A stretch of DNA of 48,949 nucleotides from the NCBI GenBank assembly GCA_043754535.1, contig JAYUUN010000040.1, positions 1-48,949 on the forward strand. Reading direction: 5' to 3'. The notes below the pieces were generated by a model. That model had not been told where the DNA came from. It did not search any database and worked only from the letters and a program-made list of their open reading frames with translations. The stretch is from Chloroflexota bacterium. GTDB lineage: Bacteria > Chloroflexota > Chloroflexia > QHBQ01. A program made the position numbers and the translations under genes. This document shows positions 1 to 48,949 of the stretch, in pieces; within the stretch, counting starts at the first letter, position 1; every line of letters starts with the position of its first letter.

Positions 1-3000
1 TGGGGCGGAACAGGCCGTTCGCGCCGTTAACGATGTTGCGGCAAGCCAGGAACTGGATGTCGCCGTAGAAGATGTTGGTGGTCGGCACGTCGCTGAAGGT
101 GATCGAGCAGGGCGTGGCCGTCACAGTCGCGGTTGTGGTGCTGGTGGCAGTTACTGTCGGGGTGGCGCAGGCCGCCGCTATCTGACCGCGAATCTCGCCG
201 CCAGGGTAGTTGCTGCTGTGGATATTGAAGTACAGCCCGCCGGTTTGCAGGGCAGCAATCTGGGTCGGGGTCATGGTGCCGGTGCCAGTGAAGGCGTTGG
301 TGCCACTAACCGCATTGAGCGGGAAGATGACCGGACCAGCAGTGCCAGCCGCGCCCTGGTGGATGTGGGCAAAGAGGACAGTGGTGGTAATGCCAATGTA
401 GCTGAGGTTGGCTGTGAATGCGCCAGTTGCCGGGTTGAGCAGGACGGTGCCACTGCCGATTGCCAGCGAGGTATTCGGTGGGGTTTCCTGCGCGCCATTG
501 AGGGTAGCCGCGAAGTTGGTGGTCGAGCAGGGGGTGGCAGTAGCAGTTGGCGTGCCAGTAACGGTGGCAGTGGCGGTGATCGTGGCGGTTGGCGTGCCAG
601 TGACGGTAGCGGTGGCGGTGATCGTGCCAGTCGGGGTCACTGTTGGGGTTAGTACGGCCTGAATGGCAAGGCGGGCTACCTGCGGCTCATGGTCGCTGGC
701 CTGGTCGAAGAACTCCGAGTTGGCATGGACAACATCCAACTGGGGCTGACCGTTGGTGTAGAGGCTGGGGCTAACCAGAATCTGGTCGAGTACCTGCGCG
801 TTACCCTGGAACTCGTAGCTATAGCGTTCGTTCTGGGCCAGCAGGTCGAACAGGTTGACCAGTTCGGGCGTGCTGTCGCCACCGAGCTTGAGGACGTTGA
901 CCGTGTTGGAGAACTCAAAGTCGTTGATGTCGCCGAGGACGACGACCCTGGCGTTCGCGTCGAAGTTGAGGATTTGGCGCACGAAGCCGTTGACGATGGT
1001 AGCCTGCTGCTGGCGTTGCACTTCAGAGATGCGCACCGGTGGCTGGAAGCGGCCAAACACGCCGTTGTCGCCACCCTTCGAGTTGAAGTGGTTGACGATA
1101 AAGAACAAACGCTGGCCGTTGTAGCTGAACTCAGCAGTCAACGGCTTGCGGCTGCTAGTCCAGGCCACGTTGAGCGGGTCGATGCGCCCAGGGCTGAACT
1201 GCAACTGCGGGCCACCCGCGCCGTTAACGACCGTGTTGCTGATCGTCGAGCCGCCGCCGGGCCGCGAGTTGAAGCTGAGGCCGCGATCCGTGCGATAGAG
1301 GATGCCCTGGCGGATGTTGCCGCCCGGCTGACCGCCGTCCTGCCCATCTACCGGGTCGATCTGGGTGTAGGTGTAGTTGACCGTTGCGCTGATGCTGCTG
1401 ATGCTGTTAATCAGCAAGGCGTAGGTCTGGCTAGCATCAACCACACCGTTGTTGATCGCCCCGTTGTTGTCCTGGATTTCTTCAACCGCGATGATGTCGG
1501 GAGCCTTCAGGTTGTTGACGATCAGGTTGGAGAGACCCAGCACCTTAGTGATCGTGTCGCCGGGGTTGAGGTTCTCCAGGTTGAAGGTAGCCGCCGTCAG
1601 CTTGTTGCTCGGCTGGTCGGAGACGAGAGCGGTCACTTCACGGGTCAGCGGGTTGCTGGCAACCACTGGCTGGCTAGTCACTTGCAGCTTGAAGTTGACG
1701 AAGTTGTAGTCCAGCACGCCAGTGATCACGCCGCTGAAGGTCGCACTGACGTTGACGTTTGGCAGGCGGCCACCACCACTGGCACTAAGTACCAGGTCGT
1801 TGAGGATGATCCGCTCTGGGTTGAAGTCGTCGGTGGGGTTAGTGCTGGTTACGTAGCTAGCGGTAGCGGTAATTTCGATGCCGCCGCGCACGGTGCGGGT
1901 GCCAGTGGCGTAGCTGCCGTTGTCGGTCAGCACAGGGATTTCGCTGTTGGTGTTGAAGTCGTTGGTGGGGCCAACTGCAACCGTGTTGTTGACCCGCACG
2001 AGCATACCTTCCATGCTCTCGTAGAAGTCAATACCGTCTTGGGTGGGATCGAAGGTGTTGCTACCATTCTCCACGTCACCGTTCGTGTCGTTCTCGATCA
2101 CATTGGTGGGGGGAATGCGCCCGCCAGTACCGATGGTGATCGGGGTGGGTAGGGGGTTGCCGCTGGACAGCACTGTGATCACCCGCCCTGGGTTGTCGAT
2201 CTGGGTGGTCGTCAGGTTGTCGGGGTAACTGACCGCGCTAGCGCGGAACTCCTTGACCGTGCCGCTGAAGACGATGCTATCGCCCACTAGAACGGTCGGC
2301 GCACTGCTGGTGAAGATGAAGATTGCCTCTGAGGTTGCGTCGTTCAGGTCCGCAGTCGGGTCCTGCACATAGAAGCCGTTGGTCTTCTTGGCGGTGACAA
2401 TGCCGGGGATGTTGCTGACGACCGTGCCGCTGTAGGGCGAGAGGTGGCTGGCACCCTGGATGTCATGGATGCGGGTCGCAGGGCCAGGGGGGGTGCTGGT
2501 CACAGTGGGGGTGATCGTCGCGCTGGCGGTGGCCGTCGGGCTGCCGATGGTGGCCGTCGCGCTGGCAGTGTTGGTCGGGCCACCAGGGGTGTTGGTGTTG
2601 GTGGCCGTCGGCGGAGTGCCGCAGGGGTTGAGCGGGCTGCTGCTGTTGCGCGGCGCGGGCTGGCTCACCGAGAAGTCAATTGAGTTCCGGTCGCTGTCGG
2701 TGCAGCCATTGCCTGCCCGCAGGTCGGCAGTGGTGTTACTGGGCGCAGCAGCTGCAGCCACCCCCTCGAAGTTGTTGGCCGCGCCATAGCCCACGAAGTC
2801 GATGATCGTCAGCAGAGCAGTGCCACTGGGGAAGCAGTCGTTAGCCACGCTGCCACAGGCAAGGGTGGTAGTCCCGCCGACCAGGGCGACTTTGCCGTTA
2901 TTGTTGCTCAGGGCGAGCGTGCCAGTGTAATCTGGGGTTGGCAGTAGTGCGCCAATAGCAGCGTTACTGTTTAGCTTGATCAGGTAGTATTGGCCTGGGG

Positions 3001-3346
3001 CGATGCTGCCCGTCAGCGTGTTGACGTTGGTGGTAGTGAAGGCACTAGCGGCACTGGCATACTGGAGCGAGTACGCACTGAGGTTGATCGTTGCTGCACT
3101 GAGGTTGAGCAGTTCAACGTAGTCGTTCTGATAGGCTGCGCCAGTGTTGCCGCCGCCGCCATACACCTGGCTGATCGTGACGCTGGTGCTGACTGCTGGC
3201 TGGCTGATCGCCTTTGCAGGCTGCTGGGCAGTGAGGGTGCTGCCAGTGGCTGCCAGTGCGCTAATGCTGCTGAGCGTGATGGTGAGGACGATCACGAGGC
3301 TAAGACCAATCCACATGGGGCTACGCCGCTTGTTGCTGCTGATCAA
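1..3346 (-). CDS. Secreted, SLH-anchored extracellular nuclease: signal peptide, lamin-tail domain, OB fold, endonuclease/exonuclease/phosphatase domain, CHRD domain, SLH (3' end outside window)
   Basis: Missing from the ORF track because it runs off the edge; translated by hand. TTG at 3346 after GAAAGGGA. Motifs: VTISQVYGGGGNTGAAYQNDYVELLN (LTD); IHDIQGASHLSPY..GFYVQD (OB); TFNLENL, EEIQD, NHFNSKGGD, VLGDIND, LDQIL, SDHEP (EEP); AHIHQG..LYFNIHSSNYPGGEIRGQI (CHRD); FSDVPTTNIFYGDIQFLACRNIVNG (SLH). The frame is the same at both ends. Confidence 0.92.
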   Translation of the reverse strand, partial: MISSNKRRSPMWIGLSLVIVLTITLSSISALAATGSTLTAQQPAKAISQPAVSTSVTISQVYGGGGNTGAAYQNDYVELLNLSAATINLSAYSLQYASAASAFTTTNVNTLTGSIAPGQYYLIKLNSNAAIGALLPTPDYTGTLALSNNNGKVALVGGTTTLACGSVANDCFPSGTALLTIIDFVGYGAANNFEGVAAAAAPSNTTADLRAGNGCTDSDRNSIDFSVSQPAPRNSSSPLNPCGTPPTATNTNTPGGPTNTASATATIGSPTATASATITPTVTSTPPGPATRIHDIQGASHLSPYSGTVVSNIPGIVTAKKTNGFYVQDPTADLNDATSEAIFIFTSSAPTVLVGDSIVFSGTVKEFRASAVSYPDNLTTTQIDNPGRVITVLSSGNPLPTPITIGTGGRIPPTNVIENDTNGDVENGSNTFDPTQDGIDFYESMEGMLVRVNNTVAVGPTNDFNTNSEIPVLTDNGSYATGTRTVRGGIEITATASYVTSTNPTDDFNPERIILNDLVLSASGGGRLPNVNVSATFSGVITGVLDYNFVNFKLQVTSQPVVASNPLTREVTALVSDQPSNKLTAATFNLENLNPGDTITKVLGLSNLIVNNLKAPDIIAVEEIQDNNGAINNGVVDASQTYALLINSISSISATVNYTYTQIDPVDGQDGGQPGGNIRQGILYRTDRGLSFNSRPGGGSTISNTVVNGAGGPQLQFSPGRIDPLNVAWTSSRKPLTAEFSYNGQRLFFIVNHFNSKGGDNGVFGRFQPPVRISEVQRQQQATIVNGFVRQILNFDANARVVVLGDINDFEFSNTVNVLKLGGDSTPELVNLFDLLAQNERYSYEFQGNAQVLDQILVSPSLYTNGQPQLDVVHANSEFFDQASDHEPQVARLAIQAVLTPTVTPTGTITATATVTGTPTATITATATVTGTPTATATPCSTTNFAATLNGAQETPPNTSLAIGSGTVLLNPATGAFTANLSYIGITTTVLFAHIHQGAAGTAGPVIFPLNAVSGTNAFTGTGTMTPTQIAALQTGGLYFNIHSSNYPGGEIRGQIAAACATPTVTATSTTTATVTATPCSITFSDVPTTNIFYGDIQFLACRNIVNGANGLFRP
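549..630 (-). repeat. 42-bp imperfect tandem repeat encoding a Thr/Ala/Pro linker (TITATATVTGTPTA x2)
   Basis: GGCGTGCCAGT recurs at 549 and 591 with similar flanks; lies between the EEP and CHRD domains. Confidence 0.75.
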
Positions 3347-3596
3347 ATCTGTTCCCTTTCTCTAATACTACTTTCTTGCTGCCGAGGTAAATCACTCTAT
3401 AAGGCTTGCAGGTGGCAAACCCTAACGATTATATCAACCTTTCTTTAACGCAATGTAAACGGTGACAGTGCAAATCTTGCGATATTGGCGGAAACGCTAT
3501 TGCTATTTGTGCCGATGGCCGCTCACAGTTCTACAAGGCAGATGTAAAGGAGTGGGTACGAAGCAGGTGAGTTATAGACAGGAGCGCGTAAAAGGG

Positions 3597-4480
3597 ATGG
3601 TTGCACAGAGGAGATTTGTTGGCCTGATCGTAAGTTTGTTGGCTGTCCTGCTGGTTGTGCTACCTGGCGTGGCTGCCCCCCTGGGCGATCCACCACCAGC
3701 CCAGCAGTTGAGCGAGCCGCCACAGCAGTGGTGTGATGGTGTACACGCTGCACCGTCTACCTGTACTATCGTGAAGGGACCAGCATCCGCCTGGCCCTGA
3801 GCAAGGACGGCTTGAACTTCAGCCCCCAGCCGGGCAGCCCGATCCTTGCCAATGGCACCAGTAAGCAGTAAGATGCGGCGCAGGTTTACGGGATGTTTAT
3901 TCGCCGCAACGAGGCGGGTGGTTACACCATGTACTACAATGGCATCCCAGAGTTGGGCGGCAACTATGGCATGATCGGCATCACTGATGGCCCCGACCTG
4001 ACTCACTTCACTCCACGCAGCGACAACCCGGCGATTACCATCGGCGATACGCCTGCCAACTTCGCCACCGCCAACCCAGTAAAGCAGACGATCAGCCTCA
4101 GTTGGCACCAGGTGGTCACCGATGCAACCAATTATACGCTCAAGTACGGGGTGCAGAGTGGGGTCTACACTGCAACGGTGGACGTAACTGGGCTGGGCAG
4201 CTATACCCTACGCCCACCTGGGCCTGCTGACTACTACCTGACAGTGACAGCCAGCAGGGATGGGGTGGAGAGCTATCCCGCCGAGGAGCGACACGTGCGC
4301 CTGGTTGCTGCCAGCCCCGCCTTGACCCAGCCTGCTACACTTGTTGGAGGACTACGAGCTAACGGGCTTGTTCACCACCAGCCCCTTCGCCAGCAGCCTG
4401 CGCCGCCTGCTCTACGCCGCACAGCCAACCCCAGCAGCCAGCGGGGCAAGCGGCAACTAAACCTCAAGGAGACAGGGTAG
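3597..4480 (+). pseudogene. Disrupted secreted beta-propeller glycosidase-like protein with a fibronectin-III-like domain
   Basis: Signal-peptide ORF starts at ATG 3597. Frame switches near 3745 to VYLYYREGTSIRLALSKDGLNF..PIL, then an in-frame TAA at 3869-3871, then DAAQVYGMFI..YTMYYNG..IGITDGPDLTHF..DNPAI and an FnIII-like ISLSW..YTLKYG..YYLTVTA..GVES. Confidence 0.65.
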
Positions 4481-5968
4481 ATGCAGGCCAAGACGACAGC
4501 GGTAACGGTGGGCGAAGAAGGGCAAAGCAACGACCACCAGCGCAAATGGATCATTCTAGCAACGGTTGCCCTCGGTACCTTCATGGGGACGCTGGACAGC
4601 AGCATCGTCAACATCGCGCTGCCGACTATCCGCCACCAACTGAATGCGGGCGACTCGGTGCAATGGGTGGTACAAGTCTACTTGCTGACGATCACCAGCA
4701 CCTTGCTGATCATGGGTAGGCTGTCCGACCTGCTGGGACGGCGGCGGGTATACGTTGGTGGGTTCGCCCTCTTTACGGTCGCCTCGCTACTCTGCGGCTT
4801 CGCCTGGGACTTGTGGTCGCTGGTCGCCTTCCGTCTGCTGCAAGGGCTGGGCAGCGCGATGATCTTCGCAATTGGCCCGGCCATCATCGCCGACACCTTC
4901 ACGCCACGAGAGCGGGGTCAAGCCCTCGGCTGGGTGGGGACAGTGGTGGCGGCGGGTAGCTCGGCTGGGCCGGTGATCGGCGGTCTCCTGCTTGGTAGCT
5001 TCGGTTGGCCCGCTATCTTCTTCGTCAACGTGCCGGTGGGCATCTTCGCGGTCTGGAGGGCCTGGAAGATCATCCCGGAGGGGGGGACGCACCGTAGCCG
5101 CCGCTTCGACGCGACAGGGGCGGTCTTGTTTGCGCTGGGGGTGATCTGCCTGCTGCTGGCCCTCGACTTCGGTTCGCAGCGGGGCTGGGGCAGCAGCCTG
5201 GTGATCGGTCTGTTTGTTGGTGCGGCGGTGCTGCTCGGCAGCTTCTTTGCCTGGGAGGGGCGGGTGCGCGAGCCGATGCTGAACCTCAGTCTGTTCCGCA
5301 TCTGGCCTTACACGGCGGCTCTGGCAGCAGTGGGCCTCAGCTTCACCGCCAGTGCCGCCAACCTGTTCGTGCTGCCGTTCTACCTGCAAACCATCCTCGG
5401 CTACCCACCAGAGCAGGCAGGCTTCATCCTGCTAGCCGGGCCACTCGCCCTCTTGGTAGTATCGCCGCTCGGTGGACGGCTGGCCGACCGCTTCGGCGCA
5501 CGCTGGGTCGCCAGTGGTGGGTCGATCCTGGTCGCCATCGGCTACTTCCTGCTCGCTGGCCTACAAGCAAGCTGGGTCTGGCAGGATGTAGTCTGGCGGC
5601 TGGTTCTCTTGAGCGTCGGCTTCGGCCTGTTCCAGTCGCCCAACAATGCCTCGGCCCTCAACGCTGCGCCAGTTGCCGAACGTGGCATCGCCAGCAGCAT
5701 GATCCCCTTCATGCGTAACTTCGGCCTCGTGCTAGGCATAGCGGTAGGGGCAGCAGTCTGGTACAGCCAGCGGGCTGTCTACGCCAGTAGCCACGCTCTG
5801 CGCCCAGAGGATACTGCCGCGCAGATTGCAGGGCTGCAAATTGTCTACTATATGCTGACTGGCTTGCTGCTGCTCTCGGCTAGCATCAGCCTCTCACGCG
5901 GCAAGCTGCCCATGCAGGAGGAGCCACCGCTCGCAGTGGAGGGCCAGCCCGCCAGCTTCAGCCACTTA
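4481..5968 (+). CDS. MFS drug:H+ antiporter, DHA2 (EmrB/QacA) family
   Basis: LDSSIVNIALPTI, GRLSDLLGRRR, GPVIGG..WPAIFFVNVPVG; about 14 TM segments; AAGGAG RBS. End given at the in-frame TTA (5966-5968); the standard-code end is 6049, overlapping the ALDH gene by 81 bp. Confidence 0.9.
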
Positions 5969-8371
5969 CTACTCGCCGTAAGGTACCCAAATGTTCTTCA
6001 CCTGGGTCGCTTCGCGCAGGAACTCCTGGCCTTCAGCGTGGCTAGATAGCCAGTCGGTGGCCCGGCCCAGGCTTGTCCAGGTACGCTTCATGTTACCAAC
6101 GCTGGCTAGCTCCACCTGCTTGCTGCCCGCAGCGGTGCCAAAGTACCAAACGCCATCCACATCGTCATGCTCGGCCAGCACCTTCGCCAGCGGCTCGCGT
6201 GGGCCAGTCACAATGTTGACCACCCCAGCGGGCAGGTCGGAGGTGTCGAACACCTGGTAGAGGTCGGTGGCAGAGAGCGGGTGCAGCGGCGAAGGAACGA
6301 CCACCACCGTGTTGCCCATCGCAATTGCGGGGGCGACCAGGGAAACGAAGCCCAGTAGCGGCGCGTCGTCGGGACAAAGGATACCCAGCACCCCGACTGG
6401 CTCATTCATCGCCAGGGTGACATTGCGCGAGGGGGTGGAGTGTACGAGGCCGTCGTACTTGTCGGCCCAGGCTGCGTAGGTGAACAGGCGCGAGATTGCT
6501 GCCTCCACCTCTGCTACGCCGTCGCCGCCAGTCTGCTGGGCGAGGCGGGCAGCAAACTCGGCAGCGCGGACGGCTAGGTTCTCAGCGATGTAGTAGAGTA
6601 CCTGCGCCTTGTTGTGGCCGTAGGCCATTGCCCAGCCCTCAGCTGCGTGGGCCGCCTCAACCGCATTGCGGATGTCCTTGCGGTTGCCTTCGCCCACCAG
6701 CCCAATCTCGCGCCTCCCCGCCCCATAGATCGGCATTGAGTAGCCGCTATCGGGTCGGGCCTGCTTACCACCGATGTACATCTTCGGGGTGCGGTCGATC
6801 ACCGGCAAGGCTGAACGGCCACGCTCTGCTACCCTGCTCCCCCCCACGAGGTCAGCGGGAGAAGCGGGAGACTCGGCAAGGGCTGCTGGCTCTGCGCCAT
6901 TGTCCCGCAGCTTGAGGTACTCCCACAGCCCCTCCTTGCCGCCTTCACGCCCGTAGCCACTCTCACGGTAGCCGCCAAAGCCGCTGGCTGCGTCAAACTG
7001 GTTGGTGCAATTGACCCAGACGGTGCCAGCCTTGATCTGGCGGGCGATGTCCAGCGCGAGGTTGAGGTTGTCGCTCCAGACGCTGGCGGCCAGGCCGTAG
7101 CTGGTGTTGTTCGCCAGGGCGACCGCCTCGGCTGGGGTGCGGAAGCTCATGCTGACCAGCACCGGGCCGAAAATCTCGGTCTGCGCTATCATCGAGGCGG
7201 GCGACACGTCGGTTAGTAGCGTCGGCGGGTAGAAGCTGCCTTCAGTGGGACACGACCAGGAGGGCTGCCACAAGGTCGCGCCCGCAGCCACACCCTGCTG
7301 CACCAGCGCATCGATCTGCTCAAGCTGGCTGGGTGAGACTATCGCGCCAATATCCATTGCCTTGTCGAGCGGCTGACCGACCCGCAGCTTCTCCATGCGG
7401 GCGCGCAGCTTCGCCAGCAGCTTCTGCTCAACGCTCTCCTGCACCAGCAGCCGCGACCCCGCGCAGCAGACCTGCCCCTGGTTGAACCAGATCGCGTCCA
7501 CCACCCCCTCCACCACACTGTCCAGGTCGGCATCGGCGAAGACGACGAAGGGCGACTTACCGCCCAGTTCGAGCGACAGCCGCTTGCCAGTGCCAGCCGT
7601 CTGCTGCCGTAGGGTACGGCCCACCTCGGTCGAGCCAGTGAAGGCGATCTTGGCAACGTCGGGGTGTGCGACGATAGCTGCGCCCGCTGAACCAGCATCG
7701 CCAGTAATGATGTTGACCACGCCAGCAGGCAGGCCCACCTCGCGGCAAATCTCGGCGAAGGCCAGGGCGGTCAGTGGGGTGTAGCGGGCGGGCTTCAGCA
7801 CAACAGTATTGCCCATCGCCAGGGCGGGCGCGATCTTCCAGGCCATCATCATCAGCGGGAAGTTCCAGGGGATGATCTGCCCAACCACGCCGAGCGGGGC
7901 GTAGTCGCGCAGTTCGCTCTCCATCAATTGCGCCCAGCCCGCATAGTAATAGAAGTGGCGGGCAACCAGCGGCACATCAATGTCTCGCGTTTCGCGGATC
8001 GTCTTGCCGTTGTCCAGCGACTCTAGCACGGCTAGCAGGCGCGAGTGCTTCTGTATCTGGCGAGCCAGGGCGTACATCCAGCGGGCGCGGGCGTGGCCCG
8101 GCAAACTGCTCCAATCCTTGAAGGCAGCAGCGGCAGCAGCGACCGCTGCATCCACGTCGGCAGGGTTGGCCGCCGCGATCTTCGCCAGTGGCTTGCCGTT
8201 CGCGGGGTTGGTTGTCTCCAGGTACTTGCCACTCTGCGGCTGTACCCACTCGCCACCGTAGAACAACTCGAACTGGCCGCCATGCTCCTTCAGCCATTCC
8301 ATAGCCGGGTTAGCCGCCTCTGGGGCTGGGCCATATGCCATCGTCTCAAAGATTTCTGCCACGCTAGTCAT
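5969..8371 (-). CDS. Aldehyde dehydrogenase, ALDH16-like (full ALDH plus a second partial Rossmann-type domain)
   Basis: IIPWNFPL, AFTGSTEVG, LELGGKSP, GQVCCAGSRL (catalytic Cys), EIFGPV, then a repeated N-terminal-like domain; 800 aa; downstream of deoC. Confidence 0.93.
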   Translation of the reverse strand: MTSVAEIFETMAYGPAPEAANPAMEWLKEHGGQFELFYGGEWVQPQSGKYLETTNPANGKPLAKIAAANPADVDAAVAAAAAAFKDWSSLPGHARARWMYALARQIQKHSRLLAVLESLDNGKTIRETRDIDVPLVARHFYYYAGWAQLMESELRDYAPLGVVGQIIPWNFPLMMMAWKIAPALAMGNTVVLKPARYTPLTALAFAEICREVGLPAGVVNIITGDAGSAGAAIVAHPDVAKIAFTGSTEVGRTLRQQTAGTGKRLSLELGGKSPFVVFADADLDSVVEGVVDAIWFNQGQVCCAGSRLLVQESVEQKLLAKLRARMEKLRVGQPLDKAMDIGAIVSPSQLEQIDALVQQGVAAGATLWQPSWSCPTEGSFYPPTLLTDVSPASMIAQTEIFGPVLVSMSFRTPAEAVALANNTSYGLAASVWSDNLNLALDIARQIKAGTVWVNCTNQFDAASGFGGYRESGYGREGGKEGLWEYLKLRDNGAEPAALAESPASPADLVGGSRVAERGRSALPVIDRTPKMYIGGKQARPDSGYSMPIYGAGRREIGLVGEGNRKDIRNAVEAAHAAEGWAMAYGHNKAQVLYYIAENLAVRAAEFAARLAQQTGGDGVAEVEAAISRLFTYAAWADKYDGLVHSTPSRNVTLAMNEPVGVLGILCPDDAPLLGFVSLVAPAIAMGNTVVVVPSPLHPLSATDLYQVFDTSDLPAGVVNIVTGPREPLAKVLAEHDDVDGVWYFGTAAGSKQVELASVGNMKRTWTSLGRATDWLSSHAEGQEFLREATQVKNIWVPYGE

Positions 8372-8434
8372 GTCACATATCCTTCTTGATGGGCGGCTCC
8401 ACCATCATTGTACGGGGGTTGAGGGAGGGCGTGC

Positions 8435-8653
8435 CTACAGTGCGTCGTCGCCGCTCCAACTGGCCCGGATTTCGGCAAAGAGCCGGGCGTAGCGGGCCAG
8501 CCTTTCCATCGGCTCGTTGAATGCGGTGGACTCCTTCTTGTTGCCCGCCGACTTCATCTCATCGCGCAGGGCGGCTAGCTGCTCGTACGCCTCACCCAGC
8601 TTCGCTTCGACTGCACTCAACTGTTCGGCCCAGCCGGTTGTTTCCTCGTTCAA
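8435..8653 (-). CDS. Small helical hypothetical protein
   Basis: 72-aa ORF, AAGGAG RBS before TTG, amphipathic coiled-coil character, between deoC and ALDH. Confidence 0.7.
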   Translation of the reverse strand: MNEETTGWAEQLSAVEAKLGEAYEQLAALRDEMKSAGNKKESTAFNEPMERLARYARLFAEIRASWSGDDAL

Positions 8654-8686
8654 GTTTGCGCTCCTTTGTTGACCACACCTTGCAGG

Positions 8687-9712
8687 CTAGACCATTGGTT
8701 GGCGGTAGCTGGCAGCGTAGTGGCCGGTGACGAAGTGTTCTAGCTGGCGTTCGATGTCGGTCAGCAGGGACGACGCGCCGATGCGGAACAGGTTAGGGCG
8801 CAACCACCCGTCGCCCAGTTCTTCCTTGATCAAAATCAAAAAGTCCAGGGCTTGCTTGGCGGTACGGATGCCACCTGCTGGCTTGAAGCCAACCCGCATC
8901 CCGCTCAACTCGTGATACTCGCGGATTTGGCGCACCATCACCAGGCTGTTCGCTAGGTTCGCGTTGGTCGTCTCCTTGCCAGTGCTGGTCTTGATGAAGT
9001 CGGAGCCTGCCATCATGCAAACGAGGCTGGCGCGGGCAACGTTGCTCAGGGTAGCGAGTTCGCCCACCGCAATGATCGCCTTCATGTGTGCGTCTGCACA
9101 GGCAGCCCGAAAGTCGCGCACTTCGTCGTAGAGTGCCTGCCAGTTCTCGGTCAGCACGTGGGCGCGGGAGATCACAATATCGATCTCCTGCGCCCCCGCC
9201 GCCACCGAGTCGGCGATCTCTGCCAGCTTGACATGGTGGCTCACCTGCCCCGCTGGGAAGCCGGTGCTGACCGCAGCGACCGGGATCGCTGTCCCTCGCA
9301 AGGCAGCGACCGCAATCGGCACCAGGTTGTTGTAGACGCAGACCGCGCCCACAGTCAGGCCAAGCTGTTGCACGCCCGTTGCTGCCAGGATTTCGGCGCG
9401 CACGGGCTGGCGGGCCTTCGCGCAGAGGCGGCGCACGTTGCTCGGCGTATCGTCACCCGCCAGCGTGGTCAGGTCCATGCAGGTGATCGCCCGCAAGAGC
9501 CAGGCGGCCTGCCACTCCTTCTTGACGGTGCGGCGGGCTGGCAACGAGGTGGCCCTGCGCTCTACCGCGCTGCGGTTGACGTGGGCGGCATTGACCAGAC
9601 CCAGGTCTAGCGGCATCCCCGGATTGCGCTGCTCTACCGCCAGGTCAAGGTGGCTGTTGCTCGCGCTGTCAGTTGCGCCATTGATGGTCGTTCGTGGCAA
9701 AGTAGTTGTCAT
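8687..9712 (-). CDS. deoC: Deoxyribose-phosphate aldolase (long type)
   Basis: DLTTLAGDDT, AVCVY, STGFPAGQ, EIDIVI, DFIKTSTGKE, GFKPAGGIRT, FRIGASSLL. Confidence 0.96.
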   Translation of the reverse strand: MTTTLPRTTINGATDSASNSHLDLAVEQRNPGMPLDLGLVNAAHVNRSAVERRATSLPARRTVKKEWQAAWLLRAITCMDLTTLAGDDTPSNVRRLCAKARQPVRAEILAATGVQQLGLTVGAVCVYNNLVPIAVAALRGTAIPVAAVSTGFPAGQVSHHVKLAEIADSVAAGAQEIDIVISRAHVLTENWQALYDEVRDFRAACADAHMKAIIAVGELATLSNVARASLVCMMAGSDFIKTSTGKETTNANLANSLVMVRQIREYHELSGMRVGFKPAGGIRTAKQALDFLILIKEELGDGWLRPNLFRIGASSLLTDIERQLEHFVTGHYAASYRQPMV

Positions 9713-9768
9713 AGTTACCCCTCATTCGGCCCTGATTGCTGCTCATGTGGCACTGCTCACTAACCAAC

Positions 9769-9797
9769 ATTTTGACCAATACGGGCGGCTTTGTCAA
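9769..9797 (-). promoter_or_regulatory. Sigma70-type promoter for the deoC operon
   Basis: Minus-strand TTGACA (9797-9792), 17 nt, CAAAAT (9774-9769). Confidence 0.55.
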
Positions 9798-9849
9798 GCC
9801 CGCTTTGGTACGGTATAATATGAGGAAAGGCAAGCAGCAGCAACCAAAA

Positions 9850-10185
9850 ATGCTAACTTCAGCCAGCAAAGGAGTACCCGCTATCGCCAGCACCCAGCCA
9901 GCCAGTCGCAGATGTGAGCAGATCGAAGCCGCAGCCCTGCGCTTGCCCACCGACGAGCAGCGCAGCCTCATGCACAAGCTGATCGACAGTGCTGCTAGCT
10001 GGGCTAACTCCGCCAGCAACCTGGTTGAGCAAGCAGTGTGGCTGACTATTGACGACCTGGGAGACGCGATGCAGTGCGCCTCGGCCAACGCAGTGGGGGT
10101 AAAGATTATTGTTACTGCCGACAAGCGGATCAAGGCTCCAGGCTTTATCACGGCTACACCAGCCAAGTTCCTTACTATGCTATGA
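9850..10185 (+). pseudogene. Fused remnant of an addiction-module antitoxin and a PIN (VapC-like) toxin C-terminus
   Basis: EQIEAAALRLPTDEQRSLMHKLIDS resembles addiction-module antitoxins. DLGDAMQCASANAVGVKIIVTADKR..ATPAKFL resembles a PIN C-terminal half, but the N-terminal DTN motif is missing. TATAAT at 9814-9819; the stop overlaps the SNF2 start (ATGA). Confidence 0.5.
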
Positions 10186-13100
10186 CAGACCAAGCAAAGA
10201 GAACCCTACACGCTAGCTGGGTGAACGGCAGCGACGATGGAGGCTTCTACTTCTGGGTGGAGTTGGACAAGGCGCGGGCTGGTAGTTCGCCCATCTTCGA
10301 CAGCCGCTACCCGAAGTACCCGCTGGCCGCCACCGCCGCTACCTTGAGCAAGTACTTCGACCAGTGGCTGGGCCTCTATGGTTACTATGCCCTACCGACC
10401 TGGGCCTACCTGCCCCGACCGGGCAGCAATCAGCAAGAAGGCTTCTGTCTGCCGACGATCCAGGCCAGCAACTATGAGATGATCGACATCCTGCTCGGCT
10501 CGCACGATGACCTGCTGGGCCAAGAGTTTGCTGCTGGGGCTGACCTCGCGTACTGGGCTGCTGCCCTGCGCTTCGCGTTGGAGATCGTGGTGGGCGGCTA
10601 CTACCTGCCCACGCTCTACCTGCGTGGCAAGCAGTGGCAGGCACGCTGGGAAGCCGACCTCGACCACCCCACTGTTGGCCCCCGCTTTGACATCCTGGTA
10701 GAGGCAATGCCCCCCGCTACCCTCCTCTACGCTTATGGTGAGCGCGGCCTGGCGAAGATGATCGACGGCGAGCAGCAGCAGCCCGCACCCATCCTGGCTG
10801 GCTTCCTCAACAGCGTAGTCAGCGAAACGCTTTCCTCCTTCCTCAAACGCGACCTTGCCCCACAGAGCAAGGATAAGTATGCCAACCTCTGGGTGCAGTC
10901 GCTATTTGGTCGCCACAGCTACCTGGTGGATGATTTGGAGACGCTCCGCACCAAGGCCCAGCGCGACAGGTTGCAACCGCTGTTCGACAGCTATACCGCC
11001 TGGCGCGGGCAGTTGACTGGGGTTGCTGCACCGCTAGAGAGTGGCAGCAACTACCGCGTGGCCTTGCGTCTCGAGCAACCGCCCAGCCAGCAACCCGCTG
11101 ACGGCCTGCTGGACGAGGAGTTGTTTGCGCCAGAGCAGCCCGACAAGTGGCGGCTGCGCTTCCTCTTGCAGGCTAACGACGACCCTAGTCTGCTCGTCCC
11201 CGCCGAGGACGTTTGGCAGGCAGACAGCAGCAGTCTGGACTACCTGAGCCGCCGCTTCGACCGCCCTCATGAGCGGCTGCTGATCGCCCTCGGCCACGTC
11301 GCTCGCCTCTTTCCTCCCGTAGAGCGCGCCCTGACCACCGCCCGCCCGACCGTGGCCTACCTGACGTTGGAGGAAGCCTACCAGTTTCTCAGCGAGGCCG
11401 CCCCAGCTTTGGAGGAGAGTGGGCTGGGGGTGATCGTGCCTAACTGGTGGCAGCAGCGGGCCAAACTGAAGGCGAAGGCCCGGCTGAAGGGGGCGGACGA
11501 GAAGAAGACTGGCAGCGGTCTCTTTAACGTCGAGGGCCTGGTTGAGTACGACTGGCAGCTATCACTTGGCGACGAGACGTTTTCGCCCGACGAGTTCGCT
11601 CAGGTCGCTGACCTCAAGCAGCCGCTAGTGCAGGTGCGCGGCCAGTGGCTAGAGTTGCGCCCAGAGCAGCGCGAGGCTGCCTTGCAGTTCCTCAAGCGCA
11701 ATCCACATGGCACGATGGCCCTGGGTGATGCAGTGCGCCTGGCCCTGGGCGGCACGGGCGAGCAGGCCGCCGGGCTGGAGATCGGCGAAGTCGAAACCCA
11801 GGGCTGGCTCAAGGTACTGATGGGTGAACTGGAGGAGGGCCGCCTGGAGGAGTTGCCGCCGCCCATCAACCTGCACGCCACCTTGCGTGCTTACCAGGTG
11901 CGCGGCTACTCCTGGCTGGCCTTCCTCCGTCGCTACGGCCTCGGCGCGTGCCTGGCCGACGACATGGGCCTGGGCAAGACGATCCAGCTACTGACCCTGC
12001 TGCTGCGCGAGAAGGAAGCCGGGCGGGCTGGCCCCAGCCTACTGCTCTGCCCCACTAGCGTGGTCGGCAACTGGCAGCGCGAGGCCGACCGCTTCACCCC
12101 CGACCTGCGCGTGATGGTGCATCACGGGGCGACCCGCCAGCGCGACAATGAACACTTCGCCGCCGACGCGCACAGCCACGACCTGGTGATTAGCAGCTAC
12201 GGGCTGGCCGCCCGCGACGAGGAGCTTTTCGGCAGCGTACCCTGGCGCAGCCTGGTCTTGGACGAGGCCCAGAACATCAAGAACCCCTCCACCCGGCAGA
12301 CGCGGGCGATTAAGAACCTGCCTGCCATGCAGCGCATTGCCCTGACTGGCACACCGGTGGAGAACAGGTTGATCGAACTGTGGAGCATCATGGACTTTCT
12401 CAACCCTGGCTACCTGGGCAGTGCAGAGAGCTTCCGCAAGCACTTCGCCACCCCAATCGAGAAGGAGGCCGACCCCGCCGCCACCCAGAAGCTCCGCAAG
12501 CTGACCCAGCCCTTTATCTTGCGGCGACTCAAGACCGACTCGCGCATCATCCAGGACTTGCCACCCAAGAACGAAATGAAGGTCTACTGCAATCTCTCCG
12601 TTGAGCAGGCCAGCCTCTACCAGGCGTTCGTCAACGACATCTTGCGCCAGATCGAGGAGAGCGAGGGCATCCAGCGGCGCGGTCTCGTCCTCAAGATGCT
12701 GCTGCGCCTCAAGCAACTGTGCAACCACCCGGCCCAATTCCTGGGTGACAGTTCGGCCCTGGCTGGGCGCAGCGGCAAGCTAGCGCGCCTGGAGGAGATG
12801 CTGGAAGAAGCACTCAGCGCAGGCGACAAGGTGTTGATCTTCAGCCAATTCGCCGAGATGGGCGGGATGTTGCAGTCCTACCTGCAAGAGCGGCTGGGGG
12901 TGGAAGCTCTTTACCTCAGCGGCAGCACCGAGCGGCGCAAGCGTGAGGAGATGGTGCAACGCTTTCAGAGCGCAGATGGGCCGCCTCTCTTTATCCTCTC
13001 CCTCAAGGCAGGTGGCGTGGGCCTCAACCTGACCGCTGCCAACCACGTCTTCCACTTTGACCGTTGGTGGAACCCGGCGGTGGAGAACCAGGCGACCGAC

Positions 13101-13313
13101 CGTGCCTTTCGCATCGGCCAGACCAAGAGCGTACAGGTACACAAGTTTATCTGCATTGGCACGTTGGAGGAGCGCATCGACCTGTTGATCGAGAGCAAGC
13201 GTACCCTGGCCGAAAGCGTGATTGGTGGCGACAGCGAGGGCTGGCTGACCGAACTCAGCACCGCCGACCTGCGCGACCTGGTGCGTCTCAGTGCCGACGC
13301 GGTGGGGGACTAA
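10182..13313 (+). CDS. SNF2-family helicase-like ATPase (YwqA/HelZ type)
   Basis: LRAYQ, LADDMGLGKT, LDEAQNIKN, ALTGTPVEN, LRRLK, KVLIFSQF, GGVGLNL, DRWWNPAVENQATDRAFRIGQ. ATG 10182 overlaps the upstream TGA. Confidence 0.95.
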   Translation: MTDQAKRTLHASWVNGSDDGGFYFWVELDKARAGSSPIFDSRYPKYPLAATAATLSKYFDQWLGLYGYYALPTWAYLPRPGSNQQEGFCLPTIQASNYEMIDILLGSHDDLLGQEFAAGADLAYWAAALRFALEIVVGGYYLPTLYLRGKQWQARWEADLDHPTVGPRFDILVEAMPPATLLYAYGERGLAKMIDGEQQQPAPILAGFLNSVVSETLSSFLKRDLAPQSKDKYANLWVQSLFGRHSYLVDDLETLRTKAQRDRLQPLFDSYTAWRGQLTGVAAPLESGSNYRVALRLEQPPSQQPADGLLDEELFAPEQPDKWRLRFLLQANDDPSLLVPAEDVWQADSSSLDYLSRRFDRPHERLLIALGHVARLFPPVERALTTARPTVAYLTLEEAYQFLSEAAPALEESGLGVIVPNWWQQRAKLKAKARLKGADEKKTGSGLFNVEGLVEYDWQLSLGDETFSPDEFAQVADLKQPLVQVRGQWLELRPEQREAALQFLKRNPHGTMALGDAVRLALGGTGEQAAGLEIGEVETQGWLKVLMGELEEGRLEELPPPINLHATLRAYQVRGYSWLAFLRRYGLGACLADDMGLGKTIQLLTLLLREKEAGRAGPSLLLCPTSVVGNWQREADRFTPDLRVMVHHGATRQRDNEHFAADAHSHDLVISSYGLAARDEELFGSVPWRSLVLDEAQNIKNPSTRQTRAIKNLPAMQRIALTGTPVENRLIELWSIMDFLNPGYLGSAESFRKHFATPIEKEADPAATQKLRKLTQPFILRRLKTDSRIIQDLPPKNEMKVYCNLSVEQASLYQAFVNDILRQIEESEGIQRRGLVLKMLLRLKQLCNHPAQFLGDSSALAGRSGKLARLEEMLEEALSAGDKVLIFSQFAEMGGMLQSYLQERLGVEALYLSGSTERRKREEMVQRFQSADGPPLFILSLKAGGVGLNLTAANHVFHFDRWWNPAVENQATDRAFRIGQTKSVQVHKFICIGTLEERIDLLIESKRTLAESVIGGDSEGWLTELSTADLRDLVRLSADAVGD

Positions 13314-13316
13314 CTA

Positions 13317-14234
13317 ATGGTGACGAAGAAGGGGGATGCAGGCAACTGGTTCTGGCAACGGTGGCTTGACGTGTTGGAGGGCGAGACCGACGAAGGCCGC
13401 TTCACGCGGGGCCGCCGCTACGCCAACAACGGCAGCATTCTCAGCCAGACTATTGCCCCTGGCAAGCTGAAGGGGCGGGTGGAGGGTAGCGAGGCCGCTC
13501 CATATAAAGTCTCTATCCGCGTGCCGCTGCCTGACGACAACCAGTGGGAGACGGTATTGCAGGCGATCCGCAACCAGCCGCTCCGCCTCAGCCGCTTGCT
13601 GGCAGGCCAGTGGCCGCCCGAAGCTGAAGACCTGTTTGCGGCGGCCAGTATCGAACTGGTACCCGAACTTGACCTTGAGCTACTATCCTGCGACTGCGAG
13701 GACTGGTACGGTGATGCTCCCTGCAAGCACCTGATCGCCCTCTGGTACAGCTTCGGCCAGCAAGTCAGCAGCGACCCGTTCAAGCTGTTTGCCCTCTATG
13801 GCCGCGACCGCGATGAGGTGCTGGCCGCCGTTGGCTTGCCTGGCCCCCAGTCGTCTGTTGGGCTAGAGCCTGCCGCTACCCTAAAGGTAGCCTCACCCAC
13901 TCTGCCCGCTGCTAGCAATGAGCAACTCTGGCAGCCAGGGCCAGCATTGCTGGGCTTCAGCACGCAGCTTGTCCCGCTCAAAGGCGAGTCGCCTAGCCTG
14001 ACGCGCCTCGGTGAACCACCCTTTTGGTCGGGCGACTTCGCCGCCGCCCTGCGTCCTGCTTACGAGCAGGTGAGCAAGCGGACGGTTCTCTGGCTGGTCA
14101 AGGCACTCAAGGCCAGCGCAGATGTAGCGGGCAAGGAGTACAAGGGCGACGAGTACGAAGATAAGGACGAGGCCGACCAGAGGGATGAGATTGCTGCCTA
14201 CGAAGATGAGGATGCAGACGAGGAAGATAATTAA
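13317..14234 (+). CDS. SWIM zinc-finger protein, partner of the SNF2 ATPase
   Basis: RFTRGRRYA, SCDCEDW..PCKHL (CxC-xn-CxH), DPFKLFALYGR; acidic C-terminal tail. Confidence 0.92.
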   Translation: MVTKKGDAGNWFWQRWLDVLEGETDEGRFTRGRRYANNGSILSQTIAPGKLKGRVEGSEAAPYKVSIRVPLPDDNQWETVLQAIRNQPLRLSRLLAGQWPPEAEDLFAAASIELVPELDLELLSCDCEDWYGDAPCKHLIALWYSFGQQVSSDPFKLFALYGRDRDEVLAAVGLPGPQSSVGLEPAATLKVASPTLPAASNEQLWQPGPALLGFSTQLVPLKGESPSLTRLGEPPFWSGDFAAALRPAYEQVSKRTVLWLVKALKASADVAGKEYKGDEYEDKDEADQRDEIAAYEDEDADEEDN

Positions 14235-14369
14235 CGTAGGCTTAGAGGAGTAACTTTGTTGGCGAATATCAAGGCTAATAGCTTGCCAAACTGCTAAGGA
14301 TGGCGTAAAATTAGGCAAGGATCGTATTAGCGGGGAGCAATGTCGCTCAAGGGACAGGGGGATCACGCT

Positions 14370-14816
14370 ATGCCACAGCAGCGTTACGAAAAAGAGATCG
14401 AGGATATTCTGCGGAAGGCCGAGGAAGCAGGATGGGGCAAGGTAAACGGTGCCGCTCCGCGCCCGCAGGAGACAGCCCGCCCCTTGCCACCCAACCGCTC
14501 CAACCCCACAAAGCCGAAAGCGAACCGCCGCTCGGTGCGCTGGACCCCTGGTAGCATCCTCGCCGCTGTGGCGATCTTTACCCTGCTAGTGATCATACTC
14601 TCCCCGATTGACCCCAGCCGCATCACCTTGCTGCTCAGGCCGCTCGCGGTGCTGGCCCTGATTGGTGCAGTGATCTACTACTTCAGCCAGAGTGGGCGCA
14701 CATCGCCACCCCCCGGCGAGAAGCGATGGCGCGGCCAGCCGATTCAGTTCGAGCAGCCCGAAACTCCCTTCGAGCGCATTGCCAGCACCCTCCGCCGCTG
14801 GCTCAACCGCCGCTAG
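14370..14816 (+). CDS. Hypothetical membrane protein (2 TM)
   Basis: RYEKEIEDILRK N-terminus, two hydrophobic helices, EKRWRGQPI; GGGGGA RBS. Confidence 0.8.
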   Translation: MPQQRYEKEIEDILRKAEEAGWGKVNGAAPRPQETARPLPPNRSNPTKPKANRRSVRWTPGSILAAVAIFTLLVIILSPIDPSRITLLLRPLAVLALIGAVIYYFSQSGRTSPPPGEKRWRGQPIQFEQPETPFERIASTLRRWLNRR

Positions 14817-14826
14817 CCACCCCTGT

Positions 14827-14855
14827 TTGACAAGCCCGCTGTCACCTGTTATACT
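14827..14855 (+). promoter_or_regulatory. Sigma70 promoter of the cobalamin operon
   Basis: TTGACA (14827-14832), 17 nt, TATACT (14850-14855), directly upstream of the riboswitch. Confidence 0.85.
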
Positions 14856-14869
14856 GCGAAAGATGTTAA

Positions 14870-14995
14870 TAAGCGTTGAACCTGGGGGAAGTCCGGTGCA
14901 AACCCGGCGCAGTCCCGCTACTGTAACCGCTATTTGCGGTGAGCCAGATCGCCCATTCCACGCAGACACGACCACCCTTCGCGAGAGAGGGTATG
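14870..14995 (+). promoter_or_regulatory. Cobalamin riboswitch (short type)
   Basis: GGGAAGTCCGGTGCAAACCCGGCGCAGTCCCGCTACTGTAA..GAGCCAGA core (B12 box); downstream hairpin ACCCTTC-GCGAGA-GAGGGT whose loop can pair with TCCCGC; precedes ECF transporter genes. Confidence 0.92.
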
Positions 14996-15046
14996 TGTGA
15001 GCTACCTGCTGGGGCGACTCTACCCTCCGCGCCGCAGAGCCACGCT

Positions 15047-15079
15047 ACCCTCGCCCTTTTCGGGCGGGGGTCTTTTGTT
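15047..15079 (+). terminator. Riboswitch attenuator terminator
   Basis: Stem ACCCTCGCCC-TTTTC-GGGCGGGGGT followed by CTTTTGTT, in the leader before ATG 15107. Confidence 0.7.
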
Positions 15080-15106
15080 GGCCCTACGGGAAGAAAAGGA
15101 GAGTCC

Positions 15107-16246
15107 ATGTCCTACGCCAAGAAGTTGAGTAGCCTGCTGCTGGTGCTGACCCTGTTGATCGGTTTCGGCGCGTCCGCTGCCGCCGCCCCTGCTGCCCCTG
15201 CCGCCGCAACCACCGCCGCGCAAACGGCGGCTAGCTGGCTGCGCGGCGCACAACAAGCCGACGGCGGCTTTGGCCCTGCGCTCAAGGGGCCTTCCACCCT
15301 CGGCCAATCCACCGATGCCGCCTTTGCCTTCGCCGCCAGTGGGGCAGAGTTGACTGACGTGGTGAAGGGCGGCAAGTCGCTGCTCGCTTACCTGGTGGCG
15401 AACGGGGCCACCGCCAGTTCGCCCGCCGCTGCCTGCAAGGTAGCTCTGGTTGGGCGTGGTTACCTGCCGAAGACGGTCTTCGACGCGATCAGCAAGGCTT
15501 ACGACAAGACGACTGCCACCTTCGGCAAGACCACTCTCGACCAGGCCTACTGCCTGCTACAAAGTCGCACTGGCGCACCCCAGGAGGAGATTGATGCGCT
15601 GAAGAAGCTCCAGCTTGCCGATGGCAGCTTTGCCTTCGCAGGGCTGGGCGCAGCCGGTGAGGGGGACAGCAACACCACTGCGCTGGTAATGCAGAGCCTG
15701 GCCGCCAACGGCGTGGCTGCCAACGATGCGGCGATCACCCAGGCGGTTGCTTACCTCAAGACGCAGCAGAACGACGACGGCGGCTTCCCCTACCAGAAGC
15801 CCAGTCAGTACGGCACCGACACCGACGCGAACTCGACCGCCTACGTAATCCAGGGTTTGCTGGCTGCTGGCCTTGACCCCGCTGGCTTCAAGAGTGCGGC
15901 TGGCAATGACCCGCTGGCTGCCCTGCTCAAGTTGCAGAACCCCGACGGTGCCTTCCGCTTCCAAGGCGCAAGCGGCGAGGACAACGTGCTGGCAACCTTG
16001 CAGGCGATCCCCGCCCTACGCTATGCCAGCTTGCCAATTGCGATCCCCGACGCGGCAGGCAGCGCAGCGGTGAGTGGCACCCCAGTGGTCGTTAACGATA
16101 GTAGCATGGTCGCTACTCCACCTAGCACCCCTCGCCTACCGCGTACCGGTAGCAGCGACTATGGCTGGCCGCTGACCTTGTTCGCCCTCGCGCTCAGTGG
16201 GCTGGTGGGCGGCCTGCTGCTCCGCCCTCGGCGCAGGCGCAGCTAG
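15107..16246 (+). CDS. Sortase-anchored prenyltransferase/squalene-oxidase-repeat (alpha/alpha toroid) protein, probably a cobalamin-capture component
   Basis: Signal peptide; repeats WLRGAQQADGGFG, LQLADGSF, YLKTQQNDDGGF, LQNPDGAF, DSNTTA, DANSTA; C-terminal LPRTG + TM + RPRRRRS; AAGGAG RBS. Confidence 0.88.
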   Translation: MSYAKKLSSLLLVLTLLIGFGASAAAAPAAPAAATTAAQTAASWLRGAQQADGGFGPALKGPSTLGQSTDAAFAFAASGAELTDVVKGGKSLLAYLVANGATASSPAAACKVALVGRGYLPKTVFDAISKAYDKTTATFGKTTLDQAYCLLQSRTGAPQEEIDALKKLQLADGSFAFAGLGAAGEGDSNTTALVMQSLAANGVAANDAAITQAVAYLKTQQNDDGGFPYQKPSQYGTDTDANSTAYVIQGLLAAGLDPAGFKSAAGNDPLAALLKLQNPDGAFRFQGASGEDNVLATLQAIPALRYASLPIAIPDAAGSAAVSGTPVVVNDSSMVATPPSTPRLPRTGSSDYGWPLTLFALALSGLVGGLLLRPRRRRS

Positions 16247-16332
16247 AAAGCACCCGCTTGCATCTCCCTGGCACAATCAGGCCCGCTCCCGCCACTGAAC
16301 CCACCCTGCTTGCTGGGGAGGGCAGGGTGGGG

Positions 16333-18153
16333 GTGTCCTCATTCCGCCCCTCTCGCCTGTCGCCCAAGTGTGCATGGGGGGGGCTGCCCTGCCTGCTAGC
16401 CCTGATCCTCTTTGCGGGCAACGCTGCTGCCGCGCAACAGGTTGTTGGTACGCCGCTGCATCACGCGGCCCTGGTGGTGCGGCATGGAGACGGACGAGTA
16501 GTGACCAGGGTGGTGGCTTTCAGCACAGAGAGCATCAGCGGGCTGGAACTGCTTGAGCGGGCCAGTCTGGAGGCAGAGATAGACTACCTCGGCCTGGGTG
16601 GAGCGGTAGCCGCGCTCCAAGGTGAGGGCTGCCACCCCCCCGGCCAGTCGGCCTTCTGCCAATGCCAGGGCGCAGAGTGCAAGTTTTGGCGGTACTTCCA
16701 CCTCGACCCCGGCCCGCCTGCCCAGTGGCGACTAGCCAACTCTGGTGCGGGCGACTACCGAGTGCGCGACGGGGCGGTAGAGGGCTGGGCCTGGGGTGGC
16801 AAGGAGCAACCGCCGCTCTACAGCTTCACCGACCTCTACCAGCCCCCACCACCGACTGCTACCCGCGCTTCCACCCGCCCGTCTCGCCCCAGCAGTACGC
16901 CGACGCGCACGGCCCAACCGGCTACTACTACGCCAACGCCAGCACTAGCCACCGCCATGCCCCGCCCCAGCCCGATTGTTGGGCAGGTTGGGCTAGTCAC
17001 AACAACGGCGCAGGCAGCTACCGCCACGCCTTCACCACAACCAAGCAGTACGCCACAACCGAGCGACACCCCAGCAGCGATGCTCACCGCCAGCTTGGTT
17101 GTCGTGGCAACGACCACACCGGGGGTGGCAGACGTGTTGCCAATGGCTACGAGCCAACCGCCCGGCGCGTACCGTGGTGCAGAGGGGCTGGCAGTCGCCA
17201 TGATCTTGCTACTCGTGTTGCTGCTGCTGGTCGGGCGTGGTGCGACAGGGGAGCCGTTGAACAGCAGGGCGTGGTTGGGGTGGCTGCTAGCGGCGGTGCT
17301 GGCAGTGGGCAGCAACCCCTACTACCTGGCTATGCTGCTGCTAACTAGCCTGATCGTCTATCGGGGCTGCGCCGCGTCGCCAGGGGGGCAGCAGGGCAGC
17401 GTGCTGCTGCGCCTGGGCGTGGTCAGCTTCGCCTTCATTGCCCTGTTCAACTTCTTGACCGCGCACGCTGGGCGTACTGTTTTGCTCACCCTCCCGCGAG
17501 AGTGGCCCGCGATTGGCGGCATCCTTACCGCCGAGGGGCTGGCCTGGGGTGCCAGCAAGGGGTTGACCATCCTCACCTTGCTGGCTGTCTTTGCCACCTT
17601 CAATCGGGTGGTTAGCCACCGAGAGGTGTTGAGCCTGATCCCTGGCCCCATGCGGCGGCTGGGGCTAGTCGCCAGCATTGCGGTGCTGTTTGTGCCACAG
17701 ACGGTGGCGGCGGCGCAGAATGTGCAGCAGGCTCAACAGTTGCGCGGCTATCGAGTGCGGGCGCGCAATCTCCTACCGCTATTCGCCCCTCTCCTGCTCC
17801 TCAGCCTGGAGCAGGCTAGCCAGTTGGCCGAGGCCTTGGCGACGCGGGCGTGGGGCTATGGGCCACCCGGCTTCAAGGGGCGCACTGCCTACCGCCACCT
17901 TGTTTGGCGGCCACGTGACCGACTGCTGCTGGCGGTTGGGCTGGCGGTAGCCACCAGCTTCGCTCTGCTCCGCCTGTTCAGCAGCCTGCCACTGGACTAC
18001 TACCCATACCCCCAGTTGCAGTGGCCGCCCTTCGACCTCCTACCTGCCTTGCTGACCATCGCGCTGCTGCTGCCCCCTGCTCTGGTCAGTCTAAGTCACG
18101 CCCGTCAGCCCGACCAGACGGCAGCCAGCGTGCTGCAAAGGAGTGAGCCATGA
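16333..18153 (+). CDS. Fusion of a DUF4430/transcobalamin-C-terminal-like extracellular domain and an ECF transmembrane T component (CbiQ/EcfT)
   Basis: Signal peptide, SGLELL..FWRYF..W..ANSGAGDYRVRDGAVEGWAWG, Thr/Pro linker, then EcfT with QAQQLRG and LAEALATRAWG. Start uncertain (GTG 16333 or TTG 16258). Confidence 0.82.
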   Translation: MSSFRPSRLSPKCAWGGLPCLLALILFAGNAAAAQQVVGTPLHHAALVVRHGDGRVVTRVVAFSTESISGLELLERASLEAEIDYLGLGGAVAALQGEGCHPPGQSAFCQCQGAECKFWRYFHLDPGPPAQWRLANSGAGDYRVRDGAVEGWAWGGKEQPPLYSFTDLYQPPPPTATRASTRPSRPSSTPTRTAQPATTTPTPALATAMPRPSPIVGQVGLVTTTAQAATATPSPQPSSTPQPSDTPAAMLTASLVVVATTTPGVADVLPMATSQPPGAYRGAEGLAVAMILLLVLLLLVGRGATGEPLNSRAWLGWLLAAVLAVGSNPYYLAMLLLTSLIVYRGCAASPGGQQGSVLLRLGVVSFAFIALFNFLTAHAGRTVLLTLPREWPAIGGILTAEGLAWGASKGLTILTLLAVFATFNRVVSHREVLSLIPGPMRRLGLVASIAVLFVPQTVAAAQNVQQAQQLRGYRVRARNLLPLFAPLLLLSLEQASQLAEALATRAWGYGPPGFKGRTAYRHLVWRPRDRLLLAVGLAVATSFALLRLFSSLPLDYYPYPQLQWPPFDLLPALLTIALLLPPALVSLSHARQPDQTAASVLQRSEP

Positions 18154-18803
18154 CCCTGATCGGCCTCAGTCACCCGCTCGGCCCTGCCATGCCCTCCTAC
18201 CCTGGCGTGCCAGAACCACAGTTCCACACCCTCTTTACGCATGAGCAGAGCGCAGCACGCGGCAACTACGCCCCTGGCACGACCTTCCAGATCGCCACCT
18301 ACGAGATCGCTGGCAACACTGGCACGTATGTGGATGCTCCCTTCCATCGTCATCCTGGCCTTGCGGATTTGGCGAAGCTGCCCCTGGACAGGCTGGCGAA
18401 CCTGCCTGCCATCGTGGTTGTGATTGCGCCAGAAGGGGCCATCGAGCTGGCGACTTTCACGGGGCTGGAAGTGCGTGGCAAGGCGGTGCTGCTGCATAGT
18501 GGCTGGGCGCAACGCTGGGGTGGCGACTACTTCCGCTCCGGCCCCTACCTGACTGTTGCTGCCTGCGAAGGGTTGGTGGCGGCGGGTGCGCTCCTGGTCG
18601 GCATAGATTGCGCCAATATAGATGACATGGCAGACAAATCGCGCCCTGCTCACACCATCTTGCTTGGTGCGGGCATCCCGATCATCGAACATCTCTGTAA
18701 CCTTGAGCAACTACCGGCTGAAGGTAGCCGCTTCTTCGCCGTGCCGCCCGCCATCGAAGGGGGTACGAGTTTCCCAGTGCGCGCCTTCGCCATCGTGGAG
18801 TGA
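18150..18803 (+). CDS. Cyclase-family (kynurenine formamidase-like) metal-dependent hydrolase
   Basis: GNTGTYVDAPFH, VLLHSGW, LVGID, HTILLGAGIPIIEHL, SFPVRAFA; ATGA overlap with the EcfT fusion gene. Confidence 0.9.
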   Translation: MTLIGLSHPLGPAMPSYPGVPEPQFHTLFTHEQSAARGNYAPGTTFQIATYEIAGNTGTYVDAPFHRHPGLADLAKLPLDRLANLPAIVVVIAPEGAIELATFTGLEVRGKAVLLHSGWAQRWGGDYFRSGPYLTVAACEGLVAAGALLVGIDCANIDDMADKSRPAHTILLGAGIPIIEHLCNLEQLPAEGSRFFAVPPAIEGGTSFPVRAFAIVE

Positions 18804-18804
18804 G

Positions 18805-20448
18805 ATGATCAAGCTCGAAAAGCTCAGTTACCGCTATCCTACCGCCAGCGAGTTTGCTCTGCGCGAGGTTGACCTCAGCGTGCCAGAGGGGGCGTTCGTG
18901 CTGCTGGTTGGCGGCAGCGGGGCGGGCAAGTCTACCCTGCTACGGGCTATCGCTGGGCTGGTGCCTCACTTCTACGGTGGCGAGTTTGGCGGGCGGGTGC
19001 TAGTAGACGGCGTGGACACCCTCACTGTGCAGCCTCAACAGTTGGGCGGCAGGGTCGGCTTCGTCTTCCAGGACCCAGAGGCGCAGGCGGTGACAGAGGA
19101 GGTAGAAGGCGAAATCGCTTTCGGCATGGAGAACCTCGGCCTCGACCCCGCCCTGATACGGCGGCGGCTAGAGGAGTTGATGCATCAACTCGACCTCGAC
19201 CAGCTACGCACCCGTGCGATCAGCAGCCTGAGCGGGGGTGAGCGGCAGCGGCTGGCGATTGCGGCGGCCCTGGCAATGCAGCCTGCCATCCTGGTGCTGG
19301 ACGAGCCGACTTCGCAACTCGATCCGCAAAGCGCGGAGGAGGTGCTGACCCTGCTGCAAAAGCTGAACAGCGACCTGGGTATGACGATCATCCTCTCTGA
19401 ACATCGGCTGGAGCGGGTGGTGCAGTATGCTGACCGCCTGCTCTACATGGCGGCTGGGCGCATCGTTGCCGACGGGCCACCCCGCGAGGCTCTGGCCCAG
19501 GTACCGCTCACCCCGCCATTGCTGACTCTGGCGAAGCGGTTGGGCTGGCAACCGCTGCCGCTTACTGTGCGTGAGGCGAGGCCGTTTGCCCGTTCACTCA
19601 TCTCCACCCTGCCAGCCCCTGCAAGCGGGGAAGGTGCTGCCCTGTTTAGCCCCACTCTGCCCGCCGCAAAAGAAGGCAGCACGGGCTTGCGTGAGGTGTG
19701 GTTTGGTTATGGTAGGCGGGAGGTGTTGCGCGGGGTCAACCTCGACATTCAGGGGGGCGCGGTGCTGGCGATCATCGGGCGCAATGGCGGCGGCAAGACT
19801 ACGCTGCTCAAGCTGCTGATCGGGCTGCTGCGTCCGCAGCGGGGTGATGTTCGCGTGCTGGGGCGCAATGTGGCTGGGCTTGACCCCAGCCAGATCGCGC
19901 AGCACGTTGGCTACGTGCCGCAGAATCCGGCTAGCCTGCTCTTTGCCGACACGGTAGCCGACGAGTTGCGCTTCACCTTGCGCGGCCACAAGCTGGCGGT
20001 AGATGAGGCTCGGATCACCGACTTGCTGATTGCCCTTGGCCTCAGCGGGTTGGCCGACCGCTACCCGCGTGACCTTAGCATCGGCCAGCAACAGCGGGTG
20101 GCGATTGCTGCCCTGCTCGTCGCTGACCCTGCCCTGGTACTGTTGGATGAGCCAACTCGCGGGCTGGATTACGAGAGCAAGGCGGCATTGGTCGCTTACC
20201 TGCGCTGGTTGCGGACAGCGGGCCGGGCGGTAGTGCTTGTCACCCACGACGTAGAGTTGGTCGCCGAAGTCGCTGACCGGGTGGCTCTACTGGCGGCGGG
20301 CGAGATCGCGGTGGACGGCCCGACTCGCGCCGTCCTCAGCGAGTCGCTGATCTTCTCCTCACAGATCGGCAAGCTGACCAACGGACGGTTCCTGACGGTG
20401 GCCGAGACGATGGCGGGGCAAGATGTGGGGGTGCAAGATGCGGGATGA
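18805..20448 (+). CDS. ECF transporter duplicated ATPase (EcfA-EcfA' fusion)
   Basis: Two NBDs: GGSGAGKST/FQDPE/LSGGE/LDEPT and GRNGGGKTT/PQNP/LSIGQ/LDEPT. Confidence 0.93.
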   Translation: MIKLEKLSYRYPTASEFALREVDLSVPEGAFVLLVGGSGAGKSTLLRAIAGLVPHFYGGEFGGRVLVDGVDTLTVQPQQLGGRVGFVFQDPEAQAVTEEVEGEIAFGMENLGLDPALIRRRLEELMHQLDLDQLRTRAISSLSGGERQRLAIAAALAMQPAILVLDEPTSQLDPQSAEEVLTLLQKLNSDLGMTIILSEHRLERVVQYADRLLYMAAGRIVADGPPREALAQVPLTPPLLTLAKRLGWQPLPLTVREARPFARSLISTLPAPASGEGAALFSPTLPAAKEGSTGLREVWFGYGRREVLRGVNLDIQGGAVLAIIGRNGGGKTTLLKLLIGLLRPQRGDVRVLGRNVAGLDPSQIAQHVGYVPQNPASLLFADTVADELRFTLRGHKLAVDEARITDLLIALGLSGLADRYPRDLSIGQQQRVAIAALLVADPALVLLDEPTRGLDYESKAALVAYLRWLRTAGRAVVLVTHDVELVAEVADRVALLAAGEIAVDGPTRAVLSESLIFSSQIGKLTNGRFLTVAETMAGQDVGVQDAG

Positions 20449-21244
20449 GTCCATGCAAGGCCGCCTGATCGCTAACCTGGCCCTGCTTCTCAGCACGCTG
20501 TTGGGGCTGGCGATGCTACTCTGGCCCTTCTTCGCCAGTGCAGTCCCGCCCCTGGCTGCCACCCTGCTGCTCGGAGTGCTGGTGCTGGTGGTTGGCCTCG
20601 GTGCCGTGCAGGGGCAAGAGTTGGACGCGAAGGGTGTTGCTCTACTGGCAGTGCTGGCGGCCCTGAACGGCGCATTGCGGCTGCTGCCTACCTTTGGCGG
20701 AGCCTCCCCGATCTTCTTCCTGCTGCTGGTCGGAGGCTACGTGTTTGGAGCGGGTTTCGGCTTCCTTTTTGGCGCACTAACCATCTTCGTTTCGGCGATA
20801 GTGACTGGCGGCTTTGGTCCCTGGCTGCCCTACCAGATGCTGGCTGCCGCCTGGCTGGGAGCGAGTGCGGGGCTACTTGGTCGGTTGCTGCGCCGTTGGC
20901 AGTCTAGCATGGCCCTCAACCTGGCTGCGCTTGGCCTGCTGGGGCTGGGTTGGGGCTTGCTCTACGGTGCCTTGCTCAACCTCTGGTTCTGGCCCGCCTC
21001 TGCCGACGCAACTAACCTCAGCAGCAGCGGCCTGGAGCGGGTTGGCGAACTGCTCAGCCGCTTCATCATCTTCTACTTCGCCACCTCGTTCGCCTACGAT
21101 CTCTGGCGATCCGCCCTCAACCTGTTGCTGGTGCTGACCCTCGGTGGGGCAACGCTAAAGATACTCTACCGCTTCCAGCGTCGCTTCTACTACACGCGGT
21201 TGACCACGCTCAAGGAAGATGACTATGCCAAAGCCGTCGCCTGA
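20438..21244 (+). CDS. ECF S component, CbrT-like (cobalamin)
   Basis: LAVLAALNGALR..GASPIFFL..GYVFGAGFGF..GPWLPYQM; multi-TM; in a B12-riboswitch operon. Confidence 0.87.
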   Translation: MRDESMQGRLIANLALLLSTLLGLAMLLWPFFASAVPPLAATLLLGVLVLVVGLGAVQGQELDAKGVALLAVLAALNGALRLLPTFGGASPIFFLLLVGGYVFGAGFGFLFGALTIFVSAIVTGGFGPWLPYQMLAAAWLGASAGLLGRLLRRWQSSMALNLAALGLLGLGWGLLYGALLNLWFWPASADATNLSSSGLERVGELLSRFIIFYFATSFAYDLWRSALNLLLVLTLGGATLKILYRFQRRFYYTRLTTLKEDDYAKAVA

Positions 21245-21407
21245 GCCGAGCAACCAGCCCACCAACCCCCCACCAGCAGCGGAGCAGGAGCTACCTGCTA
21301 GCTACCCCTTCGATGCTGACGGCGCACTCTGCCGCGAGTTCCTGCTTGAGCGCGGTTACTGCTGCGGCAACGGCTGCCGCAACTGCCCCTACGAGGAGGG
21401 GGAATGA
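21225..21407 (+). CDS. Small Cys-rich DUF5522-like protein
   Basis: FLLERGYCCGNGCRNCPY motif; AAGGA RBS; overlaps the S-component stop. Alternative start 21219. Confidence 0.8.
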   Translation: MPKPSPEPSNQPTNPPPAAEQELPASYPFDADGALCREFLLERGYCCGNGCRNCPYEEGE

Positions 21408-21515
21408 CGAGCGGCTGCTAGTTTGTTTCTCCTATCTACCTTGCTACTGTGTTATAATAGCCTTGCGAACCAAAATATAGGCGGGCCGTTATCTGGTGCG
21501 GCAAGGGGGCAGCTA

Positions 21516-21953
21516 ATGGCCGGTGAGTTGATCCTGGTGGTAGAAGACAATTTCGATAGCCGCGACATGGTGAAGATACTACTTACCCTGCGTGGTTATC
21601 GGGTGATCGAAGCGGTCAACGGGCGCGAAGCAGTCAACATCTGCATGGCCGCTGGCAAAGACGGCCCCCAACCCGACCTAATCTTGATGGACCTCTCGCT
21701 GCCCATCCTTGACGGCTGGCAAGCGGTGCGAATGATCCGTGCCTTGCCAGAGTTCGTCAGCCGCCCCATCGTCGCTCTCACTGCCAACGTTCTCAGCGAC
21801 GACCGTGACCTGGCTCTGCAAGCCGGGTGTAGTGCCTACCTGACCAAGCCGATCACGATCAACGCCCTCGTCAGTATGGTTGAGCAGCAGTTGGCCGAGT
21901 ACCATTCTTCGTCCGCGACCCTGCCGCCCCAGCCCAGCGTACCCAGCAACTAG
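21516..21953 (+). CDS. Single-domain response regulator (DivK/CheY-like)
   Basis: ILVVEDN, DLILMDLSLPILDG, ALTAN, YLTKP; extended -10 TGTTATAAT at 21450-21458. Confidence 0.92.
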   Translation: MAGELILVVEDNFDSRDMVKILLTLRGYRVIEAVNGREAVNICMAAGKDGPQPDLILMDLSLPILDGWQAVRMIRALPEFVSRPIVALTANVLSDDRDLALQAGCSAYLTKPITINALVSMVEQQLAEYHSSSATLPPQPSVPSN

Positions 21954-21964
21954 AGTAGCCAGCC

Positions 21965-24523
21965 ATGACCAGCGCAGCCACCGTCCAACCCGCAAGTAGC
22001 GACCGCGAACTATCGGTCGAACGCGACCTGACCACCATGCTATCCAGCCTGGCCGAGATCGTGCAGTTCGATCAGGCCTCCGTGCTGCTGCGCCAGCCAG
22101 AGAGCGACGACCTGATGTTTGTCGCCTACTGGTCAGCTCGCCCGATCAGCTACAATCCAGTTGGCCTCAGCTTGCCGCCTGGTCGCGGGATCGTGCAGCG
22201 GGTAGCCCAGAGCGGGCGGGCAGCGATCATCACCCACCCCGGTCGCGACCCCGAATACTTCAACCTGGATGCTGTGTACGGCAAGATTGGCCCACCCACT
22301 TCGATGGGTGAACTGGCTCTGCCCCTGGTGGTGGACGGTGAGGTGATCGGTGTCCTCAACCTGGAGAGTCGCAAGCCCGGCACCCTGGGGCAGGAGGAGT
22401 TGCAGAAGGTTAAGCCTGCGGCCCGCCTGATCGCCGCTGCCCTCAACTACACCCGCCGCTATACCCATCTGCGCGACCAGTACCAGCACCTTGAGGCGCA
22501 GTTGCAGGAGGCGGAGAGCCATTTGGAGCAGGTGAGCGCAACCGAGGCCGAGGTTAGCCACTCCCGCGACCGCTTGGGGAGGCGGCTGGGGGGCCTCTTT
22601 GCCATGCACCGGGTTGGCACCGAGATCAGCGGCACCCTCGACCGCCAGGCTCTGCTCGATCACATAGTGGCGGTCGTCACTGGCGAGTTCGGCTACGAGT
22701 TCGGCCTGATCATGCTGGTGGAGGGAGCGCAGTTGGTCGCCCGCTCTGGGTTGCTGGCCGAACGGCGCATCACCCCCAGTCTTGCTCTCCCCTTTGACCC
22801 TGCCCAACCTTTGTGGGCGGCCTTGACCGACGAGGGCCGCCCAGTAGCTTGTAGCAGCGAGCAAAACGGCCTCTACTTGCCCCTGCTCAAGCAACTACAC
22901 CTCGGCAGCGCAATCATCACCCCGTTGCTCGGCGGCGGCAGGCTCGCTGGCTTGCTGATCGTCGGCTCGACCTTGTTGGCACAGGCGGATGCTGATGACC
23001 TCGATGTGTTTGCCATCATCGGCGGCCAACTGGTCGGCGCACTCTACAGCCTCGCGCAACTGAGCGACGCGGAGAAAAGGGCGCAGCAGTTGGAGTTGAT
23101 CTATCGCACCTCGTTGGAGATCACCCGCCAGCGCGAACTGCAAAATCTGCTCGATACTGTCACCCTACACTCGGTTAGCCTGCTCTCGGCCCGTGGGGCA
23201 GCGATCTACCTCTATGACAGCAGTCAGCATCGGCTGGAGTGCGTCACCTCCTACAATCTAGACCGCGATTACTGTGGTACCTACCTGGCGGTTGGTGAGG
23301 GGCTGGCCGGGCAGGTGGCTGCCAGCCGCCAGCCGCTCAGGGTCAACAACTACCGCACCTGGGAGGGGAAGGCAGCCCGCTATGCCGACTCCCCATTCAC
23401 CGCAGTGATCGCCAGCCCACTGCTTAACAAGCGCGGTAAGCTAATTGGCGTGCTGGATGTGTTGGACGACAGCGATCGGCGGGTGTTCAGCGACGATGAT
23501 GAGCAGATGTTGGTGTTGTTTACCAACCAGGCCGCCGCCGTGTTGGAGACAGCCCGCATCTACACCGACTTGCGGAGCGCGAACGAGCAGTTGCTCTCGA
23601 TCAGCCGCCTCAAGACCGAGTTCCTCTCTACCATCAGCCACGAACTGCGCACTCCGCTCAACTCGATCATTGGCTACGTTGATATGCTGCTTGATGGTCT
23701 GTTCGGCGAGTTGAACGAGGGCCAGCAGACCAGCCTGGGTCGGGTGCAGCGCAACGCAGGCACCTTGCTCAACCTGATCACGGACGTGCTGGACCTCTCC
23801 AAAATTGAGGCGGGCCGCTTTGAGTTGTTCACTGCTCCCTTCTCGGTGCGCGAACTGATCCTCACCGTCCTCAACACGGTCGGGCCGCTGGCCCAGCAGA
23901 AGAAGTTGGCTCTGCGCCACTATATTGACCCCCAACTGCCGCCCACCCTGGTCGGCGACTCTGACCGCCTGCAACAAATCCTGCTTAATCTCGCCTCTAA
24001 CGCAGTCAAGTTCACCAACACTGGCAGCGTGACGGTGCGGGCGCGGCGGGTGAGCAACGAACTCTATGCCCTAACCGTGACCGACACTGGCATCGGCATC
24101 CCCCAGGACAAGTACGCCCTGATCTTCGAGGAGTTCCGTCAAGCCGACGGCTCTACTACGCGGCAGTATGGCGGCACTGGCCTCGGTCTGGCAATCACGC
24201 GCCGCCTGGCGACCCTGATGGGCGGCACCGTGGCGGTCTTCAGCAAGGGCGAAGGGGAGGGTAGCACCTTTACTATCACTTTGCCGCTGATCAGCGAGCA
24301 GCCAGAGCCAGGTCAGTTCAGCCCGCCAGAGGTCTTGCCGCTGGACGAGGAGGAGGAGGAAACCCATCCGCAAGTGGAGTGGGACACACCCCGCATGATC
24401 GGCGACCGCGTTCTCAGTGCCGAGGGGCCGATCACCTTGCAAGAGGCGCACAGTGCGGAGGAGGGTGGCAGCCGGGTTAACGAGTTGCTCAAGGTTGCGA
24501 ACGAGAGGGAGGAAACGGTATGA
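21965..24523 (+). CDS. Cytoplasmic triple-GAF sensor histidine kinase
   Basis: Three GAF-like segments; [46 protein letters not shown]. Confidence 0.93.
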
Positions 24524-24798
24524 TTACCGCAATCGTGATGATTGGAGCCGAGCGGCAGCGCATCCCGGCCACCGCCGAGGCTCTACTGGCGATCCCGGAG
24601 GTGAAGGAGGTCTACTCTGTCACTGGCGAGTACGATCTGGTTGCTATCGTGCGGGTGAAGGAGTACGAGGCGTTGGCCGACGTGGTGACCAGCCGCTTTG
24701 CCGCGATCAGCGCGGTCACTAGTACGCGCACGATGGTGGCCTTCCAGTGCTACTCGCGCAAGGACATGGAAGCGATCTGGTCGATAGGGCTGGATTAA
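24520..24798 (+). CDS. Stand-alone Lrp/AsnC ligand-binding (RAM) domain protein
   Basis: IPEVKEVYSVTGEYDLVAIV..TSTRTMVAF; no HTH; ATGA overlap with the kinase. Confidence 0.88.
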   Translation: MITAIVMIGAERQRIPATAEALLAIPEVKEVYSVTGEYDLVAIVRVKEYEALADVVTSRFAAISAVTSTRTMVAFQCYSRKDMEAIWSIGLD

Positions 24799-24812
24799 GC
24801 GCAACTGAACGG

Positions 24813-25163
24813 ATGAATATGGACATGGACAAAGAGAAGCAGCCAACCAGCGACACTGCTGCCCTGCCCGACTACCTGCTAGCCGCTGAGGAGGAGGCAG
24901 CCGCCACCTACGCTGCCACCCCCCGCCGCCAGCGGCAGCCCCGACCCCAGGCTGATCCCTGGCAGCAAAGGGCAGAAGCTGACCACCTGCCAGAGTACGC
25001 CAACGAAGACCTCTCGGCCCAATACTACCCGCCGAAGCAGGCTAGCGCACGCCAGCGCAGGTGGACGGAATGGCTGTTCCTTGCCCTCGGCCTCATCTTC
25101 GCGCTCGGCATCATCGTGGCGACGCTGCTGGCGATCCCCGACCTGTTCAGCCCGCACTACTAA
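24813..25163 (+). CDS. Hypothetical protein with a C-terminal TM helix
   Basis: Disordered N-terminus, then RRWTEWLFLALGLIFALGIIVATLL; start uncertain. Confidence 0.65.
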   Translation: MNMDMDKEKQPTSDTAALPDYLLAAEEEAAATYAATPRRQRQPRPQADPWQQRAEADHLPEYANEDLSAQYYPPKQASARQRRWTEWLFLALGLIFALGIIVATLLAIPDLFSPHY

Positions 25164-25179
25164 ACGGAGAAGTAAGTAA

Positions 25180-27729
25180 TTGAAGCATCGCTTGTTCCTG
25201 CTCGTCCTCGTCGTCAGCCTGCTGCTCCCGACCCTCGCACAGGCGCAGAGCCAGCCAGCCCCCAGCGGCGGCACCTCCACCGCGACGGCCACCGCTGACC
25301 CTCCCAGCGCAACCCCCAGCCCAGCCACGTCCCTGACCGTCACTCCCACCCCGACCGCTACTGCTACCCTGACTGCAACTGCGACTGCGGCTGTGATTGC
25401 CACTGCCACCACCACCGCAACTGTGACTGCCACCGCGACTGCGACAACTGCCCCGCCGCCAACGGCTACGCCCGCCGCCAACCAGTATGACGTGGTGGTA
25501 GTGGGCGGTACCTCGGCGGGCGTGGCGGCTGCGGTCGCCGCAGCCCGGCTGGGGGCGCGGGTTGCCCTGGTCGAGGAGAGCGGCTGGCTGGGCGGCATGG
25601 TCAGTGCGGGCGGCCTCGGCGCAACCGACGGCAACCCGACGGCGATCAGCGGCCTGTTCGAGCAGTTTCGCCTGGCAGTGCGTGCCTACTACCGCAGCCA
25701 GCGCAACAGCGGCCAACTGCAATGCTACAGCCCGCCGCCGCTGCTCGTGGATACCAACTTCGAGCAGCCAACGGTGGCTGGGGCGATGCAGGCTAAAGCG
25801 GGCGGCGGCAGCTATTACAGCGGCCACTCGCTCTACACCTGGTACACCAACACCGCTACTACCCCGCCGACGCACGCCGCCTACCTGCAAGTCTACAACC
25901 TGGTCTGCAATCTTGCGAATGACTACCCCACTGACGGCTTCACCTACGAGCCACTGGTGGCCCAGAACCAGATGAGGCAACTGCTGCAAGGGCTGACCGT
26001 CACTCTGATGCTCAACACAGCTTACAGCGGGGTGATCACTGTGGGTAACAGCGTGCGTGGGGTCTACGTCCTCAGCGAGGGGCAGAGCAGTGCGCTCTAC
26101 GGCAAAGTGGTGATCGATGCGACCAGCCGCGGTGACGTGCTGGCCGACGCTGGCACCCGCTGGCAGGACTATGCCTTTGGCCGCGAACGTAGCAGCACCG
26201 ATAATACCGCCCCGCTCCCTTTGCGTCCACGCACCTTTGACGAACTGGACGCGGGCAAGACCTTCGTGCCGCCCCAGGTTGGCGAGTCGGTCGGTGACGG
26301 TGACTACGGGCTGCAAGCCTACAGCTACCTGATGACCCTCGTCTACCAGCCGAGCCGCAGTATGCCGCACCCCTTTGCCAGTATTGCCGATCCACAGGGG
26401 CGCACTGGCGACCAGAACAGCCTCTATCAGGCCTATGTGCAGCAGTTTAGCACGACCAATGGCGCAAACAGCATCGGCTACTTCAACGACATCTGGTTCA
26501 ACTGGCGGCGGTTGCTGCCGAACAACAAGATCGAACTGAACTATGCCGACATCCCTGGCGGCAACTACCTCTCGGTCGAGCGCGAGGACAACTACCTGAC
26601 CAACCCCGCCAGCCGCTCGTCTATCGAGCAGCAGCACCGCCTCTACGCCCTCAGCTTTGTCTACTGGGCGCGCCAGCGGGTGCCTGCCGCCCAGGGCTGG
26701 CTGCCTACCAACGAGTACGGCACAGCAGACGGCCTGCCACCCTTGCTCTACATCCGCGAGGGTAATCGAATGATCGGTGAATACACCCTCAGCGAGCGCG
26801 ATTACGCCTGCTTCAGCCAGGGGTGCAGCACGGTCAGTCGCTACTTTACCGACAGCATCGCCACCGGCCAGTACGCCTTGGACTCGCATACTGTGCGCTT
26901 GATCGCTGACGGCAGCGGCGGGCAGTTCGCAGATGGCAATATGTGGTTGGGCAACAGCCAGCCCTACCAGGTGCCATACCGCGCAATCGTACCGCTCAGG
27001 TTGGATGGTCTGTTGGTGCCGCTGGCGGCCTCGGCCACCCACCTCGGCTTTGGCGCGTTGCGGATGGAGCCAGTGCGGGCGGCAATGGGTCAGGCGGCGG
27101 GGGTCGCGGCGGCGCAAGCGGCGGCAGCCAACATCCAGCCACGGGCAGTCAACCTGCGGGCGGTGCAGCGCGAACTGATCCGCCAGAAGGCAGCTACCTA
27201 CACCTACATTGATGTGCCAAATAGTTACTGGGCCTGGACTGCGATCAGTTGGCTCAATGCGCGTGGGGTAGTGCAGGGAACTGGGCCGAACCTGTTTGCA
27301 CCCAACGCCCAGGTGCGGCGGGCTGAGCTAGCCAAGATGCTGACCCAGGCGCAGGGCTGGCCGTTGCTCAACCCTGCTACCGCCACCTTCCGCGATGTGT
27401 CAGCCGGCAACTTTCTCTACCGCTACGTGGAGACTGCCTACGCTCATGGGGTGATCAGCGGCTACAGCGACGGCAACTTCCAGCCCTACGCCAGCGTAAC
27501 GCGGGAGCAGATGGCGAAGATGCTAGCCGCTGCGGCTGGCTTCGGCCCCCAACAGCCAGCCAACCCCAGCTTCAGCGACGTGTCGCCCAGCAATATCTTC
27601 TACGGCTGGGTAGAGGCCGCCCGACTGCACGGCCTGATGCAAGGGACGAGCGCGACCACCTTCTCGCCGCGCGGCACTCTGACGCGGGCGCAGGCGGCCC
27701 AGGCAGTCTTCAACCTGCTAGGCGAGTTA
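25180..27729 (+). CDS. Secreted SLH-anchored FAD-dependent oxidoreductase (FAD_oxidored family)
   Basis: Signal peptide, Thr-rich linker, YDVVVVGGTSAGVAAAVAAA, IDATSRGD, YIREGNRM, YQVPYRAIVP, SATHLGFGALRMEP, three SLH repeats. End given at TTA 27727-27729; the standard-code end is 27825. Confidence 0.9.
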
Positions 27730-29295
27730 GCCCTTAGCCAACTCGCGGCGGAACAGCAGCCAGTTGATCACGAAGAAGATCAGCCCCATCGTTGTCAGTG
27801 CGCCGATCACGTAGTCGGTCGGTAGCTGGCCGCGCAGCATGACCTGCTGGAAGCCCTGGATGCCGTGAGTGATCGGCAGCCCCTGCGCTCCATACTGCAC
27901 GTACTGGTTGAAGCTGCTGAGCGAGAGGAAGAAGCCGCTGAAGAAGACAGAGGTGAGCAGCACCAGCATCGACAACTGCACCGCCTGCGACTCGGTCTGC
28001 GAGATCAGGCTGATGAAGAAGCCCAGGCCCAGGCTGGCGAAGACCAGCGCGAGGGCAGTCAGGCTGAACCAGAGGGGGTCGCCCTTGAACGGCACGCCCA
28101 GCAGCGGGCTAACTAGCGCAGCGACCAGGGCAGCAGCGACCACCGCCACGAACAGGATGTAGGCAACGTACTTGCTGACCAGGATTTCGGTGGCGCGGAT
28201 CGGGGCGACGCGGAACAGTTCGAGCGTGCCAATTGTCCGCTCACGCACTAGCGAGAGGGCCGCGAAGGTGACAGCGATGTGTTGGAGCAGCAAGGCGAGG
28301 ACGGCAGGGGTGTAGTAGTTGATGAAGTTAATCTCAACGCCGTTGGGGTTGTCCTCCTTGCTGGCCTCATTCTTGACGATGGCGCGGAAGGGGGAGACGA
28401 GGACACCAGGGGCGATGTTGGTGATCTGCCCAGTCGTCGCTTCCAGGGTAGCGAGGTCTTCATCTACCTGCTTGAGGCGTTGCACCTGCTGCTCCCGACT
28501 CGCCTGGCCGCGCAGGGCATCGCTGCGGATCGCTTGCACGTTGTCGTTCAGGCGGCGGATGGCAGTCTGCGCCTTGTTGATGCTGTCTACCTTCTGCTGC
28601 CCTGCTGGGCTGATCGGTAGTGTTGCTAGCTGGTCGTTGTTCACGGCACCGCCTGCGACGGCGAGAACTACCAGGACGGAGTTGCTGCTGGTCAGCAGGT
28701 CGCCACTCTCCTTCGTCACCGCCTGCACGTCGTTGGCCTGCAAGCCCACCTGCAAGCGGTTGACCGCCTGGCGCAACTGGCCCACCTGCCCCTGCAAGTC
28801 GGTGAGGCCCGCCTGCCCCTGCTTAAAGCCTGCTTCGAGGATGCGCTTGTTCAGTTCATTAGAATAGGCATAGGTAAGGAAGTAGACGATGTTGATCTTC
28901 ACCGGGTCAATCTCATTGACGTTGAGCCGCAATTCGGCTTGCTTGCCGCCCAGGATGTCGCTGTAGGGGTCGGTAGGGATCACCGCCACCGCATCTACGC
29001 GGCGGTCATGTAGTTCACTCATCGCCCGGCCCAGGTCTTCCGTCACTTCACGCACGTCCAGTTGCTCAACGGCAAACTGCTTCTTGATCTCCGCGCTGCG
29101 AGACTGCGTCCCTGGCGGCCCCACGATGATCGTAGTCAGGCTCTGCTGCTTGCTGACATAGCCGATACCGAAGATAAAGAGGATGAGGAAGGGGCCAAGT
29201 ACCAGGGTAAAGACTAGGCGCAACTGCCGCCGCACCTCGGCTACCTCCTTGCCCAAAAACGCGCTGAGGCGCACCAGCATCTTGACTAGCGGCAT
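27727..29295 (-). CDS. ABC-2 type exporter permease with a large extracytoplasmic helical domain
   Basis: FLGKEVAEVRR, SLVRERTIGTLELFRVAP, 1+5 TM topology. Confidence 0.9.
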   Translation of the reverse strand: MPLVKMLVRLSAFLGKEVAEVRRQLRLVFTLVLGPFLILFIFGIGYVSKQQSLTTIIVGPPGTQSRSAEIKKQFAVEQLDVREVTEDLGRAMSELHDRRVDAVAVIPTDPYSDILGGKQAELRLNVNEIDPVKINIVYFLTYAYSNELNKRILEAGFKQGQAGLTDLQGQVGQLRQAVNRLQVGLQANDVQAVTKESGDLLTSSNSVLVVLAVAGGAVNNDQLATLPISPAGQQKVDSINKAQTAIRRLNDNVQAIRSDALRGQASREQQVQRLKQVDEDLATLEATTGQITNIAPGVLVSPFRAIVKNEASKEDNPNGVEINFINYYTPAVLALLLQHIAVTFAALSLVRERTIGTLELFRVAPIRATEILVSKYVAYILFVAVVAAALVAALVSPLLGVPFKGDPLWFSLTALALVFASLGLGFFISLISQTESQAVQLSMLVLLTSVFFSGFFLSLSSFNQYVQYGAQGLPITHGIQGFQQVMLRGQLPTDYVIGALTTMGLIFFVINWLLFRRELAKG

Positions 29296-29297
29296 CG

Positions 29298-30371
29298 CTA
29301 TGTCCTCCCCTGGTTGGCGGCCTGGCGGTCGCTGCGACGCTCCAGCCGCTCAAGCGTCACCCCATCGCTGTCCTGCGTCTCATCGGGGTGGTCGGCAGCG
29401 TCCTGCTCCATCAGTTGGAAAAACACCTCATCAAAGTTGGGCTTGTACTCGCTGAGGCTCTTGACCTCTACACCCGCCGCTAGCAGTGCCGCCGCGATGT
29501 CGGGCGTGGCCTCGCCTGCGTCGGCTACGTAGACGCGGATGGTGCCGTGGGCCAAATCTTCAATGCCCCGATAGGTTGGTAGTGGCTTGAGTATCTGCTC
29601 TAGCATCGGGCAGGTGTGGCGGCTGTCTACCGTCAGGTCAACCGCCTCGCTGCCACCGAGGGCGCGGCGACGCAACTCCACCGGGGTGCCAATGGCGATC
29701 AGCCGCCCCTTGTTGATCACCCCCACCCGGTCGCAGTATTCGCTCTCGCCAATGTACTGGGTGGTGACGAACAGGGTGCGCCCAGCATCGCGCAGCTTGC
29801 GGAACTCCTCCCAGAACTTGACGCGCAGGATCGGGTCGATACCAGCTGTCGGCTCGTCCACGAAGATGACGGTGGGGCGGTGGACGAGGGTAGCGGCCAG
29901 TTCTAGCCGCCGCTGCATCCCACCAGAGATGTTGCCTGCCAACTTGCCGCGATGCTCCCACAGTTCGACGAAATCGAGTGCCTCGCGCACCTGCGCCTTG
30001 CGCTTCCACCAGGGCATACCGTAGATGGAGGCAACGAAGTTCATGTTCTCCATCACGCTGAGGCTGGGGTAGAGGACGAACAACTGGGGCATATAGCCGT
30101 AGCGTTCGTGCAACGTGCTGGCCGAGTGATGGGGGTTCTGACCGAGCATCCGCACCCGCCCACCGCTGGGTTCGTAGATGCCGGTGATCAGCCGCATGGT
30201 GGTGGTCTTGCCCGACCCAGAGGGGCCGATGAAGCCGAATATCTCTCCCTCATACACCTCGAAGCTAACGTCGTTGACCGACACTTGCGCGCCGAAGCGT
30301 TTGCTCAGGTGTTCGACTGTGATCACGCTGCGACGGCTGCTTGCGCTGGCTGGCTGGCTTGCCACTGGCAC
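29298..30371 (-). CDS. ABC exporter ATP-binding protein
   Basis: GPSGSGKTT, ISGGMQRR, VDEPTAGIDP; AGAGGAG RBS before GTG. Confidence 0.94.
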   Translation of the reverse strand: MPVASQPASASSRRSVITVEHLSKRFGAQVSVNDVSFEVYEGEIFGFIGPSGSGKTTTMRLITGIYEPSGGRVRMLGQNPHHSASTLHERYGYMPQLFVLYPSLSVMENMNFVASIYGMPWWKRKAQVREALDFVELWEHRGKLAGNISGGMQRRLELAATLVHRPTVIFVDEPTAGIDPILRVKFWEEFRKLRDAGRTLFVTTQYIGESEYCDRVGVINKGRLIAIGTPVELRRRALGGSEAVDLTVDSRHTCPMLEQILKPLPTYRGIEDLAHGTIRVYVADAGEATPDIAAALLAAGVEVKSLSEYKPNFDEVFFQLMEQDAADHPDETQDSDGVTLERLERRSDRQAANQGRT

Positions 30372-30541
30372 TCTCCTCTGCTTTGTTGCAAGCTATAACC
30401 ACATACTGGGCCAACTTGTTACTGATCCTGCTATGCTACAGCCGCTGCTACACCGTAGCGGGAGGAGGTTGGCAACGGGCGTGCAACTGGCAGCCCACAG
30501 TGGGCATTGGCTGCCGCAGCCCGGCTAGTTACTGAAGAAGA

Positions 30542-31825
30542 TCAGGCTGTAGCCTCTAGTTGCTCCAGCGGCACCGCCTCGCGGATCAGGTGGCTGACCG
30601 TTGCCAGCCCGGCAAAGATGGTGATCCAGACCGCCAGCACCGCGAATGTCCCTTGTGCGCCGATGTGTTCCAGCAACCAGCCTGCCGCCACTGCCGCGAT
30701 AGGCCGAATGCCCCAGGCCACCAGGCGGAACGCGCTGTTCACCCGCCCCTGCAACTGGTCGGGGATCAGGGCCAGCCGGTAGGGATACTGGTTGAGGTCG
30801 TAGAATGTGGTGGTGCTAGCCCAGCTTAGGGCCACCAGGCCCAGTAGCCAGAGGTTGGGAGCCAGGGCGTAGAGTACCATACACGCCACCTCCGCCCACA
30901 AGCTACCAATCATGATCCGCCCATAACTGATCCGCAGCCGTAGCCGCTCGTTGAGCAGCGACACGAGTAGCCCTCCTACTGCCCACATACTTAGCAGTAG
31001 CCCCGTAGTCGGCTCGTCCGCCCCAAGCTCGCGCGCCCGCACGACCAGCAGCAGCGCAATGCAGCCGATGATGCCGTTCACCCCCAGGTTGAGCAGGGCC
31101 ATCATCTTGACGAAAGGCCGCTGCCAAATCCAGGCCATGCCTTCCTTGATCTCTGTCCAGAGGTGGTGGTCGCTCTTGGCCCGTTCGCCCTGGAAGTCGG
31201 TCTTGATGAAGGTAAGGGAGACGACCGAGGCAGCGTATGAGATCGCATCGAAGACGAAGGGGAAGGTGCGGCCCACGCTCTTGAACAGGAAGCCACCGAG
31301 CGGCGCGCCCAGCAGTTCGACTACACTGCCAGCCGCGTAGAACTGGCTGTTGGCTGCGGCCAACTGCTCCTTAGTCACCACGCGAGGGATGGCTGCCGTC
31401 TCTGCCGCGACGAAGAAGACGAAGCAGCAACCATCTATCAGCGCGTTGGCATAGATCAGCCAGACGCTCAGCCCACCGAGGGCCAGGGCGAGGGGGATGC
31501 TTGCCATGTTCGCAGCCCGGATCATATCGCAGACGATCAGCACCCGCTTGCGATCCCAGCGGTCTACCAACGCGCCAGCGGGCAGGCTGAGGAGGATGTA
31601 GGGTACCCAGACCAATCCCCCGGCAACCCCTGCCGCCTGTGGCGAGTTGGTCAGGGCCAGGATCAGCAGGGTGAGGGCAAAACCCGACATACTACTGCCC
31701 AGTTGCGAGACCACCTGCCCGCTCCAGAGCAGGATGAAGTCGCGGTTGCGCCAGAGCGATGCTCGTTTTGCTGCCGCTCCCTTCGCCTCCTCTCCTACTG
31801 CTGCCCCCTCTTTCAGTTGCGCCAT
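30542..31825 (-). CDS. MFS transporter (MefA/DHA3-like)
   Basis: LWRNRDFILLWSGQ, GALVDRWDRKR, IPDQLQGRVNS; about 12 TM. Confidence 0.9.
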   Translation of the reverse strand: MAQLKEGAAVGEEAKGAAAKRASLWRNRDFILLWSGQVVSQLGSSMSGFALTLLILALTNSPQAAGVAGGLVWVPYILLSLPAGALVDRWDRKRVLIVCDMIRAANMASIPLALALGGLSVWLIYANALIDGCCFVFFVAAETAAIPRVVTKEQLAAANSQFYAAGSVVELLGAPLGGFLFKSVGRTFPFVFDAISYAASVVSLTFIKTDFQGERAKSDHHLWTEIKEGMAWIWQRPFVKMMALLNLGVNGIIGCIALLLVVRARELGADEPTTGLLLSMWAVGGLLVSLLNERLRLRISYGRIMIGSLWAEVACMVLYALAPNLWLLGLVALSWASTTTFYDLNQYPYRLALIPDQLQGRVNSAFRLVAWGIRPIAAVAAGWLLEHIGAQGTFAVLAVWITIFAGLATVSHLIREAVPLEQLEATA

Positions 31826-31957
31826 GCTGACCCTCCCGTTCATGCTGCCTCATTATGCCCCACTGGGCTGACTCTGTAAATACCACTTCTGCCCGATCTT
31901 TCTACCAAGCTGCCTATTAGACCTACATTAGACCAGCCGCGCCCACTGGTTCTACCC

Positions 31958-31986
31958 TTGACATGATCAGGCTCAAGTTGTATCAT
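31958..31986 (+). promoter_or_regulatory. Sigma70 promoter of the hrcA-grpE-dnaK operon
   Basis: TTGACA (31958-31963), 17 nt, TATCAT (31981-31986). Confidence 0.8.
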
Positions 31987-31996
31987 TAGGCAACAG

Positions 31997-32022
31997 ATAG
32001 CACTCGCATCTTGGAGTGCCAA
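31997..32022 (+). promoter_or_regulatory. CIRCE-like operator (HrcA site)
   Basis: ATAGCACTC-GCATCTTG-GAGTGCCAA versus canonical TTAGCACTC-N9-GAGTGCTAA; the spacer here is 8 nt. Confidence 0.8.
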
Positions 32023-32070
32023 TCAGTCAACAACTTGAGCGTAGCACTATCAAGTCAGGGGTTTGCAGCC

Positions 32071-33093
32071 GTGGAACTCAGTGAACGCCAGCGGCGTATC
32101 CTCCAGGTGATCGTCGAAGAATACATCAGCACTGTCCACCCTGTCGCCAGCGAGAATATCGCGGCTCGCTCTGGCCTGGGCGTGAAACAGGCCACGGTGC
32201 GGAACGAGATGGCAGAACTGGAGGCTGCTGGCTATATCACCCATCCTCACACCTCCGCTGGTCGCATTCCCTCCGACAAGGGCTATCGCTACTTTGTGGA
32301 GAACCTGCTGGACAACAGTGGCAACCTCTCCAACGATGAGCAGCGCACCATCCAGCACCAGTTCTACCAGGTGCAGCGCGACCTTGACGAGTGGATGCGC
32401 CTCAGCACCGCCGTCCTCTCCCGTGCCTTGCAGAACGCGGCGATCATCACTGAACCGAAGGGGCCGAGCGTCTTGTTCAAGCAGTGTCAGCTACTCAGCC
32501 TGCAAGACCGCACCGCCCTGCTGATCCTGGTCACCAACGATGGTACTGTACGCCAGGCGGTGATCACCCTCGACCAGCAGCGCAGCGAAGATGAGTTGGC
32601 GACCGTCGGCAACAAGCTGACCGCCTTGCTGCGCGGCAAGAGTCTGCTAGAGATACCGCTAGCCGATGGTGACCTGAACGAGTTTGAGCGGGCGGTGGAG
32701 AGCCAGATGATCGGCCTGCTCCGTTCGGTAGAAGACTTCAGCAGCCGCGATATCACCTATGATGGGCTGGTCAAGATGCTCAACCAACCAGAGTTCAAAG
32801 CGACCGAGCGGGTTAAGCAGGTGATCGAACTGTTGGAGAATGGAGGGGTGCTGCTTACCATCCTGCCCGACGTACTCAACCAGGAGGGGGTGCAGGTGAT
32901 CATTGGCGACGAGAACAAGCTGAATGACCTGCGCCAGTGTAGTATCATCCTCACCCGCTATGGGGTGGATGAGAAGGCAGGGGTGCTGGGTATCATCGGC
33001 CCGACCCGCATGGAGTATGGCCGCACGATCAGTGGTGTGCGCTACGTCTCCCGCCTGCTCAGTGAAATGATGCGCGATGTGTACGGCAAATGA
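32071..33093 (+). CDS. hrcA: Heat-inducible transcription repressor HrcA
   Basis: LSERQRRIL, ATVRNEMAELE..HPHTSAGRIPSDKGYRYFV, IIGPTRMEY. Confidence 0.97.
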   Translation: MELSERQRRILQVIVEEYISTVHPVASENIAARSGLGVKQATVRNEMAELEAAGYITHPHTSAGRIPSDKGYRYFVENLLDNSGNLSNDEQRTIQHQFYQVQRDLDEWMRLSTAVLSRALQNAAIITEPKGPSVLFKQCQLLSLQDRTALLILVTNDGTVRQAVITLDQQRSEDELATVGNKLTALLRGKSLLEIPLADGDLNEFERAVESQMIGLLRSVEDFSSRDITYDGLVKMLNQPEFKATERVKQVIELLENGGVLLTILPDVLNQEGVQVIIGDENKLNDLRQCSIILTRYGVDEKAGVLGIIGPTRMEYGRTISGVRYVSRLLSEMMRDVYGK

Positions 33094-33156
33094 ACCTCCC
33101 CTGCCTGCTTCCCCACAGGAAGGCAGAGCGGGGCATAAGGAAGGAGTTAATCTCTG

Positions 33157-33717
33157 GTGAGCAAAGACGAACAAAGCAGCAACGAACAGAGTGAGGCGCA
33201 GGAGAACGGCCCCACCCTCAGTGACGTGCTGAACGAAATCAACACCCAACCGACCGACGCTAGGGCCGCCGAGTACCTGGATGCCTTGCAGCGTGAGCGG
33301 GCCGCTTTCATCAACTACAAGCGGCGGGTAGAAGCCGAGCGCATAGAGTTGTTTGGCATGGCAAAGTCCGAAGTGATCAGCAAGCTGCTGGTCGTGCTAG
33401 ACGACCTCGAACTAGCCCTGCGCTACAAGCCCGCCGTCGAACGCTTCGATGAGAAGGAGCGCAAGTGGCTGGAAGGAGTGCTGGCGATTGAGCGTAAGCT
33501 GCGCCAGGTGATGGAGAACGAAGGTCTAGCCCCTATCGAAGCGGTCGGCCAGCCCTTCGACCCCAGCCGTCACGAAGCGGTCGGCATGGAGGATGGTGAG
33601 GGCGGTCAGGAGGTCGTAGCCAGTGAGTACCGCCGCGGCTACACCTACAAGGGCAAGGTACTGCGCCCTAGCATGGTGATGGTCAAGCGCACTGATGCCA
33701 CTGGCAACCAAAAATAG
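33157..33717 (+). CDS. grpE: Nucleotide exchange factor GrpE
   Basis: RAAFINYKRR, FDPSRHEAV, GYTYKGKVLRPSMVMV. Confidence 0.96.
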   Translation: MSKDEQSSNEQSEAQENGPTLSDVLNEINTQPTDARAAEYLDALQRERAAFINYKRRVEAERIELFGMAKSEVISKLLVVLDDLELALRYKPAVERFDEKERKWLEGVLAIERKLRQVMENEGLAPIEAVGQPFDPSRHEAVGMEDGEGGQEVVASEYRRGYTYKGKVLRPSMVMVKRTDATGNQK

Positions 33718-33795
33718 CACTACTCCTGTTGCTCAAGCATAGCAAGCGGGGTTTCTACACTACAGGTTCTTACATTACGGAGGTAAAGGCAGACA

Positions 33796-35727
33796 ATGGC
33801 TAAGATTATCGGTATTGACCTCGGCACCACCAACTCGGTTGTAGCCGTGATCGAAGGCGGCGAGGCGACCGTCATCCCCAACGTAGAGGGCGCACGCACC
33901 ACCCCATCGGTTGTAGCGATCAGCAAGAGCGGCGAACGGCTGGTCGGCCAGGTCGCCAAGCGGCAATCGATCACCAACCCAGAGAACACCATCTTCTCGA
34001 TCAAGCGGTTTATGGGCCGCAAGTTCAACGACCCCATTGTGCAGCGCGACATCAAGCTAGTCCCCTACAAGGTGACGGAAGCGGCGAACGGCGACGCGCA
34101 GGTGATGCTCGGTGGCCGCACTTACTCGCCACCCGAAGTCTCCGCGATGATCCTACAAAAGCTGAAGGCTGACGCAGAAGCCTACCTCGGCGAAACCGTC
34201 ACCCAGGCCGTGATCACCGTTCCCGCTTACTTCAACGACAGCCAGCGGCAGGCAACTAAGGACGCGGGCCGCATCGCTGGGCTAGAAGTCCTCCGCATCA
34301 TCAACGAGCCGACCGCCTCGGCCCTAGCTTATGGCGTGGACAAGGAAGGCCGTGAGGAGACGCTTGCCGTCTACGACCTCGGCGGCGGCACCTACGACAT
34401 CAGCGTGCTGACCCTCGGTGAGGGCGTGTTCGACGTGCAGGCTACCAACGGTGACACCCACCTCGGCGGCGACGACTTCGACCAGCGCATCATTGACTGG
34501 CTGGCTGACAGCTTCAAGCGTGATGAGGGGATTGACCTCCGCAGCGACCGCATGGCTTTGCAACGCCTGAAGGAAGCGGCAGAGCGGGCCAAGATCGAGC
34601 TTTCCAGCACCCAGCAGGCCGAGATCAACCTGCCCTTCATCACCGCTACCGCTGAAGGCCCGAAGCACCTCAACTACAATCTCAGCCGCAGTAAGCTAGA
34701 GCAGATGGTGGATGACCTTGTGCAGGGGACGATCCCGCCGATGAAGGCTGCCCTCAAGGACGCTGGCATTGACACTAGCAAGATCGACCAGGTGTTGCTC
34801 GTTGGCGGCCAGACCCGTATGCCCGCCGTGCAGGACAAGGTTAAGAGCTTCTTCGGCAAGGACCCCAACCGTGGGATCAACCCCGATGAAGTGGTGGCCC
34901 TCGGCGCAGCGGTGCAGGCTGGCGTGCTGGGTGGCGAAGTGAAGGACGTACTGCTGCTGGATGTCACCCCGCTGACGCTGGCTATCGAGACGATGGGCGG
35001 CATTGCCACCCCGCTGATCGAGCGCAATACTACCATCCCAGTGAGCAAGAGCCAGGTCTTCAGCACCGCTAGTGACAGCCAGACCAGCGTGGAGATTCAT
35101 GTCACCCAGGGCGAACGCCCCCTCTCTAGCGAGAACAAGACCCTTGCCCGCTTCATCCTGGACGGTATCCCACCCGCGCCGCGTGGGGTGCCGCAGGTGG
35201 AGGTTACGTTCGACATCGACGCAAACGGTATCCTCAACGTGATCGCTAAGGACAAGGCGACCAACCGCGAGCAGAAGGTGGTGATCACCGCCAGTTCGGG
35301 CCTGAGCAAGGACGAAGTGGATAAGATGGTCAAGGAGGCCGCCACCCATGCCGACGAGGATCGCAAGCAGCGTGACCTGATCGAGGCCCGCAACCAGGGT
35401 GACACGCTCGCCTTCAGTGCGGAGAAGACCCTGCGCGAGTATGGCGAACAAATCCCGGCTGAGGTCAAGCGCGAAGTTGAGGATCGGGTAGCTACCCTGC
35501 GCGGCACTCTCGCTGGCGAAGATGCAGCCGCCATCCGTGCTGCCAGTGATGCTCTGCAACCAGCATTGCAGAAGGTTGGGCAGGCGATGTACGGGGCAGC
35601 AGGCGCAGCGCAGCCCGGTGCCGACGGCTCGGCTGGTCACAGCAACGGCAACGGTAGCAGCGACGGTAGCGGCGACGGCGCGCCCGAAGGCACCGTCGAG
35701 GGTGAGTACCGCGAAGTGAACAGCTAA
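33796..35727 (+). CDS. dnaK: Chaperone DnaK (Hsp70)
   Basis: [44 protein letters not shown]. Confidence 0.99.
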
Positions 35728-35742
35728 CCAACATATAACCCG

Positions 35743-35767
35743 GCCCGCCTCCCCACCGGAGGCGGGC
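35743..35767 (+). terminator. GC hairpin after dnaK (terminator or mRNA stabiliser)
   Basis: GCCCGCCTCC-CCACC-GGAGGCGGGC with a weak U tract; followed by an extended -10 TGGTATAAT (35790-35798) upstream of dnaJ. Confidence 0.6.
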
Positions 35768-35925
35768 TAATCCTATTCTAACGCTAAGTTGGTATAATAG
35801 GAGAACAATCTGGCGCAAGGGGCTATCTTCTTGGCCCAAGCCTGCCTTGCGGGGCGGCCCAGCGGGTAGCAGCAAACCTGCCCGCAGCTAGCGACGTAGA
35901 GACCATCAACAACATGAGGCGAACG

Positions 35926-37059
35926 ATGACCACACCGAAGCGTGACTATTACGAGGTACTGGGGCTGGCGAAGGGAGCAACCGAGGAGGAGCTAAAGAAG
36001 GCTTACCGACGGATGGCGAAGCAGTACCACCCTGATACCAACAAAGACCCCGCTGCCGAGGCGAAGTTTAAGGAGATCAACGAGGCTTATCAGGTCTTGA
36101 ACGACCCCGACAAGCGTTCGCTCTACGACCGTATTGGTCATGCTGGCGCGAATATGGGCGGTGGCACCTACGACCCTTATGGCGGCATGGGTGGCGCGGG
36201 CATGAACATCAACGATATCTTTGAGATGTTCAATGGCGCAATGGGTGGCACCCGCGCCGCTGGCCCACAGCGTGGCGCGAACATTGGCACCCGCATCCAG
36301 CTTGATTTCGAGAACGCCGTCTTCGGCAGCGAGCGCGAGGTCGAGGTAACCCGCTTCATCGCCTGCCAAACTTGCAACGGCAACGGAGCCGAGCCAGGCA
36401 CTACCCCCGAAACCTGCGACAAGTGCAAGGGGACGGGCGAACTGCGCCGCGTACAGCAATCGGTCTTCGGTTCGCTGGTCGGCGTAGTCGCCTGCGACAA
36501 GTGTCGGGGCGAGGGCCGTTTGATCACTACCCCCTGCAAGACTTGCAAGGGCGAAGGCCGCGTGCGCCAGAGTGATCGGCTGGCAGTCAAGGTACCGGCG
36601 GGGGTGGACGATGGTACCCAGATCAGGCTGACTGGCGAAGGCGACATGGGCGTGCGTAGCGCGCCAGCAGGCGATCTCTACATCGCAATCGGGGTCAAGC
36701 CGCACAAGCTGTTCAAGCGGGCAGGCAACGATATCCTGCTAGACTGGCCGATCAATGTGGCCCAGGCTGCTCTCGGCGACGAGATCGAGGTGCCGACCGT
36801 TGACGGTCAGGATGTGCCGATCAAGGTGGCGGCTGGCACCCAGGGCGACAAGGTGATCACTCTGCGCGACCGCGGCGTACCCTACCTGCGACAGAGCGGA
36901 CGCGGCGATATGCTGGTGCGCCTCAAGGTGCAGATACCGGGCAACCTGAACGACGAGCAGCGGCGGCTGTTTGAGGAACTGGGCCGCAGCTTTGGGCGCG
37001 AGGTTAGCCAACAGGACAACAAGAGCTTCTTCGGCAAGCTATTTGGTGGCAGTAGCTAG
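35926..37059 (+). CDS. dnaJ: Chaperone DnaJ
   Basis: DYYEVLG, HPD, G/F region, four CxxCxGxG repeats. Alternative start 35914. Confidence 0.98.
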
Positions 37060-37224
37060 CTAAGCGATGGCCTGGAAACTGATGAACTGTGCGGTGGTGT
37101 CAACTTTCAACGATTACCCTTGTGCCAATCCTCCAGCAGAATGGCCCGAAGTCCGAGCAGTTGCAGCCTTGCAGCTGAGGCCGCTTTGCGCTATGATAGC
37201 CGTAACATTTACGGGGGTAAGCGG

Positions 37225-37689
37225 ATGGTTGACGAGGTAGATACCCGCATATTGGCACAATTGCAGGAGAATGCGCGCACGCCGCTGGTTGAGGTGGCGA
37301 AGCGGCTAGGCATGGCGACCAGTTCGGTGCATGAACGGGTGCGTAAGCTAGAAGCGCGCGGCGTAATCCGTGGCTACCAGCCGATCCTTGACGCAGAAGC
37401 TCTCGGATTTGGGGTGATGGCAATGGTGCAACTGAGCCTGACCGGGGGCTTCGACAAGTCGCCCAGCATCGAGGAGCGGCTGGCTGGGTTCAGCGAGATC
37501 GAGGACTGCTTTGGGGTGGCGGGTGACGACGACTACATCCTGCGCGTCCGCACCCGCACCGCCCGCGACCTGGAAGCCTTGCTCAAGCGGATCAACACCA
37601 TACCTGGCGTGTTCCGCACGCGAACCAACGTAATTCTCTCCACCTACTTTGAGCGGCGGCACCTACCGCTGTCCAAAGAGGATAGATGA
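37225..37689 (+). CDS. Lrp/AsnC family transcriptional regulator
   Basis: DEVDTRILAQLQENAR..VHERVRKLEARGVI; GDDDYILRV. Confidence 0.93.
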   Translation: MVDEVDTRILAQLQENARTPLVEVAKRLGMATSSVHERVRKLEARGVIRGYQPILDAEALGFGVMAMVQLSLTGGFDKSPSIEERLAGFSEIEDCFGVAGDDDYILRVRTRTARDLEALLKRINTIPGVFRTRTNVILSTYFERRHLPLSKEDR

Positions 37690-37814
37690 GGCAGCAGGCG
37701 TGCGGCGGCAGGCTGGCTCAATTTGCGGCTTGCTCTGGTTGAAGCGGCAGTTTTTGGCAGGGACGCAGCAAGAGTGTGTTGCGTCCCCCAGTTGGTAGCA
37801 GGGGGTGCAGCGCG

Positions 37815-38475
37815 ATGGCGGTAGAGAGCGAACAGGGAGAGGCCGAGCAGCAGGAGCTTACCGTTGCCGGGCGCAACCGGGCTAGCAGTGGCGAAATCCT
37901 GACGATGATGACAACAGAGCATTACAACTTGCAGGGGGCTAGTGCAGCCACGATCAGCGAGAGCAACGGGCGCGCCAGCCTCTTTCTCAGCACGGTTAGC
38001 GGCACATTGCTGGCCCTCAGCTTCGTCGGCCTGGTCACTTTCGTGCGCGCTTTGGAGACCGCCGTCGCCAACATCCTCTACCTGCTTGGCATCAACCGCA
38101 TCCGCCACTACTACACTGAAGTAGCCCCCGAAGTCGCCCCCTACTTCGTCCTTTCTACCCACGATGACAACGCCGGGGCGATGAACAGCGTGGGGGGCAA
38201 GCGGCACGACTGGTTGGTGGGGAACTTGGATGACGACCGCTAGCATGGTCGCGGTGATCGACAGCGTGATCCTCGGCGTGTTCGTCGGCTTGCTGCTGCG
38301 TGCCATGCTGGGCCTGGACTTCGGCTGGGTGGCAGCAGCAGGGGTTGCTGCATTCCTGCTCTCCGTCGCTGCCTTCACCCTCTACCAGACCCGCCACTGG
38401 CTGGGCGCAGCGGCACGCCTGACAACGATGTTCCCCAGCCAGGGCGAGGCACGCCCACCTCAGCAGCTTGGCTAG
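37815..38475 (+). pseudogene. Frameshifted hypothetical membrane protein
   Basis: ORF 37815-38243 (TTEHYNLQ..ISESNGRASLFL..GINRIRHYY) continues naturally in another frame (TTASMVAVIDSVILG..) from about 38230. Confidence 0.55.
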
Positions 38476-38566
38476 CTCGCGAGTGTGCTGCCAATGCACG
38501 CGTGGACTTGACCACATTGCCACAAAGATGTTAGGATCAGCCAGAACTCAACGAGGAGGGTAAGCA

Positions 38567-39013
38567 ATGGCGCAGCAGTTCAGCGGGATGCAGTTTCTTA
38601 CGATCTACGTGCCAGATGTATTCAAGGAGCTAGACTTCTTCGATCGACTGTTTGGCTTCCAGGTGGTTGTCTCCGACCTGATCGAGAACTACGCGATTAT
38701 CAAGCCTACTATTGGCGAGGGGGCGATCATGCGGATCGTCAAGCACAATACCGACCACCCCTTCCACAACAAAGGCAACAGCATCGAACTGAACATCGAG
38801 GTGGAGAACCTGGATCAATTGATCAGCGTGCTGCACTCTGAAGATGTGGAGATTGTGCGCCTACCCGCGCTGATGCCCTGGGGCTGGCGACACGCCTGGG
38901 TGCGCGACCCCGCCCGCAACCTGATCAGCGTCTACCAGACCGATGGCAAGCCGATGACGGTTGGCCCTAGCCGCGCCAGCACGATGGCTTTCCACGCTCC
39001 AACGACGAAGTGA
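38567..39013 (+). CDS. VOC/glyoxalase family protein
   Basis: TIYVPD..FFDRLFGF, IEVENLD, MPWGWRHAWVRDPARNLI; GAGGAGG RBS. Confidence 0.9.
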   Translation: MAQQFSGMQFLTIYVPDVFKELDFFDRLFGFQVVVSDLIENYAIIKPTIGEGAIMRIVKHNTDHPFHNKGNSIELNIEVENLDQLISVLHSEDVEIVRLPALMPWGWRHAWVRDPARNLISVYQTDGKPMTVGPSRASTMAFHAPTTK

Positions 39014-39170
39014 TTCGCCTACCACATTTGGGTCTGGCTGTGCGCCATACAGCCCAACCACCCCATCCCCCTCCCTGCGCCAGATGTAAGATTTGTAGTA
39101 TAATATGGCAGTGCTTCGTAGCCGCCGCAGAACCGCGACGGGGTATCGTGCAGAGAAAGGGTTGAGAGAA

Positions 39171-40670
39171 ATGGAAACAGTAGAGAGCAAGCCCCGTTTG
39201 GGAACGTTGGTGGCGATCAGCTTCGGTTTGTTGCTGCTGCTGGGCAGCCTGTTCGTTGCAGGATCAGCCCTCGCTGGGCAGAGCAGCGGCCACCAGCACC
39301 ACGCAGGCGCGCAACCCCCAGCCAGCTTCCTCGATGCCAGCCACATTGGCCCCAGCAGCGTGATCACGGTGGAGATGGGCGACAACTTCTTCGCCCCCAC
39401 CGTAGTAACGATCACCGCTGGCGACACTGTGGTTTGGCACAATGGCGGTAACTTCTTCCACAATGTGCGCGCAGATAGCAGCACCGGGCCGCTTGGTTAC
39501 ACCCAGCCGCAGGACTTCCTGACCGACTTTGCCGCCCCGGAGTCGAATGTTGGGCAGCCGCATAGCGTGCAGCACACCTTCTACCGCCCTGGTCGCTACT
39601 ACTACTGGTGCGACCCACACGCCCCTGACATGGCTGGCATTGTAGATGTGCTGCCGCAGGTGGTGCCAGTAGCAATAGGCAACAACTTCTTCAGCCCCAA
39701 TGTGGTCACGATTACCGCTGGTACCGTGGTCTCGTGGACAAACCCGACCAGCAACGCCCGCTCTCACACCGTCACCTCCACCACCCCGCCTGGTATCCTC
39801 AACTCTGGCACACTGGCGGCAGGTAATGTTTACACCCACGCCTTTGCTACTGCTGGCACCTATCAATACCAATGTGACTTCCATGCTGGCATGGCTGGCA
39901 CCGTAGTGGTGATCGACCCACCCACGCCCACGCCAACCCCTGGCCCAACCAACACCAGGGCCGCTAGTAGTCCAACTGCTACTACTGCTGCTGCTACCCC
40001 CACGGCCACCGCCGCCGCTGGCAGTGCGACAGCTACCCCTGGCGGCGCGACAGCTACCCCCTGTACCGTCAGCTTCACCGACGTGCCTAGTGGCTATATT
40101 TTCTACAACGAAATCCAGTACCTCGCCTGTCGTGGTGTCCTCAGCGGGTACCCCAACCCGAACCCGCCCGGCGGCAACAGCTTCCTGCCAAACAACAACA
40201 CGGCGCGAGGCCAGTTCGCCAAAATCGCCGCCCTCGGCTTTGGCTTGCCCGCCTTCACCCCAACTGGCAGCCAGACCTTCGTAGATGTTGCCCCCGGTAG
40301 CATCTTCTACGGCTACGTGGAGACTGCCGCTCATGCCGGGGCGGTCAACGGCCTGGCGGCCAGTCAGTGTGCCGCCCTCGGCACCCCCGGCAACTGCTAC
40401 GGCCCCAACGTGCTGATCAGCCGCGTACAGGTCGCCCTGATCGTGCAGCGCGTGCGCCAGTACGCCGTCGTCACCCCAACCCAGCCGACCTTCCGTGATT
40501 TGGCGGCCAACTCCTTTGGCTACGCAGCGGTTGAGACGCTGGCGAACCGGGGGATCATCAACGGGGCGGCTTGCAGCAGTGGCGGCGGCACTTGCTTCCG
40601 GCCTAATGATAATGTCAAGCGCGGTGAATTGTCCAAGATCGTCAAGCGAGCGATTGACAGCGCACCCTGA
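39171..40670 (+). CDS. SLH-anchored double cupredoxin (plastocyanin/azurin-like), paralog 1
   Basis: Signal peptide; FHNV..YWCDPHAPDM and SHTV..YQCDFHAGM type-1 Cu sites; Thr/Ala linker; three SLH repeats; ends KRAIDSAP-TGA. Confidence 0.9.
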   Translation: METVESKPRLGTLVAISFGLLLLLGSLFVAGSALAGQSSGHQHHAGAQPPASFLDASHIGPSSVITVEMGDNFFAPTVVTITAGDTVVWHNGGNFFHNVRADSSTGPLGYTQPQDFLTDFAAPESNVGQPHSVQHTFYRPGRYYYWCDPHAPDMAGIVDVLPQVVPVAIGNNFFSPNVVTITAGTVVSWTNPTSNARSHTVTSTTPPGILNSGTLAAGNVYTHAFATAGTYQYQCDFHAGMAGTVVVIDPPTPTPTPGPTNTRAASSPTATTAAATPTATAAAGSATATPGGATATPCTVSFTDVPSGYIFYNEIQYLACRGVLSGYPNPNPPGGNSFLPNNNTARGQFAKIAALGFGLPAFTPTGSQTFVDVAPGSIFYGYVETAAHAGAVNGLAASQCAALGTPGNCYGPNVLISRVQVALIVQRVRQYAVVTPTQPTFRDLAANSFGYAAVETLANRGIINGAACSSGGGTCFRPNDNVKRGELSKIVKRAIDSAP

Positions 40671-40768
40671 GTGCGCCCACCCACTTGCTAGCAATGGTAT
40701 AATGAGTAGGAGCGGCGGACAAGCTGCTCCTGCTCTTTGCTGTCCTGGATCAAGAAGGAGAGACGCTG

Positions 40769-42379
40769 ATGCGAGATGAGAAGCGTTTGCCCATCCTACC
40801 GCTGTTGGCCCTTGCCCTCGGCCTTACCATGCTGGTTAGTGGGCTGCTCATTGCTGGCTCAACCCTGGCGGCCCCTGCAAACCACAGTCTGCACCAGCCG
40901 CAGGGGGGTCTACCCTGCGACCAACGCCAGTTTGATGTGGATGCCAGCAACCACCCAGCCAACCAATCGATCACCGCTACCGTCGCGATCCAGAACTTCT
41001 GCTTTACCACCCGTGTGCTAACGATCACGGTTGGTGATACCGCCGCCTGGGACAACTACGACCAGATCGGCCACAATGCTTCAACGCTGAACAGCGGCAG
41101 CATCCCGCCAGAACCATTCCAGACCGCCTATGCCATCTCACCGACTAATCGCATTGTTAGCCGCACCTTCACCCTGGCCGGGGTCTACGACTACCTCTGC
41201 GACCCGCACCCGTTCATGACTGCGCGGATTGTGGTGCTGCCTGCGCCAGTGGCAATAAACATCCAGGGCTTCACCTTTGCCCCCCAGGTGCTGACCGTTA
41301 CGGTTGGCACGAGGGTGCAGTGGACGAACCGTGATGCTGCCAGCCACACCGTCAACTCGACCAGCCCACCGGGGGTGCTGAACTCTGGCAATCTTGCCCA
41401 GAACGCGATCTACAGCTACACATTCAGCACGGCTGGCACCTACGATTACCAGTGCAATATCCACACCGGCATGACTGGTCGTGTAGTCGTGCTTGGCCTG
41501 CCGCCCACCACAACCAGCACACCGAGTGCCATCCCCAGCCCGACTGCAACCACCCCCGGCCCACCAACGCGCACCTATACGCCCACGCCAACCTTCTCAG
41601 CCACCACCTGCCCGCCCTCGGTCTGCTGTGCTGGCGACAGCAACGACCCCCAGTGTACGACCACGCCCGGCCCACCAACGCGCACTTATACACCCACGCC
41701 GACCTTCTCAGCCACCACCTGCCCGCCCTCGGTCTGCTGTGCTGGCGATAGCAACCACCTCCAGTGTACGACCACGCCCGGCCCGCCAACGCGCACTTAC
41801 ACGCCCACGCCCACATCCACCCCTTGCCAACGCAGCTTCCCTGACGTGCCTGGCAGCTACATCTTCTACGACGACATCATCTTCCTCGCCTGTCGTGGGG
41901 TGATCAATGGCTATGCGGACGGTAACTTCAGGCCAAACGGCAACACAACGCGGGGTGAAGTGACGAAAATCATCGTCAGCGGCTTTGGCATCCCGCTGGT
42001 AACGCCGCCCGCCACGCCGCGCTTCGTGGACGTGCCAGCCAATCACCCCTTCTACCTCTACGTTGAGACGCTGGTTGGCAGGCAAGTGGTCAGCGGCTTC
42101 CCCGACGGCAACTTCCGCCCAAATGGGCTGGTGACGCGGGCGCAGCTAGCCAAAATCGTGGTAGGGGCTGGGAGCTACACCCTGGCAACCCCCACTGTAC
42201 CGACCTTCAGCGACGTGCCGAGCAGCAACGTCTTCTGGCAATACATCGAAACGCTGAACAGCAGGGCGATCATCAGCGGTGCGGCTTGTGGCAGCGGCCT
42301 CTGCTATCGCCCCAACGACAGCATCAAGCGCGGTGAACTCAGCAAGGTTGTGCATAGGGCGATAGACTCGACCCCTTTA
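40769..42379 (+). CDS. SLH-anchored double cupredoxin, paralog 2
   Basis: GHNA..YLCDPHPFM and SHTV..YQCNIHTGM; Cys-containing tandem linker; three SLH repeats; HRAIDSTP-TTA aligns with the paralog's stop. The standard-code end is 42532. Confidence 0.9.
41549..41815 (+). repeat. 111-bp (37-aa) tandem repeat, about 2.4 copies
   Basis: TTPGPPTRTYTPTPTFSATTCPPSVCCAGDSNxxQCT units start at 41549, 41660 and 41771. Confidence 0.93.
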
Positions 42380-42419
42380 CGCCCAGCAGTGGTAGCCAGC
42401 TTCAGTTCAATGGGAGACG

Positions 42420-42451
42420 AAAAGACCCACTTCGTGAGCAGTGGGTCTTTT
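42420..42451. terminator. Bidirectional intrinsic terminator
   Basis: AAAAGACCCACT-TCGTGAGC-AGTGGGTCTTTT: perfect 12-bp inverted repeat with A and T tracts, between convergent genes. Confidence 0.85.
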
Positions 42452-42461
42452 GGCCTGGAGT

Positions 42462-43184
42462 CTATTGTGGCTGGGTGGCTTGCTGCTCCGCCCGATAGTC
42501 GGCGAAGCGGTAGCCGAGGCCGCGTTCGTTGAAGATGTACTTCGGGTGGGCCGGGTCGATCTCGATCTTCTGGCGCAGGTAGGTAATGTAGAGGCGCAGC
42601 AACTGGGTGTCGTCGCGGTACTCGCGGCCCCAAACGCGGGTCAGCAGAGCCTCGTGGGTCAGCAGCCGTCCAGCATTGTTGACTAGCTGAGACAGCAGCC
42701 GGTACTCGGTGGGTCGCAGCTTCACCTCGTTGCCAGCGACGATCACCTCGCGCTTATCGAAGTCAATCGTCAGCCGCTCGTCGATCTTGACCGTCTCGCT
42801 GCTGCTCACTGTGGGGGCCATCGCCGCCCGCCGCAGGGCCGCCTTGATGCGACTGAGCAGCTCGCGGTGGCTGAAGGGTTTAGCAACATAGTCGTCGGCC
42901 CCCAGTTCAAGGCCGCGCACCCGATCTGCCTCGCTGGCCTGTACTGTCAGCATGATCACTGGCGTGTTGGTCGCCTGCCGCAGTTGCTTGAGCGTCTCAA
43001 AGCCGTCCATGCCAGGCATCATCACATCCAGCAGGATCAGGTCAGGGATCGCCTCGCGGGTTTTAGTGATCGCCTCGCGGCCAGTACTGGCGGTGATCAC
43101 CCCATATTCGGCCTGTTCCAGGATCGAGGTGAGCAGGTTGATCAAGTGTGGTTCGTCGTCTACGACGAGGATCGTCTGGGCCAC
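42462..43184 (-). CDS. OmpR/KdpE-family response regulator
   Basis: ILVVDDE, LLDVMMPGMDG, GADDYVAKPF, winged helix (YLRQKIE..GLGYRF). Confidence 0.95.
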   Translation of the reverse strand: MAQTILVVDDEPHLINLLTSILEQAEYGVITASTGREAITKTREAIPDLILLDVMMPGMDGFETLKQLRQATNTPVIMLTVQASEADRVRGLELGADDYVAKPFSHRELLSRIKAALRRAAMAPTVSSSETVKIDERLTIDFDKREVIVAGNEVKLRPTEYRLLSQLVNNAGRLLTHEALLTRVWGREYRDDTQLLRLYITYLRQKIEIDPAHPKYIFNERGLGYRFADYRAEQQATQPQ

Positions 43185-43234
43185 TTTCTTTCTCCTTCGG
43201 GTGGGGCAGCGGGCAGGGGCGTCAGCCCAAACCC

Positions 43235-45034
43235 TCAGTCCTCCTTGCTGACAGGTAGGGTGAAAGCAAATCTTGCGCCGCCGCTAGCCGCTTCTTCCAC
43301 CCAGATGCTACCACCGAGGGCGTTGATGATCTCGCGGGCGATGTAGAGGCCCAAACCCACCCCCTTCGCCTCGCGTACCATGCGCCCCTCCAGGCGGGTG
43401 AAGGGGGTGAAGATGCGCTCTCGCTCCTCCGCTGGCACGCCTTCACCCTCGTCGCTGACGCTGAACAGGACGTGACTAGCCCGCCGTTCAGCGGCCAGGG
43501 TGATCTCGCCCGCCCCATACTTCAGCGAGTTCTCCACCAGGTTGGTCAACACCTGCTCAATCCGCTGCTCATCGCCAATCACCACGGGCAGTTGCTCCTC
43601 GCCAGCCACTTCATCGCCCTTTGGTGGGTAAGGGGCAACGGTCAGCCTGCGCTCTGGCCGCTCGGCCACGAGGACACGCAGGCGGGTGGCGACCCGGTTG
43701 AGCAGGCTGTAGGGGTCGAGTGGCTCGCGGTTGATGTCCAGCTTACCCGCTTGCAAGCGAGTGACGGTCATCAAGTTCTCCACCATCTTGCTCAAGCGGT
43801 CGCTCTCCTGACTAACGATCTCCAACTGCTGGCGGGCGGTTGCGTTCTCCTCGCCGATGGTGTCGCCCAGCAGCCCTGCATAGCCCTTGATCACCGCAAT
43901 CGGGGTTTGCAACTCGTGGCTGACGACGGAGAGGAAGGTGGCCTGCATGGCCTCTGCTTCCTTGCGGGCGCGGATATCGTGCAGGGTGAGCGTAGCACCC
44001 AGTACGGCACCGTCGTTGCCGCGGATCAGCCCGCAACTGGCTTCCACTGGCACCCGCCGCCCGTCGTGGGCCAAGAGGGTGAGTTCCTGCACGGCGACAT
44101 AGCTGCTGTCGTTCAGGGTAGCGGTTAGCTGCTCGGTCAGCCAGCCGTCACCGACGTGCTGGCCGCGAATGGCTGGCAGGTTGCTGCTCTGCCCGCTGTC
44201 CCAGCGCGGCAAGTCGAAGGATGGTGAGTAGTTGCTGCCACTCTGCTGGCTGTTGGCTGCGGTGTGGAAGTCAAAGAGTTGCTCGGCATCCTGCCCCCAG
44301 GCCAGCGGCCCCGTCCAGCCGGTCAGCCGTTCGAGGGCGCGATTGAGGCCGATGATGCGCCGCTGCGGGTCTACCACCAGGATCGCCTCGCTGGTTTGCT
44401 GGATCACCTCCTCCAACCAGTGCTTCTCGTTGAGGATACGCTGCAAGAGGCGAGTATTCTGGGCGACGATGTCCACCTGATCTACAATAATCTGGTAGAT
44501 GTCGGGGCGGTTGAAGATATCCTCGCGGTCGCCACCCTCGCCTGGTTCGAGCAGGCAGAGCAGGCCCACCATACCGTCGCCGCCGCGTAGGGGGATGGCA
44601 ACCAGGTGGAGGTCGTGGCCCTTGAGCCGGGCTACGCCGCTAACTGCCTCCGCTGGGCTAAGGGTGAGGCCAAGCGTATGCTGGGCCTGCTGTTCGCCTG
44701 CCTCGCCTTGCAACTCTGGCATACTGCGGAGGCTGGCGGCCAGGCTGCGTGCCTCTCCCTCGCCCAACCCGACGCTGGCGGTGTAGAATGGACGATCCCC
44801 CTCGTAGAGAGCGACCATCCCCGCCTGGCTGCCAGCCGCATGAACCACCTTGTTGATCATCGCCTCCAGCATACTGCGCGGGTCGGGCGTGCTACCGTCC
44901 GCGTTGACTGTCTGGTTGGTATGCACCTCGTCGGGGTCGCGGGCAGGCTGGCTAACCCGCTGTGAGGATGTCTCGCTACTTGGTTGGGCCGCCGCTTCGC
45001 TGATATTGCACTGGAACTTCTTCTTCTTGAACAT
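43235..45034 (-). CDS. GAF/PAS sensor histidine kinase
   Basis: PAS segment (EAILVVD..NRALERLTGW), SHELQTPI, NLVENSLKY, DEGEG, GVGLGL. Confidence 0.92.
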   Translation of the reverse strand: MFKKKKFQCNISEAAAQPSSETSSQRVSQPARDPDEVHTNQTVNADGSTPDPRSMLEAMINKVVHAAGSQAGMVALYEGDRPFYTASVGLGEGEARSLAASLRSMPELQGEAGEQQAQHTLGLTLSPAEAVSGVARLKGHDLHLVAIPLRGGDGMVGLLCLLEPGEGGDREDIFNRPDIYQIIVDQVDIVAQNTRLLQRILNEKHWLEEVIQQTSEAILVVDPQRRIIGLNRALERLTGWTGPLAWGQDAEQLFDFHTAANSQQSGSNYSPSFDLPRWDSGQSSNLPAIRGQHVGDGWLTEQLTATLNDSSYVAVQELTLLAHDGRRVPVEASCGLIRGNDGAVLGATLTLHDIRARKEAEAMQATFLSVVSHELQTPIAVIKGYAGLLGDTIGEENATARQQLEIVSQESDRLSKMVENLMTVTRLQAGKLDINREPLDPYSLLNRVATRLRVLVAERPERRLTVAPYPPKGDEVAGEEQLPVVIGDEQRIEQVLTNLVENSLKYGAGEITLAAERRASHVLFSVSDEGEGVPAEERERIFTPFTRLEGRMVREAKGVGLGLYIAREIINALGGSIWVEEAASGGARFAFTLPVSKED

Positions 45035-45048
45035 CTTGTAACTCGTTT

Positions 45049-46023
45049 CTAAGCCCGTTTCGGCTCGTCGCCGAGCGGCAGCGAGGGTAGTGGGGTAACT
45101 GCGCTCTGTTTGTTCATCTTCCGCTGCTTGCCTACTAGCTGGGGGGCGAACTCGGCCAGCAACATCCCGCCAAGGATCAGCCCACAGCCGAACAGTTGCC
45201 GCCCGCTCAACAACTCGCCGCCCAGTAGCCAGGCAAAGGCTGCCGCCGCCACCGGCTCAAGGGTGAAGATCAGAGCCACGTGCGTCGGGCTGGTGGCCCG
45301 CTGTGCTACCGCCTGCAACACCTGCGCCAGCGCGCTAGCTACCAGGCCCATAAAGACTGCCGCCAGTAGCACATTCGGCGGTAGCAGCCAGCCCACCCCC
45401 ACCGGCAACTCGAAAGCCACCGAACCCAGCAAGCTAAGTGCGCCTGCCACCGCCATCGCCACCAGCGACAGCCGCAGAGCGTCTGCTTCTGCTGCATAGC
45501 GGCTAACCAGCACGATCTGCATGGCGAAGCAGGCTGCCGAAGCAATCTGGAGCCAGTCGCCAATCCCCACCGTGAAGCCGTCCTGCACGCTAAGCAGAGC
45601 CAGGCCGACAACCGCTACCACCACCCCGACGACAGGCCAGACCCCAGGCCGCTGGCCCAGCAGCAGGTAGGCAAAGAGCGGCACCAGCACGACCGACAGC
45701 CCTGTAATGAAGCCCGCATTGCTGGCGGTAGTGTACTGCAAGCCGACAGTCTGCAAGATGAAGCCCAGCCAGTAGGCAAGGCCGATCAGCAGGCCACCAG
45801 CCAACTCCCGTCGCCGCCAGCCAGCCCACCTGCCCGTGAACAGCACGATCAGCAGCAAGGCAGCCGCACCACTGCCAAAGCGTACGCTGAGAAAGAGCAG
45901 CGGCGCAGTCTCCCTTAGCGCGTCCTTGATCAGGATGAAGGTTGCGCCCCAGATCAGCACTACGCCGACCAGCGATAGGTCTGCGGCTAGCTGCTTGTTT
46001 GCTCTTGCTGTTTGCTCTTGCAT
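45049..46023 (-). CDS. DMT/EamA family transporter
   Basis: IWGATF, GLQYTTASNAGFITG, LIFTLEPV; about 10 TM. Confidence 0.92.
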   Translation of the reverse strand: MQEQTARANKQLAADLSLVGVVLIWGATFILIKDALRETAPLLFLSVRFGSGAAALLLIVLFTGRWAGWRRRELAGGLLIGLAYWLGFILQTVGLQYTTASNAGFITGLSVVLVPLFAYLLLGQRPGVWPVVGVVVAVVGLALLSVQDGFTVGIGDWLQIASAACFAMQIVLVSRYAAEADALRLSLVAMAVAGALSLLGSVAFELPVGVGWLLPPNVLLAAVFMGLVASALAQVLQAVAQRATSPTHVALIFTLEPVAAAAFAWLLGGELLSGRQLFGCGLILGGMLLAEFAPQLVGKQRKMNKQSAVTPLPSLPLGDEPKRA

Positions 46024-46025
46024 TG

Positions 46026-46904
46026 CTACTTGATCGCCGTCAGGCCGAAGGCATCCTGCCGCTTTGTCACCTGCTTGAAGCCCGCATCTTGCAGCCGTTG
46101 CAGCACGCCACGCACCACCCGCCCGCCAGAGTTGCTCTCCAGGTCGCCAATATAGTGAAAGAGTTTGCCGCCGCGCTTCAGCACCCGGTACAGTTGTTTG
46201 TAGAACGCGCCAGAGTAGAGTTCCCCACCCAGGCTGAAGGTGGGTGGGTCGTGGATGATGCGGCTGAAGCGGTCATCCGCCAGCTTCGGCACTTCCTCAT
46301 AACTGTCGCCCACCACCTGCTGGATGCGCGGGTTGCTGAACAACTCTCGCGACCAGGGGTTGAGGCGGGCCACCTGCAAGCTGGCGGGGTCTAGCTCGAT
46401 GGTCAGCACGCGGCTCACCGCCCCGCGCGCCGCCTCAATCGCAGTGTAGCCCAGACCGGTGGCGGTATCCAGCACCTCACCGCTGAGGGGAGCTATCGTC
46501 TTGACCTTGCGGCGGGTGTCTTCCAGCGGGTTGGTATCCTTGATGCGGTGCATAACGATGCCGCTAACCAGCATGGTGGGGGCCGACTCGGTGGCGATCA
46601 GGGTGCGTAGCCAGTTGGTTTGGCCGCTGAAGATCATGATCTCCCTCGCCGTGCCACCTTCGATGGTGTAACACTTGTAGAAGCCCTTGCGCCCACCCTC
46701 GCTCACCTTCACTACTTCATCCCAGGGCAGATGCTGGCCGTCAGGTAGCAAAACCCCAGCCTCGTCCAGCTCTACCGCCACCCGCGTTTGGTTGAGGTCG
46801 AGCGAGAGAGTAGTGTGGGTGGTGCCAACCCGCTTCGCTTGTAGCAGAGGGAACACCTGCACGTAGGAGAGGATGGGCGGTTGGCTTTGGCTGCTTTGTT
46901 CCAT
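46026..46904 (-). CDS. Class I SAM-dependent methyltransferase (COG2521-like)
   Basis: VLDTATGLGYTAI, IELDP, NPWSREL, IIHDPPTFSLGGELYS. Confidence 0.88.
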   Translation of the reverse strand: MEQSSQSQPPILSYVQVFPLLQAKRVGTTHTTLSLDLNQTRVAVELDEAGVLLPDGQHLPWDEVVKVSEGGRKGFYKCYTIEGGTAREIMIFSGQTNWLRTLIATESAPTMLVSGIVMHRIKDTNPLEDTRRKVKTIAPLSGEVLDTATGLGYTAIEAARGAVSRVLTIELDPASLQVARLNPWSRELFSNPRIQQVVGDSYEEVPKLADDRFSRIIHDPPTFSLGGELYSGAFYKQLYRVLKRGGKLFHYIGDLESNSGGRVVRGVLQRLQDAGFKQVTKRQDAFGLTAIK

Positions 46905-46911
46905 AAGGTAA

Positions 46912-46940
46912 AGTTTAGTTTGCCAGGGCTGGAATGTCAA
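46912..46940 (-). promoter_or_regulatory. Sigma70 promoter of the methyltransferase operon (probably leaderless)
   Basis: Minus-strand TTGACA (46940-46935), 17 nt, TAAACT (46917-46912); ATG 7 nt downstream; no SD. Confidence 0.7.
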
Positions 46941-46953
46941 GCCGAAACGCTAA

Positions 46954-46982
46954 TTGACCTCTCACGCAGCGGTCGTTATAAT
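46954..46982 (+). promoter_or_regulatory. Sigma70 promoter of iscS
   Basis: TTGACC (46954-46959), 17 nt, TATAAT (46977-46982). Confidence 0.75.
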
Positions 46983-47036
46983 GATAGCAGGAAACAGCTA
47001 CCGATCTCCATAGGCATTGCGCTAGAACAGGGTGAA

Positions 47037-48242
47037 ATGATGGATGTTTTGCTCAACAGCGGCTCGCGCCGCCTCAACAGCGGCTCGCGCCGCCTCTACT
47101 TCGACCACGCCGCGACCACGCCCCTCGCCCCAGAGGTGCTAGCCGCCATGCTACCCTACTTCAATGCCAGCTATGGCAACCCCAGCAGCATCCACGCTGA
47201 GGGGCGGCTGGCACACGAAGGGTTGGAAGCGGCGCGGCGGCAGGTGGCAGCGGTGCTGCATTGCCGCCCGCAGGAAGTGATCTTTACCAGCGGCGGCACA
47301 GAGAGCGACAACCTCGCGCTCAAGGGGGTGGCTCTAGCTCACGAAGGTGGTCACATCATCACCAGCGCAGCAGAGCATCACGCGGTGCTGCACAGCGCAG
47401 AGTACCTTGCCCACCTCGGCTTCAAGGTGACATATCTACTAGTAGACAGATTTGGCATGGTCAGCCCCGACGATGTGGCAGCAGCGATCCAGCCCGACAC
47501 GCGGCTGATCAGCATCATGTACGCTAACAACGAGGTGGGGACGATCAACCCAATCCCGCAGATTGCAGCGGTGGCGCAGCAGGCTGCTGTGCCGTTCCAC
47601 AGCGATGCAGTGCAGGCGGGTGGCAGCCTCGACCTTGATGTGGAGCGGCTGGGGGTAGACTTGCTCTCGCTCTCGGCCCACAAGTTCTACGGGCCAAAGG
47701 GGGTGGGTGTGCTGTACGTCCGCGGTGGCAACCACTTGCTCTACCAACAGAGTGGCGGCTCGCAGGAGAGCAAGCGGCGGGCTGGCACGGAGAATGTGGC
47801 AGGGATCGTCGGCCTCGCCACCGCCCTAACCATCGCCGAGAGCAAGCGGGAGGTTGAAGCGGCCCGTCTGCTTGGCTTGCGCGAGCGGCTAATCGGGGGA
47901 GTGCTGAGCAGCATCCCCGACGCGATCCTCAACGGCCACCCTGTGGAGCGGCTACCTGGCAATGCCAACTTCTGCCTGCCCGACGTGGAGGCAGAGACGC
48001 TGTTGCTACGCCTCGATCTGCTGGGCATCGCGGCTAGCTCGGCCTCGGCTTGCACCAGCGGGGCGGTCGAACCAAGCCATGTGCTGCACGCAATGGGTAT
48101 CCCCGACGCACTGGCAGTGGGTAGCCTGCGCTTGAGCCTCGGCGCAAGCAACACGGAGGCCGACATAGACTATGTTCTCGCCAAACTGCCCGCCGTGGTC
48201 AACAGGCTACAGAGCCTGAAGTTGCACGAACGAAGTAGCTAA
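47037..48242 (+). CDS. iscS: Cysteine desulfurase (IscS/NifS group I)
   Basis: YFDHAATTP, GNPSSIH, FTSGGTESDN, HSDAVQ, SAHKFYGPKG (PLP Lys), RAGTEN, SASACTSG. Confidence 0.93.
   Translation: MMDVLLNSGSRRLNSGSRRLYFDHAATTPLAPEVLAAMLPYFNASYGNPSSIHAEGRLAHEGLEAARRQVAAVLHCRPQEVIFTSGGTESDNLALKGVALAHEGGHIITSAAEHHAVLHSAEYLAHLGFKVTYLLVDRFGMVSPDDVAAAIQPDTRLISIMYANNEVGTINPIPQIAAVAQQAAVPFHSDAVQAGGSLDLDVERLGVDLLSLSAHKFYGPKGVGVLYVRGGNHLLYQQSGGSQESKRRAGTENVAGIVGLATALTIAESKREVEAARLLGLRERLIGGVLSSIPDAILNGHPVERLPGNANFCLPDVEAETLLLRLDLLGIAASSASACTSGAVEPSHVLHAMGIPDALAVGSLRLSLGASNTEADIDYVLAKLPAVVNRLQSLKLHERSS
47052..47093 (+). repeat. Perfect 21-bp tandem duplication (LNSGSRR x2)
   Basis: CTCAACAGCGGCTCGCGCCGC twice, head to tail. 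Confidence 0.95.
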
Positions 48243-48246
48243 CCAA

Positions 48247-48783
48247 TAACTCCAACGTAGGCGTGTGCTGGCCTACTTCGTTGTGGATCAACTTGACACT
48301 GTGTGGTAGCAGCGGCATGATCGCGCCAATGCACTCGCGCACTGCGTTCGGGCTGCCGGGCAGGTTGACGATCAACGTGCCACCGCGCTGCACTGCCACG
48401 CTGCGCGAAAGATAGCTGAGGATGGTGTACTGCGCCGTTCCCACCCGCATCAGTTCGCCGTAGCCGGGTACGATACGCTGGCCGACTGCCAGCGTTGCTT
48501 CGGGGGTCACATCGCGGGCGGTCAGGCCGGTGCCACCCGTAGTGAGGATCAGGTCTAGTTGTAGATCGTCGGCCCAGCGGATCAGGGTCGCCTCGATCTG
48601 TGCCTGCTCGTCTGGCACAACGGCGTACTGGGCGATAACCGCACCCGCCAGCCCCGCTACGATCTCGCGCTGGGCCTGCTGACCGCTAAGGTCATCGTTG
48701 TTTGGGTCGCTATGCCTGCTGTCGCTGACCGTCAACACGCCCACCTTGATCTGCTCGTCTCCACCATGCTCGTGCTTCATCAC
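48247..48783 (-). CDS. mog: Molybdopterin adenylyltransferase MogA/MoaB
   Basis: VLTVSD, DLSG, VVPDE, TTGGTGLTARDVTPEAT, SRSVA, NLPGSP. End given at TTA (48249-48247); the standard-code end is 48199, overlapping iscS. Confidence 0.92.
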
Positions 48784-48806
48784 ATCTCCTATAGTTGGGT
48801 TGGGGG

Positions 48807-48949
48807 CTAGGCTTTCTCGCCCAGCCGCCGTTCGGTGCCTTTGAGCAGGCGATCAATGTTGTCTTTGTGGGCGGCAATGACGAAGATGGGCAAGATGATG
48901 AAGAACAGGTAGAGCCAGTTGGCCTGTTGCAACAAGACCGCGATCAAGA
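48807..48949 (-). CDS. plsY: Glycerol-3-phosphate acyltransferase PlsY, C-terminal fragment
   Basis: Manual translation ..IFVIAAHKDNIDRLLKGTERRLGEKA* matches the PlsY C-terminal HxxNIxRLxxGxE motif. Confidence 0.85.
   Translation of the reverse strand, partial: LIAVLLQQANWLYLFFIILPIFVIAAHKDNIDRLLKGTERRLGEKA

What the first reader, a model, noticed from the sequence alone, without database searches (positions are those of the whole stretch)
1..48949. TTA absent from gene bodies although other A-ending codons are used freely
A manual frame check of TTA (plus-strand genes) and mirror TAA (minus-strand genes) found no internal TTA across more than 40 kb of Leu-rich coding sequence, including membrane proteins. 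CTA, ATA, GTA, TCA and TTG are plainly used, so GC bias alone is an unlikely explanation. An alternative is a Streptomyces bldA-like rare regulatory codon, but that would not place TTA at gene ends. The scan was by eye and could have missed a case.
Basis: seen in the sequence. Interest (0 to 1): 0.7.

Follow-up and report, generated by a model that had tools for sequence, protein, structure and literature searches.

The report
Bacterium reads TTA as stop codon
In this uncultured Chloroflexia bacterium and its four sampled family members, the triplet TTA, which normally means leucine, behaves as a fourth stop signal; I found such a switch described only for mitochondria and plastids, and standard annotation mis-extends or fuses about 8% of the genes.

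Summary
Observation confirmed. The explanation is a changed genetic code: UUA is a fourth stop codon.

Window: 0 internal TTA among 1,688 Leu codons; 4 of 35 complete genes end at TTA. Genome: 247 of 2,936 genes end at TTA, and coding signal collapses after TTA as after TAA/TAG/TGA, not after CTA/ATA/GTA/TCA/TTG. TTA aligns with standard stops of orthologues and occurs at 0 of 4,994 Leu positions shared with two outgroups, which use it 122 times.

All five sampled genomes of this family show the pattern; the sister families sampled do not. All five share an altered RF2 codon-reading head (E. coli numbering D143E/A, L201M, F207Y, H214Q; S205 kept), while RF1 is canonical. tRNA(UAA) was not found in genus g1, but genus g2 keeps one with a broken 31-39 pair, which is unexplained.

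Known precedents are organellar (PMC12574857); Codetta cannot detect sense-to-stop changes (PMC9825746). There is no proteomic or biochemical proof. The scan had not noted this before, and its note e1-3585524 (a 'gene fusion') is an artefact of this code.

The parts
4481..5968 (+). DHA2/EmrB-type MFS transporter, 495 aa, ending at TTA (5966-5968)
   Evidence: Family. With TTA as stop it abuts, with a 0-nt gap, the TAG stop of the convergent aldehyde-dehydrogenase-like gene 5969-8371(-); table 11 would run it 81 nt into that gene.
5966..5968 (+). TTA stop codon 1
25180..27729 (+). FAD oxidoreductase with three SLH domains, ending at TTA
   Evidence: Pfam PF12831 and PF00395 x3. It ends on the same three bases as the convergent gene 27727-29295(-).
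27727..27729 (.). One triplet used twice: TTA stop on +, TAA stop on -
   Evidence: 12 such pairs among 90 convergent TTA-ending genes genome-wide; unchanged in runs X5 and X6
27727..29295 (-). ABC-permease-like gene (named from its translation) whose TAA stop is the reverse complement of the neighbour's TTA stop
40769..42379 (+). Cupredoxin + SLH protein, 536 aa, ending at TTA (42377-42379)
   Evidence: Pfam. Its tandem paralogue 39171-40670 ends with TGA at the same aligned residue. TTA is conserved in G001 while the downstream 'extension' diverges.
39171..40670 (+). Paralogue used as internal control (ends at TGA)
48247..48783 (-). MogA/MoaB-type molybdopterin-synthesis protein ending at TTA (48247-48249)
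   Evidence: Family. TTA gives a 4-nt gap to the convergent gene ending 48242; table 11 would overlap it by 44 nt. TTA is at the same place in G001.
1..48949 (.). Whole window = contig G000:C40. The other 31 complete genes end in TAG (13), TGA (11) or TAA (7); no gene has internal TTA. RF2 (G000:C73), RF1 (G000:C103) and the tRNAs lie on other contigs.

Best explanation
UUA has been reassigned from leucine to stop throughout one family of uncultured Chloroflexia (handles G000-G004), giving four stop codons (UAA, UAG, UGA, UUA). Shown from sequence: TTA marks gene ends and is excluded from coding interiors. Inferred: RF2 reads UUA, its second-position pocket relaxed from A/G to A/G/U by family-specific changes, D143E/A and L201M being the best candidates, on a background of F207Y, H214Q and L328Y/F (E. 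coli numbering). Also inferred: UUA is a weaker, minor stop, and the cognate tRNA was lost (genus g1) or disabled or repurposed (genus g2). A plausible route is codon capture: TTA became rare, RF2 changed, and TTA re-entered at gene ends.
For: (1) Mean codon log-odds over 15 codons before/after the first in-frame TTA: 0.106 to -0.21 (n=220). TAA 0.156 to -0.248, TAG 0.159 to -0.248, TGA 0.114 to -0.296; CTA 0.182 to 0.167, TCA 0.165 to 0.151, TTG 0.188 to 0.173. The same drop is seen in G001, G002, G003, G004 (n=25, 22, 9, 6) and not in G009, G010 or pooled f2/f3. (2) Orthologues: the isocitrate-dehydrogenase TTA is codon 360 and 15 of 15 relatives stop at aligned position 360-361 (14 of 14 without unpublished G012). 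The SerS TTA aligns exactly with TAG, TAA, TAG, TAG in the 4 family members. Three ArgS models end at their last position on residue 687, and TTA is codon 688. (3) At positions where both orthologues have Leu, G000 uses TTA 0 of 2,440 (G009 uses it 40) and 0 of 2,554 (G010 uses it 82). Orthologue length is closer to the TTA end than to the table-11 end in 38 of 42 pairs, some genes recurring. (4) Against G001 (90% nucleotide identity): 18 of 21 TTA ends are kept, one is TGA, and one of 60 TAA ends is TTA; TTG (0 of 1,593), CTA (0 of 1,138) and CTG (0 of 5,780) never align to TTA. (5) Stop-like geometry: TTATG stop/start overlap in 17 of 220; shared TTA/TAA triplet in 12 of 90 convergent pairs. 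(6) RF2: D143 is E or A in 11 of 11 family sequences covering the site and D in 137 of 137 others; L201 is M in 12 of 12 and L in 137 of 137. The family sequences overlap and are not independent; the 137 include three unpublished genomes. The RF1 reading motifs are canonical in 5 of 5, and G000 has only two PF00472 matches. (7) Precedent: an altered organellar RF2 accompanies UUA-stop in labyrinthulean mitochondria and peDinoflagellate plastids (PMC12574857, passages and section 9 part 1).
Against: No proteomics, ribosome profiling or release assay. Genus g2 (3 of 3 genomes) still encodes a tRNA with anticodon UAA and Leu-type D arm and A73, though with a C31-A39 mismatch seen in 0 of 12 outgroup copies, so partial read-through is possible there. 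Absence of the tRNA in G000/G001 is weak evidence: they are 87-89% complete, and G000 also lacks Thr(GGT), Pro(CGG) and Ala(TGC). One plausible 149-aa gene (G000:C103:85234-85683, -) has TTA at codon 57 behind a good-looking promoter and RBS, and no orthologue was found to test it. Two of 21 TTA ends align to sense codons in G001 (CTA, GCA), and 2 of 109,107 aligned sense codons are TTA in G001 (6 are standard stops). In 4 of 42 orthologue pairs the length was closer to the table-11 end; outgroup SerS tails are as long as the table-11 extension, and MurC was weakly informative. H214Q alone is not causal: the motif pattern matched 57 of 401 phylum genomes, some not RF2, and H214Q lineages use TTA inside genes. 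S205, which I take to be the residue changed in the organellar cases, is intact. A role for D143 in second-base reading is recalled; I found no passage on it in the papers read.
Confidence: 0.93

Rival explanations
1. UUA is a leaky or dual-meaning codon: mostly stop, but read as Leu at a fraction of sites or under some conditions by the retained odd tRNA(UAA) (genus g2). This is a refinement of the best explanation, not exclusive of it.
For: tRNA(UAA) is conserved in 3 of 3 g2 genomes with a compensatory stem change. TTA ends fall from 62 to 22 across codon-bias quintiles and are 0 of 18 in the ribosomal-protein cluster. A standard stop follows within 3 codons for 15.2% of TTA ends, against 7.8-12.3% for the other stops.
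Against: g2 shows no TTA at conserved Leu (0 of 5,613 in G002). The 5 g2 cases with more than 40 codons after TTA look like gene ends, including a gene split at the same linker by standard stops in G000. The tRNA was not found in g1.
Confidence: 0.25
2. UUA is unassigned: no factor reads it, ribosomes stall, and a rescue pathway or spontaneous drop-off releases the protein.
For: tRNA(UAA) not found in G000/G001; tmRNA present.
Against: Essential genes (ArgS, SerS, DnaB, GatA, MurC, RuvB) end at TTA, and tmRNA rescue would tag them for degradation (established knowledge). No third PF00472 protein such as ArfB was found in G000. RF2 changed at otherwise invariant sites in exactly this clade.
Confidence: 0.04
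3. Termination occurs by a +1 frameshift from TTA-G/A onto TAG/TAA, not by reading UUA.
For: G follows TTA in 113 of 205 confident genes (55%), more than after TAA (38%) or TGA (40%).
Against: 76 of 205 TTA ends are followed by T or C, which gives no shifted stop; these include the TTATG overlaps and three of the four window genes.
Confidence: 0.02
4. TTA is an extremely rare Leu codon (bldA-like regulation or GC bias), and the short C-terminal tails are real.
For: High-GC relatives use TTA rarely (3 of 1,297 in G006). One possible internal case in G000.
Against: Position at orthologous stops, collapse of coding signal, stop-type overlaps, and absurd table-11 fusions (ICDH 660 aa; GT-C/GH35 1,573 aa). 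bldA-type use needs the tRNA and internal codons.
Confidence: 0.01

Closest known systems
UUA (and UCA) as stop in peDinoflagellate plastids (PMC12574857, read: passages, sections 3, 4 and 9 part 1)
   Same: Leu-to-stop at UUA; codon only at 3' ends; apparent gene fusions that are annotation artefacts; normal RF1 and altered RF2.
   Different: Organelle with about 64 genes versus a bacterial chromosome with about 2,900 called genes. There RF2 'Ser204' is replaced; here the SPF serine is kept (I equate the two; not verified). There UCA is also a stop; here TCA stays sense. There no cognate tRNA exists; here one genus keeps an altered one.
UUA stop in labyrinthulean mitochondria (as cited in PMC12574857; NCBI table 23, Thraustochytrium, is recalled)
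   Same: Same codon and same direction; RF2-type factor implicated.
   Different: Mitochondrial; different RF2 substitution.
UUA/UUG stops in Pycnococcus/Pseudoscourfieldia and Marsupiomonadales mitochondria (PMC6551751 and PMC12574857, passages)
   Same: Leu-to-stop.
   Different: Both UUR codons and an RF1-type factor there; here TTG remains a common Leu codon (12.9%) and RF1 is canonical.
Known bacterial alternative codes (UGA to Trp/Gly, recalled; five clades from the Codetta screen, PMC9825746 passages)
   Same: Lineage-wide codon reassignment in bacteria.
   Different: Those are stop-to-sense or sense-to-sense. [quoted passage not shown]
Streptomyces bldA/TTA regulation (recalled)
   Same: TTA nearly absent from core genes.
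   Different: bldA codons are internal and read as Leu by a dedicated tRNA; here TTA sits at gene ends.

Membership tests
UUA Leu-to-stop reassignment (organellar type) | UUA absent from conserved Leu positions | tested here: met
   0 of 2,440 and 0 of 2,554 against outgroups; 1 of 5,613 against G002, and that one lies past the orthologue's stop
UUA Leu-to-stop reassignment (organellar type) | UUA at 3' ends where homologues have a stop | tested here: met
UUA Leu-to-stop reassignment (organellar type) | No cognate tRNA(UAA) gene | tested here: inconclusive
   Not found in 2 of 2 g1 genomes (incomplete); present with a C31-A39 mismatch in 3 of 3 g2 genomes
UUA Leu-to-stop reassignment (organellar type) | Altered codon-binding region of a class-I release factor | tested here: met
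   RF2 D143E/A, L201M, F207Y, H214Q, L328Y/F; RF1 canonical
UUA Leu-to-stop reassignment (organellar type) | Substitution of RF2 'Ser204' (taken as the SPF serine) | tested here: not met
   Ser in 12 of 12 family sequences; the numbering equivalence is assumed
UUA Leu-to-stop reassignment (organellar type) | Peptide release at UUA shown by proteomics or in vitro | not testable with these tools
   No proteome or ribosome data; the one RNA run held mostly dnaK-like pieces of other organisms
bldA-type rare regulatory TTA codon | TTA internal in a subset of genes and read as Leu | tested here: not met
   Of 41 genes with 40 or more codons after the first TTA, I judged by eye one to be a plausible internal case
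GC-driven codon rarity (standard table 11) | TTA rate like GC-matched relatives, spread along genes | tested here: not met
   Central TTA/Leu 0.02-0.12% in G001-G004 against 1.4-3.7% in relatives; median distance to the table-11 stop 14-23 codons against 142-224

The most novel reading that the evidence does not exclude
This is the first sense-to-stop reassignment in a cellular (non-organellar) genome: a free-living bacterial family with a 60-sense, 4-stop code, read by a naturally evolved RF2 that accepts U at the second position through a route different from the organellar one. One genus has lost tRNA-Leu(UAA) and the other keeps a stem-broken copy, so two stages of the reassignment are preserved.
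Probability: 0.8. Interest if true: 0.96.

Novelty: new variant of a known kind. Interest (0 to 1): 0.93.

Why it matters
A 2025 paper called the plastid case the first sense-to-stop change outside mitochondria (PMC12574857), and the largest prokaryotic screen could not detect this class (PMC9825746). My ten literature searches (open-access library only) found no bacterial case. If it holds, turning a sense codon into a stop is possible in a genome of thousands of genes, and models of code change become testable in a bacterium with close standard-code sister families. It supplies a natural RF2 whose second-base specificity can be dissected in E. coli. It implies a barrier to incoming genes and phages: relatives use TTA for 1.4-3.7% of Leu, so many foreign genes would be truncated (inference). 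It also suggests that other sense-to-stop codes may be hidden in GTDB.

Tried and rejected
- The ARAGORN 'tRNA-Pyl (cta)' at G000:C31:4032-4124 lies inside a 367-aa ORF and has no Rfam tRNA match; rejected. TAG behaves as a normal stop.
- ARAGORN with introns at a relaxed threshold gave only noise. At the default threshold there was no (taa) tRNA.
- A strict tRNA pattern and a BLAST query suggested tRNA(UAA) was missing in all five family genomes. A looser pattern overturned this for genus g2.
- H214Q and F207Y as the cause: rejected as sufficient, since they occur in other Chloroflexota with D143 and L201 intact and, for H214Q, with internal TTA. For the 70-76%-GC family with both changes, the 3-kb loci hold too few TTA to judge, and larger stretches were not obtained. 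L328F also occurs in Gemmatimonadales.
- The prfB frameshift site might have used UUA: it is the usual CTT TGA C in 4 of 4 family genomes with that region plus one metagenome contig.
- UCA as a further stop: no drop after TCA, and TCA/TCN is like relatives.
- Viral searches gave no phage attributable to this family; CRISPR spacers were not searched.
- RNA run X11 was uninformative.
- Passages searched in PMC5378476, PMC6742477, PMC8131318, PMC5776981, PMC7530605 and PMC11903333 held nothing on D143 or L201; PMC5592688 is not held. No supplements were read, and Fig 6B/S12 of PMC12574857 may bear on the RF2 comparison.
- No structure or complex prediction was run.
Full report
Observation. The window is contig C40 of genome G000 (3.87 Mb, 61% GC, 88.9% complete). 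Public records of its four family relatives are titled Chloroflexia or Chloroflexi MAGs. In 36 curated window genes there are 1,688 Leu codons and no internal TTA, while CTA (151), TTG (248), GTA (131), ATA (28) and TCA (24) are used. Under table 11, four genes have one TTA 16-51 codons before their stop. Genome-wide, TTA is 41 of 44,719 central Leu-box codons. Same-order relatives of similar GC use it for 1.4-3.7%, so the deficit is not GC bias.

TTA sits where stops sit: the window. Ending the MFS gene at TTA 5966-5968 makes it abut the stop of the convergent gene with no gap. The SLH-oxidoreductase ends on 27727-27729, which is TTA on + and TAA on -, so one triplet ends both genes. The cupredoxin-SLH gene ends at TTA exactly where its tandem paralogue ends at TGA. 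The MogA-type gene ends 4 nt from its convergent neighbour. Contigs from two other studies carry the same triplets at 27727 and 42377.

TTA sits where stops sit: the genome. I built a codon log-odds gene caller that gives TTA and the stops no weight. With four stops it,936 genes: TAG 1,117, TGA 887, TAA 685, TTA 247. Coding score falls from 0.106 to -0.21 across the first in-frame TTA (n=220), like the standard stops. The other 14 sense codons printed stay positive afterwards (lowest AGA, 0.141 to 0.076). Standard stops that follow a TTA have non-coding sequence in front of them. TTA forms TTATG stop/start overlaps in 17 of 220 cases and shared TTA/TAA triplets in 12 of 90 convergent pairs. 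Of 2,648 table-11 genes, 203 have an in-frame TTA and 41 have 40 or more codons after it. By eye these are two genes fused in frame, long 3' read-through, or mis-set starts, with one plausible internal case, C103:85234-85683.

Homologues. Isocitrate dehydrogenase has TTA at codon 360; 15 of 15 relatives stop at 360-361, whereas table 11 gives a 660-aa fusion. The SerS TTA aligns with TAG, TAA, TAG and TAG in the four family members; outgroup SerS tails are longer and uninformative, and MurC is weak. NCBIfam ArgS models end at their last column on residue 687, with TTA next; the HutU model ends at residue 563, with TTA at 566. At Leu positions shared with outgroups G009 and G010, G000 uses TTA 0 of 2,440 and 0 of 2,554 times, and the outgroups 40 and 82 times. 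Orthologue ends fit TTA better than the table-11 stop in 38 of 42 pairs. Against G001, 18 of 21 TTA ends are conserved, TTA exchanges with TGA and TAA once each and with a sense codon twice, and TTG, CTA and CTG never align to TTA in 8,511 codons.

Extent. In fetched samples (about 77-490 kb per genome, not whole genomes) TTA ends 25 of 349 genes in G001, 26 of 282 in G002, 9 of 50 in G003 and 6 of 45 in G004, with the same drop in coding score. In the sister families sampled there is no drop, and TTA is spread along genes. The change therefore predates the split of the family's two genera and is absent from the sister-family genomes sampled.

Machinery: release factors. G000 has two class-I release factors. 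RF1 keeps its canonical reading motifs in all five genomes. RF2 differs from 137 nearest non-family RF2 sequences at, in E. coli numbering from the alignment to PDB 1ml5: D143 (E/A against D 137/137), L201 (M against L 137/137), F207 (Y; 5/137), H214 (Q; 5/137) and L328 (Y/F against L 137/137). Papers place these near the codon. Helix alpha5 and the recognition loop confer specificity, and F207T broadens it (PMC11903333, passages). S205 and T216 contact bases 2 and 3 (PMC5776981, passages). The RF1 histidine that I align to H214 stacks on base 2 (PMC3974865, passages). Residue 329 backs R213 (PMC7530605, passages). D143 lies three residues after the Glu equivalent to RF1 E123; its role at base 2 is recalled, not read. 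H214Q is common elsewhere in the phylum, where TTA is still used internally, so only D143 and L201 were unique among the sequences seen. That RF2 reads UUA is inference from this correlation, which is a single evolutionary event.

Machinery: the tRNA. G000 has 44 tRNAs by Infernal; ARAGORN gives Leu CAA, CAG, TAG and GAG and no TAA, but three other isoacceptors are also missing. A loose pattern matched 0 of 2 genus-g1 genomes, 3 of 3 genus-g2 genomes, 22 of 26 f2, 4 of 9 f3 and 1 of 1 f4; the CAA-type control pattern matched 5 of 5 family genomes. The g2 gene is a full tRNA-Leu(taa) (53-54 bits) with a C31-A39 mismatch in 3 of 3 copies, against 0 of 12 outgroup copies. g2 also has a separate Leu(TAG)-type match. 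Four-pair anticodon stems occur in 5.6% of bacterial tRNAs (PMC13092985, abstract, sections 4 and 17), so the mismatch is suggestive only. Because g2 still excludes TTA from coding interiors (0 of 5,613), this tRNA is probably outcompeted by RF2, reads UUG, allows low read-through, or has a non-ribosomal role. This is unresolved.

Strength of the stop. TTA ends decline from 62 to 22 across codon-bias quintiles, are 0 of 18 in the ribosomal-protein cluster, are followed by G in 55% of cases, and have slightly more nearby backup stops. This fits a minor, less efficient stop. A +1 shift onto TAG/TAA cannot explain the 76 of 205 ends followed by T or C.

Known systems and novelty. UUA-as-stop is documented in labyrinthulean mitochondria, peDinoflagellate plastids and, with UUG, in some green algal mitochondria (PMC12574857; PMC6551751, passages). 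PMC12574857 calls the plastid case the first outside mitochondria. Codetta cannot detect this class (PMC9825746, passages). Ten searches of the open-access library (the other papers they returned were seen as listings only) showed no bacterial case; subscription journals are not covered. It works like the organellar cases but fails their specific RF2 serine test and only partly meets the tRNA-loss test. I therefore file it as a new variant of a known kind: new for cellular genomes, known for organelles.

e1-3585524 described a 1,573-aa GT-C/GH35 fusion of 4,722 letters. That matches G000:C1:32852-37573, where TTA is codon 784, a Met follows 7 codons later, and the glycosidase model begins at residue 800, model position 9. 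Under the four-stop code these are two ordinary genes of 783 aa each.

Unpublished genomes G007, G012, G015 and G034 enter only tallies; no claim depends on them.

Verdict: real, family-wide, very likely a new bacterial genetic code.

Noticed in passing
L387:118-201(-), L388:112-195(-), L389:120-202(+) (G004, G002, G003): tRNA with anticodon UAA retained in genus g2, with a conserved C31-A39 mismatch and an acceptor stem resembling G000's Leu(TAG) tRNA more than outgroup Leu(TAA).
   Followed up: partly
L244, L245, L246, L247, L288 (prfB 5' part): The prfB +1 frameshift site CTT TGA C is kept, but the upstream Shine-Dalgarno-like stimulator looks weakened in all family sequences compared with 9 outgroups; RF2 autoregulation may be retuned.
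   Followed up: no
G000:C103:85234-85683 (-): 149-aa membrane-like ORF with TTA at codon 57: a recent nonsense mutation, a downstream start, or a true exception; no orthologue found.
   Followed up: partly
G000:C1:32852-37573 (L085): The 'GT-C/GH35 fusion' of note e1-3585524 is two genes separated by a TTA stop. About 20 similar false fusions are visible.
   Followed up: yes
G000 tRNA set: Arg CGN codons are served by tRNAs GCG, TCG and CCG; no ACG tRNA was found. tRNA-Sec and tmRNA are present.
   Followed up: no
G000:C45:29783-32248 (L086): DnaB of 821 aa matches its models in two parts (about 6-215 and 576-814), suggesting an intein.
   Followed up: no
L046:8468-10199 and G000:C70:4909-6681: A two-domain protein that I recognise by eye as NnrE/NnrD-like is split into two genes at the linker, by TTA in G003 and by standard stops in G000.
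   Followed up: partly
L001:4359-5044: CRISPR array with 10 copies of a 37-nt repeat next to type I restriction-like and McrB-like ORFs; spacers were not searched.
   Followed up: no
L258-L272 (other Chloroflexota families): RF2 variants with H214Q, an Ile at the Val after L201, and an altered 326-329 segment; they use TTA internally, but other codon effects were not examined.
   Followed up: partly
window 39171-42379: Two tandem cupredoxin + Thr/Pro linker + SLH paralogues; SLH-tailed proteins are frequent in this genome and several end at TTA.
   Followed up: no
L390:1281-5936 (viral contig): Array of 21 tRNA genes including two Leu(taa) and one with a TTA anticodon (ochre-suppressor type); no link to this family shown.
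   Followed up: no

What the first reader, a model, noticed from the sequence alone, without database searches (positions are those of the whole stretch)
5966..48249. Candidate new bacterial genetic code: TTA (UUA) behaves as a fourth stop codon
Seen: under table 11, all four convergent gene pairs overlap tail to tail (81, 99, 71 and 44 bp). In each pair the over-running gene has an in-frame TTA where the protein should end: MFS 5966, FAD-SLH 27727, cupredoxin-2 42377, mog 48249-48247. Reading TTA as stop gives a 0-bp gap, a 3-bp shared stop, an 82-bp gap containing a terminator, and a 4-bp gap. I found no other in-frame TTA in any gene. TAA, TAG and TGA all still end genes here. Known: UUA is a stop in Thraustochytrium mitochondria (table 23); I know of no bacterial case. 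Inference: UUA is reassigned from Leu to stop, or is unassigned and handled by ribosome rescue, after loss of tRNA-Leu(UAA).
Basis: partly seen in the sequence, partly recalled or inferred. Interest (0 to 1): 0.97.

Follow-up and report, generated by a model that had tools for sequence, protein, structure and literature searches.

The report
Leucine codon TTA ends bacterial genes
In this uncultured Chloroflexia bacterium and its family the leucine codon TTA is never used inside genes and instead sits exactly where related genes have ordinary stop codons, so it acts as a fourth stop signal, a change of the genetic code so far published only for mitochondria and plastids.

Summary
All four in-frame TTAs are where stated and remove all four convergent overlaps. 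In the central thirds of long ORFs TTA occurs 26 times in 277,415 codons, against 5.6 and 3.3 per 1000 in the other two frames. 185 of 2372 ORFs carry a TTA near the 3' end, followed by a non-coding tail. In 110 ortholog pairs with a sister genus no TTA lies deep inside an alignment, and in 21 pairs TTA sits where the partner has TAA, TAG or TGA. The essential argS gene ends ...KQM-TTA at the last profile position. All five genomes of the family show this. Two sister families use TTA as Leu and keep tRNA-Leu(UAA). This genus has no tRNA(UAA). The sister genus keeps a divergent one, which is unexplained. Which factor reads UUA is not shown: RF2 is the best candidate, but none of its substitutions is unique. 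I found no paper on a bacterial case. This scan had noted TTA stops before, in uncultured phages; the look-ups showed none for a cellular genome.

The parts
4481..5968 (+). MFS transporter gene ending in TTA (5966-5968)
   Evidence: Pfam MFS_1. TTA is in frame and directly abuts the TAG stop (5969-5971) of the convergent gene. Orthologs in the sister genus align only to residues 480-485 of the 522-residue table-11 ORF.
5969..6049 (+). Untranslated tail of the table-11 MFS ORF; it lies inside the 3' end of the convergent aldehyde dehydrogenase gene (5969-8371, minus strand)
   Evidence: No homolog aligns to this tail.
25180..27729 (+). FAD-dependent oxidoreductase with three SLH domains, ending in TTA (27727-27729). 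The start codon is uncertain.
   Evidence: Pfam FAD_oxidored and SLH. TTA is in frame. Orthologs align to residues 847-852 and TTA is codon 850.
27727..27729 (.). Shared stop triplet: TTA on the plus strand and TAA of the ABC-2 permease gene (27727-29295) on the minus strand
   Evidence: Genome-wide, 12 of the 24 convergent overlaps that TTA resolves are such shared triplets.
40769..42379 (+). Cupredoxin/SLH protein gene ending in TTA (42377-42379)
   Evidence: Pfam Copper-bind and SLH. TTA is in frame. SLH paralogs end at about query residues 532-540 and TTA is codon 537.
42420..42451 (.). Hairpin terminator between the convergent genes, inside what table 11 would read as coding
   Evidence: 12-bp stem followed by UUUU, -21.8 kcal/mol, z -3.1. 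Sequence. The consensus scan gave one minus-strand site at 42439-42425.
48247..48783 (-). mog/MoaB-type molybdopterin-binding protein gene ending in TTA (48249-48247). The start codon is uncertain.
   Evidence: Pfam MoCF_biosynth 16-161. TTA is in frame. In relatives the protein ends at the aligned place, with TGA in G002 and TTA in G004 at the same position.
48199..48246 (-). Untranslated tail of the table-11 mog ORF; bases 48199-48242 overlap the 3' end of the convergent aminotransferase gene (46881-48242)
   Evidence: The tail differs from G001 at several residues, while the whole 194-residue table-11 ORF is 97% identical.

Best explanation
In this Chloroflexia family (five genomes in two genera) UUA no longer codes for leucine. 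It ends translation alongside UAA, UAG and UGA, and closes about 8% of genes in this genome.

Shown:
- TTA is purged from coding bodies.
- It sits at the exact position of orthologous canonical stops.
- What follows it is non-coding: the next gene's ribosome-binding site and start codon, a terminator, or the end of a convergent gene.
- This genus has no tRNA with anticodon UAA.

Inferred: a class-I release factor reads UUA, most likely RF2. The base after TTA stops (G over T, far over C and A) resembles the context of UGA, which only RF2 reads, and not that of UAG. RF2's codon-reading loop carries a family-specific combination of changes (GQHRMVRISPYDSQHRRQTSF), while RF1's loop is canonical.

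The likely history is that TTA codons disappeared and UUA termination arose in the family's ancestor. The sister genus still holds a divergent tRNA(UAA) with a weakened 4-bp anticodon stem, and this genus has lost it.
For: Depletion in coding bodies:
- 26 TTA in 277,415 central codons, against 5.6 and 3.3 per 1000 in the +1 and +2 frames; CTA is 10.4 per 1000.
- Only 13 of 614 in-frame TTAs have coding signal on both sides, against 6807 of 10,814 for CTA.
- TTA is the only codon with a stop-like position profile: 9.8% in the middle 60% of ORFs (median codon 58.8%) and 26.5% in the last tenth.

Internal cases are gene junctions:
- 0 of 18 ORFs tested have a Pfam domain across the TTA. It separates unrelated products such as def | Exo_endo_phos, AsnC | LysE, thiolase | hexapeptide transferase, APH | RNase PH, HD | ScpA, Mrr | LplA and GT-C | GH35.
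- GGAGG-like sites and ATG follow the TTA within a few codons.

Gene ends:
- 185 of 2372 ORFs have a TTA in the 3' half. Tails of at least 10 codons score -0.17 against +0.23 upstream. Tail length (median 17 codons) matches the distance from a canonical stop to the next in-frame stop (median 21).
- In 110 ortholog pairs (83,428 aligned codons) 5 TTAs lie inside alignments, all within 2-15 codons of an alignment end. In 21 pairs TTA is the first of the four triplets after the alignment, mostly at +1 to +4 codons. The mean tail mismatch falls from 18.9 to 6.1 codons.
- argS ends ...APKQM then TTA, with the NCBIfam TIGR00456 profile ending at 569/569 on that M.
- Of 54 convergent overlaps of at least 20 bp, TTA resolves 24 to 4 bp or less. 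Control codons do so only by cutting a median of 155-512 bp.

Stop-like context: AAG precedes 15.6% of TTA stops (canonical stops 8.3%, overall use 2.4%). The +4 base is G .51, T .29, C .12, A .08, closest to TGA.

Phylogeny:
- Central in-frame TTA is 1/17,897 in G001, 4/14,626 in G002, 1/14,853 in G003 and 0/6,520 in G004.
- The two sister families have 2.9-3.6 and 1.4 per 1000, and 0.29 at 71% GC.
- All five sister-family genomes tested have tRNA-Leu(UAA). G000 and G001 have none.
Against: - No protein or ribosome data exist; everything is comparative.
- The three genomes of the sister genus keep a conserved tRNA with anticodon UAA, A73 and a long variable arm, with one compensatory stem change. 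It should compete with termination there.
- The genomes are 83-89% complete drafts, and this one also lacks tRNA-Ala(UGC), Thr(GGU) and Pro(CGG), so absence of a tRNA is not proof. It is supported by the syntenic place being intact without it.
- No RF2 change is unique. RRQTSF is common in Actinomycetota and Oscillospiraceae, which use TTA as an ordinary rare sense codon. HRM is common in low-GC contigs that use TTA freely. SPY with RRQ occurs in two Streptomyces.
- The serine substitution tied to UUA stops in organelles is not present.
- 11 of 185 TTAs are followed at once by a canonical stop (5.9% against 3.1% after canonical stops), so a few may be last sense codons or have a back-up stop.
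- Of the 54 convergent overlaps, 27 still overlap by at least 20 bp with TTA as stop.
Confidence: 0.82

Rival explanations
1. UUA is merely unassigned: no tRNA and no release factor reads it. Ribosomes stall there and are freed by a rescue path such as tmRNA, an Arf-type factor or peptidyl-tRNA drop-off.
For: No tRNA(UAA) in this genus. tmRNA is present. No unique release-factor change was found.
Against: About 8% of genes, including argS and def, end only in TTA, with no in-frame canonical stop for a median of 17 codons. tmRNA rescue would tag these proteins for degradation. No ArfB-type small RF-1-domain protein was found: the genome has only two PF00472 matches, RF1 and RF2 (genome 89% complete). 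The -1 and +4 context is that of real stops. Known unassigned codons are avoided rather than used at gene ends (recalled from the M. capricolum CGG work cited in PMC8629427).
Confidence: 0.11
2. A hungry UUA codon makes the ribosome slip +1 onto an overlapping TAG or TAA (TTAG, TTAA), so a normal stop ends the protein, as was once proposed for AGA/AGG in human mitochondria.
For: 80 of 135 TTA stops are followed by G (69) or A (11), which puts a stop in the +1 frame.
Against: 55 of 135 are followed by T or C, and for these the next +1-frame stop is a median of 18 codons away, no closer than in controls (19-22). Three of the four window sites are TTAC, TTAC and TTAT. TTAA is depleted rather than favoured (8% against 15% for in-frame leader TTAs).
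Confidence: 0.04
3. Table 11 is right: TTA is a very rare leucine codon (as in Streptomyces), and the C-terminal extensions, gene fusions and convergent overlaps are real.
For: The sister genus has a tRNA(UAA). High-GC lineages can have very rare TTA.
Against: Tails are non-coding by codon use and do not align between genera. Orthologs have canonical stops at the TTA position. RBS plus ATG follows the TTA in the 'fusions'. A hairpin terminator lies inside one tail. No TTA lies at a conserved internal position in 83,428 aligned codons. Other rare codons show no 3' enrichment.
Confidence: 0.02
4. Artefact of binning, assembly or contamination.
For: All genomes of the family are draft assemblies of 132 to about 1000 contigs.
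Against: The same pattern holds across ORFs drawn from all 132 contigs and in five separate assemblies of two genera. Contamination is 0.7%.
Confidence: 0.01

Closest known systems
   Same: The same codon goes from Leu to stop while UAA, UAG and UGA (where still stops) are kept. It is recognised in the same way: the codon occurs only at the 3' ends defined by homologs. An RF2-type factor is the suspected reader.
   Different: Those are organelle genomes with a few dozen genes. Here it is a free-living bacterium with a 3.9-Mb genome in which 185 of 2372 long ORFs end in TTA. The organellar cases share a substitution of an invariant serine ('Ser204') in RF2. Here no residue that is invariant in the sister families is changed except L to M (twice), H to Q and R to K. 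That paper calls the plastid case the first sense-to-stop change outside mitochondria.
UUA/UUG = stop in mitochondria of Marsupiomonadales and Pseudoscourfieldia/Pycnococcus green algae, read by a modified mtRF1a (PMC12574857, passages read; PMC6821328, search listing only)
   Same: A Leu-to-stop change of a UUR codon.
   Different: There both UUA and UUG are stops and RF1 is modified. Here TTG stays a common Leu codon (about 15 per 1000) and RF1's PxT loop is canonical.
Rare TTA codon with the bldA tRNA-Leu(UAA) in Streptomyces (PMC10732093, search listing; otherwise recalled)
   Same: Extreme rarity of TTA in a GC-rich genome. RF2 has the same RRQTSF variant.
   Different: In the nine Actinomycetota loci with RRQ-type RF2 and GC below 0.67 that I pooled, in-frame TTA lies inside ORFs (50% in the middle span, no 3' enrichment), and a tRNA reads it as Leu in Streptomyces. 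Here it lies at gene ends only, and this genus has no such tRNA.
Unassigned codons in bacteria (CGG in Mycoplasma capricolum; CGG in some Clostridia, PMC8629427, passages read)
   Same: The codon vanishes from coding regions and the cognate tRNA is missing.
   Different: Those codons are simply avoided. Here the codon is used positively as the only terminator of about one gene in twelve.
TTA-terminated genes in uncultured phages, noted earlier in this scan (unpublished AI notes)
   Same: The same signature: TTA never inside genes, and at the place of relatives' stops. One note describes a phage of about 60% GC with an 'unidentified host'.
   Different: Those are phages. This is the first cellular lineage with the signature that my look-ups showed. 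No direct link was made: 3 of about 70 CRISPR spacers were tested and gave 0 hits.

Membership tests
Genetic code with UUA as a stop codon (table-23-like) | UUA absent from conserved sense positions | tested here: met
   26 in 277,415 central codons. 5 in 83,428 aligned ortholog codons, all within 15 codons of an alignment end. 0 of 18 ORFs with a Pfam domain across a TTA.
Genetic code with UUA as a stop codon (table-23-like) | UUA occurs where homologs have their termination codon | tested here: met
   21 of 110 ortholog pairs. mog: TTA in G004 against TGA in G002. argS: the profile ends one codon before TTA. Window genes.
Genetic code with UUA as a stop codon (table-23-like) | No tRNA able to read UUA | tested here: inconclusive
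   Not found in G000 or G001, which are 89% and 87% complete, and the syntenic site is intact without it. G002, G003 and G004 of the same family each hold a conserved divergent tRNA(UAA).
Genetic code with UUA as a stop codon (table-23-like) | RF2 with the substituted invariant serine ('Ser204') reported for both organellar UUA-stop lineages | tested here: not met
   No serine that is invariant in the 22 sister-family RF2s is changed in the family. The fixed differences are L to M (twice), H to Q and R to K. The paper's numbering could not be mapped exactly.
Genetic code with UUA as a stop codon (table-23-like) | Polypeptide release at UUA shown by protein or ribosome data | not testable with these tools
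   This needs C-terminal proteomics, Ribo-seq or an in vitro release assay.
Unassigned codon (codon-capture intermediate) | The codon is avoided everywhere in reading frames, gene ends included | tested here: not met
   185 of 2372 ORFs carry it at the functional 3' end, with stop-like -1 and +4 context.
bldA-type rare-leucine-codon regulation | A tRNA-Leu(UAA) is present and TTA sits at Leu positions inside a subset of genes | tested here: not met
   No tRNA(UAA) in G000. No internal TTA at aligned positions.
Termination by frameshift onto an overlapping stop (hungry-codon model) | A canonical stop lies in the shifted frame at every site | tested here: not met
   55 of 135 sites are TTAT or TTAC, with the next +1-frame stop a median of 18 codons away, as in controls.

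The most novel reading that the evidence does not exclude
A whole family of free-living Chloroflexia uses a four-stop genetic code in which UUA is a true stop codon read by a release factor. It would be the first sense-to-stop reassignment in a cellular, non-organellar genome. The sister genus, which still carries a weakened tRNA(UAA), would be caught in the ambiguous intermediate stage. The family, or lineages like it, would also supply the missing host code for the many uncultured phages that end genes in TTA.
Probability: 0.6. Interest if true: 0.96.

Novelty: new variant of a known kind. Interest (0 to 1): 0.93.

Why it matters
- **Code evolution.** Sense-to-stop changes have been reported only for mitochondria and, in 2025, one plastid lineage (PMC12574857). 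They were thought feasible only in genomes with few genes. A bacterium with several thousand genes that made this change would show the code is less frozen than assumed. It would also give a pair of sister genera, one with and one without the tRNA, in which to study the order of events.
[quoted passage not shown] More cases may be hidden.
- **Annotation.** Table 11 mis-annotates about 8% of this family's long ORFs, giving false C-terminal extensions, false fusions and false overlaps. One such 'fusion' was read as real earlier in this scan (e1-3585524).
- **Phages.** It offers a host-side explanation for the TTA-terminated phages seen in this scan.
- **Termination.** It gives a natural test case for how a bacterial release factor could accept a pyrimidine at stop-codon position 2.

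Tried and rejected
- **RF2 His-to-Gln as the cause.** I first took the change RRHTSF to RRQTSF, fixed in all five family genomes and in none of 22 sister-family genomes, as the likely determinant. 78 of the 80 fetched loci carry it in RF2. Those lineages place TTA like an ordinary rare sense codon. Rejected as sufficient.
- **RF2 Leu-to-Met (HRMVR).** It was unique among 99 other RF2s. Only one locus (L368) carries the family's full motif. Rejected as sufficient.
- **Extra release factor.** Only two PF00472 matches in the genome, and exactly two class-I factors in each of 31 genomes.
- **RF1.** Five family-fixed differences against 10 sister-family sequences, none in the PxT loop. One extracted sequence (G016) was a wrong ORF and was dropped.
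- **+1 slip onto TAG/TAA.** Rejected as the general mechanism.
- **'tRNA-Pyl(CUA)' call** on C31:4032-4124. It does not fold better than shuffles (z +1.4) and lies beside a CRISPR array. Taken as a false positive.
- **Link to phages.** 3 of about 70 CRISPR spacers gave 0 exact hits in viral contigs. No Terminase_6N in the five family genomes. No look-alike of the sister genus's tRNA(UAA) in earlier notes. This leaves the link open and does not refute it.
- **tRNA loss in place.** The tandem tRNA-Gly(GCC)-tRNA-Leu(UAA) of 4 of 5 sister-family genomes is a lone tRNA-Gly with its own terminator in G000. The flanking genes are not syntenic, so a deletion in place could not be shown.
- **Filters.** The 58 of 168 ortholog pairs that failed my coding-score filter (mostly antisense frames) were dropped before the counts. 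Unfiltered counts are: 12 TTAs inside alignments on the G000 side and 24 on the relatives' side.

Full report
**The observation in the window.** The window is contig C40 of a 3.87-Mb, 132-contig draft genome with 61.4% G+C. Earlier notes of this scan place it in an uncultured Chloroflexia lineage.

From the ORF list the four convergent pairs overlap by 81, 99, 71 and 44 bp under table 11. They are the only convergent junctions in the window. Reading TTA as a stop gives a 0-bp gap, a shared TTA/TAA triplet, an 82-bp gap and a 4-bp gap.

The 82-bp gap holds a 12-bp hairpin followed by UUUU (-21.8 kcal/mol, z -3.1). The simple terminator scan reported only a weaker minus-strand site there.

In 57 coding-like frames of the window (18,375 codons) I found eight in-frame TTAs:
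- three of the four reported ones (the fourth ORF fell below my score filter);
- four that lie upstream of the likely start (for 21489 the real start is ATG 21517 behind AAGGGGG);
- one in an antisense frame.

Homologs end where the TTAs are:

| Gene | Homologs align to | TTA codon |
|---|---|---|
| mog | residues 166-178 | 179 |
| MFS transporter | 480-485 | 496 |
| FAD-SLH oxidoreductase | 847-852 | 850 |
| cupredoxin-SLH (SLH paralogs) | about 532-540, many with a canonical stop right there | 537 |

For mog, genome G004 has TTA exactly where G002 has TGA.

**Genome-wide depletion.** I took 2372 stop-to-stop ORFs of at least 200 codons with a coding-type GC pattern. TTA occurs 614 times, about 0.6 per 1000 codons, fewer than the TGA triplets that close these ORFs. 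CTA occurs 10,814 times.

In the central thirds of ORFs of at least 300 codons there are 26 TTAs in 277,415 codons. The same triplet occurs at 5.6 and 3.3 per 1000 in the other two frames. Only 13 of 614 TTAs have coding signal on both sides, against 6807 of 10,814 CTAs and 1729 of 3523 ATAs.

TTA is the only one of the 61 sense codons with a stop-like position profile. Of its occurrences, 9.8% fall in the middle 60% of ORFs (the median codon has 58.8%), 60.6% in the first fifth (leaders upstream of real starts) and 26.5% in the last tenth (about 10% for the next-lowest codons listed).

**The 'internal' TTAs are gene junctions.** The 13 cases with coding on both sides mostly show a GGAGG-like site and an ATG a few codons after the TTA. 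I scanned 18 ORFs with mid-ORF TTAs against Pfam. In none does a domain span the TTA. The TTA falls between products that are separate genes elsewhere:
- peptide deformylase | Exo_endo_phos
- AsnC | LysE
- thiolase | hexapeptide transferase
- APH | RNase PH
- HD | ScpA
- Mrr | LplA
- TPR | amine oxidase
- SDR | TldD | TldD
- GT-C | GH35

In genome G003 the ortholog of its first half also carries TTA at that place and reaches a canonical stop six codons later. So I read it as two genes.

**Gene ends.** 185 of 2372 ORFs (7.8%) have a TTA in the 3' half.
- Tails of at least 10 codons score -0.17 on my codon-usage log-ratio, against +0.23 just upstream. 90 of 112 such tails score below 0.1. The 12 that score 0.2 or more include the in-frame next genes.
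- Tail length (median 17 codons) matches the distance from a canonical stop to the next in-frame canonical stop (median 21).
- With TTA counted, stop use is TAG 44%, TGA 28%, TAA 20% and TTA 8%.
- Named examples include the essential argS. The NCBIfam equivalog TIGR00456 (423 bits, cut-off 262) reaches its last position, 569/569, at residue 724. The DNA reads ...AAG CAG ATG TTA G, that is ...KQM then TTA.
- In four other named families the profile ends 4 to 8 codons before the TTA.
- Of 54 convergent ORF pairs that overlap by at least 20 bp, TTA as stop reduces 24 to 4 bp or less, 12 of them to a shared TTA/TAA triplet. Ten control codons 'resolve' overlaps only by cutting back a median of 155-512 bp. 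27 overlaps of at least 20 bp remain.

**Orthologous stops.** I fetched about 240 kb from three genomes of the sister genus and compared their ORFs with those of G000. After a coding filter, 110 of 168 pairs remained, with 83,428 aligned codons.

Five TTAs lie inside alignments, all within 2 to 15 codons of an alignment end. In 21 pairs TTA is the first of the four triplets after the alignment in one or both partners, mostly at +1 to +4 codons. The partner has TAG (10 pairs), TAA (6), TGA (3) or TTA (2).

The mean difference in tail length between partners falls from 18.9 codons under table 11 to 6.1.

**Stop-like context.** AAG (Lys) precedes 15.6% of TTA stops. It precedes 8.3% of canonical stops and makes up 2.4% of all codons.

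| Triplet | G at +4 | T at +4 | C at +4 | A at +4 |
|---|---|---|---|---|
| TTA stops | .51 | .29 | .12 | .08 |
| TGA | .39 | .24 | .16 | .21 |
| TAG | .21 | .15 | .50 | .14 |

TTA stops are closest to TGA (chi-square 16) and far from TAG (chi-square 99).

**Distribution.** The search tool groups the relatives into the window's own family (five genomes in two genera) and two sister families of the same order.

| Genome | Group | Central in-frame TTA |
|---|---|---|
| G001 | own family | 1 in 17,897 codons |
| G002 | own family | 4 in 14,626 |
| G003 | own family | 1 in 14,853 |
| G004 | own family | 0 in 6,520 |
| G005 | sister family | 3.6 per 1000 |
| G009 | sister family | 2.9 per 1000 |
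| G008 | sister family | 1.4 per 1000 |
| G006 (71% GC) | sister family | 0.29 per 1000 |

With a stricter filter the family's relatives show only two mid-ORF TTAs, both junctions of genes that are separate in G000. 7 of 72 ORFs in G001 and 18 of 150 in the sister genus have a 3' TTA with a non-coding tail. No claim here rests on the three unpublished genomes (G007, G012, G015), which appear only in tallies.

**tRNAs.** ARAGORN finds 46 tRNA calls in G000, with Leu anticodons CAA, CAG, UAG and GAG but not UAA. Ala(UGC), Thr(GGU) and Pro(CGG) are also missing, so the draft is incomplete.

A tRNA-Leu covariance model finds tRNA-Leu(UAA) in all five sister-family genomes tested. In four of them it lies right after tRNA-Gly(GCC). 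In G000 that tRNA-Gly is followed by a terminator. G000 and G001 have no tRNA(UAA).

Against expectation, G002, G003 and G004 each hold a tRNA with anticodon UAA. Its features:
- It is only about 61% identical to the sister families' tRNA-Leu(UAA).
- It has A73 and a long variable arm, so it looks Leu-like.
- Its anticodon stem has a C31-A39 mismatch and a G-U pair, which leaves 4 bp.
- It is far better conserved than its flanks.
- It shows one compensatory stem change.

The syntenic place in G000 (upstream of a cysS-like gene on C57) is intact and has no tRNA. So the TTA pattern predates loss of the tRNA. What that tRNA does in the sister genus is unexplained.

**Release factors.** G000 has two RF-1-domain genes, RF1 and RF2, and every one of 31 genomes has exactly two class-I factors. 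RF1's loop (PAT...GRIHTST) is canonical.

RF2 reads GQHRMVRISPYDSQHRRQTSF in all five family genomes, against ...HRLVR.SP[FY]D...RRHTSF in 22 sister-family genomes. By my recollection of RF2 structures, the His replaced by Gln is the residue that stacks on stop-codon base 2.

No single change is diagnostic:
- RRQTSF is widespread in Actinomycetota and Oscillospiraceae, where TTA behaves as an ordinary rare sense codon.
- HRM is common in low-GC metagenome contigs that use TTA freely.
- SPY with RRQ occurs in two Streptomyces.
- The serine substitution shared by the two organellar UUA-stop lineages (PMC12574857) is absent.

RF2 remains the best candidate because of the +4 context and the unique combination of changes, but this is inference.

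**Rivals.**
- A +1 slip onto TTAG or TTAA cannot be general. 55 of 135 sites are TTAT or TTAC, with no nearby +1-frame stop (median 18 codons against 19-22 in controls), and TTAA is depleted.
- Pure stalling with rescue would cost the cell about 8% of its proteins, argS and def among them. No ArfB-type protein was found.
- Ordinary rare-codon use is contradicted by the non-coding, non-conserved tails and by the orthologous stops.

**What is known.** Searches of the paper library found no bacterial UUA or TTA stop. The phrase 'sense-to-stop' occurs in six papers, none on bacteria.
- The Codetta screen of 250,000 genomes does not mention TTA or UUA, and its authors state that it cannot detect sense-to-stop changes.
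- The KACI preprint says the same of itself and only raises a possible CGA stop in two archaeal assemblies.
- PMC12574857 (passages read) describes UUA stops in labyrinthulean mitochondria and peDinoflagellate plastids. It calls the latter the first sense-to-stop case outside mitochondria.
- Supplements were not consulted.

Within this scan, TTA stops were noted before in uncultured phages (114 notes in at least 87 genomes; the notes shown were mostly on phages), including one of about 60% GC with an 'unidentified host'. The look-ups showed no such note for a cellular genome. I could not link those phages to this family.

Noticed in passing
The G003 ortholog of the first half also has TTA there, then a canonical stop 6 codons later. 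It is most likely two genes.
   Followed up: partly
L167:1502-1585 (G002), L171:1379-1461 (G003), L172:1497-1580 (G004): The sister genus keeps a conserved, divergent tRNA with anticodon UAA. It has a GGGGGTA acceptor stem, A73, a long variable arm, and an anticodon stem with a C31-A39 mismatch and a G-U pair. Its role in a lineage that ends genes in TTA is unexplained.
   Followed up: partly
whole genome G000: TAG is the commonest stop (1049 of 2187 canonical-stop ORFs), and half of the TAG stops are followed by C. That is an unusual preference for a 61% GC bacterium.
   Followed up: no
G000 contigs C27:57-1853, C50:43116-44834, C62:32758-33654, C31:4297-5044, C112:8435-8781: Five CRISPR arrays with 37-nt repeats and about 70 spacers. 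Three spacers were tried against viral contigs without a hit.
   Followed up: partly
G000 contig C31:4032-4124: ARAGORN calls a 93-nt 'tRNA-Pyl(CUA)' just upstream of a CRISPR array. It folds no better than shuffled sequence (z +1.4), so it is probably a false call.
   Followed up: partly
G000 contig C81:29237-32803 (minus strand; locus L300): A B3/4 domain (residues 575-729) and a complete tyrosyl-tRNA synthetase (823-1183) lie in one frame with no TAA, TAG, TGA or TTA between them. It may be a real fusion.
   Followed up: no
loci L174-L253 (species genomes): The RF2 variant RRQTSF (Gln in place of the conserved His) is widespread in Actinomycetota and Oscillospiraceae, lineages where TTA is rare. 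Whether this variant weakly reads UUA and helps to drive TTA rarity is an open thought.
   Followed up: partly
whole genome G000; in the window at 27727-29: Twelve convergent gene pairs share one triplet as the stop of both genes, TTA on one strand and TAA on the other. This compact arrangement is possible only in this code.
   Followed up: yes
window 40769-42379 and relatives: There is a very large family of SLH-domain surface proteins: 85 matches to the SLH part in G001 and 129 in G004.
   Followed up: no

Follow-up and report, generated by a model that had tools for sequence, protein, structure and literature searches.

The mitochondrial code of Thraustochytrium is NCBI table 23, and in Streptomyces a dedicated tRNA, bldA, translates TTA within the reading frames of regulatory genes. 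UUA is a stop codon in peDinoflagellate plastids as well as in the mitochondria of labyrinthuleans (Thraustochytrium), according to the available part of a study (PMC12574857). In the mitochondria of Marsupiomonadales and Pseudoscourfieldia, the same part describes both UUA and UUG as stops by way of a modified mtRF1a (PMC12574857). Sense-to-stop reassignment is known from mitochondria and plastids alone in the papers that could be searched; in the literature outside subscription journals we found UUA published as a stop for organelles only, and not for any bacterium or phage. Sense-to-stop changes are beyond the reach of the large screens for alternative codes (Codetta), as the authors of these screens state in the parts available (PMC9825746, PMC8629427).

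The window, i.e., the whole 48,949-nt stretch of DNA that was analysed, carries two paralogous genes on the + strand. Paralog 1 (39105..40670) encodes a secreted protein in which two cupredoxin domains are combined with SLH (S-layer homology) domains (Pfam Copper-bind, Cupredoxin_1 and SLH); its C-terminus, ..KRAIDSAP, is followed by TGA. A terminator-like hairpin of 13 pairs with a T-rich tail lies 3′ of it (40704..40735, + strand). Paralog 2, most likely extending over 40769..42379, has 536 codons with TTA as the putative terminator. Its N-terminus looks signal-peptide-like by eye in the translation, and its architecture comprises a pair of cupredoxin domains, a repeat linker rich in Pro/Thr and Cys, and SLH domains; the Pfam scores of the cupredoxin-SLH gene (Copper-bind 66.1 bits, Cupredoxin_1 32.1, SLH 113.9) are all above the curated cut-offs. 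The TTA, the inferred stop codon, is codon 537 (42377..42379, + strand; next base C), which makes 42378 its middle base. The C-terminus reads ..HRAIDSTP-TTA-RPAVV.., and the translations confirm the correspondence of IDSAP-TGA in paralog 1 with IDSTP-TTA in paralog 2 that a sequence-only reading had pointed out. That reading had also placed the first standard stop (42530–42532) downstream of what it called a perfect bidirectional terminator at 42420–42451; the stop, a TGA, and a perfect hairpin are indeed at these positions. Under table 11 the protein would gain an extension of 50 codons (42380..42532, + strand). This frame passes through the hairpin and then overlaps by 71 nt with the convergent gene of an OmpR-type response regulator (42462..43184, − strand, Pfam; TAG stop at 42462–42464), upstream of which lies a PAS-HisKA-HATPase sensor kinase gene (43235..45034, − strand, Pfam).

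The inverted repeat between the convergent genes (42420..42451) has a perfect 12-bp stem and an 8-nt loop, with AAAA and TTTT as flanks. Its folding energy is −25.7 kcal/mol (z = −2.85), and none of 200 shuffled sequences was as stable. The repeat starts 40 nt 3′ of the TTA and 10 nt past the TAG of the regulator. A G+C-rich stem-loop, A- and T-tracts and convergent genes are the feature set of a bidirectional intrinsic terminator, and all are present here; a scan with a terminator consensus did not flag the + strand at 42420–42451. As the T-run is only four bases long, we infer the function, and the repeat is probably a bidirectional intrinsic terminator common to both genes. In the orthologous region of the sister species (G001) the hairpin is kept, with TTTT after it, and the stem bases have changed in a compensatory manner. 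A strain variant is seen in the hairpin loop in sequencing run X8.

Coding ends at TTA both at this site and genome-wide. The distribution of TTA was determined in 2827 ORFs that look coding and are 200 aa or longer, a set obtained with a crude composition filter that passes some spurious antisense ORFs with TTAs. From the first to the last decile of ORF length, TTA was counted 177, 48, 16, 8, 23, 12, 12, 15, 40 and 207 times; the counts were flat for most of the 19 tabulated codons, CTA, ATA and AAA among them. The rise in the last decile was ∼17-fold for TTA and at most ∼2.3-fold for other rare codons (AGA). Within the central 80% of the ORFs, TTA occurred 174 times in frame versus 5288 and 2960 times in the other two frames, making in-frame TTA 17–30 times rarer than out-of-frame TTA. 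In 246 ORFs a TTA in the second half lies at the coding end, and the tails after it are non-coding-like: the GC content at codon positions 1/2/3 is.66/.56/.63 in these tails, compared to.68/.48/.72 just upstream of the TTA and.60/.58/.59 after standard stops. The base following TTA is G in 47% and T in 26% of cases, which is similar to TGA, the stop read by RF2 only, and unlike TAG (C in 51%). TTA-ended genes make up ∼9%, or about one in eleven (∼250 among the long ORFs alone), and include those for peptide deformylase, an isocitrate/isopropylmalate dehydrogenase-family protein, RuvC and thiolase. A +1 frameshift onto TAG or TAA was considered and rejected: TTAG or TTAA is found at 58% of TTA ends (128/220), the remaining 42% would yield no stop, and the present site reads TTAC.

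TTAs far from both ORF ends give a second view of the same pattern. Twenty-seven of them lie at least 120 codons from either end, in 23 ORFs with Pfam matches. Only one falls inside a Pfam domain, against a chance expectation of 14.6 (P ∼4e-10), and the other 26 separate domains of unrelated genes, such as deformylase and phosphatase, thiolase and hexapeptide transferase, or AsnC and LysE. Judged by their domain content, these ORFs are really two genes each. Most of the junction TTAs have a Shine-Dalgarno-like motif plus a start codon after them, for many of them within a few codons. The single TTA inside a domain is in a DDE transposase and counts against a stop reading.

We compared the genome of the window (G000) with its relatives, all of the family members being drafts of 83–89% completeness. 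The family consists of this genus (G000 and G001) and a sister genus (G002–G004), and the TTA pattern is present in all five genomes. Among 141 pairs of G002 and G000 orthologues with well-defined ends, 14 of the G000 genes are TTA-ended, and for 12 of these TAA, TAG or TGA stands opposite the TTA in G002. The reverse comparison, starting from TTA ends in G002, likewise gave 14 and 12. In pairs with outgroup genes, TGA is found opposite a G000 TTA in 3 of 29. Past the end of the alignment the frame stays open for a median of 35 codons in TTA-ended G000 genes versus 2 codons in standard-ended genes, and the only ORFs with TTA inside the alignments with G002 are of low complexity and probably spurious. 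Three Chloroflexota genomes outside the family with a GC content of 60–61% (G009, G195 and G193) have 1.6–2.6 TTA per 1000 codons, distributed roughly evenly along genes, and in G006 (GC 71%) TTA is flat at 0.46 per 1000 codons. In G006 and G009 TTA is found at conserved Leu/Ile/Val positions. TTA is clearly an ordinary leucine codon in G009, G195 and G193, and it is one in G006 as well.

Since genes do not use TTA internally and about one in eleven closes with it, TTA is most likely a fourth stop codon. On these sequence comparisons we consider it likely that the TTA at 42377–42379 is the functional end of paralog 2, that UUA, formerly a leucine codon, serves as a fourth stop in the family G000–G004, and that the transcript would end at the hairpin. 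The sequence-only reading had proposed a real gene end and an instance of a genome-wide TTA stop, and the depletion, the pile-up at 3′ ends, the stops of orthologues, the gene junctions and the conservation of this TTA in G001 ahead of a non-coding-like sequence support it. The pattern resembles that described for labyrinthulean mitochondria and peDinoflagellate plastids, where UUA passed from leucine to stop, is gone from conserved positions and stands opposite the stops of homologues, UUG is still sense and the reader is proposed to be an RF2-type factor, as far as the available part of the source goes (PMC12574857). Those organelle genomes are small, whereas the present draft has 3.9 Mb and comes from a bacterium that is uncultured and presumably lives freely. 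With Marsupiomonadales and Pseudoscourfieldia the family would share the change from leucine to stop and, in this genus, perhaps the loss of the cognate tRNA; in those mitochondria, however, UUA and UUG alike are stops and the modified factor is RF1, again from the part available (PMC12574857), whereas here TTG is much used for leucine (15 per 1000) and RF1 is canonical.

tRNA-Leu(UAA) was not found in G000 with aragorn and a tRNA-Leu covariance model, which did find the CAA, CAG, GAG and UAG isoacceptors, nor was it found in G001; as the two drafts are 89 and 87% complete and also lack some other tRNAs, this is no proof of loss. The G000 region syntenic to the tRNA-Leu(UAA) locus of the sister genus is contiguous and holds neither a tRNA nor a remnant of one. 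In G002, G003 and G004 the tRNA is present in a divergent, apparently functional form with a compensatory change in the anticodon stem, a further difference from the organelles. Because the sister genus combines this tRNA with the same TTA pattern, UUA may be ambiguous there, and loss of the tRNA cannot be the primary cause. A “tRNA-Pyl(CUA)” called by aragorn on contig C31 is probably a false positive, as its acceptor stem is mismatched and a CRISPR array adjoins it.

A search for PF00472 yielded RF1 and RF2 only in each of the five family genomes, with no extra release factor and no ArfB-like gene. RF1 has a canonical recognition loop. The family RF2 carries Gln and Met in the motif G-Q-H-R-M-V-R just upstream of the SPF loop, and the Met replaces a Leu found in all of the 42 other RF2s examined. 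The loop itself reads R-I-S-P-Y-D, so that its serine, which aligns to Ser204 of PDB chain 9fy1_8, is kept (SPY), and the substitution of this serine seen in organelles is absent from the family. In the organelles this otherwise invariant serine (“Ser204”) has become Ala, Gly or Cys, which the available part of the source proposes as the cause (PMC12574857), whereas here the changes are a few residues upstream. Two substitutions, RRHTSF to RRQTSF and SPF to SPY, seemed clade-specific among 30 relatives only and were rejected as the cause: a phylum-wide pattern search found the Gln form (RRQTSF) in 51 of 401 Chloroflexota genomes, and TTA is an ordinary codon in G195 (Gln) and in G193 (both SPY and Gln). 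Three further genomes with Gln-bearing RF2 (G254, G315 and G283, GC 70–72%) have too few TTAs to judge. None of the RF2 substitutions tested is diagnostic alone. Of the release factors, it is RF2 that strictly requires A as the third base of the codon. We suggest that termination at UUA would be carried out by RF2, which would fit with UUG staying a heavily used leucine codon. The family-specific changes upstream of the SPF loop may widen tolerance at the second position, and this genus would afterwards have lost the tRNA-Leu(UAA) of which the sister genus still has its divergent copy.

UUA might instead be unassigned, with no cognate tRNA and no adapted release factor, and stalled ribosomes would be freed by rescue (tmRNA or other) or by a weak near-cognate release factor. 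The missing tRNA-Leu(UAA) in G000 and G001 fits with this, as do the presence of tmRNA in G000, the lack of a single diagnostic RF2 substitution and the frequency of a backup standard stop within two codons, 15.4% for TTA-ended genes versus 7.5–12.2% for standard-ended ones. But tagging by tmRNA (trans-translation) sends products to degradation, and it would do so for ∼9% of genes, peptide deformylase, RuvC and thiolase included, and no ArfB-like gene was found in the five genomes. Moreover, the sister genus has tRNA-Leu(UAA) and yet the same share of TTA ends, so termination there must outcompete decoding. We therefore regard an unassigned UUA as unlikely.

If TTA were just a seldom-used codon for leucine, as it is in Streptomyces, a 51-residue extension, LRPAVVASF..RVR, would be part of the protein, and the frame is indeed open to 42532 under table 11; TTA is also generally rare in high-GC genomes, and this bacterium shares a high GC content and very few TTA codons with Streptomyces. 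At 61% GC, however, other A-ending codons are common here (CTA 10.7 per 1000 codons, with TTG at 15.4), while TTA stands at 0.42 per 1000 and is placed at ORF ends and gene junctions. Translation of TTA inside genes by a dedicated tRNA-Leu(UAA), the bldA pattern, does not hold in G000, and that tRNA was not found in this genus. The final SLH domain of paralog 2 aligns with 78 SLH matches in this genome, of which 28 have their first terminator exactly at the codon aligned to the TTA and 46 have it within −3 to +4 codons; at least two of these paralogs likewise end in TTA at exactly this codon. Orthologous genes elsewhere have standard stops opposite TTA, as described above. An alignment of orthologues, suggested as a check along with the original observation, bore the TTA out: the TTA stands at the corresponding codon of G001 even though flanking codons differ (TCG/GCA, ACC/ACG and CCT/CCC), and 3′ of it the frame is broken by indels that are not multiples of three. 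Downstream of the TTA the sequence changes in the manner of non-coding DNA, with compensation in the hairpin. Since the extension crosses the hairpin, overlaps the convergent gene and carries such indels in G001, 42380..42532 is most likely non-coding, and a leucine reading is very improbable.

A mistake in assembly or sequencing (a TAA turned into TTA, one base apart, in a metagenome-assembled draft of 132 contigs) or a private stop-loss of one gene is hardly credible, as 42377–42379 is identical in contigs, on which the check was made, from four runs of four studies on independent metagenomes (X5, X6, X8 and X10), the TTA recurs in another species and the pattern is found in five family genomes.

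If UUA is indeed a fourth stop, it would show that the termination machinery of a cellular lineage with a complex genome (3.9–5.2 Mb drafts with ∼9% TTA-ended genes) is able to take over a sense codon, and the family offers two natural stages for comparison, with and without the cognate tRNA. Annotation with table 11 would here create false C-terminal extensions and false gene fusions. A wider proposal is tentative, and we hold it somewhat less probable than not: a free-living family would have a four-stop code in which an adapted RF2 reads UUA, its genera would represent successive stages (RF2 against a surviving tRNA-Leu(UAA), then the tRNA gone), and its members would also be the hosts that explain uncultured phages whose genes end in TTA. 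The code is a candidate explanation for such phages. Neither of two whole CRISPR arrays matched a GenBank phage, and three of ∼61 spacers had no exact match in viral_contigs; these arrays and spacers lend the phage link no support. Finally, a TTA code may hinder incoming genes, and the only TTA located inside a domain belongs to a transposase.

The two cupredoxin-SLH paralogs lie in tandem on the plus strand of the window, in a draft genome (G000) of 3.87 Mb, 132 contigs and 61% GC. Each encodes a predicted secreted protein that combines two cupredoxin domains with S-layer homology (SLH) domains. Paralog 1 (39105–40670) ends in ..KRAIDSAP followed by TGA, with a terminator-like hairpin 3′ of the gene. 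Paralog 2 begins at 40769 and reads ..HRAIDSTP followed by TTA (42377–42379). Under the standard bacterial code (table 11) its frame runs for 50 codons beyond the TTA to a TGA at 42530–42532. This tail traverses a perfect 12-bp hairpin at 42420–42451 (−25.7 kcal/mol; 0 of 200 shuffles folded as well) and overlaps the convergent gene of an OmpR-type regulator by 71 nt, the TAG of the regulator being at 42462–42464. The sequence-only reading had described the paralog ends, the TTA, the hairpin and the later stop accurately. Between its cupredoxin and SLH parts (41530–41810) paralog 2 carries Pro/Thr-rich repeats, with two near-complete four-cysteine copies of the unit (..TTPGPPTRTYTPTPTFSATTCPPSVCCAGDSN..QCT) plus part of a third; the linker of paralog 1 is plain Pro/Thr/Ala in their place.

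That reading had also taken the TTA to be the gene end and had proposed aligning orthologs. The TTA codon is identical in contigs, as distinct from raw reads, of four sequencing runs from four separate studies. In the sister species of the same genus (G001), the orthologue of paralog 2 (90% protein identity) has TTA at the same codon, and the three codons before it differ. Several indels whose lengths are not multiples of three separate the two species 3′ of the TTA, and the hairpin is retained in G001 with other stem bases and a TTTT tail. Within G000, 78 SLH matches align to the last SLH domain of paralog 2; the first terminator falls exactly at the codon aligned with the TTA in 28 of them and within −3 to +4 codons in 46. 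Together, the contigs of the four runs, the G001 orthologue, the non-triplet indels, the kept hairpin and the SLH ends show, on computational evidence, that the coding sequence of paralog 2 ends at TTA, an interpretation that the genome-wide pattern described below also supports. At 42432–42453 the contig of one run (X8) has three base changes and a 1-nt deletion offset by a 1-nt insertion, in and beside the hairpin loop, and one further substitution directly 3′ of the stem (42453). The stem core is unchanged in this strain variant.

Genome-wide, we analyzed 2827 G000 ORFs of at least 200 aa with coding-like GC by codon position, a crude filter applied without a gene caller. Per decile of ORF length, TTA counts were 177, 48, 16, 8, 23, 12, 12, 15, 40 and 207. 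CTA, ATA, AAA and most of the 19 codons tabulated were flat across deciles, and the rise in the last decile was about 17-fold for TTA vs. up to about 2.3-fold (AGA) for other rare codons. Within the central 80% of the ORFs, TTA occurred 174 times in frame vs. 5288 and 2960 times in the other two frames. A TTA in the second half was found in 246 ORFs (8.7%). From TTA to the table-11 stop the tails had a median length of 18 codons, similar to the 18–25 codons that separate a standard stop from the following in-frame stop. GC at codon positions 1/2/3 was.66/.56/.63 in the tails, near that of non-coding DNA, vs..68/.48/.72 directly upstream of TTA. Counted as a fourth stop in long ORFs, TTA (246) followed TAG (1253), TGA (781) and TAA (530). 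TAG is the commonest stop in G000 (44–49% of long ORFs), and the leucine codon CTA is unusually frequent for a genome of 61% GC (10.7 per 1000).

ORFs from fetched pieces of related genomes were compared with all G000 ORFs, keeping pairs with at least 40% identity and both first terminators within −5 to +12 codons of the alignment end. Against G002, a member of the sister genus, 141 pairs were retained. G000 ended in TTA in 14 of these, 12 of them opposite TAA, TAG or TGA in G002; in the reverse direction G002 also had 14 TTA ends, 12 of which faced a standard stop in G000. An outgroup TGA stood opposite a G000 TTA in one of 22 pairs (G006) and two of seven (G009). An ABC permease, for example, ends ..GIAKTGVK-TTA in G000, ..SGLKG-TAG in G002 and ..SGIRG-TGA in G009. 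TTAs within alignments lay at Leu, Ile or Val positions in the outgroups and were confined to low-complexity Gly/Val ORFs in G000 and G002, where these ORFs look like antisense artefacts.

To the TTAs in mid-ORF we applied Pfam searches (E ≤ 1e-5). The set comprised 43 TTAs in 37 G000 ORFs, each 120 codons or more away from either end of its ORF; 23 ORFs, holding 27 TTAs, had matches. Of the 27, 26 lay outside every match, where chance alone would have placed 14.6 inside one (P about 4e-10). The flanks were unrelated, for example peptide deformylase and endo/exonuclease-phosphatase, thiolase and hexapeptide transferase, kinase-like (APH) and RNase PH, AsnC and LysE, or GT2 and cytosine methylase (Dcm). 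Downstream of most of these TTAs lie a Shine-Dalgarno-like motif and a start codon, in many cases no more than a few codons away. We thus read the mid-ORF TTAs, on sequence evidence, as gene junctions. The sole TTA inside a domain is at residue 128 of a DDE transposase (C81:11776–12552; match 35–209). This may be an insertion sequence acquired recently, and a TTA-stop code would truncate it.

A 1573-aa ORF on the minus strand (C1:32852–37573) would under table 11 be a GT-C/GH35 fusion protein. Against this, its only TTA, at residue 784, is followed by ..FSEATP-M.. (ATG), 17 residues ahead of the GH35 match, which starts at residue 801. The ORF most likely represents two adjacent genes with a TTA stop between them. 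At least 12 more table-11 “fusion” ORFs join unrelated genes over TTA (loci L178, L181, L182, L184, L186, L189, L194, L204, L206, L208, L209 and L212). Standard annotation of G000 will hold chimeras joined across TTA. One locus, L194 (C81:29237–32800), has a B3/4 domain and a complete tyrosyl-tRNA synthetase in one frame (residues 574–1182). Neither a standard stop nor TTA occurs between them (residues 728–822), and this part may be a genuine fusion.

The TTA pattern was found in all five family genomes, G000 and G001 of one genus and G002–G004 of another. Outside the family we sampled six genomes, with 77–200 kb of sequence each. In those of similar GC (G009, G195, G193) TTA occurs at 1.6–2.6 per 1000 codons, spread fairly uniformly over the length of genes, and it is flat along genes in G006 (71% GC); three genomes of 70–72% GC have too few TTAs for judgement. 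The TTA of paralog 2 is one of roughly 250 sites in G000 which suggest that UUA has changed from leucine to stop in this uncultured Chloroflexia family.

Using aragorn and a tRNA-Leu covariance model, we detected four leucine isoacceptors in the G000 draft and none with anticodon UAA. The latter was likewise not found in G001, a clearly incomplete genome that also lacks another leucine tRNA. It was present in all five outgroup genomes searched. The sister genus has it too (L125, G002:C96; L130, G003:C600; L131, G004:C292). There its acceptor stem is unlike all outgroup copies, and its anticodon stem shows a compensatory change and is cut to 4 bp by a conserved C31.A39 mismatch. Orthologues of the genes flanking it lie 1.5 kb apart on one G000 contig, and the interval contains neither a tRNA nor a remnant of one. 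Because TTA ends are just as numerous in the sister genus, where a cognate tRNA is present, UUA termination would have to be an active process and not simply a stall.

No release factors beyond RF1 and RF2 were found in any of the five family genomes. The PxT..RIHTST region of RF1 is canonical. The corresponding RF2 region reads G-Q-H-R-M-V-R-I-S-P-Y-D-S-Q-H-R-R-Q-T-S-F. Its Tyr and second Gln are also seen in lineages where TTA is a translated codon. Among the sequences compared, only the family has the first Gln and the Met, the latter in place of the Leu of 42/42 other RF2s. The tallies for tRNAs and release factors take in the unpublished genomes G007, G012 and G015; leaving these out lowers the outgroup counts by three and alters nothing else. 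In RF2-ribosome structures, the conserved His of RRHTSF stacks against the second base of the stop codon. The reader of UUA is likely to be RF2 rather than RF1, since RF2 requires A at position 3, and an RF1 with relaxed recognition of position 2 would act on UUG as well, which is a major sense codon in G000 (15 per 1000). The base 3′ of TTA resembles that after TGA, not that after TAG.

One report ties UUA stops in labyrinthulean mitochondria and peDinoflagellate plastids to a replaced serine in the SPF loop of RF2; it also describes two green-algal mitochondrial lineages that stop at both UUA and UUG, which it ascribes to a modified RF1 (PMC12574857). The Chloroflexia family, in contrast to the labyrinthulean and peDinoflagellate organelles, keeps the RF2 serine. 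Full-text searches of the non-subscription literature turned up no published bacterial or phage UUA stop. According to the Codetta papers, such screens for alternative codes are unable to detect new stop codons.

Other long ORFs in the window also have 3′-proximal in-frame TTAs. On the plus strand these are 27727–27729 in ORF 25180–27825, coincident with the TAA stop of a convergent opposite-strand ORF (27727–29295), 5966–5968 in ORF 4481–6049, and 31853–31855 in ORF 31241–31879, which overlaps a longer opposite-strand ORF (30542–31843) and on that basis may be spurious. On the minus strand, ORF 48199–48852 has TTA at 48247–48249.

An aragorn call of tRNA-Pyl(CUA) at C31:4032–4124 is probably false, as its acceptor stem is mismatched and it lies directly upstream of a CRISPR array. 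G000 has four such arrays (C27:54–1866, C50:43117–44846, C62:32746–33666 and C31:4287–5055); their repeats are 37 nt long and they hold about 61 spacers in total. Two entire arrays matched no GenBank phage, and three of the spacers had no exact match among viral contigs. A fifth, shorter repeat cluster was seen in a k-mer scan only (C112:8435–8761).
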